This document shows, piece after piece, positions 1 to 34,336 of a DNA stretch of 34,336 nucleotides. The notes under the pieces are model-generated. The model had not been told where the DNA came from. It was given only the letters and a program-made list of their open reading frames with translations, and made no database searches. The stretch covers positions 1 through 34,336 of the forward strand of contig DATKWP010000118.1 of the NCBI GenBank assembly GCA_035529535.1, in the 5' to 3' direction. The DNA comes from Anaerolineae bacterium. Its GTDB lineage: Bacteria > Chloroflexota > Anaerolineae > B4-G1. The translations under genes and the position numbers were made by a program. Numbering within the stretch: position 1 is the stretch's first letter; each line of letters opens with the position of its first letter.

Positions 1-2
1 TG

Positions 3-182
3 CCGTGGCAGGATTTCGAGGCCCGCTACGGGAGCGACCTGGAAGAGTCGCCGTACTGGGAGTGGCACGCGCCGGAGACGACGATGGGCCGCCTGCGGGG
101 GCGGGGCTTGCTGGCCGAGACGACCGTGGATGGGGAGTTGCGGGTGGTGGTGCCGGTGGAATTGCGGGAGATCGGAGATTAG
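3..182 (+). CDS. 3' end of an unidentified upstream gene (5'-truncated by the window edge)
   Basis: Frame 3 is open from the window edge to TAG at 180-182 and has G/C-rich third positions: ...PYWEWHAPETTMGRLRGRGLLAETTVDGELRVVVPVELREIGD*. It has no start codon in the window, so it is absent from the ORF track. Track ORF 5..277 in another frame looks like a Gly/Arg-rich shadow. The product is not recognisable. Confidence 0.4.
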   Translation, partial: PWQDFEARYGSDLEESPYWEWHAPETTMGRLRGRGLLAETTVDGELRVVVPVELREIGD

Positions 183-206
183 AGATTGGAGGTTGGAGGT
201 TGGTTG
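168..206. repeat. Tandem heptamer repeat, family I (GAGATCG GAGATTA GAGATTG GAGGTTG GAGGTTG GTTG)
   Basis: Read directly from the sequence: 5.5 units of period 7. The block spans the stop codon (180-182) of the truncated upstream gene. Confidence 0.9.
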
Positions 207-354
207 CTCCCTCCGAGTCCTCCCAAACCTGGTCCCTAATCCCTCCTTTCTACTTCCGACTATATACCTTATGTTAACTTATACCCCTGGGCAACAGTAA
301 CTTGACATAACTGGTTGTCTCGGCGGACTTGTCTTTTCCGGCCCGTTCCCTCAC

Positions 355-382
355 TTGCCCGCCGCTTGCTTTGTGTTAGAAT
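355..382 (+). promoter_or_regulatory. Candidate sigma70-type promoter for the first ctp gene
   Basis: TTGCCC (355-360), 16-nt spacer, TAGAAT (377-382), preceded by TG at 374-375 (extended -10). It lies about 95 nt upstream of ATG 478 in an AT-richer spacer. Confidence 0.35.
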
Positions 383-477
383 ACGCCAAACGGATGAGGG
401 TTTGCGTTCAGAGATTGTCTACCGAGGCTTCAACTAACCGGGGCCACGCGCGACACACGAGTGATGCGATATTCATT

Positions 478-1653
478 ATGTCAAGTTCTACCCGGCGCAC
501 GATTTCGCTCGCGGCGGCCCTCGTGGCCTGTCTGTGCCTGGCCTACGTGGCCGGCTTCGGCGCTTTTCGGGTCTGGCACGCACTGCAACCCTCTGGGCAG
601 CCCGAGGTTCTGGGCGTCTTCTGGGAGGCCTGGGATCTGCTGGAGCGGCATTTCTACGGTGAACTCCCATCGCCGCAGGCGCGCACCTACGGAGCCATCC
701 ACGCAGCGCTGGCCCTGTTGAACGACCCATACACTGTCTTCGTCGAGCCCCAACCCCGCGAACTGGAGCGGGACCGGTTGCGCGGAACGTTCGGTGGCAT
801 CGGCGCCACGCTGTGGCGCAACGCCGAGGGCCGCGTGGTGCTCTTCCCCCTCCCTGATTCCCCCGCCGCGCGGGCGGGTGTCCAGGAAGGGGACCTCCTG
901 GCGGCGGTGGATGGCCTGGCCATCGCCGAGACGGCGACGATGGACGACGTCCGGGCGTGGCTCCAGGGCGAGGCCGGCACCCCCGTCACGCTCACCCTCT
1001 CTCGCCCCCCCACCCCGCCGTTAGACCTCGTCGTCACGCGGGAGGAGATCCAGGTGCCATCTGTCACCTGGCGGGTGCTGGACGTGGCCGCTGACGTGGG
1101 CTACGTGCGCGTCGAGTCCTTCACCGAAAGGACGGGCGACGAAGTGGTGGCCGCCCTGCAAGTGTTGCAGGGGGCCAACGTGTCCGGCCTGGTCCTGGAC
1201 CTGCGGGACAACTCCGGCGGGCTGGTGGACCCGGCGGTGTCCACCGCCAGCCAGTTCCTGCGCGAAGGGGTCGTGCTGGTCCAGTTGAGCCGGGATGGCC
1301 AGGAACGGTCCTTCCCGGTGCAGGCGGGAGGCGTTGCCACCGGCGTGCCGTTGGCCGTGCTGGTCAACGGCGGGACCGCCAGCGCTGCCGAGATCGTGGC
1401 CGGTGCCTTGCAGGATTATGGCCGCGCCCCGCTGGTCGGGGAACGTACCTTCGGCAAGGGGGCGGTACAGTTGATCTACGACCTCTCCGACGGCTCTTCG
1501 CTGCACGTCACCTCGGCGACCTGGCTGACGCCCAACCGGCGCCCGATCAACGGGCAGGGCCTGGCGCCCGACGTCGCCGTGCCGCGTGGCGAGGGGCCCC
1601 AGGACGTGCAACTGGAGCGGGCGGTGGAGTATTTGCGGGGGCATGGCGAATAG
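478..1653 (+). CDS. Carboxyl-terminal processing peptidase, S41 family, with PDZ domain (paralog 1)
   Basis: Track ORF 355..1653 (TTG start) trimmed to ATG 478. MSSSTRRTISLAAALVACLCLAYVAGF is an N-terminal membrane anchor. A PDZ-like segment (GGIGATLWRNAEGRVVLFPLPDSPAARAGVQEGDLLAAVDG) is followed by the S41 Ser/Lys dyad contexts LVNGGTASAAEIVAGALQD and GERTFGKGAVQ. Confidence 0.9.
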   Translation: MSSSTRRTISLAAALVACLCLAYVAGFGAFRVWHALQPSGQPEVLGVFWEAWDLLERHFYGELPSPQARTYGAIHAALALLNDPYTVFVEPQPRELERDRLRGTFGGIGATLWRNAEGRVVLFPLPDSPAARAGVQEGDLLAAVDGLAIAETATMDDVRAWLQGEAGTPVTLTLSRPPTPPLDLVVTREEIQVPSVTWRVLDVAADVGYVRVESFTERTGDEVVAALQVLQGANVSGLVLDLRDNSGGLVDPAVSTASQFLREGVVLVQLSRDGQERSFPVQAGGVATGVPLAVLVNGGTASAAEIVAGALQDYGRAPLVGERTFGKGAVQLIYDLSDGSSLHVTSATWLTPNRRPINGQGLAPDVAVPRGEGPQDVQLERAVEYLRGHGE

Positions 1654-1687
1654 AGATTGGAGATTGGAGATTGGAGATTGGAGATTG
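1653..1687. repeat. Five perfect tandem copies of GAGATTG (family I)
   Basis: The block starts on the last base of the ctp1 stop codon (TAG 1651-1653) and ends 3 nt before ATG 1691 of ctp2. Each unit junction reads GGAG. Confidence 0.95.
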
Positions 1688-1690
1688 GGG

Positions 1691-3031
1691 ATGAGTGGTA
1701 GCCTGCGTAGTGTAGTGAAGGTTGTGCTGGCGTGCACCGTGCTGCTGGCGCTCACGGTGATTGTTTTTGCGGCCGGCTTCGGCTCGGCCTACCTGCTGAC
1801 CGGCGGTGGCGTGCTGCCGGCGTGGCGGACGGCCGCAGCGCCCACGGCGCTGCCGGCGACGCCGGCGGCAGCCCCGACGGCGGCTCCACCGTCGCCGGCA
1901 GCGGGAGAGGCGGAGCAAGAGGCCACTCCCACGCCCACGCTGGTGCCGCTCCCCACTCCCGCGAATGAGGACGAAAAAGCCTTCGCCCTCTTCTGGGAGG
2001 TGTGGGACCTGGTGCAGCGCAATTTCTACGGCGCGCTGCCTGGTATGCAACAGGTCACCTATGCGGCCATCCACGGCATGCTGAGCACGCTGGGGGATGA
2101 TTATACGGCCTTCCTGGAGCCCGAGGTGGCAACCGTCATTCAAGAGGATGCGACCGGCGAATTCGAGGGCATCGGCGCGTTCGTGGACGTGGACGAAGAG
2201 GGCAAAATCGTGCTCGTGGGCATCTTTGAGGGAGGGCCGGCGGAGCAGGCGGGCTTGCTCAAGGGAGACCGCGTGCTGGAAGTGGACGGCGTCTCCGTCG
2301 TCGGGCGCACCCTCTACGAGGCGATCGGCCTGATTCGCGGCCCGGCTGGCAGCGCGGTGACGCTGCTGGTCGAGCGTGCGGAGACGGCGGCGCCGTTCGA
2401 GGTCACGGTGACCCGCGCCCGCCTCGAGATCGCCATCACCGAGTTCGAGATGCGGAGCGACGGCATCGGCTACATCCGGCTGTACGAATTCAGCGCTCCG
2501 GCCAGCGAGCGCATGCAGGCCGGGTTGCGGGAACTCCTCTCGCAGGAGCCGCGCGCCATCATCTTCGACCTGCGTGGGAATCCGGGGGGCTGGCTGGACC
2601 AGGCGGTGGAGGTGACTGACCTCTTTCTGGACGACGGCGTGATCCTCTACGAGCGTTGGAGCGACGGCAAAGAGCAGATGTTCGAGGCGCGCCCGGGGGA
2701 CGTCGCGGAAGAGATCCCGCTGGTGGTGCTGGTGGACGGCGGGAGCGCGAGCGCGTCGGAGATCGTGGCCGGCGCGTTGCAGGACCAGGAACGGGCCACG
2801 TTGATCGGGGAACACACGTTCGGCAAGGGCTCCGTGCAGCGCCCCTTCACGCTCAGCGACGGCTCCGAATTGCGGGTCACGGCGGCCTTGTGGTTCACGC
2901 CGGACGACCGGGCCATCCACGGCCAGGGGCTGCTGCCAGACGTCGAAGTGCTGTGGCCCGAGGAGGGGGTGGAGCCGGACGCCGACCCCCAACTGGAACG
3001 GGCCGTCGAGTACATCCTGACGGGTAAGTGA
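1691..3031 (+). CDS. Carboxyl-terminal processing peptidase, S41 family, with PDZ domain (paralog 2)
   Basis: Track ORF 1586..3031 trimmed to ATG 1691, with GGAG at 1680-1683 seven nt upstream. Order of parts: anchor MSGSLRSVVKVVLACTVLLALTVIVFAAGF, an Ala/Pro-rich linker, a PDZ domain (GIGAFVDVDEEGKIVLVGIFEGGPAEQAGLLKGDRVLEVDG), then LVDGGSASASEIVAGALQD and GEHTFGKGSVQ. Confidence 0.9.
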   Translation: MSGSLRSVVKVVLACTVLLALTVIVFAAGFGSAYLLTGGGVLPAWRTAAAPTALPATPAAAPTAAPPSPAAGEAEQEATPTPTLVPLPTPANEDEKAFALFWEVWDLVQRNFYGALPGMQQVTYAAIHGMLSTLGDDYTAFLEPEVATVIQEDATGEFEGIGAFVDVDEEGKIVLVGIFEGGPAEQAGLLKGDRVLEVDGVSVVGRTLYEAIGLIRGPAGSAVTLLVERAETAAPFEVTVTRARLEIAITEFEMRSDGIGYIRLYEFSAPASERMQAGLRELLSQEPRAIIFDLRGNPGGWLDQAVEVTDLFLDDGVILYERWSDGKEQMFEARPGDVAEEIPLVVLVDGGSASASEIVAGALQDQERATLIGEHTFGKGSVQRPFTLSDGSELRVTAALWFTPDDRAIHGQGLLPDVEVLWPEEGVEPDADPQLERAVEYILTGK

Positions 3032-3498
3032 TGAAGATGACAGGGATCAAGGTCATTGCCACCAACCGCAAGGCCGGCCGCGACTATAGCATCGAAGACC
3101 GCCACGAGGCGGGCCTGGCGCTGGTGGGGACGGAGATCAAATCCGTCCGCGCTGGCATGGTGAATCTGACCGACGGATACGTACAGGTGCGCGATAGGGA
3201 ATTGTGGCTGCTCAACGTCCACATCGCGCCGTACGATCCGGCGGGGAGGCACGGCCACGAGCCGCGCCGGCCGCGCAAACTCCTGCTGCACCGCCAGGAG
3301 ATTGCCCGGCTGACCTCGCGTGTCCAGGAGCGTGGGTACACCATCGTGCCGGTCCGGCTGTATCTGAAGGGAGGTCGGGCCAAGGTGGAGATTGCGCTGG
3401 CGCGCGGCAAACGCCAGTACGACAAGCGCGAGGCGATCGCCCGGCGGGACGCACAACGGGAGATTGACCGGGAGTGGAAGGACCGGGGCAGGCGGTGA
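3031..3498 (+). CDS. smpB: SsrA-binding protein SmpB
   Basis: MKMTGIKVIATNRKAGRDYSIEDRHEAGLALVGTEIKSVRAG...LLLHRQEIARL...LYLKGGRAKVEIALARGKRQYDKRE is a full-length SmpB. ATG 3031 overlaps the ctp2 stop codon (TGATG). GTG 3028 and ATG 3037 are alternative starts. Confidence 0.92.
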   Translation: MKMTGIKVIATNRKAGRDYSIEDRHEAGLALVGTEIKSVRAGMVNLTDGYVQVRDRELWLLNVHIAPYDPAGRHGHEPRRPRKLLLHRQEIARLTSRVQERGYTIVPVRLYLKGGRAKVEIALARGKRQYDKREAIARRDAQREIDREWKDRGRR

Positions 3499-4343
3499 TG
3501 CAAGCCTCGCCGGCGTGCCAGCCCACGCTCTCTGCGGAGAGCCGCCCCACCCCGTCGGCCCTGAACCTCTTCTCCATCGGGCAGATCAACAAACTGCCCC
3601 CCGAGCAAATGCAACAGGTATACCGCTGCCTGGTGCCCCTCGAAATCCTGCCACTGTTCCAGATTGATCCCCAGACGCTGGCCGATCACGAGGGCCGGCC
3701 GTTGTTCGAATGCCGGGCGGGGCGCTCGTCGGTCGAACTCTTCCTGAGGCACGCCTGGGATGCCCAGGACCCGGTGTTGTACGTGCAATTGGCGGATACG
3801 ACCTCAAATCAGATTGAGGTCGTGCTGTTCACCGTCAACGATCCGTACTCCGAGCGTTTCGATACCGATCGCATGCCCGATGGCACGCCCACGTATTTCG
3901 GCACGCTGGCGCGGAACGTCGAGGAGGAGGTGCGGGCCATGGAGGCCGGGCTGGCGCCCGGGCAGGTGCGCCGGGGCCTGGGAGCGACGCGCCGGCTGGT
4001 GCCGGTGCTGGAGCAGTTCGTCGCCGGCCTGCACCACGATGCGTTCTACATGCAACCCCTGGCTTACCACAACGCGATCCTGTTCGAGCGGCTGGGCTTT
4101 TCCTACGCGCTGGGGCTGGGCCGCATGGAGTGGATCCACCAGCAGTTTGTCCTGGGGGGGCTGCTGCACCAGCGGCTGGATGGGTCTACCCCATTCCGGC
4201 GCCCCGGGGCGGAACAGAGCGTGCGGGGCCGCTCGTGGGCGATCCACGATGGCATCCTGGGCGAGCCGTACCGCGGCGTGAAGATGTACAAGCGTGCGAG
4301 CATTCACGCAGGGGTGGTCACCTTCCCCAGCGCGGCGTGGTAA
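3498..4343 (+). CDS. Hypothetical protein with a GNAT-like acyl-CoA N-acyltransferase C-terminal half
   Basis: Track ORF 3474..4343 trimmed to ATG 3498, which overlaps the smpB stop codon by 1 nt (TGATG). VRRGLGATRRLVPVLEQFVAGLHHDAFYMQPLAYHNAILFERLGFSY matches GNAT motif A (R-x-x-G-x-G/A) and the N..A...Y/F.k.GF signature. The N-terminal ~150 aa are not recognisable. Confidence 0.55.
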   Translation: MQASPACQPTLSAESRPTPSALNLFSIGQINKLPPEQMQQVYRCLVPLEILPLFQIDPQTLADHEGRPLFECRAGRSSVELFLRHAWDAQDPVLYVQLADTTSNQIEVVLFTVNDPYSERFDTDRMPDGTPTYFGTLARNVEEEVRAMEAGLAPGQVRRGLGATRRLVPVLEQFVAGLHHDAFYMQPLAYHNAILFERLGFSYALGLGRMEWIHQQFVLGGLLHQRLDGSTPFRRPGAEQSVRGRSWAIHDGILGEPYRGVKMYKRASIHAGVVTFPSAAW

Positions 4344-4351
4344 GAGTAGGG

Positions 4352-4386
4352 CTCAGGTGCCAGTGATCAGGTGTCAGGTGGAGGGT
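4352..4386. repeat. Degenerate tandem heptamers, family IV (CTCAGGT GCCAGTG ATCAGGT GTCAGGT GGAGGGT)
   Basis: Period-7 reading directly after the stop codon of the 3498..4343 gene. Related to the units at 16634-16696. Confidence 0.7.
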
Positions 4387-4407
4387 GCAGCAGAGCGCGG
4401 CCGGTTC

Positions 4408-4488
4408 TTCGCATAGCCTATTATGTCGTCTGAGAACTGAAAGACTGGTTGATTTGAATTGGACTGACTGCCATAATGACTATGCGAA
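4408..4488. repeat. Copy A of a ~75-80-nt element with conserved inverted termini (TTCGCATAGCCTAT ... TAATGACTATGCGAA)
   Basis: The 9-bp terminal inverted repeat is TTCGCATAG (4408-4416) / CTATGCGAA (4480-4488). In this copy it is extended by ATTATG/CATAAT. The core is markedly AT-rich. The second copy is at 23559-23633. Confidence 0.7.
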
Positions 4489-4530
4489 GAGGTTGGGGGC
4501 GACAGGGAAAGACAAGGAGCAAGGAGAGAC

Positions 4531-5748
4531 ATGGGGCAACTGCCCAAATTGCGGCCCGTGGAAGCCCACCCGCTGCTCCACGAGGGCCGGCCTTCTATTC
4601 TGTTGCGTGACCCATTGCGGCTCTCCGCAGAGAGCATCGTCATCCCTCAGCAGTGGGCGCCGCTGCTGGCCCTGTGCGACGGCACGCGGGACGCCAGGGG
4701 ACTGAGCGCTTCCTTGGCCGTCCGCTTCGGAGTGCAGGTACCCCCCGACCTGCTGAGCCGGCTGCTGGCTGCGCTCGACCAGGCGTTGCTGCTGGACAAC
4801 GAGCGCTCCGCACAGGCGCAGGCCCAGGCCCTGACCGCGTACCGCCAGGCCCCCTGCCGCTCGCCCGCCATGGCCGGGCAGTCGTATCCGGCCGACGCAA
4901 GAGCGCTGCGTGCCCTGCTGGACGGCTACCTGGCCGCCGCGGGCGAGGCAGGTCCCGCCGCCACCGGCTGCGGCCTGGTCAGTCCCCACATTGACTACGC
5001 GCGCGGCGGCCCGCTCTACGCCCGGGTCTGGCAGCGGGCCGCCGGGGTGGCCCGGGCGTCCGATTTGGTCGTGTTGTTGGGTACGGACCACTACGGGGCA
5101 GACGGCCGGCTGACGTTGACGCGCCAACACTATAGCACGCCGCTGGGCGTGCTGCCGACGGCGCAGGAGGTCGTGGACGCGCTGGCCCAGGCGCTGGGTG
5201 AGGAGGAATCCTTCGCCGGCGAACTCCACCACCGCAGCGAACACTCCATCGAACTGTCGGCGGTCTGGCTACAGCACGTGCGCCAGGGCCAGCCGTGCCC
5301 GGTGGTGCCGATCCTGTGCGGCTCGTTCGATCACTTTGTGCGCGGCGAGGCGGAGCCGGGCCAGGACCCGGCCATGCGCGCGCTGGCGGACACGCTGCGG
5401 CGGACGACGGCCGGGCGGCAGGTGCTCGTGGTGGCCTCGGCCGATCTCTCCCACGTCGGGCCGGCCTTCGGCGGCGCGCCGCTGAACTTGGTGGGGCGCG
5501 CCCGCGTGAAAGCCGCCGACGAGGAACTGATCGCGCGCATCTGCGCGGGCGACGCGGAAGGGTTTTTTGCCGCCGTGCGGCGCGCTGGCGACCGGTACAG
5601 CGTGTGCGGTCTGCCCCCCATCTACGCAGCGTTGCGCATCCTGGGCCCCGTGCAAGGGGAGGCACTAGCCTACGACCGTTGCCCCGCCGACGAGAACGGC
5701 ACCTCCACCGTGTCCGTATGCGGCATAATCCTCAAACGTGAAACGTGA
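4531..5748 (+). CDS. MEMO1-family protein (AmmeMemoRadiSam system protein B-like) with an N-terminal PqqD-like extension
   Basis: AGGAGA SD lies 4-5 nt before ATG 4531. MEMO signatures are present: GLVSPHIDYARGG, LLGTDHYG, SEHSIELS, VASADLSHVGP, YSVCGLPPIY. The first ~100 aa (ILLRDPLRLSAESIVIPQQWAPLLALCDGTRDARGLSASLAVRFGVQVPPDLLSRLLAALDQALLLD) resemble PqqD/RRE-type domains. Confidence 0.8.
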   Translation: MGQLPKLRPVEAHPLLHEGRPSILLRDPLRLSAESIVIPQQWAPLLALCDGTRDARGLSASLAVRFGVQVPPDLLSRLLAALDQALLLDNERSAQAQAQALTAYRQAPCRSPAMAGQSYPADARALRALLDGYLAAAGEAGPAATGCGLVSPHIDYARGGPLYARVWQRAAGVARASDLVVLLGTDHYGADGRLTLTRQHYSTPLGVLPTAQEVVDALAQALGEEESFAGELHHRSEHSIELSAVWLQHVRQGQPCPVVPILCGSFDHFVRGEAEPGQDPAMRALADTLRRTTAGRQVLVVASADLSHVGPAFGGAPLNLVGRARVKAADEELIARICAGDAEGFFAAVRRAGDRYSVCGLPPIYAALRILGPVQGEALAYDRCPADENGTSTVSVCGIILKRET

Positions 5749-5796
5749 AACGTCACACGCCAAGCGTCAAACTTCCAGCCTCCAACCTCCAACCAA
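5734..5796. repeat. Nine tandem heptamers (AAACGTG x2, AAACGTC, ACACGCC, AAGCGTC, AAACTTC, CAGCCTC, CAACCTC, CAACCAA)
   Basis: Period-7 reading. The first units encode the last residues (KRET*) of the MEMO-like protein. The last units are the reverse complement of family I (TTGGAGG). Confidence 0.8.
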
Positions 5797-5839
5797 GCAA
5801 AAGGCCACCGGCGTGCGAGCGGGCAACCCACCGGTAGCC
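5797..5839 (-). terminator. Candidate intrinsic terminator downstream of acpP
   Basis: The minus-strand RNA would read GGCUACCGG-(19 nt)-CCGGUGGCC followed by UUUUGCUU. The arms are at 5831-5839 and 5803-5811. The stem is 9 bp including one G-U pair, and the U tract is only 4 nt. Confidence 0.45.
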
Positions 5840-5868
5840 CTGTGCCCTGGCTTCAGTCTGTGGAGAAC

Positions 5869-6114
5869 CTACGCGCCAGCCGCCATGTGTTGCTCGACGT
5901 AGTCCACGACCTGGCCGACCGTCGTGATCTTCTGGGCATCCTCGTCGGGGATCGTCTCGCTGAACTGTTCCTCGAACTCCATGATCAGTTCGACCAGATC
6001 GAGCGAATCCGCGCCCAGATCTTCCCGGAAGCGCGCCTCCGGCGTGACCTTGTCCGGGTCCACTCCCAGCAGGTCCACGATGATCTTCTTGACTTTGTCG
6101 AACGTATCCGCCAT
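5869..6114 (-). CDS. acpP: Acyl carrier protein
   Basis: Track ORF trimmed to ATG 6114, with an AAGGAGG SD upstream. [51 protein letters not shown] contains the DSLD phosphopantetheine attachment motif. Confidence 0.93.
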
Positions 6115-6153
6115 TTGCCTTACCTCCTTTGGTTTCCCGGCTGATGATGCCAT

Positions 6154-6181
6154 ATTGTACCCTCAGAATAGGGTTTGTCAA
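6154..6181 (-). promoter_or_regulatory. Candidate sigma70-type promoter for acpP
   Basis: Minus strand: TTGACA (6181-6176), 16-nt spacer, TACAAT (6159-6154). It lies about 40 nt upstream of the acpP ATG. Confidence 0.6.
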
Positions 6182-6190
6182 ACCCACCGT

Positions 6191-6219
6191 TTGACAAGCG
6201 CCGCTAGTCCCAGTATCAT
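6191..6219 (+). promoter_or_regulatory. Candidate sigma70-type promoter for fni and the polyprenyl synthase gene
   Basis: TTGACA (6191-6196), 17-nt spacer, TATCAT (6214-6219). It sits back to back with the acpP -35 element. The predicted 5'UTR contains the heptamer block 6281-6322. Confidence 0.55.
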
Positions 6220-6280
6220 GAACCTGTCATGAAGAACACTCACCCGCTCAGCAAGTTACGATCTCGCAGGTAAAGTCACG

Positions 6281-6322
6281 CATTCCGCATTCCGCATTCG
6301 GCATTCCGCATTCCGCATTACA
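6281..6322. repeat. Six tandem heptamers, family II (CATTCCG x2, CATTCGG, CATTCCG x2, CATTACA)
   Basis: Read directly from the sequence. The block ends 6-12 nt before the fni start codon and runs into the AGAGGGAG SD region. Confidence 0.95.
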
Positions 6323-6334
6323 GAGGGAGTGGCC

Positions 6335-7348
6335 ATGCACAAACAGCGCAAGTCCGACCACATCCGCATCAACCTGCAAGAGGACGTTGACTTCAAGTAC
6401 GTCTCCACGGGCTTTGAGCACTACCGGTTCATCCACTGTGCGCTGCCTGACCTCAATCTCGAGGACGTGGACACCTCGACCATGCTGCTGGGCAAGCGGT
6501 TGGCGGCCCCGCTGCTGATCTCCTCAATGACGGGTGGTACGCCGGAGGCCAGCGCGCTCAATCAGCATCTGGCGGAAGCGGCCCAGGCCGCCGGGATCGG
6601 CATGGGGCTGGGCTCGCAGCGCGCCGCCATCGAAGACCCGGCCCTGGCCGAGACCTACCGCGTGCGCCAGGTGGCCCCCGACGTCCTGTTGATGGCCAAC
6701 CTGGGCGCAGTGCAGTTAAACTATGGCTACGGCCCCGACGAATGCCGCCGGGCCGTCGAAATGGTGGAGGCCGATGCGCTGATCCTGCACCTCAACCCGC
6801 TGCACGAGGCGCTCCAACCCCGAGGGGAGACCCGCTTCGCGGGCCTGTTGCCCAGGATCGAAGCCGTCTGCCGGGCCCTGGAGGTACCCGTCGTGGTCAA
6901 GGAGGTCGGCTGGGGGTTCTCGGAACAGGTGGCCCGCGACCTGGCGGGGGCCGGGGTGGCGGCGCTGGACGTGGCCGGGGCGGGCGGCAGTTCGTGGAGC
7001 CAGGTGGAGATGCACCGCGCTACCGGCGAGCGGGGGCGCCAGGTGGCGGCGGCCTTTGCCGACTGGGGCATTCCCACCGCCGAAAGCCTGCTGATGGCCC
7101 GGCGTGGGGCGCCCGGGCTGCCCCTGATCGCCAGCGGAGGCATACGCGACGGCATCCAGATCGCCAAGGCGCTCGCGCTCGGCGCGACGGCCTGCGGCGT
7201 GGCCGGCCCGTTCCTGCGCGCCGCCGCCGAGTCCGCCGCCGCCGTGGCCGAAGTCATCGCTACGCTGGTGACCCAATTGCGGGTGGCGATGTTCGCGGCG
7301 GGGGCGGGGAATATTCAGGAACTCCAGCATACGCCTCTCTTCACATAG
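6335..7348 (+). CDS. fni: Isopentenyl-diphosphate delta-isomerase, type 2 (FMN-dependent)
   Basis: [46 protein letters not shown] and [20 protein letters not shown] are IDI-2 signatures. ATG 6335 is preferred over GTG 6329 because of the SD spacing. Confidence 0.92.
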
Positions 7349-7380
7349 CACGTTTCACGTTTCACGTTTCACGTTTCACG
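7349..7380. repeat. Tandem heptamers, family III (CACGTTT x4 plus a partial unit)
   Basis: The block starts 1 nt after the fni stop codon (TAG 7346-7348) and ends about 10 nt before the GGAAGGAGGGGA SD of the next gene. Confidence 0.95.
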
Positions 7381-7404
7381 CAATACGCGGAAGGAGGGGA
7401 GTTG

Positions 7405-8436
7405 GTGACCGGGCGGGCTTCATCCCTCAGTACGTTCTTTCACTACTTGACAGCACTCGAAGCAGAGATGCGGACGGTCGTGCGGACGGCCGATCCACGC
7501 CAGGCCGGGCTGTTCGGCATGTTGCATTATCACCTGGGCTGGGCCGACGCCGCGATGCGTCCCGGCCAGACCCAGGCCGGCAAGCGGATGCGGCCCATGC
7601 TGTGCCTGCTGGCCTGCGAGGCCTGCGGTGGCCAATGGGAGCAGGCGGTTCCCGCGGCGGCCGCCCTCGAACTGATGCACAACTTTACCCTCATCCACGA
7701 CGACATCGAGGATGGGGACGAGACGCGCCGTGGCCGCCCCACCGTGTGGGCCTTGTGGGGGCAGGCGCAGGCGATCAACGCCGGGGATGCGCTGTTCGCG
7801 CTGGTCCAACTGGCGCTGGTGCGGCTGGAAGAGCGGGGAGTTCCCGCCACGACCGTCGTGGCGGCCATTGGGCTGCTCAACCGCACCTGCGTGGCGCTCA
7901 CCGGCGGCCAATACCTCGACATCGGCTTCGAGAGCCGTGAGCAGGTCTCGATGCCGGAGTACATGGCGATGATCGAGGGCAAAACGGCCGCCCTGGCCGC
8001 CAGTGCCAGCGAGATGGGGGCGCTGCTGGCCGCAGCGCAGCCAGCGCGCCGCGAGCACCTGCGGGCGTTCGGCCACCACCTGGGGCTGGCCTTTCAAATG
8101 CACGACGACGTCCTGGGCATCTGGGGCGACTCGGCGCTCACCGGCAAGCCGGTGGGGGCCGACATCGCCAGGCGCAAGAAATCGCTGCCCCTCCTCCACG
8201 GCCTCGAACGAAGCGCAGAACTGCGCGCGCTCCTGGCGCAGGAAACGCTCTCGGCGGACGACGTGCGCCGCGCGACGCGGCTGCTGGAGGAGGTGGACAG
8301 CCGCGCATACGCCGAGCAACTGGAGCGGGAATATCACGCCCAGGCGCTGGACGCGCTGGCGAAAACGGGCCTGGAAGGCCCGGCCGTCCAGGCCCTCCAG
8401 GAACTGGCGCAAGTGCTCCTCCGCCGCGCCCAGTAG
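7405..8436 (+). CDS. Polyprenyl diphosphate synthase (trans-isoprenyl diphosphate synthase, GGPP synthase-like)
   Basis: Only the C-terminal 343 codons of track ORF 6742..8436 are real. The upstream part overlaps fni out of frame. GTG 7405 (or TTG 7402) follows the SD GGAAGGAGGGGA. The first Asp-rich motif is LIHDDIEDGDETRRGRP and the second is FQMHDDVLGIWGD. GKRMRP and KKSLP motifs are also present. Confidence 0.88.
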   Translation: MTGRASSLSTFFHYLTALEAEMRTVVRTADPRQAGLFGMLHYHLGWADAAMRPGQTQAGKRMRPMLCLLACEACGGQWEQAVPAAAALELMHNFTLIHDDIEDGDETRRGRPTVWALWGQAQAINAGDALFALVQLALVRLEERGVPATTVVAAIGLLNRTCVALTGGQYLDIGFESREQVSMPEYMAMIEGKTAALAASASEMGALLAAAQPARREHLRAFGHHLGLAFQMHDDVLGIWGDSALTGKPVGADIARRKKSLPLLHGLERSAELRALLAQETLSADDVRRATRLLEEVDSRAYAEQLEREYHAQALDALAKTGLEGPAVQALQELAQVLLRRAQ

Positions 8437-8441
8437 TGCGC

Positions 8442-8635
8442 ACGTGACCTACGCCTATCCACGATCTTCGTAGGTCACGCTTGCAGCGTGACGAAACCCG
8501 CCCACACACGCGACGGCCGTCACGTTACAAACGTGACCTACGCCTTCCACGATCTTCGTAGGTCACGCTTGCAGCGTGACGAAACCCGCCCACACGCGAG
8601 GGCCGTCACGTTACAAACGTGACCTACACCTACGC
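8442..8635. repeat. 2.2 tandem copies of an ~89-bp unit made of three overlapping palindromic hairpins (REP/BIME-like)
   Basis: Unit starts (ACGTGACC) are at 8442, 8531 and 8617. Hairpins: GTGACCTACG-N15-CGTAGGTCAC (8444-8478, 8533-8566); GTCACGCT-TGC-AGCGTGAC (8474-8492, 8562-8580); GTCACGTT-ACA-AACGTGAC (8519-8537, 8605-8623). The array fills the convergent spacer between stop codons at 8436 and 8630. Confidence 0.9.
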
Positions 8636-9532
8636 TCCGCGCATCGGGCAGGATAGCAGCCGCCGTAAGGCCACACCGTCGGCGGGGTCGGTCGGCTTCG
8701 CAGTCACCGTCCAGACTTCCCGGTGTACGACCTCCTCGTCCGGGTAAAAGGTCGCCAGCGGCCCCAGTGTCTCCAGCTCGATCAGCCGCCGGGACGTGTA
8801 GACCTGGAGCGGGCAGTCCTCGTCCGGGTAGCGCACACCGGGCATCCAGTGGTATGACTTGAGGAACGTGGCATCCTCCCGGCACAGGGCGACCCACCCT
8901 TCCGGGCAACTGGTGCCCACCTTGCCCTCCTCGCCGGTTGGGGCGACCCGGAACAGGTCCGGCCCGGGCTGCCACTGCTGGCTCGTCACGTCCGAGCCAT
9001 GGCCGATCCAGCGACTCCAGTAGATGATCTTCTTGAGGTCCCAGGCCCCACCCCGCCCCCACGGGAAGACGACGACCCCCTTGGGCTCGACACAGGTAAG
9101 TGCCCACGGGGCTCCCGTATAGAGCATGTCGCCGGTGTACCGCGCGCCGTGCTCCACCACGAAGCGGCCATCGCGCGCGGTGACGGTGAGCCGCTTTTGC
9201 AGTTTCGTCTGCGATGCGACGGGGGCGAGCACCGTCAGCCGGTCGGCAGCGACCTCCACCTCGCAGCGCGCATTGTCCGGCGCATACGTGTGCTCGGTCT
9301 CCGGCGCGATCCAGAAGCGGTGCCCGCCGTAGACGTACCAGGCCGCATCCTCCTGGCCCTGCCCGGCCGTCTCCTCGTCCACGAACAGCAGGTTCGGCCC
9401 GCCGCCGGCCGAGAGGGAGAGGATACGGGGACCGATCTCCGTCACGATTACCATCTCGGCCTCTCCCAGGCGCAGCCGGTAGGCCTCGCGCCAACCACGA
9501 AATTCGGTCCGTTCGATTTTCATTGCACCCAT
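8630..9532 (-). CDS. Hypothetical beta-rich protein (possibly a DUF4380 / aldose-epimerase-like fold)
   Basis: GGAGG lies 6 nt before ATG 9532 (ATG 9523 is an alternative). Coding-type GC3 bias. YGGHRFWIAPE and a Trp/Gly-rich beta-strand-like composition are the only hints. No catalytic motif is recognised. Confidence 0.6.
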   Translation of the reverse strand: MGAMKIERTEFRGWREAYRLRLGEAEMVIVTEIGPRILSLSAGGGPNLLFVDEETAGQGQEDAAWYVYGGHRFWIAPETEHTYAPDNARCEVEVAADRLTVLAPVASQTKLQKRLTVTARDGRFVVEHGARYTGDMLYTGAPWALTCVEPKGVVVFPWGRGGAWDLKKIIYWSRWIGHGSDVTSQQWQPGPDLFRVAPTGEEGKVGTSCPEGWVALCREDATFLKSYHWMPGVRYPDEDCPLQVYTSRRLIELETLGPLATFYPDEEVVHREVWTVTAKPTDPADGVALRRLLSCPMRGA

Positions 9533-9559
9533 ACGGCACCTCCCCAAAAACAGTCCGCT

Positions 9560-10357
9560 TCAGCCCTGGCTGAGCGCTCGGGCCCGTTGGAAGAACTCTG
9601 CGGTCAAGGCCGGGACCACCTCGTCGCGCTTGACCGCCGCGATGTACTGCGCCAGGCTATCGGCCGCCAGGCGCACGAGGGTACGCCCCTTCTCCTCGGT
9701 AGCGGCCCGGGCATCGCCCGCATAGTGCTCAGGATAATTGCTGTACCACCAGATGCCGGTGAAGGTAGGCGGCAAGTCCTTCATACGGTTCAACGGCAGG
9801 GCCGGCTGCTCCGGCACCCGCTCCATCTTGACCAGGTCAGGGTAGGTACCCAGGACCGCGCTGGTCTCCACCTCGCAGGCGTGCCCGCCGAAGGACGTGG
9901 CGCGCAGGGCCTCCCATTCCTTTTCCCCTTCGGGCGTGAGGAACTGCATCGGCATGTATAGATGGTAGGGTTTCTCTTCCCACAGGCTGCACTGGGCCAG
10001 GAAGGCCAGGAGATGCTCGTTGCCTCCGTGGCCGTTGTAGACCACGATCTTCTTGAACCCATTGCGCCCGATCTCGTCAAACACGCCCTGGAGCAGCTCT
10101 ATCAGCAACCCCGGCGCGATGGTCACGGTGCCAGGGAAGCAACGCGCCTCATAGATCTGGCCAAAGTAGAACGGCGGGAAGACCACGGCGGGTTCCTTTT
10201 CCGCCGCCAGGCTTGCGATGGCGTGGCAGGTGAGGTAATCGGTGCCCAATGGCAGATGGTCGCTATGTCGTTCGACGACTCCCATGGCGATCACGCACAC
10301 GCTGCTCTCACGCACCGCCCTGGCAAAATCTGGAGCAGTCAACTGTTCCCACTGCAT
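9560..10357 (-). CDS. Creatininase-family amidohydrolase (creatinine amidohydrolase / MftE / ArfB superfamily)
   Basis: Only the C-terminal 265 codons of track ORF 9560..11752 are real. ATG 10357 follows AAGGAGGGAAAG. Family motifs present: VERHSDHLPLGTDY, VYNGHGGN, FGGHACEVETS. Confidence 0.85.
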   Translation of the reverse strand: MQWEQLTAPDFARAVRESSVCVIAMGVVERHSDHLPLGTDYLTCHAIASLAAEKEPAVVFPPFYFGQIYEARCFPGTVTIAPGLLIELLQGVFDEIGRNGFKKIVVYNGHGGNEHLLAFLAQCSLWEEKPYHLYMPMQFLTPEGEKEWEALRATSFGGHACEVETSAVLGTYPDLVKMERVPEQPALPLNRMKDLPPTFTGIWWYSNYPEHYAGDARAATEEKGRTLVRLAADSLAQYIAAVKRDEVVPALTAEFFQRARALSQG

Positions 10358-10434
10358 CGGCTTTCCCTCCTTAAACTCTAGTCTGGTAGAGACCAGGTTT
10401 CTCCCAGTTTCCCAAGAACCCGGTTTCTTGAACA

Positions 10435-11694
10435 CTACTTGGACGGCCGTCGTCCGGGCAACAGCCGGACGGCAGCCACGCCGGCGATCCCGAAGACGCC
10501 AGCGGCGAACAAGAAGGGGGCGCGCAGCCCCAGCCACACCGCCAGCGCGCTCCCCATCAGCGGCCCGACGGCGTTGGCCACCGACGCGAAGGTGGCATCC
10601 ATGCCATAGATGATACCCTCCTGGCCCTCCGGCGCCAGCCGGGCCAGCCAGGCACTGACGGAGGCCAGTATCCCTCCCATAGCCAGCCCTGTCCCGGCCT
10701 GCCAAAGCAGCAAGGCGGCGGGACTCCCGGCGAAGGCCTGAGGCACGTAGCACACGACCGAGATGGCCGCACAGGCCAGCAGGATCCAGCGGTAGCCCAC
10801 GCGGTCGCCGAGCCAGCCCAGGCCCAGCGCCCCCACGGCGCCGGCAGCGGCGCTGCCTCCACTGACCAGCCCGGTGATCGAGGCCACGCGGGCGTCCGCC
10901 GGAACGATGGACTGGATGAAGAGCGGCAGCACCGGGCTCAGCAGGTTCGACCCCAGTTTCATCACCAGGCGCACTCCCAGGATGCCCAGCACGGCCGAGC
11001 CCAGCGCCGGCGCCAGCCGGTTCCATAGGCGCGCGCGGGAGGTCGCCCCGCCCACCCCGGCCCCACCCTGTGGCTCCCTGGATGGTGCTACGGGATGGAA
11101 TTCCTCCCGCACGAAGAACAGCACCCCCATCCCGGCCAGGAACAGCAGCGCCCCGGTGACCCAGAAGGCGGCCTGGTAGCCCAGCGTGTCGGCCACCAGC
11201 CCTCCCAGGAGGGGGCCGACCGAGGAGCCCACGTAAACCGCCATCTGTAAGAGGCCCAGCGCGTAGCCGGCGCGCTCGCGGGGGGTGTTGGTGGCGACGA
11301 GAGCGGTGGCCGCCGTGACCGTGCCGGTCAACGCACCTTGCAGCATGCGCAGGATGGCCAATTGCTGCACCGTGCGGGCCAGGCCCATCAGGCCGATCAC
11401 GATGGCTCCACTGAACATGGCCCGCTCGACCATCACCTTGCGGCCACGGCGATCGCTGATCGCCCCCCAGATCGGGCCAAAGATCGCCATGGTCACGGCG
11501 TGAGCGGTGTAGATCAGGCCGGACCAGAGCTTGACCTCCCGTTCGTCCTGCACGCCCAACCGGGGCACGTAGAGCGGCAGCAGGGGCAGCACGACCGAGA
11601 ACCCGACGATGGCCACCAGTTCGGCGAACCAGATCGCGATCAGGTTGCGCCGCCAAGAGGGGAGGGCGTTGGCGGAAAATGTGTGGTGAGACAT
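10435..11694 (-). CDS. MFS transporter (12-TM, DHA1-like)
   Basis: Track ORF 10435..11982 trimmed to ATG 11694 (MSHHTFSANALPSWRRNLIAIWFAELV...). The MFS motif A-like GAISDRRGRKVM lies between TM2 and TM3. Hydrophobic segments repeat throughout. No SD is evident upstream, where heptamer repeats abut the ATG. Confidence 0.8.
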   Translation of the reverse strand: MSHHTFSANALPSWRRNLIAIWFAELVAIVGFSVVLPLLPLYVPRLGVQDEREVKLWSGLIYTAHAVTMAIFGPIWGAISDRRGRKVMVERAMFSGAIVIGLMGLARTVQQLAILRMLQGALTGTVTAATALVATNTPRERAGYALGLLQMAVYVGSSVGPLLGGLVADTLGYQAAFWVTGALLFLAGMGVLFFVREEFHPVAPSREPQGGAGVGGATSRARLWNRLAPALGSAVLGILGVRLVMKLGSNLLSPVLPLFIQSIVPADARVASITGLVSGGSAAAGAVGALGLGWLGDRVGYRWILLACAAISVVCYVPQAFAGSPAALLLWQAGTGLAMGGILASVSAWLARLAPEGQEGIIYGMDATFASVANAVGPLMGSALAVWLGLRAPFLFAAGVFGIAGVAAVRLLPGRRPSK

Positions 11695-11771
11695 GATGCG
11701 TGAAACGTGAAACGTGATGCGTGTTGCGTGGCTGGCACGGAATACGGAACACGGAACACGCACGACGCGAT
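11695..11771. repeat. Eleven tandem heptamers (GATGCGT GAAACGT GAAACGT GATGCGT GTTGCGT GGCTGGC ACGGAAT ACGGAAC ACGGAAC ACGCACG ACGCGAT)
   Basis: The block fills most of the spacer between the mttB-family stop codon (11793) and the MFS start (11694). It mixes family III and family II units, reverse-complemented relative to 7349 and 6281. Confidence 0.9.
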
Positions 11772-11792
11772 GTGCAGGGATGAGTGTGTAGG

Positions 11793-13259
11793 CTATTTGT
11801 GCCGCTGTTCGGCCTGGGCGATGATCTCTTTCAGGTTGGCTTCTACGTCTGCCGGGATGGGCATGGGCTGATGCTGTTCGAGGATGTCTATCACCTTCGC
11901 CCGCACCCGCTCGCCCATCGTTTTCTTGCCGCCGGCCTGCCAACTGCGGCGCTGCTGGCGGTCTATCAGGGTCGGGAGCCATAACTCTGTCCTAAAGTGC
12001 TTGCGCGTGTGTTCCTGGGTCAGGTAATGGCCCCCCGGCCCCACCCGCTCGATGACGTCCGCCGCCAGCGTCTCGGGCGTGACCACCACGCTATCCAGGA
12101 TGCGCCTGGCCATGCCGATGACCTCGTCCGCCATGACGAGCATGTCGTAGGAGCCGACCAGGCCCCCCTCCAGGTAGCCCACGTCGTGGATCAGGTTGGC
12201 ACCCGACAATGCGGCGATGACGACCGACAGGGTGGCCTCGATGGCTGCCTGCTGGTCGAGCACCTTGGAATCGGAGCAGCCGGCGGTGGAGAACATGGGC
12301 AGGTGCAACCACCTGGCGACGTCGGTCATGGCGGCGCTGACCAGGGCCAGTTCCGGCGCGCCGTAGGACAGGATGGAGGTTTGCATGTCCATGGCGGAAT
12401 TCACGCCGCCGATGACGACCGCCGCCCCTGTGCGCTTGAGTTGAGCCAGCACGACGCCCACCAGGCACTCGGCCAGGGCCTGGGCCAACGTACCGGCCAG
12501 GGTCACGGGGCCGGTGCCCCCGCACATGATGCAAGGGGTGTAGATGGCCGGGATACCCGTTTCGGCGGCGTACAGGACCTTGTCCACCGCTTCGACCGAG
12601 TTGCTCAGGGGGGAACTGGGCTCGATGTAGACGACGAAGAGGGGGGCAGCGGTGAACTCGTGCGCTCCGCCCAGCACCTCGCAGGCCATGTGGTACTGGT
12701 CGGCCAGCCCCTCTTTGTCCACGGCGGTGATGACGAGCGGCTTGGACGTGCCCTGCAGCATGGCCAGGAACTGGTGGCGATCGTAGACCTGGGGGAGCAC
12801 GCCGGACGTCAGGCCCAACGACATGTGAAAATCAATGTGGGAGAGCGCGTCGCTGATGCGGGCCGCGTCGGTTACGTCCCGGTAGGTATACTTGCGCACC
12901 TCGTCCGTGTAGGGGTCTATCAACGAGGGGCAGTCGGAGCCGGTGCCAAAGTAAGCCTTGTCTTTTTCCAGGACGATGCGTTTGCGGCGGTCCCGCCCGG
13001 CGACGACGATCCGTTCGGCGGCGGTGTTCAGCGCTTGCTTGACCAGCCAGGAGGGAATGTACACCCGGCGGCCCGTGGCGGCCTCTCCAGTGCCCATCCG
13101 GCAGCCAGCGCCGTGCAATAGGGCCACCCCCTCTGCTCCATACACGCGCGTGCCCGTCCGCTCCAGGACGTCCAGGCTGGCGTGGAAGACCTCTTCGATC
13201 TGGTCGCCGGACAGCACGCGGAACTGGGGCGTAGCGTTCACCTGGTAGTTGGCTCTCAT
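11793..13259 (-). CDS. MttB-superfamily (trimethylamine methyltransferase-like) corrinoid-dependent methyltransferase, non-pyrrolysine member
   Basis: Track ORF trimmed to ATG 13259, with a GGGAGGA SD inside the end of the upstream gene. The protein is 488 aa and resembles MttB/MtgB along its length: FRVLSGDQIEEVFHASLDVLERTG, GTGSDCP, IYTPCIMCGGTGPVTLAG, GAPELALVSAAM, MFSTAGCSDSK, IHDVGYLEGG, GPGGHYL. The frame is uninterrupted, so there is no in-frame amber codon. Confidence 0.88.
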   Translation of the reverse strand: MRANYQVNATPQFRVLSGDQIEEVFHASLDVLERTGTRVYGAEGVALLHGAGCRMGTGEAATGRRVYIPSWLVKQALNTAAERIVVAGRDRRKRIVLEKDKAYFGTGSDCPSLIDPYTDEVRKYTYRDVTDAARISDALSHIDFHMSLGLTSGVLPQVYDRHQFLAMLQGTSKPLVITAVDKEGLADQYHMACEVLGGAHEFTAAPLFVVYIEPSSPLSNSVEAVDKVLYAAETGIPAIYTPCIMCGGTGPVTLAGTLAQALAECLVGVVLAQLKRTGAAVVIGGVNSAMDMQTSILSYGAPELALVSAAMTDVARWLHLPMFSTAGCSDSKVLDQQAAIEATLSVVIAALSGANLIHDVGYLEGGLVGSYDMLVMADEVIGMARRILDSVVVTPETLAADVIERVGPGGHYLTQEHTRKHFRTELWLPTLIDRQQRRSWQAGGKKTMGERVRAKVIDILEQHQPMPIPADVEANLKEIIAQAEQRHK

Positions 13260-13264
13260 GGCGA

Positions 13265-13915
13265 CTATCCTCCCAGCAGCCCTTTGACGGCTTCCACCGC
13301 GCGGGTGGCGTTTTCGGCGTAGCCGTCGGCGCCGATCTCCGCGGCCCACTCGGGGCTGGTGGGCACGCCGCCGATGAGCACCTTTACCCGCTCCCGCAAG
13401 CCGGCCTCCTCGAGCGCGTGGATGACGGCTTCCTGGTTGAGCATCGTCGTGGTGAGCAGCGCCGAGAGCCCCACCACGTCGGCGTTCGCCTGGCGCACGG
13501 CGTCCACGAAGCGCTGCGGCGACACGTCCACGCCCAGATCGTGCACCTCGAAGCCGTTGGCCGCCAGCATGGTGGCGACCAGCGTCTTGCCGATCTCGTG
13601 GATGTCTCCCTGCACGGTGCCGATGACGATCCTGCCCAGCACCTGGCGCTCCTGTTTGCGCTTGACCAGTTCGGGCTCCAGTGCGGCGATGGCCGCCTTC
13701 ATGGCCTCGCCGCTCATCATCAGGTCGGGGATGAACAGGTCTCCGCGGGCAAAGCCTTCGCCGACCACGTCCATGCCTGGCTTGAAGCCCTGCTCGATGG
13801 CGGCCAGTGGATCCACGCCCGCGCGCAAGGCCTCGTGGGCCAGTTCGCGCGCCTTGTCCGGCAGGCCGGCGATGACCGCGTCGGTCATTTCCTTGAACAA
13901 TCTCTCATCTGTCAC
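13265..13915 (-). CDS. Corrinoid (cobalamin)-binding protein, MtbC/MtgC-like
   Basis: GTG 13915 lies 7 nt after GAGGAGG. An N-terminal helical cap (B12-binding_2-like) is followed by a Rossmann B12 domain with the DxHxxG motif (GTVQGDIHEIGKTLV), GLSALLTTTM and LIGG. Confidence 0.9.
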   Translation of the reverse strand: MTDERLFKEMTDAVIAGLPDKARELAHEALRAGVDPLAAIEQGFKPGMDVVGEGFARGDLFIPDLMMSGEAMKAAIAALEPELVKRKQERQVLGRIVIGTVQGDIHEIGKTLVATMLAANGFEVHDLGVDVSPQRFVDAVRQANADVVGLSALLTTTMLNQEAVIHALEEAGLRERVKVLIGGVPTSPEWAAEIGADGYAENATRAVEAVKGLLGG

Positions 13916-14873
13916 CTAGTATCCTCCTCGGTTCGTTTTGAACCTCCCGCAGGTTCACAACCTGCGGGAGGTTAAGAATCTCGAGGGGCTCGCCCCTGGC
14001 CGGGTCACGCACCAGCGAGAGCGCCCCCTGTGTACACCTGGAGACACACACGCCGCAGCCCATGCAGGCGGCGGCGTCCACGATGGCGGCGCCGTCTTTC
14101 ACGGAGAGCGCACCGAACTGGCAGAAACCGGTGCAAGTCGCACAGCCCACGCACGCGCCAGTGTCCACGCGGCTGACGTAGCCGGAGGAGGCCAGCATGG
14201 GGGTGCCGTGCCGGTGAGCCTGCATCGCTCCGCAGCAACAGGCGCAGCAGTTGCAGATGGCATAGAAGCGGCCCAACATGGCATCCTTGAAAAACGCGTG
14301 GTGGACGTGGCCGCGCTCGTGCTCGGCCTGCAGAATCTCCACCGCCTCGGCCTGCGTGGTCCAGCGCGACCGGCGCGGGTGGTGTTCGGCGATGAAACTG
14401 GCGAACGGCTCGCCGACGATCAGGCAGACGTCGAGCGGCAGGCAGGGCTCGGGACGCGCGGCCCGGCAGGGGCACTCGAGCGCCACGATGTGATCGGGAG
14501 AGCGCAGGACGATGTCGCGGGCGCGGGCGTAAGGAATCACCTGTTCCAGGTTGGACAGGTTGATCTCTTCGTTGACCGTGACCAGTTGCGTGGCGGCGGC
14601 CAGCGGCACGACCTTGCCGTGGTAGGTGTCGGCGAAGGTCACGCGGCCGGCGTCACCGGCCGGCCTGGGCGGGGACAGCCGGGCCAACCCGCGCACCAGC
14701 AGCCCAAAGAGGCGGGCCAACCGGTGTTCTCCGGTCCCAATGCCAATGTACAGGTAGGGCCAGCGGGCATACACGTAGCCGTGGAGCCAGTCGAAGAGCG
14801 AAAAGCCCGGGGTGCGCCGGGCTTCCCGCGCAAATGCCACCGTCGAAGGCTTGAGCCACTTTTTCCAAGCCAT
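13905..14873 (-). CDS. Cys-rich iron-sulfur protein with a C-terminal 2x[4Fe-4S] ferredoxin domain (family not recognised)
   Basis: Track ORF trimmed to ATG 14873, with a GAGGAG SD. Two ferredoxin motifs are present: CVGCATCTGFC and CMGCGVCVSRC. Upstream Cys clusters are ECPCRAARPEPCLPLDVC and ICNCCACCCG. The 3' end overlaps the corrinoid gene start by 11 nt. Confidence 0.75.
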   Translation of the reverse strand: MAWKKWLKPSTVAFAREARRTPGFSLFDWLHGYVYARWPYLYIGIGTGEHRLARLFGLLVRGLARLSPPRPAGDAGRVTFADTYHGKVVPLAAATQLVTVNEEINLSNLEQVIPYARARDIVLRSPDHIVALECPCRAARPEPCLPLDVCLIVGEPFASFIAEHHPRRSRWTTQAEAVEILQAEHERGHVHHAFFKDAMLGRFYAICNCCACCCGAMQAHRHGTPMLASSGYVSRVDTGACVGCATCTGFCQFGALSVKDGAAIVDAAACMGCGVCVSRCTQGALSLVRDPARGEPLEILNLPQVVNLREVQNEPRRILGDR

Positions 14874-14880
14874 GTTCTCC

Positions 14881-15960
14881 TCACCCCGCGAAGCCGCAAT
14901 GGCTACGCAACACTGCGGACAACTCGTGCAACAGCCCCAGCACCCGCTCGGCCAGCGGCTCGGTGAGCACGCCGCCAGCGCCACAACTGGGGGTCAGCAG
15001 CGCCCGCCGGAGCAGCAGGTCCCGCTCGAACCCCTTGCGCACCAACCGCTCGAGCCCCTCTTCCAAGCGCCCGAGCAGCGAAGCCACGCTCTCGATCGCC
15101 GCGGCCTCCCGGCTGAGCGTGGGGACGATGCCCCACCCCAGGCTCCCGCCCCGCTCCAGGAAGGCACGCAGTTCGGCGGGATAGAGCGTGATGGCCTGCA
15201 GGTGGTCGTAGGCGTCAAAGTCCAGGACGTCCAGGTCAGCCTCCATCAGCAACGACCAGTCGGTGTTGGCTTCGCAGTGCACGCCCGCGAGTGCGCCGTG
15301 GGCGTGGATCGCCGCGGCCACCTCTTTCAGGTCGCCGACGACGTCCTCCCGGCTGACCGTGATGAAAGTCTGCGACCCAAAGCCCAGCAATGCCGGCTCG
15401 TCGAGAAAGATCATCACGGGTGCACCGAACGTCCCCAGCCGGGCGATCTGCCACACCGCCTTCAAGGCCACCGTCTTGACGATCACGTCGCGCAGTTGGT
15501 CGTCGTAGTACGAGCAGCGACGGTCCTGGTCGGGCAGGTTGGTGCCCAGCGTGAAGGGGCCGGTGACCTGCCCCTTGAGCATCACCGGTGGGGCCGGCTG
15601 TTCCGGCAGCCGGGCGACGAACTCGGCAAAGCCCGCCGCGTACTGCAGGGAGAGGCCGAAAGTGTCGAGCGCAGCGAGATCCCCACCCTCGCTCGCGGCC
15701 AGGTAGCGGGTATAAAAGTCGGTCAGTTGCTCGGTGAAAGCGGAGGCTCCGGTATCGAAATAGACCCTGTCGCCCTCCTCTACCAGCCCCGGCAGCCGCT
15801 CGGTGAACTGCACCATCATGTTCTCGTGGAAGACGCGCCGGGGGAACTGCACCCAGGTGGGGATCTCGGGGACGCTCTCGAACATGAGGGCGGTGCCGCG
15901 CGCCACGTCGGTGTGGGGCAGGCTCCCAATCGCCGTAGCCAGGCAGCATGGTTCGAACAT
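14881..15960 (-). CDS. MetE-like (cobalamin-independent methionine synthase C-terminal fold, 'core MetE'-type) methyltransferase
   Basis: GGAGGA SD before ATG 15960. The N-terminal ATAIGSLPHTD resembles the TTIGSFPQT motif of the Meth_synt_2 family. Candidate zinc ligands are VHCEAN and LTPSCGAG. The protein is 359 aa, a single-barrel size. A UroD/MtaA-type fold cannot be fully excluded by eye. Confidence 0.65.
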   Translation of the reverse strand: MFEPCCLATAIGSLPHTDVARGTALMFESVPEIPTWVQFPRRVFHENMMVQFTERLPGLVEEGDRVYFDTGASAFTEQLTDFYTRYLAASEGGDLAALDTFGLSLQYAAGFAEFVARLPEQPAPPVMLKGQVTGPFTLGTNLPDQDRRCSYYDDQLRDVIVKTVALKAVWQIARLGTFGAPVMIFLDEPALLGFGSQTFITVSREDVVGDLKEVAAAIHAHGALAGVHCEANTDWSLLMEADLDVLDFDAYDHLQAITLYPAELRAFLERGGSLGWGIVPTLSREAAAIESVASLLGRLEEGLERLVRKGFERDLLLRRALLTPSCGAGGVLTEPLAERVLGLLHELSAVLRSHCGFAG

Positions 15961-15984
15961 GGGGCTATTCCTCCAACAGAAGGC

Positions 15985-16623
15985 TCATCCCCGGCCTCCT
16001 CGAGTCTGCTCATCCAGCAAACCCCGCAGGCGCGCGGTGACCATCTCGATGGCGACCTCGTTAAAGCCCCCCTCGGGGATGATGACGTCGGCGTAGCGTT
16101 TGCTGGGCTCGACGAACTCCAGGTGCATGGGACGCACCGTCGAAAGGTATTGCTCACAGACCGACTCGACGGTACGGCCCCGCTCCAAGATGTCACGCCG
16201 CAAACGGCGGATGAAGCGCACGTCGGCGTCGCCATCCACGTAGAGTTTGACGTCGAACAGTTTACGCAGTTCCGGCTCGACGAAGACCAGGATGCCCTCG
16301 ACCAGGATCACCGGGGCCAGTTCCACGCGCCGGGTGTGGGGTGTGCGCGTGTGCGTGGTGAAGTCGTAGATGGGAATTTCGACGGCCCGCCCATCGCGCA
16401 GTGCCCGCAGGTGTTCCACCAGCAGTTTCGTCTCCAGTGAATCCGGGTGGTCAAAGTTGACCTGAGACCGCTCGTCGGGCGAGAGGTGGCTGAGGTCGCG
16501 GTAGTAGGCATCGTGGGGGATGTAGGCGATGTGTTGCGCGCCCACGCGCTCCAGAATCTCTTTGGCCACCGTGGTCTTGCCCGACCCGGTCCCACCGGCC
16601 ACGGCTATCACAATCGGCCGCAT
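15985..16623 (-). CDS. udk: Uridine kinase
   Basis: P-loop VAGGTGSGKTT. The match to Udk is full-length: YYRDLSHLSPDERSQVNFDHPDSLE, ILVEGI, FIRRLRRDILERGR. Confidence 0.92.
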   Translation of the reverse strand: MRPIVIAVAGGTGSGKTTVAKEILERVGAQHIAYIPHDAYYRDLSHLSPDERSQVNFDHPDSLETKLLVEHLRALRDGRAVEIPIYDFTTHTRTPHTRRVELAPVILVEGILVFVEPELRKLFDVKLYVDGDADVRFIRRLRRDILERGRTVESVCEQYLSTVRPMHLEFVEPSKRYADVIIPEGGFNEVAIEMVTARLRGLLDEQTRGGRG

Positions 16624-16633
16624 ACTTGCCCTC

Positions 16634-16696
16634 CTCCAGTCTCCAGTGACCAGGGATCAGTGATCAGTATCCAGGATCAAGCATCGAGTGTCAAGC
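16634..16696. repeat. Nine tandem heptamers, family IV (CTCCAGT x2, GACCAGG, GATCAGT x2, ATCCAGG, ATCAAGC, ATCGAGT, GTCAAGC)
   Basis: The block fills the spacer between the membrane-protein stop codon (16691) and the udk start (16623). On the minus strand, the units closest to udk contribute the GGAGGAGGG SD. Confidence 0.9.
16666..16694 (-). promoter_or_regulatory. Candidate promoter upstream of udk, embedded in the heptamer block
   Basis: Minus strand: TTGACA (16694-16689), 17-nt spacer, GATACT (16671-16666). The -10 matches consensus at only 4 of 6 positions. Confidence 0.35.
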
Positions 16697-17437
16697 GGAC
16701 GGCAGCGGCCATCGAGCCGCCAGGGCGATGAGAAAGGCCGCCGCCACGGCGGTCAGCGCTGTGCGCAGGCGGGCAGGCTGGCGCGGGCTCAGCCACGCCG
16801 CACTCCAGGCCAGCCAGACACCTGCCAACCCGGTCTCGGCCGGGGTTCCATCCCACACCGAGCCACGCTGGGCCAGGCTCGCCAGCGCCACGCCGCCCAC
16901 CAACACCGTCAGCCAGGCATAGGCCGCCGCCGACGGCCAGGCCACGCCGGGGGTCGAGGTGACGATCTCGCCGAACGCCAACCCCAAGGCGCGCGCGCCC
17001 AGCCCGCCGCAGACGACGATGGCCAGTTCCAGTCCCTGGGCTGGCGGGCCCCCGCCTACTGGCGGGCCGCTCACTTCACCCCCCACCAGTGTAGCAGTGC
17101 AGAGAAGGCCAGCCCAGGCCAGGGCCAGGGGCGGCAGCAGGCGCAGGAAGTCATTCCAGGGAGCAGCAGAGCGACGGGGGCCCGGCAGGAACCGGGGGGC
17201 CGGAGGAGTCGCCAGCGCCGCCATCAGCAGCAGATGGGGGACGCACGGCGGGAAACCACCGCCACCCAGTCGTGCCGACAGCGCACCGCTCAACAACAAG
17301 GCTCCTGCCAGCCAGCCCAGCGCCCGTACGGCTTGCGAGAGCCCCGGCAGCGGGCGAAGCGCGTGCCACAGCGCAAACCCGGCCGTCGTCAGCAGCGCGC
17401 CACAGGCCAGCCCCGCGAGGATCGCCGTGCCCGGCAC
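16691..17437 (-). CDS. Polytopic membrane protein, weakly CcsA/ResC-like (degenerate Trp-rich motif)
   Basis: Track ORF trimmed to GTG 17437, which lies 6 nt after GGGAGG and 1 nt after the upstream stop codon. The protein has several hydrophobic helices. QRGSVWDGTPAETGLAGVWLAW loosely parallels the CcsA WGxxWxWDPKE...W motif, but most Trp residues and the flanking His are missing. Confidence 0.5.
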   Translation of the reverse strand: MPGTAILAGLACGALLTTAGFALWHALRPLPGLSQAVRALGWLAGALLLSGALSARLGGGGFPPCVPHLLLMAALATPPAPRFLPGPRRSAAPWNDFLRLLPPLALAWAGLLCTATLVGGEVSGPPVGGGPPAQGLELAIVVCGGLGARALGLAFGEIVTSTPGVAWPSAAAYAWLTVLVGGVALASLAQRGSVWDGTPAETGLAGVWLAWSAAWLSPRQPARLRTALTAVAAAFLIALAARWPLPSA

Positions 17438-17438
17438 G

Positions 17439-18605
17439 TCAGGCCTCCCTGCTTTCCACCCAGGCGGGCAGGAGGTCACCCGTGCCTGCCACCAGACCGC
17501 CCTCCTCCCGCAGCCAGAACCGGCGCGCGGGCCACGCCACGCTGCCCAGCACTCCCACCCCCAGGAGCACCAGGCCCGCACCGGCAGGCCAGAGGCCGGG
17601 GTTGAAGGTCGCCGTCAGCCGCGCATACGGCGCGCTGGCCAGTTCCAGCGTCACGTCGCCGACGGCCAGTTCCGTCGTGCCCTGCACTTCTTGCTCCATC
17701 GCCAGCCGTCCCGGGGGGCTGTAGTAGACCTGGACGAGCACCGGGCTGTGGGCGGCGATGGGATGGCCGGGCTGCGGGGCCAGCCGGACGATCAGTTGAG
17801 CCTCCGGGATGGCAAAGTACTGGTCCTCGGTGAGGGAGACCGTCAGTTGGGCGACCGGGTCAGCCTCGAGGGTTTTCTGGAGTTGCAGGGGCTTTCCTGC
17901 GCGGTTGACGACGCTCGCCCGCACCCCAGGGCCGCACGCTTCGACGAAAGTCACGAGGCCAGGGCTGTGGGCGACCTCACAGCCGTCACCATCCAGCGCC
18001 ACCCACGTGGCAGTGCCGGGCAGCGCGACCTGCTGCCCGCTCTGGACGATCAACCCTCCCACCTGCCAGCCCCACAAGTGGGCCACCAGTGCTCCGATCA
18101 GGAATAGCAGCGCCCCACCCTGGGCCACCAGTGGCAAGAGATCGGCCCACGGCCAGCGGTCGGCCTGGCAGAGTGGCGGCTCACGCAGCACCCGGTAGCG
18201 CTGGCGACGCAGGTACTCCGTTACGTCGGGAATGTGCACTTCCACCAGAGAGCGCCACGTTCCTGCCGGCTGCGCCATCTCCCGGTGCTGCCGGAGCCGG
18301 TCCCCACCTTCGATCAGCCGGGAAAGCAGGCAGCCACCCAGGAGCGCCAGCAAAGCACGGAAGACGAGGGAGCGGGTGACCGTGAACAGGCCCAACGTCT
18401 GTAACGTGGGGGTGGTGTCTCCGAAGCGGGCCTGGACCTCGGAGAGCCAGCGCGCGTAGGCCACCGGGTCGGACGCGAGATTCTGGGGCAACCAGACCGT
18501 GACGGCCAGCCCGGCCGCCACGGCCAGGCACAGCCCAGCAAACAGGTAGTCGCTGTTCGCGATGTGCCAGATGGCCCGCCAGGGGTCACGCGAGGTCTGC
18601 TCCAT
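17439..18605 (-). CDS. ResB/Ccs1-like membrane protein (cytochrome c biogenesis system II-like)
   Basis: The N-terminal layout matches the ResB family. TM1 is DYLFAGLCLAVAAGLAVTVWLPQ. It is followed by LGLFTVTRSLVFRALLALLGGCLLSRL, a large soluble domain and a C-terminal TM (GLWPAGAGLVLLGVGVLGSVAW). Confidence 0.55.
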   Translation of the reverse strand: MEQTSRDPWRAIWHIANSDYLFAGLCLAVAAGLAVTVWLPQNLASDPVAYARWLSEVQARFGDTTPTLQTLGLFTVTRSLVFRALLALLGGCLLSRLIEGGDRLRQHREMAQPAGTWRSLVEVHIPDVTEYLRRQRYRVLREPPLCQADRWPWADLLPLVAQGGALLFLIGALVAHLWGWQVGGLIVQSGQQVALPGTATWVALDGDGCEVAHSPGLVTFVEACGPGVRASVVNRAGKPLQLQKTLEADPVAQLTVSLTEDQYFAIPEAQLIVRLAPQPGHPIAAHSPVLVQVYYSPPGRLAMEQEVQGTTELAVGDVTLELASAPYARLTATFNPGLWPAGAGLVLLGVGVLGSVAWPARRFWLREEGGLVAGTGDLLPAWVESREA

Positions 18606-18663
18606 CTACCAATCGCTCCATCAATGCTCCTGCCGGTACTCAGAGGGAAACAAGCACAATGAG

Positions 18664-18736
18664 AGCCACCCCTGGGAGTCGAACCCAAAACCGACCGCTT
18701 ACGAAGCGGTTGCTCTACCGATTGAGCTAGGGTGGC
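18664..18736 (-). tRNA. tRNA-Thr (anticodon CGU)
   Basis: The reverse complement is GCCACCC TA GCTC AATCGGTA GAGC A ACCGC TTCGTAA GCGGT CGGTT TTGGG TTCGACT CCCAG GGGTGGC T. It folds into a canonical cloverleaf with a 7-bp acceptor stem and the anticodon loop TT-CGT-AA. CCA is not encoded. Confidence 0.93.
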
Positions 18737-18745
18737 ACAGGCGGT

Positions 18746-18773
18746 ATTATACCAGCATCGCAGATATTGGCAA
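18746..18773 (-). promoter_or_regulatory. Candidate strong sigma70-type promoter for tRNA-Thr
   Basis: Minus strand: TTGCCA (18773-18768), 16-nt spacer, TGgTATAAT (extended -10, TATAAT = 18751-18746). The predicted start lies about 3 nt upstream of the mature tRNA 5' end. On the plus strand, TTGGCA (18767-18772), 17 nt and TGgTAGGAT (18790-18795) could serve archease, with lower confidence. Confidence 0.6.
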
Positions 18774-18804
18774 ATCGCCCAGTTTGTGGTAGGATGGAGC
18801 CAGA

Positions 18805-19212
18805 ATGGACGAGCGTTTCGAGGAAGTGGAGCATACGTCCGACATCGCGATCCGGGTCTGGGGGCGCGACCTGGCCCAGTTGTTCGCCAACGCGGCCTAC
18901 GGTATGGCCTGCCAACTGGCCGACGTCGCGACGGTGGAGCGGACCGTCGAGCACGAGATCCAATTGGAGGACTGGGACGCCGAAACGCTGCTGGTCTCCT
19001 GGCTGGACGAGTTCCTCTATGCGAACGAGCGGGATGGCCTCGTGTTCACCGATTTCGACATGCTCGAGGTGTCCCCGACCCGGTTGCGCGCGGTCGTCCG
19101 AGGCGGGCCAGCGCCGGTCCGCTGGCACTCGATCAAGGCGGTCACGTTTAACGACTTGAGGATCGTGCGCACCGCAGAAGGATACGAGACCACCATCGTG
19201 TTCGACGTGTGA
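18805..19212 (+). CDS. Archease (RtcB activator/chaperone)
   Basis: [30 protein letters not shown]...[11 protein letters not shown] matches archease over its full 135 aa. It sits immediately upstream of rtcB, and its stop codon overlaps the rtcB leader. Confidence 0.9.
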
Positions 19213-19223
19213 AGGAGACAGGA

Positions 19224-20675
19224 ATGGTGCAGAAAAGTGATTTCAAGCGGGTGGACGAGTACATCTGGGAACTGCCGAAGGAAACGCGGGACGACATGCG
19301 CGTGCCGGCACGGTTGTTTGGGGATGAAGAACTGTTCGAGGCGGCCTTTCGTGACCGCACGGTCGAGCAGTTGATGAACACCGCCACGTTGCCGGGCATC
19401 GTCAAGCACGCCCTGGCCATGCCAGACTTTCACCAGGGCTACGGCCTGCCCATCGGCGGCGTAGCGGCGACGCGGGCGGACACGGGCGTGATCTCCCCCG
19501 GCGGGGTGGGATACGACATCAACTGTGGCGTGCGGCTCTTGGGCACCCACCTGGAACGGGAAGCGGTAGCACCGTACGTGCGGGACCTCACTGCGGCTCT
19601 CTACCGGGAATGTCCCAGCGGCGTGGGCAAGAACGGCCGCGTGCGCGCCTCCGAGCGGGAACTCGACGAACTGGTGGTTCAGGGCGCGCGGTGGGCGCTG
19701 AAGCGGGGGCTGGCGCGCCAGGAAGACCTGGCCCACACCGAGGAGCAGGGCCTCCTGCCCGGCGCCGATCCCAGCCACGTGAGTGCCCGGGCTAAAGACC
19801 GGGGCCGGCCACAGGTCGGCTCGCTCGGCGCCGGCAACCACTTCCTGGAGATAGACGTGGTCGAGGAGGTCTACGATCCGCAAGTGGCCCAGGTCTTCGG
19901 GCTGTGGGAAGAGCAGGTGGTGGTACAGATCCACTGCGGCTCGCGCGCCTATGGCCACCAGGTCTGTGACGATTACGTCAGGGATTTGCAGTCGGCCGTG
20001 CTCAAGTACAACCTGAGCCTGCCCGATCGGGAACTCGTCTGCGCGCCCGTGGACTCCCCCGAAGGCCGCGCCTACTACAGCGCCATGGCCTGCGCCGTGA
20101 ACTATGCTTTCGTCAACCGGCAGGTCCTGGCTATGGGTGTGCGCGAGGCGTTCGAGCAGGTGCTCGCCGGCAAGGTGAAGAATTTCGACCTGTTCCAGGT
20201 CTACGACGTGGCCCACAACATCGCCAAGTTCGAACAACACGAGGTAGACGGGCGGAAGACGAGGTTGTGCGTGCACCGCAAGGGAGCCACCCGTTCGGCC
20301 GGGCCGGGCTACGAGGGCTTGCCCGCCGACTACCGCGACGTAGGCCAGCCGGTGCTGGTGCCCGGTTCGATGGGCACCGCCTCCTACGTGCTGGTGGGCA
20401 CCCAGGCGGCCATGGCGTTATCTTTCGGCTCCGCCTGCCACGGGGCCGGGCGTGTGATGAGCCGCCACCAGGCGCTCAAGCAGGTCCAGGGGAGCGAGTT
20501 GAGACAGGAACTGGAACAGCAGGGCATCGTCGTGCGCGCCGGGAGCAACAAGGGGTTGGCCGAAGAGGCGCCGATTGCCTACAAGGACGTCAGCCGGGTG
20601 GTCGAAGTGGTACACGGGGCGGGGCTGGCCCGCAAGGTGGCCCGCCTGCGGCCGCTGGCAGTCATCAAAGGATAG
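19224..20675 (+). CDS. rtcB: RNA-splicing ligase RtcB (3'-phosphate/5'-hydroxyl RNA ligase)
   Basis: ATG 19224 follows the GAAGGAGA SD (the track start, GTG 19209, lies inside the archease stop region). RtcB signatures present: [67 protein letters not shown]. Confidence 0.95.
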
Positions 20676-20693
20676 TAGCGTCCCCTGGATCGC

Positions 20694-23504
20694 ATGTCAC
20701 ACGATAGCCAAGCCGCCCGCCGCGAACGCATCCTACTCCTCATCGCCGCCGGTTTCATCCTCACTGGCATCCTGACCCTACGCATTGCGGAACGCGGAAC
20801 GCGGAATGCGGACTACGCCGGCGGGTACGCCGGGTTACGGATTACGGATTACGCATTCGCTTTCTGTTCATTCGCCGCCACGTTCGCCCTCGCCCACGTC
20901 TTGCTGAGCCGTTACCTGCCCGAGCACGACCCGTTCCTGCTGCCGGTGGCGGCCCTGTTGACCGGCTGGGGCCTCCTGCTCATCGGGCGGCTGGCCGCCA
21001 ACTTCCTCGTGCGGCAGACGCTCTGGCTGTGGATCTCTACCGTGGCGCTGTTGGCCACCGTCCGGCAGGGCCGCGACCTGCGCTGGCTGCGGCGCTTTCG
21101 CTACACCTGGCTGTTCGGAGGGTTGGCGCTCCTGGCGGCCACGCTCGTCCTCGGCGTCAACCCCTCCGGCTATGGCCCGCGCCTGTGGCTGGGCGCCGGA
21201 GGCGTCTACTTCCAACCCTCGGAACTGCTGAAACTCCTGATGGTCGTCTACCTGGCCTCTTACCTGGCCGAGAAGGGAGAACTGCTCACCTCGGAGGGCC
21301 GGCGGGTAGGACGCTGGCACCTGCCCCCCCTGGCCTACGCCGGCCCCTTACTGGCAATGTTCGGCCTGGCGGTGGTGCTGCTGGTCTGGCAACAGGACCT
21401 GGGCGCGGCGATGCTGTTTCTCTTCACCTTCCTGGCCATGCTCTACCTGGCGACCGGCCAGTGGGGATACGTCGCCGCCGGCCTGGCCCTCTTCCTCGTC
21501 GCCGGGCTGGCCGGCTACCGGCTGTCCGACCGCATCGCGCTGCGCGTGGACGGCTGGCTGAACCCGTGGCCCGAGGCCTCCGGCCGCGCTTTCCAGATCG
21601 TGCAGTCGCTGCTGGCCTTTGGCGCCGGGGCGGTCTTTGGACAGGGCCTGGGCCTGGGCAGCCCGACCTACATCCCGGCCGTCCACACCGACTTTATCTT
21701 CGCCGCGATCGGCGAAGAATTCGGCCTGGCCGGCGTTCTGGCCGTCGTCGCCCTGTACGCGGCGTTGATGCTGTGCGGCTTCCGCGTCGCCGCCCGCGCG
21801 ACGCGGCCGTTCGAGCGCTTCCTGGCCGCCGGACTGGCCGCCGGGTGGGCCATCCAGGCCTGGGTCATCATGGCCGGCAACGCCAAACTGGCCCCGATTG
21901 CTGGCGTCACCCTGCCCTTCGTCTCCTACGGCGGCAGTTCCCTGCTGACCTCGTTCATCGCGCTGGGCCTCCTCCTCCGCATCTCCAGCACAAGGGTGGT
22001 AAACTGGGAAACTGGTAGATTGGGAACTGGTAAATTGGGAACTGGTAAATTGGGAGATGGTCGCCAATCCACCAATCTACCAATTACCAATCTACCGGCT
22101 ACCAGTCTACCAATCACCAATCTACCAACTACCAGTCTACCAATCACCAATCTACCAACACTGGCCCTCGTGCTATCGCTGGCCCTGGCCCTGCTGGCTG
22201 CCGTGTGCGGCTACTGGGCCATCATGCGCGCCGACGACCTGCGCGCGCGCGACGACAATCCGCGCCGCGTGCTCTACGAGCAGCGGATCGTGCGCGGACG
22301 CATCCTGGACCGGGAGGGGACCGTACTGGCCAGCGTGGAGGTCGGGGACGACGGCACGATCACGCGCCGTTACCCGGTTCCGGAGGCCGCGCCGGTCCTG
22401 GGTTACGCCAGCCTGCGCTATGGCACCGGCGGGATCGAGGCCGCCTTCGACCGTGAATTGCGCGGCGAGGCCGGCCGCAACGACTGGCAAATCGCGTGGG
22501 ACGAACTGCTCCACCGACCCCCGCACGGCCGCGACGTGCAGTTGGCGCTCGACGCGGGGCTGCAGGTCCAGGCCCAACAGGGCCTGGACGGCCAGCGCGG
22601 GGCCCTGGTCTTGCTGGACGCTGCCACCGGCGAGGTTCTGGCCATGGCCTCCAGTCCCACCTACGACCCGCAACACCTGGACGAGGAGTGGGAAGCGCTG
22701 CGCGAGGACCCGGCCGCGCCGCTGGTCAACCGCGCCACCCAGGGCCGCTATCAACCCGGGGCCGCCTTGCAGACGGCCATCGTGGCCGAGGCGCTGAGCG
22801 AGGGACTGGCTACTCTCTCGATACCTGCGGCAGACGCGACGGCACGCCTCACGATCAACGGCTTCGAGTTAGGCTGTGGGGCGGTCCCCTCGCCGCCCTA
22901 CACCCTGGCCACCGCCTACGCGGCGGCCTGCCCGGCCCCTTTCGCCGACCTGGGCGCCCAGTTGGGGGCGGCGGCCCTGGAAAAGATGGTGGAACGGTGG
23001 GCGCTCACCACCCCACCCCCGCTAGAGATGCCGGCCGAGGCAGCCGATTGGAGCGCGGAAACGCTTTCAGGCACGGCGACCCTGGCGGTCGAGGCCATCG
23101 GCCAGGGCATGCTGACCATGTCGCCACTGCAGGCCGCGTTGATGGCCGGCACGCTCGCCAACGAAGGAGAAATGCCCATCCCACGGCTCGTGTTGCGCGT
23201 GTGGGATGCAGAAAACGGCTGGTTGGAACGGGCTGAGGCCGGGGAGCCTCGCCAGGTCCTCACACCCGGCATCGTCTGGGCGCTGCTGGCGACCTGGCGG
23301 CGCTACGACGGGGAAAAGGTCGCTGCGCACTGGGGAGCCGCGGCGGCCGGTGCAGGGCAGCCGCCACACGCCTGGTTCATCGGCGTGGCACCGGCGACGG
23401 GCCAGCCGCGCTACGCCATCGCCGTGCTGGTCGAACACGCTGCCGACCCCGAGAGCGCGGCGCGCATCGGCGCGGCGCTCTTGCAGGCAGCGACGGCCCA
23501 ATAA
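20694..23504 (+). CDS. Fusion protein: RodA-type SEDS peptidoglycan polymerase plus a class-B PBP-like domain with degenerate transpeptidase motifs
   Basis: Residues 1-~435 are SEDS: RERILLLIAAGFIL, DPFLLPVAALLTGWGLLLIGRL, FQPSELLKLLMVVYLASYL, VHTDFIFAAIGEEFGLAG, LPFVSYGGSSLLT. A repeat-encoded linker follows, then a TM helix (LALVLSLALALLAAVCGYWAI). The PBP2/PbpA-like region contains RGRILDREG, LLDAATGEVLAMASSPTYDP, LVNRATQGRYQPGAALQ and HAWFIGVAP. The ORF is a single uninterrupted 936-codon frame. Confidence 0.85.
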   Translation: MSHDSQAARRERILLLIAAGFILTGILTLRIAERGTRNADYAGGYAGLRITDYAFAFCSFAATFALAHVLLSRYLPEHDPFLLPVAALLTGWGLLLIGRLAANFLVRQTLWLWISTVALLATVRQGRDLRWLRRFRYTWLFGGLALLAATLVLGVNPSGYGPRLWLGAGGVYFQPSELLKLLMVVYLASYLAEKGELLTSEGRRVGRWHLPPLAYAGPLLAMFGLAVVLLVWQQDLGAAMLFLFTFLAMLYLATGQWGYVAAGLALFLVAGLAGYRLSDRIALRVDGWLNPWPEASGRAFQIVQSLLAFGAGAVFGQGLGLGSPTYIPAVHTDFIFAAIGEEFGLAGVLAVVALYAALMLCGFRVAARATRPFERFLAAGLAAGWAIQAWVIMAGNAKLAPIAGVTLPFVSYGGSSLLTSFIALGLLLRISSTRVVNWETGRLGTGKLGTGKLGDGRQSTNLPITNLPATSLPITNLPTTSLPITNLPTLALVLSLALALLAAVCGYWAIMRADDLRARDDNPRRVLYEQRIVRGRILDREGTVLASVEVGDDGTITRRYPVPEAAPVLGYASLRYGTGGIEAAFDRELRGEAGRNDWQIAWDELLHRPPHGRDVQLALDAGLQVQAQQGLDGQRGALVLLDAATGEVLAMASSPTYDPQHLDEEWEALREDPAAPLVNRATQGRYQPGAALQTAIVAEALSEGLATLSIPAADATARLTINGFELGCGAVPSPPYTLATAYAAACPAPFADLGAQLGAAALEKMVERWALTTPPPLEMPAEAADWSAETLSGTATLAVEAIGQGMLTMSPLQAALMAGTLANEGEMPIPRLVLRVWDAENGWLERAEAGEPRQVLTPGIVWALLATWRRYDGEKVAAHWGAAAAGAGQPPHAWFIGVAPATGQPRYAIAVLVEHAADPESAARIGAALLQAATAQ
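20781..20860. repeat. About eleven heptamer units inside the SEDS coding region (GCGGAAC x2, GCGGAAT, GCGGACT ... TTACGGA x2, TTACGCA)
   Basis: Period-7 reading. The GCGGAAY units are the reverse complement of family II (6281-6322). The block encodes ...AERGTRNADYAGGYAGLRITDYA... between predicted TM1 and TM2. Confidence 0.8.
22004..22160. repeat. Two opposed tandem-repeat arrays (15-nt period) encoding the SEDS-PBP linker
   Basis: First array, 22004-22060: (GGAACTGGTAAATTG)n, encoding GTGKL repeats. Second array, 22064-22160: (ACCAATCTACCAAYY)n, encoding TNLPx repeats. GGTAGATTGG (22014-22023) is the exact reverse complement of CCAATCTACC, which occurs at 22072, 22087, 22117 and 22147. The units are related to family I. 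Confidence 0.9.
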
Positions 23505-23558
23505 GCAGCCTCCCCTCCCCGCAGGGGACGTAAGCCGTCCGAACCTGCGCGAGGGTCA

Positions 23559-23633
23559 TTCGCATAGCCTATGTGCCGGTCCGAGCACACACACCTGGAA
23601 AGACGGTAGGGTCTACCCTAATGACTATGCGAA
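23559..23633. repeat. Copy B of the element with conserved inverted termini (TTCGCATAGCCTAT ... TAATGACTATGCGAA)
   Basis: TTCGCATAG (23559-23567) / CTATGCGAA (23625-23633). It shares the 14-nt 5' block and the 17-nt 3' block (TAATGACTATGCGAAGA) with copy A (4408-4488). An internal GAAAGAC.GGT segment is also shared. It lies in the convergent spacer between stop codons at 23504 and 23650. Confidence 0.7.
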
Positions 23634-23649
23634 GAATAGCCTGGGTGGA

Positions 23650-25656
23650 TCAGCGGGATGAACGCCCCTCCGTTCGCCGTGCCTCCGAGGCCAGTTCCGC
23701 GTACTCGTGCTTCACCAGTTCCTTCTCCTGCACCTGGAATAATTCCAACAGTTCCCCAATCAGGTCCGCCTTCCGCTCGGCATCCTGTTTCGACCAGGTG
23801 CGGCTCTTGATCTCCAGGAACAGCCCCGGAAACTCCGGCTCCATCAGCCGGTCCAGGTTGACGGCAAAGTCCGTCCCGCCGTAGCGAATGTAATAGCGCC
23901 GCCGTTCCTTGCGCACTTCGACTTCGGCGGCCGGTTGAAAGTACTCCCGGTAAAAGCGCAGGCTGCGCGTGGCCGGCGCATCGAAGCGGGAGCGCGAGAG
24001 CAGCACCGACTTGGCATATTCCCGCTCCTTCGTCTCGCCGGTCAGCGTCAGCCGGTAGAACACGTCCTGCACCTGCCCGTCCTCACCCAGCACCTCATCC
24101 TCCCGGTAGCGGATGCGGCTGCGGTAGGGATCGTCGAACAGAAAGTAGGTGTCGTATTGGTTGCGCAGCGATTGCCGGAGGATCGTGATCTCCGGCCGGT
24201 CGAGCAGGACTTCCAGTGCCACCTGGCCCGCCAGCAGTACCTTCACCTGCACTTCGAAGGTCTTCTCCTGGGCCACCTGGCCGACCGCCAACAGCTTGCT
24301 CAGCACACTCTCCTCGCGCTGGATCAGGAACACGTCAATCTTCCGTGCGACGTCAGCCGCCTCGGCTATCAACCCCTGTTCGTCGAGGGTGAGCAACGCC
24401 CGCTCACGCATCAACCACCGCCCCTGGCACATCGTATCCCTGACGTCGCTGCCCTTGGTGGCATAGACCAGTTGGGCGTACAGCGCGAGCGGATCGCGCG
24501 CGAACTTGGGGGTGTTGTGGACGCCGCGCAGGTCCACCACGACGAGGTCGGCCCGCTTGCCTGGCTCCAGCGAGCCGATGAACTCTCCCACGTGCAGCGC
24601 CCGCGCCCCGCCAATGGTGGCCATCGCCAGCGCCTGTCGCGCCGGCAGCACCGTCGGATCCGAGTTCACCCCCTTGGCCAGGAGCGCAGCCAGCCGCATC
24701 TCCTCCCACATGTCCAGGTCGTTGTTGCTGGCCGGGCCGTCGGTGCCGATGCCCACGTTGAGGCCCAGTTCCAGCATGTAGACGACCGGCGCAAAGCCGC
24801 TGGCCAGTTTGAGATTGCTGCTGGGGTTATGCGACACGCCAACCCCGTGGTGCAGCAGCGTGTGCATCTCTCCTTCGTCCAGGTGGACGCAATGCGCGGC
24901 GGTGACCTTGGCCTCAAAGACCCCCTGTTTCTTGACCCAGGGAACCATGGGCATCCCGTACTCGGCCCGGTGCTCCTCCACCTCCTGCGCCGTCTCGGCC
25001 ATGTGGATGTGGAGCGGCACGTCGAACTCGAGCGCCATGCGGGTGCACGCCTGCAAGAGTTCCGGGGTCGTCGTGTAGGGCGCATGGGGCCCCACCGCCG
25101 GCATGATCAGCGGGTGTCCCTTCCAACGCTGGATAAAGTCGCGGGCGCGCTCCAGTCCCTCGTCGTAACTGAGCGCATCCGGCGTGGGGAAGCGCAGCAC
25201 CGTCTCCGCACACACCGCACGCAGCCCGGCCTGGGCGGTGGCGTCGGCCACCGCCTCCTCGTAATAGTACATGTCGGCGAAACAGGTCGTGCCGGAACGG
25301 ATCATCTCGGCGCAGGCCAACTGTGTGCCGAGCCAACAGAACGCCGGCCGCACAAACTCCTGCTCGACCGGCATCATGTAGCCCATCAGCCAGACGTCCA
25401 GCCGCAGGTCGTCTGCCACTCCTCGGAGCAGCGTCATTGGGGCGTGGGTATGGGCATTGATCAGGCCCGGAGTCACCGCACACTCGCTGCAGTCCACGAC
25501 CTCGGCAGCCGTATACGCCGCCGCGATCTGATCCACCGGCCCCACGGCCTCGATGAGCCCTCTGCGGATCGCCACCGCCCCAGGGGTGAACAGGTCGAAC
25601 CCCTCGTTCATCGTGACGACTTTGCCGCCGGTCAGGATTGCGTCAACTTCGATCAT
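23650..25656 (-). CDS. mtaD: MtaD-like amidohydrolase (5-methylthioadenosine/S-adenosylhomocysteine deaminase family) fused to a C-terminal CYTH-like domain
   Basis: Track ORF 23650..26004 trimmed to ATG 25656, with a GGAGGAGGG SD. Deaminase motifs present: GLINAHTHAPMTLLRG, PLHIHMAETAQEV, GIGTDGPASNNDLDM, GKRADLVV. The last ~205 aa show a CYTH/CyaB-like pattern: FEVQVKV, QYDTYF, RIRYRED, YRLTLTG, VRKERRRY, FAVNLD, LFLEIKS. Confidence 0.85.
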   Translation of the reverse strand: MIEVDAILTGGKVVTMNEGFDLFTPGAVAIRRGLIEAVGPVDQIAAAYTAAEVVDCSECAVTPGLINAHTHAPMTLLRGVADDLRLDVWLMGYMMPVEQEFVRPAFCWLGTQLACAEMIRSGTTCFADMYYYEEAVADATAQAGLRAVCAETVLRFPTPDALSYDEGLERARDFIQRWKGHPLIMPAVGPHAPYTTTPELLQACTRMALEFDVPLHIHMAETAQEVEEHRAEYGMPMVPWVKKQGVFEAKVTAAHCVHLDEGEMHTLLHHGVGVSHNPSSNLKLASGFAPVVYMLELGLNVGIGTDGPASNNDLDMWEEMRLAALLAKGVNSDPTVLPARQALAMATIGGARALHVGEFIGSLEPGKRADLVVVDLRGVHNTPKFARDPLALYAQLVYATKGSDVRDTMCQGRWLMRERALLTLDEQGLIAEAADVARKIDVFLIQREESVLSKLLAVGQVAQEKTFEVQVKVLLAGQVALEVLLDRPEITILRQSLRNQYDTYFLFDDPYRSRIRYREDEVLGEDGQVQDVFYRLTLTGETKEREYAKSVLLSRSRFDAPATRSLRFYREYFQPAAEVEVRKERRRYYIRYGGTDFAVNLDRLMEPEFPGLFLEIKSRTWSKQDAERKADLIGELLELFQVQEKELVKHEYAELASEARRTEGRSSR

Positions 25657-25702
25657 GGCCCACCCTCCTCCATCCCCACCCCGTGGTTGTTCGAGTTGGC
25701 TG

Positions 25703-25731
25703 ATTATAGCCTGAATACCACCCCAACGCAA
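25703..25731 (-). promoter_or_regulatory. Candidate sigma70-type promoter for the mtaD-like gene
   Basis: Minus strand: TTGCGT (25731-25726), 17-nt spacer, TATAAT (25708-25703). It lies about 45 nt upstream of ATG 25656. Confidence 0.5.
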
Positions 25732-25751
25732 TCCACTGTAAGTTCCGGAAC

Positions 25752-25780
25752 TTTCGGGAAGGTGGCGTTTATGATATAAT
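25752..25780 (+). promoter_or_regulatory. Candidate promoter for pdp (extended -10)
   Basis: TGaTATAAT (TATAAT = 25775-25780) with a weak -35 (TTTCGG, 25752-25757). It lies about 33 nt upstream of ATG 25813, which has a GAGGTG SD. Confidence 0.4.
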
Positions 25781-25812
25781 AAGCCGGTAATATCACAGGA
25801 CTGAGGTGAAGC

Positions 25813-27120
25813 ATGCACGCAACAGACGTGATCGCCAGGAAGCGCGACGGCGGCGAACTTTCGCGGGAAGAGATCGAATTCTTCATCCAGGGAGTGACGG
25901 GGGGCGACGTCCCCGACTACCAGGCAGCGGCCTGGCTGATGGCCGTGTACTTGCGCGGCATGACCGACCGGGAGACCACCGACCTGACGCTGGCCATGGC
26001 CCACTCAGGCGACGTGCTCGATCTGAAGGACGTGGTCCCGTTCGCCGTGGACAAGCACTCCACGGGCGGCGTCGGCGACAAGGTCAGCCTGGTGGTAGCG
26101 CCCCTGGTGGCGGCCTGCGACATACCGATCGCCAAGATGACCGGGCGGGGCCTGGGCTTTAGCGGCGGAACGCTGGACAAACTAGAGTCCATCCCTGGCT
26201 ATCGGACCGACCTGACGGAAGCCGAGTTCAAAGCGCAACTGCGAGAGATCGGCATCGTGTTGACCGGGCAGAGCGCTGACCTGGCCCCCGCCGACCGCAA
26301 ATTGTACGCGCTGCGCGACGTGACGGCCACCGTCGAATCCGTGCCCCTCATCGTCAGTTCCATCATGAGCAAGAAACTCGCTGCCGGCACCGATGCCATC
26401 GTGCTGGACGTCAAGATGGGCAACGGCGCGTTCATGAAGACGCTGGAGCAAGCGGAGACGCTGGCCGAGGCCTTGGTCCGCTTGGGTAAGCACGCCGGAC
26501 GCCACGTCGTGGCCCTGATCTCCGACATGAACCAGCCGCTGGGCTGGGCGGTGGGAAACGCGCTGGAAGTACGGGAAGCGATCAACACCCTGCACGAAGG
26601 GGGCCCCGCCGACTTCCGCGAGCACTGCATGATCGTGGCGGCCGAGTTACTGATGCTGGGCGGCAAGGCCGCCGATGGCAGTGCTGCACTCACGCTGGCG
26701 CTGGACACCCTGACCTCTGGAGCCGCCTGGCACAAGTTCAGCCAGTTGGTGGAGGCCCAGGGAGGTGACGTGCGCTACATCGAGGACCCGGACCGCTTGC
26801 CGAAGGCCCGGCTGATCGAACCGGTGCCAGCGCCGCGCAGCGGTTACCTCTCGGGTGTGAATGCCGCCGAGATCGGGAGCGCCGTCGTGGAGCTGGGTGG
26901 CGGGCGGATGAAGAAGGGGGACTCGGTTGACCCCAGCGTGGGGGTCATACTACACTACAAGGTGGGCGACCTGGTACAGAGGAACACGCCGCTATTCACC
27001 ATCCACGCCAGCGATGAGACGAAACTGGCCGCGGCCCGCACGCGCTTGCTGGCGGCGCACACCTTCAGCGATCGCCCCGTGCCACGGTTGCCGCTGTTCT
27101 ACCGGCGCATCGCCGAATAG
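25813..27120 (+). CDS. pdp: Pyrimidine-nucleoside (thymidine) phosphorylase
   Basis: DVIARKRDGGELSREEIEFFIQG, AAWLMAVYLRGMT, VDKHSTGGVGDK and GRGLGFSGGTLDKLESIPGY are family signatures. The match is full-length at 435 aa. Confidence 0.93.
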   Translation: MHATDVIARKRDGGELSREEIEFFIQGVTGGDVPDYQAAAWLMAVYLRGMTDRETTDLTLAMAHSGDVLDLKDVVPFAVDKHSTGGVGDKVSLVVAPLVAACDIPIAKMTGRGLGFSGGTLDKLESIPGYRTDLTEAEFKAQLREIGIVLTGQSADLAPADRKLYALRDVTATVESVPLIVSSIMSKKLAAGTDAIVLDVKMGNGAFMKTLEQAETLAEALVRLGKHAGRHVVALISDMNQPLGWAVGNALEVREAINTLHEGGPADFREHCMIVAAELLMLGGKAADGSAALTLALDTLTSGAAWHKFSQLVEAQGGDVRYIEDPDRLPKARLIEPVPAPRSGYLSGVNAAEIGSAVVELGGGRMKKGDSVDPSVGVILHYKVGDLVQRNTPLFTIHASDETKLAAARTRLLAAHTFSDRPVPRLPLFYRRIAE

Positions 27121-27149
27121 CCAGGGCTACGAGGATCACGAAAAGCGTA

Positions 27150-27168
27150 GTCACGTTTGCAACGTGAC
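27150..27168. repeat. Isolated palindromic hairpin GTCACGTT-TGC-AACGTGAC (same family as 8474/8519)
   Basis: Perfect 8-bp arms with a 3-nt loop. It sits between the convergent stop codons of pdp (27120) and the SBP gene (27170). The flanking GCGTAGTCACG resembles CGTAGGTCACG in the 8.4-kb array. It may act as a bidirectional terminator, but there is no U tract. Confidence 0.7.
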
Positions 27169-27169
27169 T

Positions 27170-28327
27170 TTATCGCAGTTGTTCGGGCAGGCCGGAGGGC
27201 CTTGCCACACTGTCCGCGCCAATCCGATACCAGAATAACGGCGCGCTGCCCCAATTCCGCCCACCATCGAACTCGATCTGCCCCAGGAGGCCGGTTCGCT
27301 TCACGGTCGCCAGCGCCGCCGCTACTCCCTCTCGCGTCGGCGTTCCGTGGGCGACGACGTCCTGCTCCAACGCCTCCAATAATACCCACGTCGCCTCGTA
27401 GGCCGGCAACGCCAGCGGCCCGGGCGGCGGCACGTCGGGGGAGAGGGCACGGTAGGCGGCTATGAATTCGGCGCTCCCTGCTACGTCGGCCGGCAAGGGC
27501 CACGGCGTGACGAAGAGCGCCCCTGTGGCCACCTCGCCCGCCACGGCAGCAAAGTCGGCCGCGGCCAGGTCCGGCCCGCCCAGGAAGGTCCCCTCCCAGC
27601 CGGTCCCGCGCAAGGCCGCCACCACCTCTCCCGCCCTCACCGGATCGGCGTCACAGACCACCGCGTTTGCTCCCGACGCGGAAACCGCCTGAAGCCAGGC
27701 CGGGTCGCTCGAAGAGGCGGCGGCCAGGAGTGGCGTCTGGCGCTGAGAAGCGGCTGCGGCCAAGGCCGCCCCCAGCGGGCCACCGTCGGTCACCAGGGCG
27801 AGCCTGACCGGCCCCGAGTGCGCCTCGACCCGCTCCAGCAGCGCTTCGGCCAGCGCCTCAACGGGGGGACCCAGGCGGTACACGGCGGCCTCGCCCTGGC
27901 CGAGGTCAGGAGCCAGCGCTGCCGGGGCGACGAGCGGGATGCCCGCCTGGGCGTAGATGCTCGCTGCCGCCGCGGTCGCCCCCTCGCGGAAGTGGCCGAT
28001 GGCGGCGACGACGTCCGGGTCCACCGCCAGTTTGCGGGCCTGCTGGGTGGCCTGGTCCAGATCGGCCCCGTCGTCGTAGGCCACCAGTTCGACGTTATAG
28101 CCCCCCACCCCGCCCGCACCATTGGCCTCCCGCAACGCCAGCCTGGTAGCGTAGATGACGTCGTAGCCCACGTAGCGGTAGCGCCCCTCGAACGGAGCGA
28201 CCAGCCCGATCTTCACCGTGGGGCGGACGGTGCCGGGGAAGCGGCAGGCAGCCAAAAGAAACACGCAACACACAATACAGAACACGTGTTGCGTATTGCG
28301 TGTACCGTGACTACTGCGCCCCGCCAC
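27170..28327 (-). CDS. Periplasmic-binding-protein type 1 (LivK/Peripla_BP_6-like) ABC substrate-binding lipoprotein
   Basis: VKIGLVAPFEGRYRYVGYDVIYATRLALREANGAGGVGGYNVELVAYDDGADLDQATQQARKL and AAIGHF fit the branched-chain amino acid/amide SBP family. A lipobox-like LLAAC follows the hydrophobic VFCIVCCVF. The start is uncertain: ATG 28327 overlaps the mltG 3' end by 17 nt. No permease or ATPase genes are adjacent. Confidence 0.75.
   Translation of the reverse strand: MAGRSSHGTRNTQHVFCIVCCVFLLAACRFPGTVRPTVKIGLVAPFEGRYRYVGYDVIYATRLALREANGAGGVGGYNVELVAYDDGADLDQATQQARKLAVDPDVVAAIGHFREGATAAAASIYAQAGIPLVAPAALAPDLGQGEAAVYRLGPPVEALAEALLERVEAHSGPVRLALVTDGGPLGAALAAAASQRQTPLLAAASSSDPAWLQAVSASGANAVVCDADPVRAGEVVAALRGTGWEGTFLGGPDLAAADFAAVAGEVATGALFVTPWPLPADVAGSAEFIAAYRALSPDVPPPGPLALPAYEATWVLLEALEQDVVAHGTPTREGVAAALATVKRTGLLGQIEFDGGRNWGSAPLFWYRIGADSVARPSGLPEQLR
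28259..28314. repeat. Eight heptamer units forming an imperfect ~50-bp palindrome centred on AACACGTGTT (28281-28290)
   Basis: The units are AAACACG CAACACA CAATACA GAACACG | TGTTGCG TATTGCG TGTACCG TGACTAC. They are related to family III. The block lies inside the predicted signal-peptide coding region of the SBP gene and reaches the mltG stop codon. Confidence 0.8.
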
Positions 28328-29456
28328 ACATCTGATAGTTGCTGAGATGTTCTTCCTCCGTCACGGCAAAGAGGTGGCTGCCGTCGTTCTTCTGGCAGTC
28401 AGCGAGGAAGAAGTAATAGTCCGTAGTGGCCGGATAGGCAGTGGCCTGGATCGAGGCCAGGCCGGGGCTACAGATCGGCCCCGGCGGCAGGCCCAGGTGG
28501 CGGTAGGTATTGTAGGGAGAATCCAGGTCGGTGGCCTCGGGCGTAAACTGGGGCCACCAATTGTCGGGGGTACCCAGCCCGTACTGCACGGTGGGACAGG
28601 CCCCCAGGTACCAGCCCGAGTCCAGGCGATTGTAGTAGACCCCCGCGATGAGCGGGCGCTCCTGCTCCAGCACTGCCTCCCGTTCAACGATGGAGGCCAG
28701 CGTAATCAGTTGGTGGGCGTTCAAGCCACGGTTCGCCGCGGCGGCCCGCATCTCCGGCGTCACACGAGCGGCGAAGGTCTCTAACATGCGGCTCACCAGG
28801 TCCATGGCCGTAGCCTGTTCGGGCAGCCGGTAAGTCTCGGGGAACAGGAACCCTTCCAGGGTCGCCCCCTGGGGTAGATCGGACAGGAAATCGAAGCCCA
28901 GGCCCGCGTCCCGCCACCCGCCGGTCACCAGGGCCAGGAACTCTTCCCGGGGAACGTTCGTCTGCGTCGCCACCACGGCCGCCACCTGCTCCAGCCGCAA
29001 CCCCTCCTGAATCGTGACGGTCTGTTCGTGGCGCTGCCCTTCCTGCAACGCTTGCGCAATCTGGGGGATCGTCATCGTCTGGCGCAAAGTGAACTCGCCA
29101 GCCTCGATACCGGCGTCCAGCCCATGATACTGCACGTAGCGGCGGAACAACTCGGCGTCGGAGACCAGCCCCGCCTGCTTCAGCCGGTCGGCGACCTGGA
29201 CGACCGTCTCTCCTGGCTCGACCACGAAGGGGACCGGCGTGTCGTCGCTCCCGGCCGGCTGCTCCAGCTCGCCCGCCCTGGCGTCCAGGTAGACGCCGAT
29301 GAGCGACTTGTCCGGCGCGGACAGCGCACACAGGCTGAGCGAGAACCCCCCACCGCCGGGTGTAGAGCGGTTGAGAAACCGCCCGGCGATGACACCCGCG
29401 GCGACGATGACGAACAACGTCAGGACGAAAACGATCACCCTACCCACGTTCTTCAA
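28311..29456 (-). CDS. mltG: Endolytic murein transglycosylase MltG (YceG-like)
   Basis: TTG 29456 lies 6 nt after GGAGG. An N-terminal TM (RVIVFVLTLFVIVAAGVIAG) is followed by YceG signatures: LASIVEREA, VYYNRL, PTVQY, SPYNTYRHLGLPPGPICSPG, YYFFLA. Confidence 0.9.
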   Translation of the reverse strand: MKNVGRVIVFVLTLFVIVAAGVIAGRFLNRSTPGGGGFSLSLCALSAPDKSLIGVYLDARAGELEQPAGSDDTPVPFVVEPGETVVQVADRLKQAGLVSDAELFRRYVQYHGLDAGIEAGEFTLRQTMTIPQIAQALQEGQRHEQTVTIQEGLRLEQVAAVVATQTNVPREEFLALVTGGWRDAGLGFDFLSDLPQGATLEGFLFPETYRLPEQATAMDLVSRMLETFAARVTPEMRAAAANRGLNAHQLITLASIVEREAVLEQERPLIAGVYYNRLDSGWYLGACPTVQYGLGTPDNWWPQFTPEATDLDSPYNTYRHLGLPPGPICSPGLASIQATAYPATTDYYFFLADCQKNDGSHLFAVTEEEHLSNYQMCGGAQ

Positions 29457-29489
29457 ATTCTGCCTCCATGCTACGATGGACGCCCCGCT

Positions 29490-29939
29490 TCAGCGGGGGT
29501 CTCCCGACTGCATTTCGCACCGGGAGCTGTCCAGGTAGCTCTGCAAGATCACAGCGGCCGCGACCGCGTCCACTTCGCCCTTCGCGCGTACTCGTTGCCG
29601 CTCTTTCCTCTTCCGGCCCTCGCGCAGGATCTCCTCTGCCTCCACCGTTGTGAAACGCTCGTCCCACGAGACCACGCGCACGGGCAGGCAAGCCGCCAGC
29701 GCCCGCGCGTAGCGGGCGATGCGCCGGGCCTGCGGCCCCTCCGTGCCATCCTCGCGCAGCGGCCGGCCCACCACCACCAGTTCGACGCTGTGCTGGGCAA
29801 CGATGGCCGCCAGCGCGGCAAAATCCTCCTCGCGCGAGCCTCGCACCAGCGTCTGCACGGGGCGGGCCACGCTGCCCATAGGATCACTCACGGCAACGCC
29901 CACGCGCCGTTCTCCCACGTCTAACCCTAGCACGCGCAC
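29490..29939 (-). CDS. ruvX: Putative pre-16S rRNA nuclease / Holliday junction resolvase-like protein RuvX (YqgF)
   Basis: VLGLDVGERRVGVAVSD, VVGRPLREDGTEGPQARR, WDERFTTVEAE and VDAVAAAVILQSYLD are YqgF signatures. The start is set at GTG 29939. TTG 29945 and GTG 29933 are alternatives. Confidence 0.88.
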   Translation of the reverse strand: MRVLGLDVGERRVGVAVSDPMGSVARPVQTLVRGSREEDFAALAAIVAQHSVELVVVGRPLREDGTEGPQARRIARYARALAACLPVRVVSWDERFTTVEAEEILREGRKRKERQRVRAKGEVDAVAAAVILQSYLDSSRCEMQSGDPR

Positions 29940-29947
29940 GCCCAACC

Positions 29948-31471
29948 TCAGCTCTGCGGGACCACTTGCACGCTGATGCGCAGCGGGAGCAACGGCATGC
30001 GCCCGATCCATTCCGGCCAGACGGTGATGCGAGGAGGCTCGGCCAATGGGAGTTCTTGCAGCAAGCGCTCGCGCGTATCGGTCACCGGTTGTCCTCGAAT
30101 GAGCGCCACCGCCGCTTTGGTATCCAGGGCGGCAGCCGCGTAGCCGCGAGCCGTGACGAAGAGGGTAAACCGGCCCGGGCCAATGTCCTCTTCGGCCACT
30201 TCGCCCAATTCGAAACGGGCGTTCACCAACCCATAATCTGGCGGCAAGCGGCGCGATAGAACGACGTAGGCCACCGCCTCCGCATTGTCCACGTCCACCG
30301 CCAGCCCGCTCACCAGCAGCCCCATGTTCAGCCCGACCTTGTCAGCCTGCTCCGTGACAAAGTGGGTGTACCCCTCCTTGGACACGGATTCGACGGTCAG
30401 CGACTGGCGCAGGATGATCTCCGTCGGCTCCAGCAGATCGCTGTTGCCCATCTCGACGTAGGCCTGGTCGAGCAATTGCCGGATCAACCGCTTGCGTACC
30501 CGCTCGTAATCGGCCTGGGTGACGACACGCACATCTTGGGGCTCCGCCCCGTGGGTTGGCTCCACGTTGATCACCCGGATGGCGTACGCGGCCACTCCTT
30601 CCATCTGGTTGATCTGGAAGGCGCCCACGTTGCCGACCCCATCCTCCAGCGCCTCGGCCCCCACGGTCGCCTGCCCTCCGGCCGGCACCGCCACGTCGGC
30701 CATGGTGCGGAAGCGGATGGGATAACTGGTGGAGGAAGTGCGCAGCACCGTGCCGGCGGGCACGACATAGTCCTGCGTCAGCAGATTGGTGAGCAGGACC
30801 TCACCCACCGCGCGCCCGGCGGAAACGCTCATGGTACCGGTCGTTTCGACTTCCGAAAACCCTTCGATCTCGACGCCGATCCGCCGCGCCGGGATGACGC
30901 GGTCGGCGTGATTGACCGTCTCGACGTTCGAGTCCGCCGACACCGGCACGATGGTCACAAACTCCTGGCCGGCCGGCACCAGCGTCACCGCCCCACTCGG
31001 CACGATGACGTAAGCGCTGCCCACCAGGACCACGAGCGCCAATAGGAAAATGACGAGGCGGGTGCCCAGGCCAATCCAGTTCAACCAGCGGGCACGGGGA
31101 CGCACCGGGCGTGGCCGGAGGGCGACTCGCTCCTCCCACCAGTGAACAGGGGGTGGCCCGGCCCGCTGCGGCGGGCGAGCGTGCCACACCTCGGTCCCTA
31201 ACGCCTCCTCGACGCTGGGGAAGGCCGGGAAGCCACACCCGCGGGCCAGTTGCCGCCGCTCCGGGTCAGCCGAAACGATGGCGATCTCCAGCTGCCAGCC
31301 TTCGGCCTCCCGCCGCAGGACGTCGAAATCCAACTTGCGGGAGAGAAGGCGCAACTCCCAGGGAAGCACCAACGCCACCCGGCCCCGGTCCAGCCAACTG
31401 AGCCGCTGGCGGACCGAGGCGAGGTCGTCCTCAGATTGCAGTTCTACGACCGAACAGGTTCCAAGGCCCAC
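29948..31471 (-). CDS. Hypothetical single-pass membrane protein (family not recognised)
   Basis: The ORF is 507 codons with coding-type GC3 bias, between alaS and ruvX. It has an N-terminal ~100-aa soluble domain, an Arg/Pro-rich segment, one TM (LGTRLVIFLLALVVLVGSAYVIV) and a ~340-aa beta-rich C-terminal region. The GTG start at 31471 is uncertain. Confidence 0.6.
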   Translation of the reverse strand: MGLGTCSVVELQSEDDLASVRQRLSWLDRGRVALVLPWELRLLSRKLDFDVLRREAEGWQLEIAIVSADPERRQLARGCGFPAFPSVEEALGTEVWHARPPQRAGPPPVHWWEERVALRPRPVRPRARWLNWIGLGTRLVIFLLALVVLVGSAYVIVPSGAVTLVPAGQEFVTIVPVSADSNVETVNHADRVIPARRIGVEIEGFSEVETTGTMSVSAGRAVGEVLLTNLLTQDYVVPAGTVLRTSSTSYPIRFRTMADVAVPAGGQATVGAEALEDGVGNVGAFQINQMEGVAAYAIRVINVEPTHGAEPQDVRVVTQADYERVRKRLIRQLLDQAYVEMGNSDLLEPTEIILRQSLTVESVSKEGYTHFVTEQADKVGLNMGLLVSGLAVDVDNAEAVAYVVLSRRLPPDYGLVNARFELGEVAEEDIGPGRFTLFVTARGYAAAALDTKAAVALIRGQPVTDTRERLLQELPLAEPPRITVWPEWIGRMPLLPLRISVQVVPQS

Positions 31472-31495
31472 GGTCTGCGCCCCACCTGGAGGGGC

Positions 31496-34246
31496 TTAGC
31501 CTCCGATCATCTCTTGCAGCAAACGCGGAGCCGCCTGCAGCGCCTCGTCGAGCCGGCTGGGGTCACGACCGCCCGCCTGCGCCATGGTCGGCTTGCCGCC
31601 TCCGCCCCCATCCACCACGCGCGCGATGCCGCGCACCAGGCGGGTCGCATCCACGCCACGCTCGACCAGGTCGGGAGTCACCGAAACCACCAGCGCGGGC
31701 CGCCCGTCGAGCACCATCCCCAGGACCACCACGCCGGAGCCCAGCCGCTCGCGGAACCAGTCGGTCATCTCGCGCAGCACCTCCACGCTGGGCGCGCTGA
31801 CGCGGACGCTGAGCAACGACACCCCACCCACCAACTGCACCTGGCTCAGAATCATCTCGAACTCGCGGCGGGCCAGTTGTTCCTGGAGGCTGGTGATTTC
31901 CTTGCGGGCCGACTGCAACTCGTCGAGTTGCCCCAACACCCGGCGGTCCACTTCGTCGGGTGAGGCGCCCAGGTAGGCCGCCGTACGTCGCAAGACGTCC
32001 AGTTGGCGTTCCACCAGGTCCACCGCCATGCGGCCGGTCACGGCCTCGATGCGGCGCACTCCGGCTCCTACCCCCTCCTCCGACACGATGTGAAACAGGC
32101 CCATCTCCCCCGTCTCGTGCAGATGGGTGCCGCCGCACAGTTCCTGGCTGAAGGGTTCGCCCGGCCACCCGACGCGCACGACCCGCACGACGTCGCCGTA
32201 CTTTTCACCAAACAGGGCGATGACCCCTTCACTGATGGCCTGGCGATACTTTTCCTCGGCCACATCCACCGGGTAATTCGCCAGGATCGCATCGTTGACG
32301 GAGCGGGTCACCGCATCCAACTCGTCCTCGGTCAGCATGGTCGGGTGTGTGAAGTCGAAACGCAGCCGCTCAGGCGTGACCAGCGACCCGGCCTGCTGGA
32401 CGTGGTCCCCCAGGATGTAGCGCAACTCGCTCTGTAAGAGGTGCGTGGCGGTATGATTGCGGGCGACGTCCATGCGCTGCTCATAGTTCACGATCACCCA
32501 CGCCACGTCACCGACCCGCGGGCGGCCGCTCTTGACCGTACCGGCGTGGATGATCAGCCCTGGGACGGCCCGCCGCGCTTCCTGTACCTCGATCTCCCAG
32601 ATCGGTTCGTCCCCTTCCGGTGGGTAGGCCGCCATGAAGCCGGTATCGGAGACCTGGCCACCGGACTCGACGTAGAAACAGGTCTCCGGCACCACGACCT
32701 CGACCCGCTCCCCGGCCTTGACCGACTTGAGCGGCTCGCCGTCCTGCAAGATGGCCACCACGGTGGTCTCCAGTTCGGTGGTCGCGTAGGGGTCGTGGAG
32801 CACGCCGTCCTCGTCCAGCAGATGCTGCGCCTGCAAGTCGGCCAGGACTTGCCTGTAGCGCTTCAGTGCCTCTTCGTCACGGGTCTCGAGCGTGTCGACC
32901 CGCCGGGCACGCTGGCGCTGTTCTTCCAGCGCCGCTTGATAGCCCGCCTCGTCCACGCTCAGGCCGCGTTCGCGGGCCACGTCCCGCGTGATCTCCAACG
33001 GCAGGCCAAAGGTATCGTAGAGCCGGAAGGCCACGTCGCCGGGTACAGCCTGGTCTCCCGCCTCCTTCAGCCCGGCCAGCACCTCATCCAGGCGCACCAG
33101 GCCCACGTCGAGGGTGCGCAGGAAACGGGCCTCTTCCTGGGTGATGGTGGTGAGAATGAACTGGCGCCGCGCGCGGAGTTCGGGGAAATGGGGGCCCATC
33201 GTATCAATCACGGCATCGGCAACCTCGGCCAGGAAGGACCGGTCAAAACCCAGTTCACGCCCAAAGCGAGCCGCCCGGCGCAGGACCATGCGCAGCACAT
33301 AGTTGCGCCCCTCGTTGCCCGGCAGGACGCCGTCGCCGATGAGGAACGTGATCGCCCGTCCGTGGTCCGCGACAACGTGGTAGGCGACCATGTTCTCCTT
33401 CACCTGGGCGTCGGTATGGCCCGTCATCTCCTGCACGCGCCGCAAGATGGGCGTAAACAGGTCGGTGTCGTAGTTGGAATCCACCCCTTGCAGCAGGGCG
33501 GCCATGCGCTCGAACCCCATGCCGGTGTCCACGTGCCTGGCCGGCAACGGGTGCAAGGCTCCGCTCGCATCCTTGTTGTATTGAATGAAGACCAGGTTCC
33601 ACAACTCGACGAAGCGGCCGCAATCGCCGTTCACCTGGCAAACGTGCCCTGGCTCTCCCTGCAAGCGGCAGGCCTCAGGACCGTAGTCGTAGTGGATCTC
33701 GCTACACGGCCCGCAGGGGCCGGTATCGGCCATCTCCCAGAAATTGTCCTTGGGGCCGAAATAGAGGATGTGCTCGGGGACGATGTCCGTCTCCGAGCGC
33801 CAGAGATTGGCCGCCTCCTCGTCCGTCTCCAGTTGGCCCGCCTCGTCCTTGAAGACGGTGGCCCACAAGCGCTCCTTCGACAACTCCCAGACGCCGGTCA
33901 GGAGTTCCCAGGCCCAGGTGATGGCCTCTTTCTTGTAATAGTCGCCGAAGGACCAGTTGCCCAGCATCTCGAAGAAGGTATGATGATAGCCATCGCGGCC
34001 CACGGCATCCAGGTCGTTGTGCTTGCCGGAGACACGCATGCACTTTTGGGTGTCCGCAACGCGGGTGTAGGGCCGGCTGCCCAGCCCCAGGAAGACGTCC
34101 TTGAACTGGTTCATGCCGGCGTTGGAGAACAGCAACGTAGGGTCGTCCACCGGCACCAGGCTGGCGCTGGGTACGATGGCGTGGCCACGGGCGGCAAAGA
34201 AATCGAGATAGGACTGGCGCACTTCTGCGCTGGTCATTTTCTGCAT
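31496..34246 (-). CDS. alaS: Alanine--tRNA ligase
   Basis: The match to AlaS is full-length: MTSAEVRQSYLDFFAARGH, FSNAGMNQFK, QKCMRVSGKHNDL, HHTFFEMLGNWSFGDYYK, the editing-domain HTATHLL and CGGTH motifs, and a C-terminal DHHA1-like GGGGK. AAGAGGAAC SD before ATG 34246. Confidence 0.97.
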   Translation of the reverse strand: MQKMTSAEVRQSYLDFFAARGHAIVPSASLVPVDDPTLLFSNAGMNQFKDVFLGLGSRPYTRVADTQKCMRVSGKHNDLDAVGRDGYHHTFFEMLGNWSFGDYYKKEAITWAWELLTGVWELSKERLWATVFKDEAGQLETDEEAANLWRSETDIVPEHILYFGPKDNFWEMADTGPCGPCSEIHYDYGPEACRLQGEPGHVCQVNGDCGRFVELWNLVFIQYNKDASGALHPLPARHVDTGMGFERMAALLQGVDSNYDTDLFTPILRRVQEMTGHTDAQVKENMVAYHVVADHGRAITFLIGDGVLPGNEGRNYVLRMVLRRAARFGRELGFDRSFLAEVADAVIDTMGPHFPELRARRQFILTTITQEEARFLRTLDVGLVRLDEVLAGLKEAGDQAVPGDVAFRLYDTFGLPLEITRDVARERGLSVDEAGYQAALEEQRQRARRVDTLETRDEEALKRYRQVLADLQAQHLLDEDGVLHDPYATTELETTVVAILQDGEPLKSVKAGERVEVVVPETCFYVESGGQVSDTGFMAAYPPEGDEPIWEIEVQEARRAVPGLIIHAGTVKSGRPRVGDVAWVIVNYEQRMDVARNHTATHLLQSELRYILGDHVQQAGSLVTPERLRFDFTHPTMLTEDELDAVTRSVNDAILANYPVDVAEEKYRQAISEGVIALFGEKYGDVVRVVRVGWPGEPFSQELCGGTHLHETGEMGLFHIVSEEGVGAGVRRIEAVTGRMAVDLVERQLDVLRRTAAYLGASPDEVDRRVLGQLDELQSARKEITSLQEQLARREFEMILSQVQLVGGVSLLSVRVSAPSVEVLREMTDWFRERLGSGVVVLGMVLDGRPALVVSVTPDLVERGVDATRLVRGIARVVDGGGGGKPTMAQAGGRDPSRLDEALQAAPRLLQEMIGG

Positions 34247-34300
34247 AGGTTCCTCTTACTTGTCCAGATTGGGTGGCTTGTGGGCCAGAATACGGGCGGT

Positions 34301-34329
34301 ATTTTAGCCGGAAGGGAGGAAACTGTCAA
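34301..34329 (-). promoter_or_regulatory. Candidate sigma70-type promoter for alaS
   Basis: Minus strand: TTGACA (34329-34324), 17-nt spacer, TAAAAT (34306-34301). It lies about 55 nt upstream of the alaS ATG. Confidence 0.6.
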
Positions 34330-34336
34330 ACGGGGG

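Follow-up and report, generated by a model that had tools for sequence, protein, structure and literature searches.

Heptanucleotide tandem arrays in an Anaerolineae genome: probable hypermutable simple-sequence repeats in spacers, at gene ends and within proteins

The heptamer arrays described here belong to a class of simple repeats already known from bacteria, found now in a new lineage, the Anaerolineae (Chloroflexota). They are best read as long simple-sequence repeats of heptanucleotide and some octanucleotide units, endemic to one Anaerolineae order. It is probable that they are hypermutable microsatellites of the type known as short tandemly repeated repetitive (STRR) sequences or long simple-sequence repeats (LSSR), which are filtered by selection and bear signs of copying between loci. 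The window, a stretch of 34,336 nt, belongs to an Anaerolineae MAG, a fragmented draft of 3.49 Mb (completeness 88%, contamination 6%).

Seven is the commonest tandem-repeat period throughout this genome (677 rows from Tandem Repeats Finder, TRF). The genome contains 339 period-7 arrays with 4 or more copies, versus 2 after shuffling and 0 in a Markov-3 control; at a TRF score of at least 50 there are 247, versus 0 in the control. After merging, 382 blocks with a total length of 18.1 kb are spread over hundreds of contigs, in agreement with the original prediction of a genome-wide class rather than one confined to the window. The few recurring units in both orientations that it described do exist, but genome-wide the repertoire comprises 162 canonical units, among which CACGNNN and AATCNNN types dominate. 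Most of these units lack G-tracts, and the median array has 4-5 copies.

Using TRF together with direct reading of the sequence, 12 blocks are located in the window (Table 1), and every block reported previously is among them. Two are described differently now: the repeats placed at 22004-22160 are present, but with a period of 15 nt (7+8) rather than a pure 7, and the block at 28259-28314 is visible on direct reading, but it is degenerate and inverted, and TRF finds none there. (The CGGATTA array at 20831-20857 was absent from the earlier list.) Seven independently assembled near-identical strains also carry the arrays, which for this reason are not the assembly artefact that had earlier been allowed for.

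Table 1. Blocks of tandem heptamers, and of related units, in the window
Position	Strand	Repeat	Basis	Context
167-206		(GGAGATT/GGAGGTT) x5.3 (TRF core 167-203)	TRF, sequence, gene model	Contains the TAG stop (180-182) of the 5'-truncated ORF 3-182
1653-1692		(GAGATTG) x5.7, 96% match	TRF, sequence	Array at 1653-1690 takes up the whole spacer from the TAG of a first S41 peptidase gene (1651-1653) to the ATG of a second (1691-1693)
4353-4386		Degenerate (TCAGGTG) x4 (TRF core 4353-4380), 73% match; weakest block	TRF, sequence	10 nt past the stop (4341-4343) of gene 3474-4343
5734-5753		(AAACGTG) x2.9	TRF, sequence	Supplies the final codons and TGA stop (5746-5748) of gene 4531-5748, called Memo-like from the Pfam Memo match of an orthologous gene
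5764-5796		(AACCTCC/GGAGGTT) x3.6 (TRF core 5770-5794)	TRF, strain comparison	Convergent spacer ahead of acpP
6279-6322		(CGCATTC) x5.9 (TRF core 6279-6319)	TRF, sequence, strain comparison	fni 5' leader, between a promoter-like site (6191-6219) and the fni ATG at 6335
7349-7380		(CACGTTT) x4.6, 100% match	TRF, sequence	Begins 1 nt past the fni stop (7346-7348); spacer ahead of a polyprenyl synthase gene
11694-11730 and 11736-11760		Composite GTGAAAC/GATGCGT/GTTGCGT, then CACGGAA x3.6	TRF, sequence, gene model	11694-11760 is most of the spacer between two minus-strand genes; adjoins start codon 11692-11694
16634-16696		(CCAGTGA/GATCAGT) x3.7 (TRF core 16643-16668)	TRF, sequence, gene model	Fills the spacer of minus-strand genes 15985-16623 and 16691-17437
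20787-20812 and 20831-20857	+	(GCGGAAC) x3.7 and (CGGATTA) x3.9	TRF, sequence, ortholog alignment	Part of the first loop of the SEDS (FtsW/RodA) domain
21997-22159	+	Two opposed 15-nt (7+8) arrays, TGGTAAATTGGGAAC x3.9 and ACCAATCTACCAATT x5.9	TRF, sequence	Linker joining the SEDS and PBP halves of ORF 20694-23504
28259-28314	-	Degenerate inverted heptamer block, AACACGC... / ...GTGTTGCG	Sequence reading, hairpin scan	15-pair hairpin, then a T-rich tail, where two minus-strand genes meet

The arrays gain and lose whole units quickly. Over about 12 kb compared with seven independent assemblies (97-99.7% identity), every indel within a spacer array measures 7 or 14 nt (at 5764, 5785 and 6292): near-identical strains are split by two 7-nt unit indels in the block ahead of acpP (5764 and 5785), and one near-identical strain is shorter by 2 units (14 nt) in the fni leader array. 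Outside the arrays, only two 1-nt indels occur across five comparisons at identities of at least 98%. The arrays had been predicted to be dynamic, and a check of copy number bears this out, with 7- and 14-nt indels within arrays in strains 98-99.7% identical. To judge from these unit-sized indels, the changes in length would arise by replication slippage or unequal exchange.

When merged blocks are compared with random placement, with counts that rest on gene models from our own crude codon-bias finder applied to a fragmented draft, intergenic blocks are enriched 4-fold (147 observed versus 37 expected) and blocks that cover a stop codon 5.6-fold (79 versus 14), while ORF-internal blocks are depleted (138 versus 321). 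The association with gene boundaries that had been read from the window (at 1653-1690, 7349 and 11695, and with the stops at 180-182 and 5746-5748 inside arrays) thus extends to the genome. Two parts of the earlier picture do not carry over: the statement that blocks occupy most of the longer spacers was a local impression, as the median intergenic block covers 35% of its spacer, and the summary of placement missed that about a third of the blocks lie inside ORFs and are translated in frame. Placement looks shaped by selection, with arrays gathering where extra sequence is tolerated. Such sites are spacers, the 3' ends of genes (where an array often supplies the stop codon), and in-frame loops or linkers of proteins.

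The enrichment of arrays at stop codons and in spacers could also mean that they are cis-regulatory elements of gene boundaries, acting as intrinsic terminators, RNase III processing stems, phased Shine-Dalgarno rows (GGAG in GGAGATT, or AAGGAGAC octamers), G-quadruplexes (the GGGATCA family), or elements of the leader by which translation or the stability of the mRNA is adjusted. Boundary enrichment is not specific to regulation, however, because purifying selection alone predicts it. Stable hairpins are found in about 20% of the longer blocks (62 of the 314 of at least 40 nt have a folding z below -3 relative to shuffles, versus 5 of 314 random segments), the segment 28260-28297(-) is terminator-like, the GAGATTG array at 1653-1690 puts a GGAG 7 nt ahead of an ATG, several AAGGAGAC octamer arrays lie directly upstream of start codons, and G-rich arrays in Xanthomonas show preferences of position and strand (Rehm et al. 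2015, PMC4692102). Yet the major families are unbiased between sense and antisense in co-directional spacers (for example, CACGTTT 13:7, GCGTGTT 8:9 and GGAGATT 3:3), which argues against a general role at the RNA level. Moreover, array copy number varies among near-identical strains, identical units also occur inside ORFs, G-tracts are absent from most families, and terminator-like sites in the window are no commoner than in shuffles, with a single overlap with an array (28259-28314). We consider a cis-regulatory nature quite improbable, and the roles in transcript boundaries and translation initiation that had been proposed do not agree with the absence of strand bias or with a single array in the window at a terminator-like site. 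Most spacer arrays probably have no strand-specific cis-regulatory function.

Inside genes the arrays are translated. All 88 blocks that lie at least 150 nt deep in ORFs are in open frames, and for 82 of them both flanks score best in the frame of the ORF. According to Pfam, an array in ValRS separates the catalytic domain from the one that binds the anticodon; others fall within a xanthine-dehydrogenase-type Mo subunit or in PMT_2 glycosyltransferase loops. In the SEDS-PBP gene of the window, the segment 20787-20857 adds 12 aa over orthologs in an alignment, and the orthologs have other heptamer units at the matching site; the linker is likewise a variable, repeat-coded segment across the aligned orthologs. 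S, P, Q, N, R and I are overrepresented in the peptides that the arrays encode, and the orientations that are common inside genes are only those that give stop-free peptides rich in Ser, Pro, Gln, Asn and Arg, so that the orientation bias is strong (AATCCGC 25:6, AATCTCC 11:3, AAATCGC 8:0, AACCTCC 8:0 and CTCCATT 7:0). In the presence of short repeats in frame within protein genes, tolerated as surface loops, there is a likeness to Rickettsia palindromic elements, which are dispersed palindromes of 100-150 bp without unit slippage; the arrays here, unlike these elements, are tandem 7-mers. Coding arrays match spacer arrays in length and purity, which is odd under frequent slippage of single units because genes such as that for ValRS would frameshift.

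Since a 7-nt step changes the reading frame and unit slippage is real, the arrays might be contingency loci that phase-switch genes, especially those for PMT_2-type surface glycosyltransferases; indeed, PMT_2-type membrane glycosyltransferases hold 7 of the 10 longest in-frame blocks. We hold this to be very improbable. Essential housekeeping genes (ValRS, SEDS-PBP) carry arrays too, and the open frames and in-frame flanks given above do not fit with switching. The strain differences in the SEDS-PBP coding arrays (12, 30, 30 and 90 nt) are all multiples of 3: the block at 20787-20857 is 12 nt shorter in strain L065 (99.4% identical), and near-identical strains differ by 30 and 90 nt at 21997-22159. 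No out-of-frame allele is seen at the coding arrays in the three strains compared.

As hypermutable simple repeats, the arrays can be set beside several known heptamer systems. STRR heptanucleotides were reportedly described in cyanobacteria by Mazel et al. in 1990. Like these, the present repeats consist of 7-nt units repeated in tandem from a few times to a few dozen times, in several families and at hundreds of loci, which occur in both orientations, are mostly intergenic, and have no established function. Unlike these, they are found in a Chloroflexota host rather than in heterocystous cyanobacteria, and a large share is translated in frame. The classic STRR1-3 units CCCCAGT, TTGGTCA and CAACAGT form 0 arrays each in this genome (G000), and the orthologous loci all come from Anaerolineae/Anaerolineales MAGs. 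Assignment to STRR in the strict sense (for the term, see PMC4748335) was rejected: period, loci and families fit, but the canonical units and the heterocystous host do not.

According to the summary in PMC4679880, Mrazek, Guo and Shah 2007 report long simple-sequence repeats with units of 5-11 nt, of which heptanucleotides are commonest, in Burkholderia, Actinobacteria and Xanthomonas; Chloroflexota are not among the lineages that this summary names. Together with GGGAATC in Xanthomonas (PMC4692102), these reports render outdated the original view that heptamers are not a described feature of GC-rich lineages outside the cyanobacteria. The resemblance lies in the prevalence of the heptamer class, free-living and often GC-rich hosts, and slippage as the proposed driver, whereas the repeats that the survey reported from coding regions have units that are multiples of three and here 7-nt units are common in coding sequence. 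Two features by which such repeats are recognised are seen here, as tracts are longer than composition predicts (339 versus 0-2) and length polymorphism between strains is in whole units. Rehm et al. 2015 describe GGGNATC heptamers in Xanthomonas and Nostoc, with GGGAATC arrays in Xanthomonas (PMC4692102). Those arrays share with the present ones a GC-rich host (Xanthomonas), dispersal (about 180 arrays in Xanthomonas), variation in copy number, a tendency to lie in the spacers that separate aligned ORFs, many convergent (inverted) pairs, and variation in length between related genomes. However, only there is one G-rich, quadruplex-forming unit dominant, with a preference for four units and biases of strand and position (PMC4692102); the large and mostly G-tract-free repertoire, the lack of strand bias in spacers and the median copy number noted above differ from this. 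Membership in that G-quadruplex class was also rejected, given that GGGAATC forms 0 arrays and GGGGATT 5, the G3-bearing AGGGATC family accounts for 29 of 664 arrays, and the top families are without G-tracts. The TAACTGA direct repeats of marine Beggiatoaceae (MacGregor 2015, PMC4679880) are also heptamer arrays, there in a filamentous bacterium, mostly intergenic and adjoining start codons; they consist of a single unit, directional upstream of starts and with a proposed translational role, whereas the present arrays have many units and no directionality.

Of 41 genomes from three families, 31 carry a CACG-N3 x4 pattern (counts 0-872, with a reversed-pattern control near zero) and 12 carry AATCCGC x3. 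Relatives from three families of the order have the CACGNNN and AATCNNN unit types in common, and the load per genome ranges from 0 to about 870 hits. Within this genome, six different ORFs contain a composite of the form [CAAATCG/CAAATCAG]n-[CAATCCG]n-[CAATCTC/CATTCTC]n, and masked blastp reveals no homology at the sites concerned; the junction 21-mer of this composite occurs 6 times here and as a single copy in each of 2 of 40 relatives. The adjacency of arrays is polar, (AAACGTG)n being followed by (CGTGTTG)n 10 times and the reverse order occurring once, and 17 pairs of adjacent arrays are mutual reverse complements. We infer that arrays are also copied between loci, perhaps via ectopic conversion or template switching. 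Such copying would explain the identical composite junctions at non-homologous sites, as well as the polar order of neighbouring arrays and the arrays followed by their reverse complement.

Other observations weigh against our main reading. The unit repertoire is common to genera whose orthologs are only 60-70% identical, which is not predicted by unconstrained slippage of arbitrary 7-mers and hints at a sequence-specific generator or partner. The stable folding and the 17 reverse-complement pairs are likewise not the product of simple slippage. In addition, inverted arrays specifically bracket PF05635 genes. PF05635 is the Pfam family of the 23S rRNA intervening-sequence protein, an Avd-like four-helix bundle. 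Intervening sequences of 23S rRNA can carry an S23p/PF05635 ORF inside a long stem, and here, too, the gene lies within a long inverted-repeat stem; unlike in those sequences, the stems consist of 7/8-mers in tandem, and protein genes rather than rRNA surround the cassettes. In this genome, each of the two PF05635 genes has inverted octamer arrays on either side (arms GTGTGGGG x5.2 / CTCCCACA x6.4 on C88 and CAAATCAG x6.5 / GATTTGCT x2.6 on C190), and in 17 relatives inverted arrays (E below 1e-3) bracket 14 of 20 such genes, versus 0 of 136 control positions at the same loci.

The arrays could be cis-elements of small PF05635 cassettes, with orphan arrays as non-autonomous, RAYT/REP-like derivatives, and the PF05635 protein or machinery recruited by it would generate, bind, process or mobilise them. 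Arm units do occur as orphans, since CAAATCAG/CAAATCGG form 22 arrays in this genome, including the composite modules in genes, and in one relative (G015) GGGAGTA is present at at least 40 loci but there are only 10 PF05635 genes. Among the most similar solved structures is XCC0516 from Xanthomonas campestris, in which heptamer arrays and inverted array pairs are known (PMC4692102). Across 41 genomes, those with more PF05635 copies (range 0-16) tend to have a higher load of CACG arrays (Spearman 0.61, p 2.5e-5), although this value ignores phylogeny and general repeat richness, and the PF05635 count also follows genome size (rho 0.46). None of the 12 blocks in the window lies beside a PF05635 gene, since the window contains no such gene, and its arrays are thus at best orphans of such cassettes. 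Furthermore, the dominant orphan units CACGTTT, GCGGATT and GCGTGTT differ from the arm units of the genome's two cassettes, this genome has among the highest array loads with only 2 PF05635 genes, and another (G004) has 4 PF05635 genes and zero CACG arrays. PF05635 genes might merely lodge in hairpins that are already there, and we know of no activity of this family on DNA repeats. Taken together, we regard derivation of the arrays from such cassettes as unlikely.

Hypermutable, selection-filtered simple repeats with some copying between loci remain our preferred reading. That the 7/8-mer arrays and PF05635 genes form one system, with the orphan arrays and hairpins, those in protein loops too, as non-autonomous offspring, is a doubtful proposition; in such a system an activity of the copy-and-paste or template-switching type would disperse the orphan arrays. 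Were this so, and were it to extend to Xanthomonas, with its structural relative XCC0516, and to cyanobacteria, the decades-old STRR puzzle would gain a genetic partner and a testable mechanism.

The repeat blocks of the window are probably heptanucleotide microsatellites of the STRR/LSSR type (known classes of bacterial simple repeats), in which array length would change through unit slippage, some arrays would occasionally be copied from locus to locus, and selection would sort them into spacers, the ends of genes, and protein loops that tolerate them. The original prediction, that such arrays are genome-wide, holds for the genome containing the window (G000, a fragmented draft MAG of 3.49 Mb in 656 contigs, with 64% GC, 88% completeness, and about 6% contamination). 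Its commonest tandem-repeat period is 7; a scan of the whole draft with Tandem Repeats Finder (TRF) returned 677 period-7 rows covering 21.7 kb, and merging gave 382 blocks totalling 18.1 kb. Arrays of period 7 with at least 4 copies number 339, whereas a shuffled genome yields 2 and a Markov-3 genome 0, and at a TRF score of at least 50 the count is 247 versus 0 in the controls. Arrays of period 8 are likewise in excess (101 with at least 4 copies versus 0-2). There are 162 canonical units, led by CACGTTT (58 arrays), GCGGATT (58), GCGTGTT (42), GGAGATT (31), GATCCCT (29), and CCGCATT (26), and 91 of the 382 blocks are composites of different units; the classic units of cyanobacteria, Xanthomonas, and Beggiatoaceae are absent or rare in G000. 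(One octamer family, AAGGAGAC, forms 25 arrays genome-wide, reaching 17.5 copies. Each unit carries a Shine-Dalgarno-like AGGAG, several of the arrays end directly before start codons, and those inside ORFs are almost always in the sense orientation.)

Within the window, TRF and direct reading recovered every block that had been predicted, displaced by a few bases at most, together with one further block of CGGATTA. One predicted block is indeed repetitive, but its period is not purely 7. The predicted placement at gene boundaries is also found, with cases that fill spacers and cases that adjoin stop and start codons. In addition to those in the table, CACGTTT (x4.6) starts 1 nt past the fni stop codon, and a CGCATTC array lies in the fni leader, downstream of the fni promoter.

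Coordinates of repeat blocks and neighbouring features in the window and on other contigs (C-numbers) of the same genome
Feature	Sequence	Position	Unit or arms	Context
Array	window	1653-1690	GAGATTG	whole spacer from TAG to following ATG
Stop codons within arrays	window	180-182; 5746-5748		
Array adjoining start codon	window	11694		minus-strand start codon
Indels between strains	window	5764; 5785; 6292		spacer arrays
Back-to-back promoters	window	6154-6219		sigma-70-like, near-consensus (11/12 matches each); acpP (acyl-carrier protein) minus strand, fni plus strand
88-bp tandem repeat, 2.2 copies	window	8442-8632	CGTGACCTACG...CGTAGGTCACG	hairpin-forming sub-repeats, not a heptamer array; convergent spacer after polyprenyl synthase gene
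SEDS-PBP fusion ORF	window	20694-23504		936 aa
Array within SEDS-PBP ORF	window	20787-20857		12-aa insertion relative to orthologs
Additional block	window	20831-20857	CGGATTA x3.9	
Block of 15-nt period (7+8)	window	21997-22159		
Degenerate inverted heptamer block	window	28259-28314		
Terminator-like hairpin	window	28260-28297		overlaps an array
Octamer array	window	4506-4539	AAGGAGAC	
Octamer array	C633	2996-3135	AAGGAGAC	
Octamer array	C590	470-577	AAGGAGAC	
PF05635 gene	C88	1865-2379	GTGTGGGG/CTCCCACA	enclosed by inverted octamer arrays
PF05635 gene	C190	2336-2867	CAAATCAG/GATTTGCT	enclosed by inverted octamer arrays
Pyruvate-kinase-like gene	C462	2803-4438		bracketed by inverted related heptamer arrays, two nested pairs
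307-aa ORF	C497	1988-3061		bracketed by inverted related heptamer arrays

Across the genome, the predicted enrichment at gene boundaries is clear: 147 blocks are intergenic (37 expected at random), 79 lie over a stop codon (14 expected), and 138 are internal to ORFs (321 expected), as judged with gene models from our own codon-bias gene finder, which is crude and leaves start positions uncertain. This is the outcome that purifying selection predicts. The roles that had been proposed for the arrays at transcript boundaries or in translation initiation fared less well. No major family shows a sense or antisense preference in spacers between co-directional genes; terminator-like patterns in the window are no more frequent than in shuffled sequence, and just one of them overlaps an array. 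Consequently, a general strand-specific RNA role (as a leader, a terminator, or a supply of Shine-Dalgarno sequences) is unlikely. In particular, GGAGATT arrays, the candidates for supplying Shine-Dalgarno sequences, are oriented 3:3. Cis-regulatory roles fit the data poorly, and we regard them as improbable.

Many of the arrays lie in frame within genes and are predicted to be translated. Of the 88 blocks at least 150 nt inside ORFs, 82 are flanked on both sides by sequence that scores best in the frame of the ORF. Pfam domain matches show that the array-bearing ORFs are real genes: in valyl-tRNA synthetase the array falls between the catalytic and anticodon-binding domains, and arrays also occur in a molybdopterin oxidoreductase subunit and in several PMT_2 glycosyltransferases. 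The window's own case is an ORF that joins a SEDS (FtsW/RodA) protein to a class-B PBP transpeptidase, with orthologs from Anaerolineae/Anaerolineales MAGs. At the site of its array these orthologs have heptamer arrays whose units differ from those of the window but are related to them, and the SEDS-PBP linker is variable and repeat-coded in many of them. (The fusion itself is kept in relatives at 56-72% identity, and at about 40% in Anaerolinea-like genomes. Two ortholog loci, L002 and L004, have in common an extra SEDS-loop insertion, …PSTGLRAG…, that is missing from the window and in which TRF flagged no heptamer array.) Genic arrays have a strong orientation bias (AATCCGC 25:6, AAATCGC 8:0, AACCTCC 8:0) and encode heptapeptide repeats rich in Ser, Pro, Gln, Asn, and Arg (for example SAIRNPQ, SNLQSPI, and SRFTFHV), which indicates that selection acts on the encoded peptide. 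Coding arrays are neither shorter nor less pure than spacer arrays, matching them in copy number and purity, which rules out the idea that they are decaying.

Copy number also changes between strains, a comparison for which the original prediction had called. The window's exact acyl-carrier protein is encoded in five independent assemblies, and a metagenome scan added the SEDS-PBP gene in two nearly identical copies, giving a comparison that spans about 12 kb at 97-99.7% identity. Every indel in a spacer array measures exactly 7 or 14 nt, and those in coding arrays are 12, 30, 30, and 90 nt, every one a multiple of three; outside the arrays there are only two 1-nt indels in five comparisons at 98% identity or higher. 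The arrays are hypermutable. Since independent, near-identical assemblies show both the arrays and their indels, an assembly artefact is ruled out. Phase variation is a poor fit to the data, and we consider it very improbable indeed.

There are also signs of processes beyond slippage in place. Six different ORFs contain one composite, always ordered (CAAATCG/CAAATCAG)n-(CAATCCG)n-(CAATCTC/CATTCTC)n, at sites where no homology is detectable, and its junction 21-mer, present 6 times in G000, was found just once in each of 2 of 40 relatives; this points to recent copying of composite arrays within the genome. The order of neighbouring arrays is polar, with ratios of 10:1 and 6:1 in the two most frequent pairings, and 17 adjacent pairs are mutual reverse complements. 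Among 314 longer blocks, 62 have a much more stable fold than their shuffles, compared with 5 of 314 random segments (ViennaRNA z-scores). Related array pairs 150-3000 nt apart show no excess of inverted over direct arrangement (19 inverted versus 31 direct). Inverted arrays bracket PF05635 genes (the 23S rRNA IVS protein/Avd-like four-helix-bundle family) and a few others specifically, and such bracketing is no general rule. The pyruvate-kinase-like gene and the 307-aa ORF may be bracketed by chance, given the density of arrays at gene ends.

The most interesting rival is a model built on cassettes, that is, PF05635 genes enclosed by inverted arrays. Both PF05635 genes of G000 are so enclosed, as are 14 of 20 in 17 relatives, compared with 0 of 136 control positions; units of the arms are also found in orphan arrays, and PF05635 copy number tracks array load (rho 0.61, a raw correlation that ignores kinship). 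Among the nearest solved structures to the PF05635 proteins is XCC0516 from Xanthomonas campestris, a species with known heptamer arrays, including 70 convergent array pairs (PMC4692102). However, the window has no PF05635 gene, the dominant units of G000 differ from its cassette arms, and the genome-level correlation takes no account of kinship. As an explanation of the arrays the cassette model is therefore doubtful, with microsatellite slippage, copying, and selective filtering preferred; the inverted bracketing nonetheless makes PF05635 a concrete candidate partner. A literature search returned, within the library covered, no paper linking heptamer repeats to PF05635 proteins, and none linking them to Chloroflexota (Chloroflexi/Anaerolineae).

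Among 41 genomes of the same order, four successive CACG-N3 units occur in 31, from three families, with counts of 0-872 (289 in G000) and essentially zero for the reversed-pattern control, and AATCCGC x3 is found in 12. Arrays are likewise patchy in 20 relatives scanned with TRF (one sampled contig stretch each, 0.7-20 kb), and in a sample of 301 Chloroflexota genomes 32 have any match and only a few a heavy load. The unit repertoire is therefore common to genera, and abundance varies widely. A few distant Chloroflexota in that sample have a heavy load of other period-7 arrays: G202 has 577 matches of CACGACC/CACGATC, and G193 and G066 match solely the reversed control pattern, GCAC-N3.

Heptanucleotide arrays have been on record in cyanobacteria since 1990 and were recorded later in Xanthomonas, Burkholderia, and Beggiatoaceae; to our knowledge they have no accepted origin or function. 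STRRs occur inside cyanobacterial RNase P RNA, and the corresponding RNA (RF00010), sought as a parallel, was not found in the 88%-complete draft. The earlier belief that GC-rich non-cyanobacteria lack such heptamers is outdated, since the account of Mrazek 2007 relayed in PMC4679880 places them in Burkholderia, Actinobacteria, and Xanthomonas, and arrays are described directly in Xanthomonas (Rehm 2015, PMC4692102) and in Beggiatoaceae (PMC4679880); those of cyanobacteria are the STRRs. The present work extends the arrays to a new phylum, in which an unusually high share of them is translated and a small gene family is reproducibly associated with them. In practice, the arrays inflate ORF calls, create spurious starts and stops, and fragment MAG assemblies, and annotators of Chloroflexota are advised to mask or flag them. 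This lineage is a well-sampled natural experiment, with zero to hundreds of arrays per related genome, arrays that visibly change between strains, and one third of them written into proteins, including essential ones, as variable loops and domain linkers. It is therefore suited to studying how simple repeats remodel proteins and why a genome comes to permit 7-nt slippage.

Follow-up and report, generated by a model that had tools for sequence, protein, structure and literature searches.

Gene content and organisation of the locus

The window analysed here is a 34,336-nt stretch of DNA from an Anaerolineae bacterium. Its minus strand carries seven co-directional ORFs (Table 1), which run from a MesB-like gene, through an Fe-S protein gene, a corrinoid protein gene and an MttB-family gene, to three downstream genes. 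Going from the MesB-like to the DUF4380-like gene, the first two genes are 7 nt apart, the start of the corrinoid gene overlaps the end of the Fe-S gene by 11 nt, and the gaps that follow measure 5, 98, 77 and 27 nt, the last of these being taken from contig gene calls. Strand and spacings had been described likewise in an earlier note on this DNA, and four nearly identical public contigs have gene calls in agreement with them. The 11-nt overlap and the gaps of 5-7 nt indicate a single transcription unit for the core genes, and the sole sigma-70-like site of the region (16694-16666) lies upstream of the uridine kinase gene. The DUF4380-like gene may start at either 9523 or 9532. The spacer between the MttB and MFS genes is filled by tandem heptamers (TGATGCG, 5 copies; CACGGAA, 3.6 copies). 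Genes typical of anaerobes, encoding a flavodiiron protein and ferredoxins, lie near the locus.

Table 1. Features of the locus, with positions in the window and the basis of each assignment
Feature	Position	Strand	Basis
Uridine kinase (Udk), upstream neighbour of the MesB-like gene	15985-16623	-	contig gene calls, Anaerolineae synteny
MesB-like protein (MesB/core-MetE family)	14881-15960	-	AF2 fold, Foldseek, residue spacing
Fe-S protein, Cys/His-rich, 322 aa	13905-14873	-	Fer4 match
Corrinoid protein, MtgC/MtbC/MttC type	13265-13915	-	PF02310, PF02607, TIGR02370
Pyrrolysine-free MttB-superfamily methyltransferase (MT1)	11793-13259	-	PF06253
UGC (Cys328) codon at the pyrrolysine position	12276-12278	-	alignment to 7xcl; PYLIS_3
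98-nt MttB/MFS spacer	11695-11792		two heptamer tandem repeats
MFS transporter, DHA1/MdtG-like	10435-11694	-	PF07690
Creatininase-fold amidohydrolase family member	9560-10357	-	PF02633
DUF4380 / TTE1925-mutarotase-like beta-rich protein	8630 to ~9532	-	NF052227, PF14315, both below cut-off

A pyrrolysine-free MttB homologue and its corrinoid protein

The MttB homologue belongs to the MttB superfamily (PF06253, MTTB, 5.4e-99, residues 5-484) and matches the PDB entries 7xcl, 2qne and 9yce at E ~1e-64. It shares superfamily and TIM-barrel fold with both the pyrrolysine (Pyl)-containing MttB of Methanosarcina barkeri and the MtgB of Desulfitobacterium hafniense, being equidistant from the two (222 bits to 7xcl and 220 bits to 2qne/9yce, respectively). 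More than 120 clusters at least 75% identical to it make up a large Anaerolineae clade.

As the earlier note had stated, the ORF is free of pyrrolysine: it is uninterrupted, and in the protein alignment to 7xcl a UGC codon (Cys328, read from 12278 to 12276) stands at the pyrrolysine position. The Rfam model PYLIS_3 aligns its UAG to the same UGC, at 34.1 bits against a gathering score of 38, and cysteine occupies this position in all 14 orthologues that cover the region. Pyl334, Tyr364 and Met249 of Pyl-MttB are replaced by Cys, His and Cys, and only the Gly-Thr motif (G110-T111) is kept among the Pyl-MttB features tested. Identity with the Pyl-dependent trimethylamine methyltransferase is rejected on the grounds of UGC for UAG, of His358 for Tyr364, and of a TIGR02369 score (422.8 bits) below the cut-off of 525. 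An identity as glycine betaine methyltransferase is rejected as well, for one only of the four glycine-betaine-binding residues of MtgB (Y97, R312, H348 and F356; PMC13080624) is kept, the aligned residues being S108, F323, H358 and G366. The carboxylate-binding Arg312, here Phe, is common to the betaine and carnitine enzymes.

The corrinoid protein has both the B12-binding domain (PF02310, 1e-30) and the cap domain (PF02607, B12-binding_2, 4e-22), scores 229 bits with TIGR02370 (cut-off 215.3), and carries in its translation the His-on motif DxHxxG as DIHEIG; it is thus a methyltransferase cognate corrinoid protein in all these respects.

A MesB-like protein and an orphan Fe-S protein

Profile searches bear out the MTTB, B12-binding, Fer4, MFS and creatininase families named in the earlier note. 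The protein it called MetE-like has no match in Pfam, NCBIfam or PDB sequences, thereby escaping also the canonical MetE catalytic domain (PF01717, Meth_synt_2), which weakly matches 10 of 50 members of its family (best 3e-4). What supports the MetE-like identity is the model of this 359-aa protein (AF2, pLDDT 97): its top Foldseek matches are MetE catalytic (C-terminal) barrels (E ~2e-8), followed by the MtaA-like 4ay7 and UROD. The predicted fold is therefore that of MesB/core-MetE, i.e. a single MetE catalytic barrel of ~340-390 aa without a folate domain. Likewise, the members from Dehalococcoides mccartyi (cbdbA481/DET0516; Deobald 2020, Price 2021) have a single MetE-type barrel of ~350 aa and no folate-binding domain, and a Dehalococcoidia homologue aligns with the window protein at 277 bits and 42% identity. 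The MesB family uses methylcobalamin, and not methyl-THF, in vitro (Price 2021).

The homocysteine-site motifs are in place, namely IGS (11-13) and DEP (187-189); in the close-clade alignment neither S13 nor D187 varies, and in the wider family D187 remains invariant and S13 is conserved to at least 90%. In position, the Ser of IGS, the Asp of DEP, the His, the Asp at +21 and the Cys at +97/98 agree with the Dehalococcoides proteins. Zinc may be bound by H228, E230 (or C229), D249 and C326. As compared to the MesB zinc motif H-x-C...D/E(+21)...C(+97), H228, D249 and C326 have the correct spacing, whereas E230 stands where a Cys is expected at +2, and position +1 holds a Cys instead (C229). In the wider family the motif reads HVC, HIC or HCC; H-C-E is characteristic of the subclade of the window protein, which comprises Anaerolineae and Desulfobacterota. 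Since Glu replaces the canonical zinc Cys of HxC in this subclade, thiol-methylating activity is not assured. By modelled fold and catalytic-residue spacing, the protein is accordingly assigned to the H-C-E subclade of the MesB/core-MetE family.

Members of the family, annotated at JGI as COG0620-type, are found in CODH/ACS clusters and, in other phyla, beside small MtgC-like corrinoid proteins. Of 80 loci with family members, 6 encode MetK or AhcY within ~5 kb. Three of these six have MetK less than 2.1 kb away, and two of the three, the H-C-E-clade loci L017 and L018, have it 133 nt upstream. The gene in the window, by contrast, is not beside Wood-Ljungdahl genes, and is followed instead by the corrinoid/MttB pair.

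The Fe-S protein is matched in Pfam by Fer4 models only (residues 235-290), which correspond to a C-terminal 2x[4Fe-4S] ferredoxin domain. The N-terminal part (~230 aa) is an orphan domain without a PDB match; it carries the motifs CPCR..C..C and CNCCxCCC. The AF2 model of the protein is poor (pLDDT 54). The family is conserved, at 72% identity or more over more than 120 clusters, and has invariant Cys and His residues. Identity with RamA or RACo is rejected because an ASKHA-type ATPase domain (RACo_C_ter, PF14574) is lacking. The protein might be an electron donor for re-reduction of the corrinoid.

The genes downstream of MttB

The MFS protein (PF07690, MFS_1, 9e-51) reaches 228 bits with the MdtG model (cut-off 571). 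Its orthologues (69-70% identical) adjoin ResB in two relatives without MttB (L107 and L111), which goes against the linkage of this transporter to the methyltransferases proposed in the earlier note; the gene is probably part of an Anaerolineae syntenic block. The hydrolase falls within the broad family PF02633 (Creatininase, 1e-52), but its identity as a creatininase equivalog is rejected, the TIGR04448 score being 87.8 bits against a cut-off of 235; the scores with MftE (76 against 172) and IolN (57 against 245) are similar. The DUF4380-like protein scores 124 bits with NF052227 (cut-off 550) and 26 bits with PF14315 (cut-off 29). None of the three genes accompanies MttB at any of the 17 MttB-orthologue loci, and they are most likely unrelated neighbours.

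Genomic context in related organisms

The earlier note had made its proposal depend on the recurrence of the four core genes in related genomes, and this expectation has failed. Only one population, represented by four contigs with 100% identity, was found to have the four-gene arrangement: MttB is near MesB-like homologues in 0 of 80 genome loci, and a MesB-like or Fe-S gene is near MttB orthologues (67-82% identical) in 0 of 17. Each half has instead a context of its own. In Anaerolineae, a fixed synteny of ResB, an unknown gene, Udk, (an epimerase), the MesB-like gene and the Fe-S gene is kept without MttB; the MesB-like gene also occurs without the Fe-S gene, and vice versa. Among the MttB orthologues, 10 of 12 informative loci have a homocysteine S-methyltransferase gene (MetH-type, PF02574, 5.6e-70) directly upstream, located between the corrinoid and MttB genes, which points to a module dedicated to homocysteine methylation. 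The closest orthologues are thus paired with a PF02574 enzyme and not with a pterin-binding one, and the folate-independent transfer of a methyl group to homocysteine put forward in the earlier note is plausible. One orthologue locus (L090) has in addition a weak Met_synt_B12-like gene. In another (L091) the adjacent corrinoid and MttB genes lack a neighbouring MT2 gene, so that an MT2 can be encoded elsewhere.

In the window and a further 10 kb of its contig (44 kb), neither a PF02574 gene nor a RamA/RACo gene is present, nor, by Pfam among the large ORFs, a pterin-binding MT2 of the MtgA/MtqA type; the absence of the latter two from the cluster, as seen in the earlier note, extends therefore to this larger region. 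No activation-domain gene is present in the window.

Methionine synthesis from an unknown methyl donor has been proposed for a cluster with non-Pyl MttB (Williams 2022, PMC9324843), and it is exactly this cluster that the close orthologues of the window MttB show. The two have in common a Pyl-free MttB separate from MtgB, MttB-like active-site motifs and the same cognate corrinoid protein. The adjacent PF02574 and activation-domain genes of that cluster are both absent from the window, where the upstream genes encode instead an enzyme of the MesB type and the orphan Fe-S protein. Along the same line, MtgB and MtgC have been linked to methionine synthesis by split MetH modules in Ruegeria pomeroyi and Phaeobacter (Mausz et al. 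2025). There too, one corrinoid protein joins an MttB-family methyltransferase to homocysteine methylation. This aerobic system, however, acts specifically on glycine betaine and relies on a pterin-binding module (MtgD), a PF02574-type homocysteine module (MtgE) and RamA, none of which the window has.

A proposed composite route to methionine and its alternatives

The reading favoured here, held at a probability of about 0.45, is that the locus, which runs as one co-directional string of genes in a single population of Anaerolineae, is a composite whose two units together make methionine without folate. The first unit, resident among the syntenic genes of Anaerolineae, pairs a zinc thiol methyltransferase of the MesB/core-MetE type with the Cys-rich ferredoxin-domain protein encoded after it. 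The second, the corrinoid protein and the pyrrolysine-free MttB, is joined to the 3' end of the first via the 11-nt overlap, the PF02574 gene of its relatives being absent in this lineage. The analysis establishes the order of the genes, their families, the fold, the conserved residues and what surrounds the relatives; the direction of the methyl flow, the donor and the MT2 role of the MesB-like enzyme are inferred. The MttB homologue would take a methyl group from a small methylated compound, which is unlikely to be a carboxylate betaine, and place it on the Co(I) of its corrinoid partner; the MesB-like enzyme, with homocysteine at its metal site, would then pass it from methyl-Co(III) to sulfur. 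The MesB-like enzyme would plausibly replace the missing PF02574 homocysteine S-methyltransferase. This composite reading draws on the tight spacing, the MetE catalytic-barrel fold, the MesB residue positions, the family's occurrence beside corrinoid, CODH/ACS and MetK/AhcY genes, the PF02574 gene beside MttB orthologues, the hypothesis of Williams 2022, and the lack of another MT2 candidate in the window and the adjoining 10 kb. It has against it the confinement of the quartet to one population, the H-C-E zinc site, and the lack of an activase over the same 44 kb.

It is quite possible, if on balance doubtful, that the two units are neighbours by chance. In that case the MesB-like and Fe-S genes would be housekeeping genes at a fixed position, the former using another corrinoid donor, behind which a corrinoid-MttB cassette has landed, with its PF02574 or pterin MT2 and its activase elsewhere in the genome. 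With the syntenic position being kept without MttB, the adjacency could be such an insertion accident, and both the separate occurrence of the MesB-like and Fe-S genes and the missing quartet in the 80 and 17 related loci fit with it, as does L091; the same syntenic position and L091 weigh against the composite. Less easily explained by accident are the overlap and the short gaps, which point to one transcription unit, the fact that the usual PF02574 gene is lacking in just the locus that has a corrinoid-using homocysteine methyltransferase upstream, and the absence of an alternative MT2 within 44 kb.

Catabolic demethylation of quaternary amines, as by MtgBCA of Desulfitobacterium or MtpB, MtcB and MtyB of Eubacterium limosum, with the methyl group passed to tetrahydrofolate for energy and carbon and with pterin MT2 and RamA encoded elsewhere, is unlikely: superfamily membership, the cognate corrinoid protein and the anaerobe-type neighbours would suit it, but the glycine-betaine-binding residues are mostly lost, Arg312 included, the orthologues are paired with a homocysteine methyltransferase, and neither pterin MT2 nor RamA is encoded within 44 kb. 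The full model of the earlier note, in which the MFS protein imports an N-methyl cyclic amide such as creatinine, the creatininase homologue opens the ring and MttB demethylates the product for transfer to homocysteine, is highly improbable. Its appeal lies in the co-directional neighbours with their short gaps and in the hydrolase being within PF02633. The hint of creatinine or creatine as substrate is unsupported in view of the low creatininase score, with similar scores for MftE and IolN, the resemblance of the MFS protein to DHA1 efflux pumps and its occurrence beside ResB, the absence of all three downstream genes from the MttB-orthologue loci, and the poor retention of betaine residues in MttB; moreover, the last gene is mutarotase-like, which points to sugar metabolism.

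To sum up, the gene combination is lineage-specific and not conserved, and the central idea of the composite reading has already been published (Williams 2022, Price 2021, Mausz 2025). A bolder version of it, itself rather unlikely, holds that an MttB system with Cys in place of pyrrolysine has taken over, as its methyl-corrinoid:homocysteine methyltransferase, a core methionine synthase of the MesB type whose metal site has been remodelled (His/Glu/Asp/Cys for His/Cys/Asp/Cys), the orphan Cys/His-rich ferredoxin-domain protein being a new ATP-independent partner, such as a reductive activator of the corrinoid or an electron relay. If true, the remodelled MesB system and this partner would together turn a methyl compound from the environment into a source of methionine by a route that needs neither folate nor RamA.

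Gene content and family assignments

Gene calls on four public contigs of 100% identity agree with the seven minus-strand ORFs of the window (G+C ~67%) and with the spacings that the earlier note had given for them. Profile searches bear out most of the family assignments, namely those of the MttB-family methyltransferase (MTTB, PF06253, 5e-99), the corrinoid protein (TIGR02370, 229 bits against a cut-off of 215, with a DIHEIG motif), the C-terminal 2x[4Fe-4S] domain of the Fe-S gene product and the MFS_1 transporter. The hydrolase does belong to the Creatininase family (PF02633), but with 88 bits against a cut-off of 235, and similar scores against MftE and IolN, it was rejected as a creatininase proper; the last of the seven genes bears a weak likeness to DUF4380/TTE1925-mutarotase. 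Neither a RamA/RACo activase nor a pterin-binding gene is encoded in the window, nor in a further 10 kb of contig. Promoter and terminator scans returned sites no more numerous than chance, and in Rfam searches neither the window nor any of 15 related loci showed a SAM or cobalamin riboswitch.

The MFS transporter resembles DHA1 efflux pumps, and its orthologues in loci L107 and L111 (69-70% identical) lie beside ResB, with no MttB gene. Nothing connects the MFS, hydrolase and DUF4380-like genes to MttB, and creatinine, once suggested as the substrate, is therefore unsupported.

The MttB homologue and its clade

As claimed earlier, the MttB ORF is free of internal stops; it carries the Cys codon UGC at the pyrrolysine (Pyl) position, Cys being found at this site in 14 of 14 orthologues. 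The Rfam model PYLIS_3, which describes the pyrrolysine insertion sequence of mttB, matches coding sequence immediately following this Cys codon; it aligns its UAG to the UGC with 34.1 bits, under the gathering score of 38, and scores 40.9 bits, above gathering, in the orthologue of L091 (2475-2574); the match is read as coding-sequence homology to Pyl mttB and not as a functional element. The Pyl-free clade, as this match suggests, may be a close relative or a derivative of Pyl-encoding mttB. The homologue retains the G110-T111 motif of Pyl-MttB and has His for Tyr364 and Cys for Met249; of the four residues that bind glycine betaine in MtgB it has only His348, with S, F and G for Y97, R312 and F356, respectively. 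Because these binding residues are not kept, the homologue was rejected as an MtgB, and its substrate is probably not a carboxylate betaine.

In 10 of the 12 orthologue loci whose upstream sequence extends for 500 bp or more, a homocysteine S-methyltransferase gene of the MetH type (PF02574, 5.6e-70) lies directly upstream of MttB, preceded by a corrinoid gene wherever the contig extends that far; it is missing in L088 and L091. Only a fragment of it is left in L090, and at L092 1564-3729 it is truncated by an IS/transposase gene coding for 483 aa on the minus strand. Among the orthologue loci, only L090 has a Met_synt_B12-like gene after MttB, and the window has none. The same cluster type occurs in other phyla, for which methionine synthesis from an unidentified methyl donor has been proposed (Williams et al. 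2022, PMC9324843). More than 120 clusters make up the MttB clade at identities of 75% or above; its few source-named members are labelled Anaerolineae.

The MesB-like protein

The relationship to MetE that had been proposed for this protein holds at the level of the fold but not of the sequence, for which Pfam, NCBIfam and PDB gave no match, a PDB profile search returning spurious PPR-repeat matches only. An AlphaFold model with 50 diverse homologues as input (pLDDT 97) has MetE catalytic barrels as its best PDB folds (E ~2e-8, TM 0.54-0.60), followed by MtaA-like 4ay7 and UROD, and 10 of 50 family members weakly match Meth_synt_2. A protein identical to that of the window is encoded in an Anaerolineae (Chloroflexota) metagenome-assembled genome. 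The family is large (more than 3,800 close matches; 1,866 clusters at 50% identity) and conserves G12/S13/P15, D187-E188-P189, H228-x-C230, D249 and C326. In the Dehalococcoides core-MetE (MesB), the published ligands are His215, Cys217, Asp236 and Cys312 for zinc, and Ser15 and Asp177 for homocysteine; the Dehalococcoidia family member in L081, 42% identical to the window protein (277 bits), has H219, C221, D240 and C316, with identical spacing. The HCC-motif subfamily is placed inside CooC-MesB-CODH-ACS clusters, with a small corrinoid protein upstream in three of these loci; Price et al. give the same context for MesB. The in vivo methyl donor of MesB is predicted to be the Wood-Ljungdahl CoFeSP.

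The window protein is thus a homologue of the MesB-family core methionine synthases, with one caveat concerning the metal motif. Residues 228-230 read H-C-E in place of H-x-C throughout its subclade (L005-L024; identity of 62% or more, from Anaerolineae with some Desulfobacterota), which puts Glu at the zinc-binding Cys position and Cys one residue earlier; no description of this motif was found in two papers on MesB/core-MetE. MetK or AhcY lies within ~5 kb of the MesB-like gene in 6 of 80 loci: MetK is co-directional and 133 nt upstream in L017 and L018 (6621-7838), both Anaerolineales genomes, and MetK or SAH hydrolase is found in L019, L033, L066 and L081.

The Fe-S protein

Residues 1-232 form a Cys/His-rich orphan domain fused to the 2x[4Fe-4S] ferredoxin domain. 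These N-terminal ~230 aa contain invariant CPCR..C..C and CNCCxCCC motifs and nine invariant His, and have no Pfam or PDB match; the predicted structure of the protein is poor (pLDDT 54). In conservation the family equals the MesB-like one: more than 120 protein clusters share identities of 72% or above. A RamA identity was rejected for lack of the ATPase domain, the defining feature of RamA and RACo.

Conservation of the quartet

The MesB-like, Fe-S, corrinoid and MttB genes are not kept together in related loci, a result that the earlier note had named among those that would refute its reading. Homologues of the MesB-like protein (39-80% identical) were surveyed in 80 loci from GTDB species genomes; none of the 55 that continue downstream for 3 kb or more has an MttB gene nearby, the Fe-S gene adjoins in L009 only, and three have a corrinoid gene. 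Further contigs reveal an Anaerolineae synteny of ResB, an unknown gene, Udk, (epimerase), MesB-like and Fe-S genes, with unrelated genes beyond; some contigs have the MesB-like gene without the Fe-S gene, and some loci the reverse. A tRNA-Thr(CGT) gene just upstream of ResB is part of this synteny, the relatives L006, L107 and L113 having a tRNA gene at the corresponding site. On the MttB side, orthologues of 67-82% identity were examined in 17 metagenome loci, not one of which has the MesB-like, Fe-S, MFS, creatininase-family or DUF4380 gene. Two candidate further instances, P0002/P0416 and P0050/P0395, suggested by contigs of equal length, were dismissed as coincidences. The arrangement is thus restricted to a single population.

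Repeats and other sequence features

Many intergenic spacers carry heptamer tandem repeats of 3-6 copies with differing units, including GGAGATT, CGCATTC, CACGTTT, TGATGCG and CACGGAA; similar ones occur between genes in related locus L093, and the repeats resemble cyanobacterial STRR heptamers. For TCACGTTTCACG, 9 occurrences compare with 0.11 expected. Each unit of an 88-bp repeat contains an inverted repeat, ACGTGACCTACG..CGTAGGTCACG; the 98-nt 'tRNA-Cys' called by ARAGORN inside it is probably a false positive, as Rfam does not confirm it.

Coordinates of genes, RNA predictions and repeats in the window
Feature	Position	Strand	Context
Heptamer repeats	167-203, 1653-1692, 5734-5753, 6279-6319, 7349-7380, 11694-11760, 16643-16668, 20787-20857		intergenic spacers
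88-bp tandem repeat, 2.2 copies, 94% matches	8442-8632		convergent spacer, polyprenyl synthase / DUF4380 genes
ARAGORN 'tRNA-Cys'	8510-8607		inside 88-bp repeat
MttB-family gene	11793-13259	-	
PYLIS_3 alignment	12179-12278	-	
Fe-S protein gene	13905-14873	-	
MesB-like gene	14881-15960	-	
tRNA-Thr(CGT)	18663-18736	-	just upstream of ResB
15/30-bp tandem array, TGGTAAATTGGGAAC then ACCAATCTACCAATT, up to 5.9 copies	21997-22159		within FtsW/PBP ORF 20679-23504

Discussion

The best reading, held tentatively at a probability of about 0.45, is that the MttB homologue would methylate the corrinoid protein from some methyl donor, and that the MesB-like enzyme would then pass the methyl group to homocysteine in place of the PF02574 enzyme of related clusters. 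The operon-like spacing of the genes, the known use of methylcobalamin by MesB and an orthologue context directed at homocysteine count in its favour, as does the fact that PF02574 is missing precisely at this locus. Against it stand a gene arrangement that is not conserved and the altered zinc motif, together with two points also bearing on its main rival, according to which the adjacency is incidental and the true MT2, the enzyme passing the methyl group from the corrinoid to its acceptor, lies elsewhere in the genome: the MesB-like and Fe-S genes occupy a fixed syntenic position, and L091 offers a precedent for a remote MT2. This rival is itself a real possibility, short of an even chance.

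The components and the central idea are all of known kinds; new is only their combination, of a MesB-type enzyme as putative acceptor in place of a MetH-type one, the H-C-E metal site and the orphan Fe-S neighbour, and it rests on a single population. If transfer from the MttB-loaded corrinoid through the MesB-like enzyme is true, it would be the first genomic link of the MesB family to a substrate-specific corrinoid methyltransferase, and unrelated homocysteine methyltransferases, MetH-type PF02574 and MetE-type MesB, would be interchangeable in such modules.

Better supported is the existence in Anaerolineae of a large, highly conserved, Pyl-free MttB clade that has Cys in place of Pyl and whose usual partner is a homocysteine methyltransferase. 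It points to an uncharacterised, widespread route by which sediment bacteria would make methionine with methyl groups from an environmental donor.

Follow-up and report, generated by a model that had tools for sequence, protein, structure and literature searches.

Architecture of the Locus

The window analyzed here, a stretch of 34,336 nt from an Anaerolineae bacterium, contains a single unbroken ORF at 20694..23504 of the plus strand, which begins with ATG and encodes a protein of 936 aa. Pfam and NCBIfam searches resolved this ORF into a SEDS domain, a linker, a transmembrane (TM) helix, a pedestal and a transpeptidase-like (TP-like) domain that is dead, i.e., stripped of its catalytic residues. 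It starts 18 nt past the stop codon of a gene for RtcB (19209-20675, +), which is preceded by a gene for archease (18805-19212, +). These two directly upstream genes, assigned with Pfam, are unrelated in function, yet they are probably co-transcribed with the fused ORF, and the same order recurs in two further loci (L028 and L029). A scan for promoters and terminators downstream of the ORF found none, and no genes for a PP2C phosphatase or a PknA/B kinase were seen adjoining the locus. The GC3 of the ORF, 0.83, is typical for genes in the window. MltG/YceG is also encoded in the window and was taken as a sign of glycan strand synthesis.

The SEDS (RodA/FtsW-type) glycosyltransferase domain occupies aa 1-435 (20694..21998, +; PF01098, E 2.6e-74). 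It is followed by a cytoplasmic linker, recognized by its repeats, low GC and low pLDDT (aa 436-490; 21999..22163, +), and by the single TM helix of the PBP module (aa 491-516, LALVLSLALALLAAVCGYWAI...; 22164..22241, +; helix 486-517 in the structure model), which is the counterpart of the N-terminal anchor in unfused PbpA genes. The pedestal, or PBPA_dimer region, spans aa 517-635 (22242..22598, +), with a match to PF21922 (PBP_dimer_2) at aa 534-615 (E 5.4e-12). The remainder, aa 636-936 (22599..23501, +), has the PF00905 fold, and the Pfam Transpeptidase match at aa 636-928 (E 1e-26) covers profile positions 1-296 of 299. A TM anchor at the N-terminus of the module, a PBPA_dimer region and a PF00905 fold constitute the layout of a class B PBP (bPBP) of the PbpA subfamily, and the presence of SEDS, pedestal and TPase domains in one polypeptide is the arrangement that has been called a “bifunctional” SEDS-bPBP fusion. 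The first-pass annotation of this DNA had described one 936-codon SEDS-PBP frame, and the ORF listing and Pfam domains bear this out.

The SEDS Domain

The SEDS half matches PF01098 (FTSW_RODA_SPOVE) with 250.8 bits (cut-off 26.4), over aa 102-433 and profile positions 35-353 of 356, and aligns with the full cores of Pseudomonas aeruginosa FtsW, Thermus thermophilus RodA and Escherichia coli RodA. Its QPSELLK sequence, containing the conserved SEDS Glu-Lys pair E177 and K180 (21222..21233, +), lies opposite QPSEIAK and QPLELAK of the solved FtsW and RodA, and the pair is invariant in 60 homologues. The motif H331-T332-D333-F334 (21684..21695, +), which carries the putative catalytic Asp, aligns with HTDF of the FtsW and RodA structures; H331, D333 and F334 are invariant in the same 60 homologues, and an Asp is retained at the catalytic position in every fused, unfused and eroded relative compared. 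The C-terminal PFVSYGGSS likewise aligns with the solved proteins and is invariant. All three motifs also hold in distant relatives. The residues that characterize SEDS proteins are accordingly all found, namely the Asp of HTDF, the Glu-Lys of PSExxK and PFxSYGGSS, in agreement with the first-pass description of this domain as complete. Judged by these residues, the SEDS half is apparently an intact glycan polymerase and should be enzymatically competent.

The SEDS subtype is not assignable by score, since the NCBIfam models for FtsW (TIGR02614, 269.3 bits, cut-off 337.5) and RodA (TIGR02210, 206.7 bits, cut-off 336.7) both fall below their equivalog cut-offs. The label “RodA-PbpA type” draws support from synteny in unfused relatives (FhaA-FhaB-...-SEDS-PbpA) and none from these scores.

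Loss of the Transpeptidase Motifs

The motif columns of the transpeptidase-like domain were set by phmmer alignment to Mycobacterium tuberculosis (Mtb) PbpA (3lo7/3un7; E 1e-41). The former SxxK motif reads A690-A-L-Q693 (22761..22772, +), aligned to STFK of Mtb PbpA and SSFK of 4ra7, so that PGSTFK lies opposite PGAALQ. The former SxN reads A745-C746-P747 (22926..22934, +), aligned to SCN, and the former KTG(T) reads H879-W-G-A882 (23328..23339, +), aligned to KTGT. PPHAWYIAFAP of Mtb PbpA is opposite PPHAWFIGVAP in the fused protein, and the unfused Acidimicrobiales PbpA from locus L027, used as a positive control, reads STFK/SCN/KTGT in the same alignment. All three catalytic signatures of a class B PBP, SxxK, SxN and KTG(T), are absent from their columns. 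A regex scan of all 936 aa found no SxxK, [ST]xxK, Sx[NDC] or [KHR][TS]G, and exactly two lysines are present in aa 491-936, K764 (LEKM) and K875 (GEKV). The possibility that the motifs lie hidden elsewhere in the domain was excluded by this whole-protein scan together with phmmer-to-PDB, MAFFT and Foldseek alignments. The first reading of the motif columns as AALQ, ACP and HWGA, its count of two lysines and its call for a check of these columns by alignment are matched exactly by these results.

Because the Ser and Lys of SxxK, the Ser and Asn of SxN, and the Lys and Thr of KTG are all replaced, the domain is predicted neither to cross-link nor to bind β-lactams covalently. On sequence grounds, the fused protein is limited to at most one activity, with the SEDS site present and the transpeptidase site absent.

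Distribution Across Anaerolineae

Loss of all three motifs is found in 120 of the 120 best homologues, which are fused, and dead motifs are found in 119 of 119 relatives of the unfused member P0246. Among the 150 nearest cluster representatives at 50% identity, 133 are dead, and most of these are unfused. This recurrence of a triple loss is far beyond chance. In a neighbor-joining tree, the dead proteins cluster together and separately from the intact ones. Fused proteins with intact SxxK/SxN/KTG also occur (P0143 and P0175), which, together with the predominance of unfused dead proteins, excludes fusion as the cause of motif loss. The motif loss belongs to a large, mostly unfused Anaerolineae clade and is not peculiar to the fused ORF. 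The survey of relatives proposed in the first-pass annotation finds fusion and substitutions conserved in all 120 best homologues, and its picture of a fused pair without cross-linking activity is supported on each point open to a check; not visible from the sequence alone was that the second property is not tied to the first.

Since the dead clade is mostly unfused, fusion appears to be secondary and recurrent. The unfused dead genes mostly follow rodA in an FhaA-FhaB-...-rodA-pbpA locus of the actinobacterial type, in which rodA and the dead pbpA overlap by 11 nt or share a frame with TGA-CCC-ATG between them. The dead module would have arisen first, in an ancestor whose rodA and pbpA were still two genes, and fusion would have followed, more than once, through loss of the rodA stop codon. 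On contigs of 0.4-1 Mb carrying dead PbpA genes, no intact PbpA relative of P0136 was found, which is a weak negative.

Predicted Fold and Selection

In the structure model, pLDDT is mostly 85-94 over the transpeptidase-like domain, and Foldseek returned TM-scores of 0.77-0.82 to the PbpA-type structures 3lo7/3un7/4mnr/4jbf, with 0.77-0.79 for those of Mtb PbpA; the region first described as PbpA-like keeps the PbpA fold in the prediction. In RodA-PBP2 and FtsW-FtsI complexes, the TM helix and pedestal are the parts of the bPBP expected to make contact with the polymerase and activate it. How the domains are placed relative to one another is uncertain in the model (whole-model pTM 0.54), and a contact between pedestal and SEDS domain is therefore assumed by homology.

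The dN/dS ratio is lowest in the pedestal (0.14-0.22), about 0.19-0.26 in the SEDS domain, 0.21-0.40 in the TP-like domain and 0.5-1.2 in the linker. Retention of the PBP half, as first proposed, is consistent with this purifying selection, which is strongest on the pedestal. At equal SEDS divergence, the ratio of TP-like to SEDS identity is 0.64 in dead proteins (n = 190 pairs) versus 1.00 in intact ones (n = 6 pairs only), while the corresponding pedestal ratios, 0.82 and 0.89 (190 versus only 6 pairs), are similar. Relaxation is specific to the TP-like domain, whose divergence, set against that of its own SEDS domain, is quicker than in intact lineages.

The residues that replaced the catalytic ones recur among the 133 dead proteins. 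The SxxK Lys is never present, and its position is occupied by Gln in 81 and Glu in 20; the nucleophile position holds Ala or Gly in 68 and Ser or Thr in 34; Pro takes the place of the SxN Asn in 122; and the KTG Lys position holds His in 77 and Tyr in 15. Cys is found at the C746 position in 128 of the 133 and at that of its partner C728 in 129, and the pair, which is invariant in homologues of the fused protein, is conserved more in dead proteins than in intact relatives. Erosion has gone further in the Anaerolinea-type fusions, in which SEDS is intact (E 4e-72) and the pedestal detectable, while the PF00905 match is limited to the first ~40 profile positions and the TP-like domain is without about 75 of ~295 aligned positions, the SxN region included. 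This erosion implies that part of the clade can do without any role of the pocket.

The Linker and the Reality of the Fusion

The linker contains in-frame tandem repeats at nt 21997-22159, three copies of LGTGK followed by T[NS]LP[IAT] units, with periods of 15/30 nt in TRF, all multiples of 3. Its GC is 0.45 versus 0.69 for the entire ORF, and its pLDDT below 50 denotes disorder. A low-GC tandem repeat is an error-prone spot for assemblies, and repeat copy number does differ between homologues that are 93-99% identical, so the single ORF might be suspected of being two genes joined by an assembly or frameshift error. Against this, the fused state is found in 120 of 120 best homologues from independent assemblies (ENA, JGI, NCBI, Logan), and every difference in linker length among homologues is in frame; on these two grounds an artefact at the junction, which the first-pass annotation had asked to see checked, was ruled out and the fusion is taken as real. 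The 936 codons are without an interrupting stop, and the established topology, in which the SEDS C-terminus and the bPBP N-terminus both lie inside the cell, fits a read-through fusion. The companion suspicion, of a relic PBP half in decay, is countered by dN/dS values far under 1 in each folded domain. Taken together, the relic and artefact readings retain a negligible probability.

A Proposed Pairing of an Active Polymerase with a Pseudo-Enzyme

The best explanation, to which we give a probability of roughly 0.7, is that the protein is a single-chain synthase of the RodA-PbpA type in which an active polymerase is joined to a pseudo-enzyme that acts as activator or scaffold. The N-terminal SEDS domain would be a functional lipid II polymerase, and the disordered, length-variable linker would tie its cytoplasmic C-terminus to the TM helix of a PbpA-type module. 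This module would retain its membrane anchor, pedestal and overall transpeptidase fold with all acylation residues replaced, and it would have been kept since the SEDS polymerase needs the TM helix and pedestal of a bPBP partner for activation and assembly. The TP-like domain would persist as a structural or docking element, and cross-links would come from another enzyme, such as an aPBP, an L,D-transpeptidase or a stand-alone PbpA-type PBP. In the window and loci L001-L029, a phmmer search of all six-frame ORFs of 150 aa or longer, with an intact PbpA as query, found no second PBP within ~10 kb.

Conservation of the dead module across a large Anaerolineae clade suggests that the partner has been kept for a non-catalytic role, and a role as activator or scaffold is suggested by engineered precedents. 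FtsW activity depends on a bPBP, and a catalytically inactive PBP2x variant served with FtsW in in vitro polymerase assays (10.1101/358663). Bacillus subtilis PBP2b and Clostridioides difficile SpoVD(S311A) fulfil their role without catalysis, with cross-linking left to another bPBP (PMC12713402). As a counterpoint to the proposed synthase, Ser or Thr still stands at the nucleophile position in 34 of the 133 dead proteins.

Conservation of the Gln, Pro and His replacements hints at a retained pocket function, which would be superfluous in a pure scaffold model. It is possible, though unlikely, that the TP-like domain has acquired a non-catalytic ligand-binding or docking role on a pocket remodelled around Gln693, Pro747, His879 and Cys728-Cys746. 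The replacements are non-random (Gln 81/133, Pro 122/133, His 77/133, both Cys about 129/133), purifying selection acts on the domain (dN/dS 0.2-0.4) and it folds confidently in the model; however, it changes more quickly, measured against SEDS, than its counterpart does in intact lineages, Anaerolinea-type proteins dispense with about 75 of ~295 aligned positions including the SxN region, and the conserved Pro and Cys are equally explicable as structural. Candidate roles for such a pocket include binding of stem peptides or nascent glycan, recruitment of the real transpeptidase and wall sensing, and this reading overlaps with that of a pseudo-enzyme activator. Residual catalysis by unconventional residues, through a Ser/Thr nucleophile in some members or His/Cys chemistry, is far more doubtful and can be considered highly improbable. 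The same 34 proteins with Ser or Thr and the conservation of His879 and Cys746 might be read in its favor, but the nucleophile position is Ala or Gly in the fused protein and in 68 of the 133 dead proteins, the general-base Lys is missing in every case, and the other two motifs, SxN and KTG, are lost as well. Moreover, Cys746 is the “x” of SCN, is found in active PbpA too, and is presumably disulfide-bonded, as in the Cys-Cys pair of PbpA.

A different question is whether the pair is a divisome synthase of the FtsW-FtsI kind rather than a RodA-PbpA elongation machine. The SEDS half scores slightly higher with the FtsW than with the RodA model of NCBIfam (269 versus 207 bits for TIGR02614 and TIGR02210), and a PDB search likewise ranks 8bh1 FtsW (121 bits) above RodA (103 bits), but both NCBIfam scores are under the equivalog cut-offs. 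The PBP half is of the PbpA type (PBP_dimer_2, with Mtb PbpA the top PDB match), unfused relatives reside in an FhaA-FhaB-...-SEDS-PbpA locus like that of actinobacterial rodA-pbpA and not in a dcw cluster, and mreB lies 6 kb off in L029. A divisome assignment is thus improbable, slightly more so than a remodelled pocket.

With the pseudo-enzyme activator as the preferred reading of this protein, a broader proposition can be advanced tentatively, at somewhat less than even odds: in a large Anaerolineae subclade, the cognate class B PBP of the RodA-type polymerase that builds the wall became a pseudo-enzyme ahead of the clade's diversification, and its conserved Gln/Pro/His pocket may be a new non-catalytic site for binding peptidoglycan or a partner.

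Implications for Cell Wall Synthesis

In most bacteria, SEDS-bPBP pairs form the core of wall synthesis, and they are major targets of antibiotics. To our knowledge, the roles of the bPBP as transpeptidase and as allosteric activator have been studied only with laboratory point mutants. The Anaerolineae proteins offer a natural experiment, in which hundreds of sequence clusters keep the bPBP anchor, pedestal and fold under purifying selection without the catalytic residues, and some lineages additionally weld the dead bPBP onto the polymerase; they may serve as a natural system to separate activation from cross-linking. If the proposed reading holds, the sole indispensable job of the bPBP in this clade would be to partner and activate the SEDS polymerase, and the elongation machine of a widespread environmental and wastewater clade would be intrinsically blind to β-lactams. 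Cross-linking would then be carried out wholly by unlinked enzymes (aPBPs, Ldts, stand-alone PbpA-type PBPs), or wall cross-linking would be unusual, which raises the question of which enzyme cross-links Anaerolineae peptidoglycan. The analysis also corrects the annotation labels [quoted passage not shown] “penicillin-binding protein 2” and “bifunctional.”

Comparison with Known Systems

The best match for the PBP half, in both sequence and fold, is the actinobacterial RodA-PbpA system (M. tuberculosis Rv0017c/Rv0016c; 3LO7, 3UN7). Mtb PbpA and the fused protein share the PBPA_dimer domain, the PPHAW motif and both Cys residues flanking the SxN position, and the Mtb-type gene order FhaA-FhaB-...-rodA-pbpA recurs in unfused Anaerolineae relatives; separate, adjacent SEDS and PbpA genes, like the actinobacterial pair, are also found in the Acidimicrobiales locus L027. 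However, Mtb PbpA is active and β-lactam-acylated (STFK/SCN/KTGT), whereas the Anaerolineae protein is without all three motifs and its genes are fused. The RodA-PBP2 and FtsW-FtsI complexes of T. thermophilus (6PL5), E. coli (8TJ3) and P. aeruginosa (8BH1) have a similar SEDS core and motifs, but consist of two polypeptides with an active bPBP and a larger canonical pedestal (PF03717), in contrast to the one chain, small PbpA-type pedestal and dead TP domain described here.

A full-text literature search yielded neither a naturally dead bPBP nor an Anaerolineae SEDS-PBP fusion, and retrieved a 2025 survey of fusions alone (PMC12516126). That survey counts 117 InterPro proteins as natural SEDS-bPBP fusions or “bifunctional class B synthases” (Microlife 2025, PMC12516126), with Senegalimassilia faecalis (931 aa) and Rhodococcus jostii (947 aa) among the examples. 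They share with the Anaerolineae protein the order GTase(SEDS)-PBPA_dimer/pedestal-TPase and a length of ~900-950 aa. The survey calls the fusions putatively bifunctional, leaves catalytic motifs outside its scope and does not mention Anaerolineae. The protein described here is a homologue of these fusions and yet not bifunctional, as only one of the two catalytic sites is present.

Functional parallels are the engineered dead bPBPs (PBP2b, SpoVD S311A, and PBP2x* with FtsW), in which the bPBP is an essential non-catalytic partner of SEDS and another PBP cross-links. These are single laboratory point mutants, whereas in the Anaerolineae clade all three motifs have been lost naturally and clade-wide.

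The fused SEDS-PBP protein and its motif columns

The SEDS-PBP protein is encoded by an uninterrupted 936-aa reading frame (20694-23504, + strand) in a window of ~67% G+C, and its codon-position GC is like that of the adjoining genes. Pfam places FTSW_RODA_SPOVE (PF01098) at aa 102-433 (E 2.6e-74), PBP_dimer_2 (PF21922), the PbpA N-terminal domain, at aa 534-615, and Transpeptidase (PF00905) at aa 636-928, the last over nearly the complete profile length (E 1e-26). The top solved-structure relative of the C-terminal half is Mycobacterium tuberculosis PbpA (E 1e-41). In a pairwise alignment with this protein, AALQ, ACP and HWGA of the query fall under STFK, SCN and KTGT, respectively, and the PPHAW motif that follows the KTGT column is common to both. 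A regular-expression scan for SxxK, SxN and K[TS]G gave zero matches across the whole 936-aa protein, and the PBP half contains exactly two lysines, K764 and K875. The first-pass annotation had reported a single ORF, these motif replacements, including their assignment to the PbpA columns, and two lysines; all of these statements proved correct. By sequence, the protein belongs to the SEDS family, and its PBP half is a homologue of PbpA-type transpeptidases, although predicted not to be a functional member because three of three motif tests failed.

The SEDS half, which looks catalytically competent, aligns across its entire core with P. aeruginosa FtsW, T. thermophilus RodA and E. coli RodA. 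The Glu-Lys pair of QPSELLK (E177, K180), the HTDF motif with Asp333, and PFVSYGGSS are invariant in the homologues and in all relatives further away, whether fused, unfused or eroded. It scores under the cut-off of both the RodA and FtsW models of NCBIfam, which gives no subtype by score; gene order in the relatives favors the RodA-PbpA subtype.

Loss of the transpeptidase motifs is accompanied by retention of the fold. The transpeptidase (TP)-like domain was modelled by AlphaFold at a pLDDT of ~85-94, and Foldseek comparison with PbpA-type structures gave target-normalised TM-scores of 0.77-0.82. Among the best 120 homologues, the SxxK Lys, the SxN Ser and Asn, and the KTG Lys and Thr are absent in 120/120, and an unfused Acidimicrobiales PbpA aligned with them as a control keeps all motifs. 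The model, structural search and alignment together uphold the view that the PBP half has lost all three motifs but keeps the PbpA fold.

Authenticity of the fusion

The window is from an Anaerolineae (Chloroflexota) bacterium, and the 26 closest loci in a collection of species-representative genomes belong to Anaerolineae/Anaerolineales MAGs, one of them labelled just 'bacterium'. The best 120 protein homologues (59-99% identity), whose source assemblies come from ENA, JGI, NCBI and Logan, carry PF01098, PF21922 and PF00905 on one chain in every case, so that the fusion noticed in the first pass recurs in 120/120. The linker contains a tandem repeat of 15/30-nt units (nt 21997-22159) and has a GC of 0.45 vs 0.69 for the whole ORF. 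Its repeat number varies between homologues that are 93-99% identical, with the frame always preserved, and in other lineages it consists of unrelated low-complexity sequence or repeats, e.g., RSPKSEV. The linker of the window is among the longest (110 aa from SYGGSS to DNPRR, against a median of 78). An assembly or frameshift artefact at the junction is ruled out by the fused homologues from several assembly sources and the in-frame variation of the linker, and the fusion is real. In the AlphaFold model, residues 436-481 are disordered (pLDDT below 50) and helix 486-517 is predicted to be the PBP membrane anchor. The C-terminus of SEDS proteins and the N-terminus of class-B PBPs (bPBPs) both lie in the cytoplasm, and a read-through fusion is therefore topologically neutral.

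Motif loss across a clade and the origin of the fusion

When aa 491-936 were searched exhaustively with phmmer against 1.84 billion cluster representatives, 857 clusters matched at E <= 1e-30. The dead pattern, without the catalytic SxxK, SxN and KTG motifs, is present in 133 of the 150 best representatives, and most of these 133 are unfused proteins of ~450 aa with their own Met, a short tail and a TM helix. The residues that took the place of the motifs show conservation of their own within the dead clade. The SxxK Lys is replaced by Gln in 81 and by Glu in 20 of the 133, the SxN Asn by Pro in 122 and the KTG Lys by His in 77. Both residues of a Cys pair are retained in 128-129 of the 133, and the two aligned columns are likewise Cys in M. 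tuberculosis PbpA; in its crystal structure the two are reportedly disulfide-bonded. The SxxK Ser and Lys are kept in the other 17 of the best 150, two of which (P0143 and P0175) are fused proteins of ~900 aa. The motif loss described in the first-pass annotation stands, and it is not peculiar to the fused ORF.

A neighbor-joining tree was built from 141 near-full-length sequences (the query, the Acidimicrobiales control and 139 representatives). The 122 dead proteins, of which 95 are unfused, 20 (the query among them) are fused and 7 have an intermediate length, cluster together, separate from the intact ones, with fused forms dispersed among the unfused. A further search, started from one of the unfused dead proteins, returned 119 relatives in MAGs labelled 'Anaerolineae', 'Chloroflexota' or 'Phototrophicaceae', some on contigs of 0.4-1 Mb, and motifs 1 and 3 are absent in 119/119. 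Motif loss, as read from these sequences, is far wider than the fusion, which is the main new result of this analysis; as an important correction to the first-pass reading, the fusion itself is secondary and has recurred inside a large clade whose PbpA partners are dead.

In two unfused loci, L030 and L031, the gene order is the ancestral one, FhaA-FhaB-(SDR)-PNP-SEDS-dead PbpA. The rodA and dead pbpA genes overlap by 11 nt in L030 (8001-8011), and in L031 (7995-8003) they are parted by just TGA-CCC-ATG in the same frame, so that one point mutation would make the fusion. These junctions show how easily a fusion could arise and imply that rodA and pbpA are translationally coupled. The closest PbpA proteins with intact motifs likewise belong to Chloroflexota, among them Dehalococcoidia and some MAGs labelled Anaerolineae, and their genes either adjoin a SEDS gene (L032) or are solitary (L033).

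Constraint on the PBP half

Values of dN/dS between the query and six distinct relatives (56-98% per-domain identity) were 0.19-0.26 for SEDS, 0.14-0.22 for the pedestal, 0.21-0.40 for the TP-like domain, 0.40-0.56 for the TM helix and 0.5-1.2 for the linker. Among fused or concatenated SEDS+PBP proteins of similar SEDS divergence, the TP/SEDS identity ratio was 0.64 for dead-dead pairs (n=190) vs 1.00 for intact-intact pairs (n=6), with similar pedestal/SEDS ratios (0.82 and 0.89, respectively); it is therefore the TP domain, specifically, on which constraint has been relaxed, though not abolished. Within the PBP half, conservation is highest in the pedestal and anchor, and the TP-like domain is kept but relaxed. 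Erosion is further advanced in Anaerolinea-type fusions (~800 aa), which keep an intact SEDS domain (E 4e-72) and a pedestal that can still be detected; their PF00905 match is limited to the first ~40 positions, and the SxN region is deleted.

Gene neighborhood

An archease-RtcB RNA ligase pair (18805-20675, +) lies directly upstream of the SEDS-PBP gene across an 18-nt gap. This order is kept in the relative loci L028 and L029, down to relatives of 70% identity; archease and RtcB are nearby but divergent in L030. On the other side, an amidohydrolase-CYTH domain fusion (23650-26004, -) is convergent with the SEDS-PBP gene and is kept in L028, L029 and L030; its real start is probably downstream of that of the longest ORF, the relatives being ~670 aa.

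Further away are two tandem S41/PDZ (CtpA-like) C-terminal processing peptidases (355-1653 and 1586-3031, +) followed by smpB (3028-3498, +), and an MttB-family methyltransferase with a corrinoid-binding protein and a 4Fe-4S protein (11793-14984, -), likely a methylated-amine or betaine demethylation module. The MttB-family gene (518 aa) is without an in-frame stop and is therefore of the non-pyrrolysine type. An AlaRS-506-aa ORF-RuvX-MltG/YceG cluster occupies 28311-34246 (-). The 506-aa ORF (29948-31471) has no Pfam match in the window, and its L028 counterpart has a precomputed Baseplate_J match. MltG cleaves peptidoglycan strands, and its presence is consistent with a peptidoglycan wall. 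Together with mreB, found near the SEDS-PBP gene in L029, it fits a normal glycan-strand-making rod system.

In the unfused loci, genes for FhaA-like and FhaB-like FHA-domain proteins, together with a PNP_UDP_1 gene, are found ahead of rodA-pbpA (L030 3585-6652; L031 4557-6687), which resembles the actinobacterial fhaA-fhaB-pstP-rodA-pbpA-pknA-pknB operon, minus the phosphatase and kinase genes. No FHA-domain, PNP_UDP_1, phosphatase or kinase gene was found among the window ORFs scanned.

Proposed role and comparison with known systems

Sequence comparison thus depicts an intact-looking SEDS polymerase tethered to a PbpA-type module that is predicted to be unable to be acylated. The module may be retained because the polymerase requires a bPBP partner, a proposal made by analogy with two precedents. 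Polymerase activity of FtsW in vitro requires a bPBP, and a catalytically inactive PBP2x variant served in these assays (10.1101/358663). Bacillus subtilis PBP2b and Clostridioides difficile SpoVD function without catalysis when another bPBP cross-links (PMC12713402). These precedents lend support to the earlier interpretation of the PBP half as a non-catalytic partner of SEDS. Cross-links would then have to be supplied by a different enzyme. No other PBP gene occurs within ~10 kb, in the window or in relative loci L001-L029. A solitary PbpA-type gene with intact motifs and no adjacent SEDS gene is present on a 111-kb metagenomic contig (L033 10001-11482), and genes of this kind are candidates for a 'free' cross-linking partner.

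A full-text literature search found no account of a naturally dead bPBP partner. Dead PbpA partners would be a case in which nature has parted the role of a bPBP as activator from its role as transpeptidase, and they raise a clear question of how Anaerolineae walls are cross-linked. A 2025 survey of SEDS-bPBP fusions listed 117 InterPro proteins under the name of putative 'bifunctional class B synthases', one example being a protein of 931 aa with a PBPA_dimer domain from Senegalimassilia faecalis; the survey contains no motif analysis and does not mention Anaerolineae (PMC12516126). Judged by its motif columns, the fusion protein described here is not 'bifunctional'.
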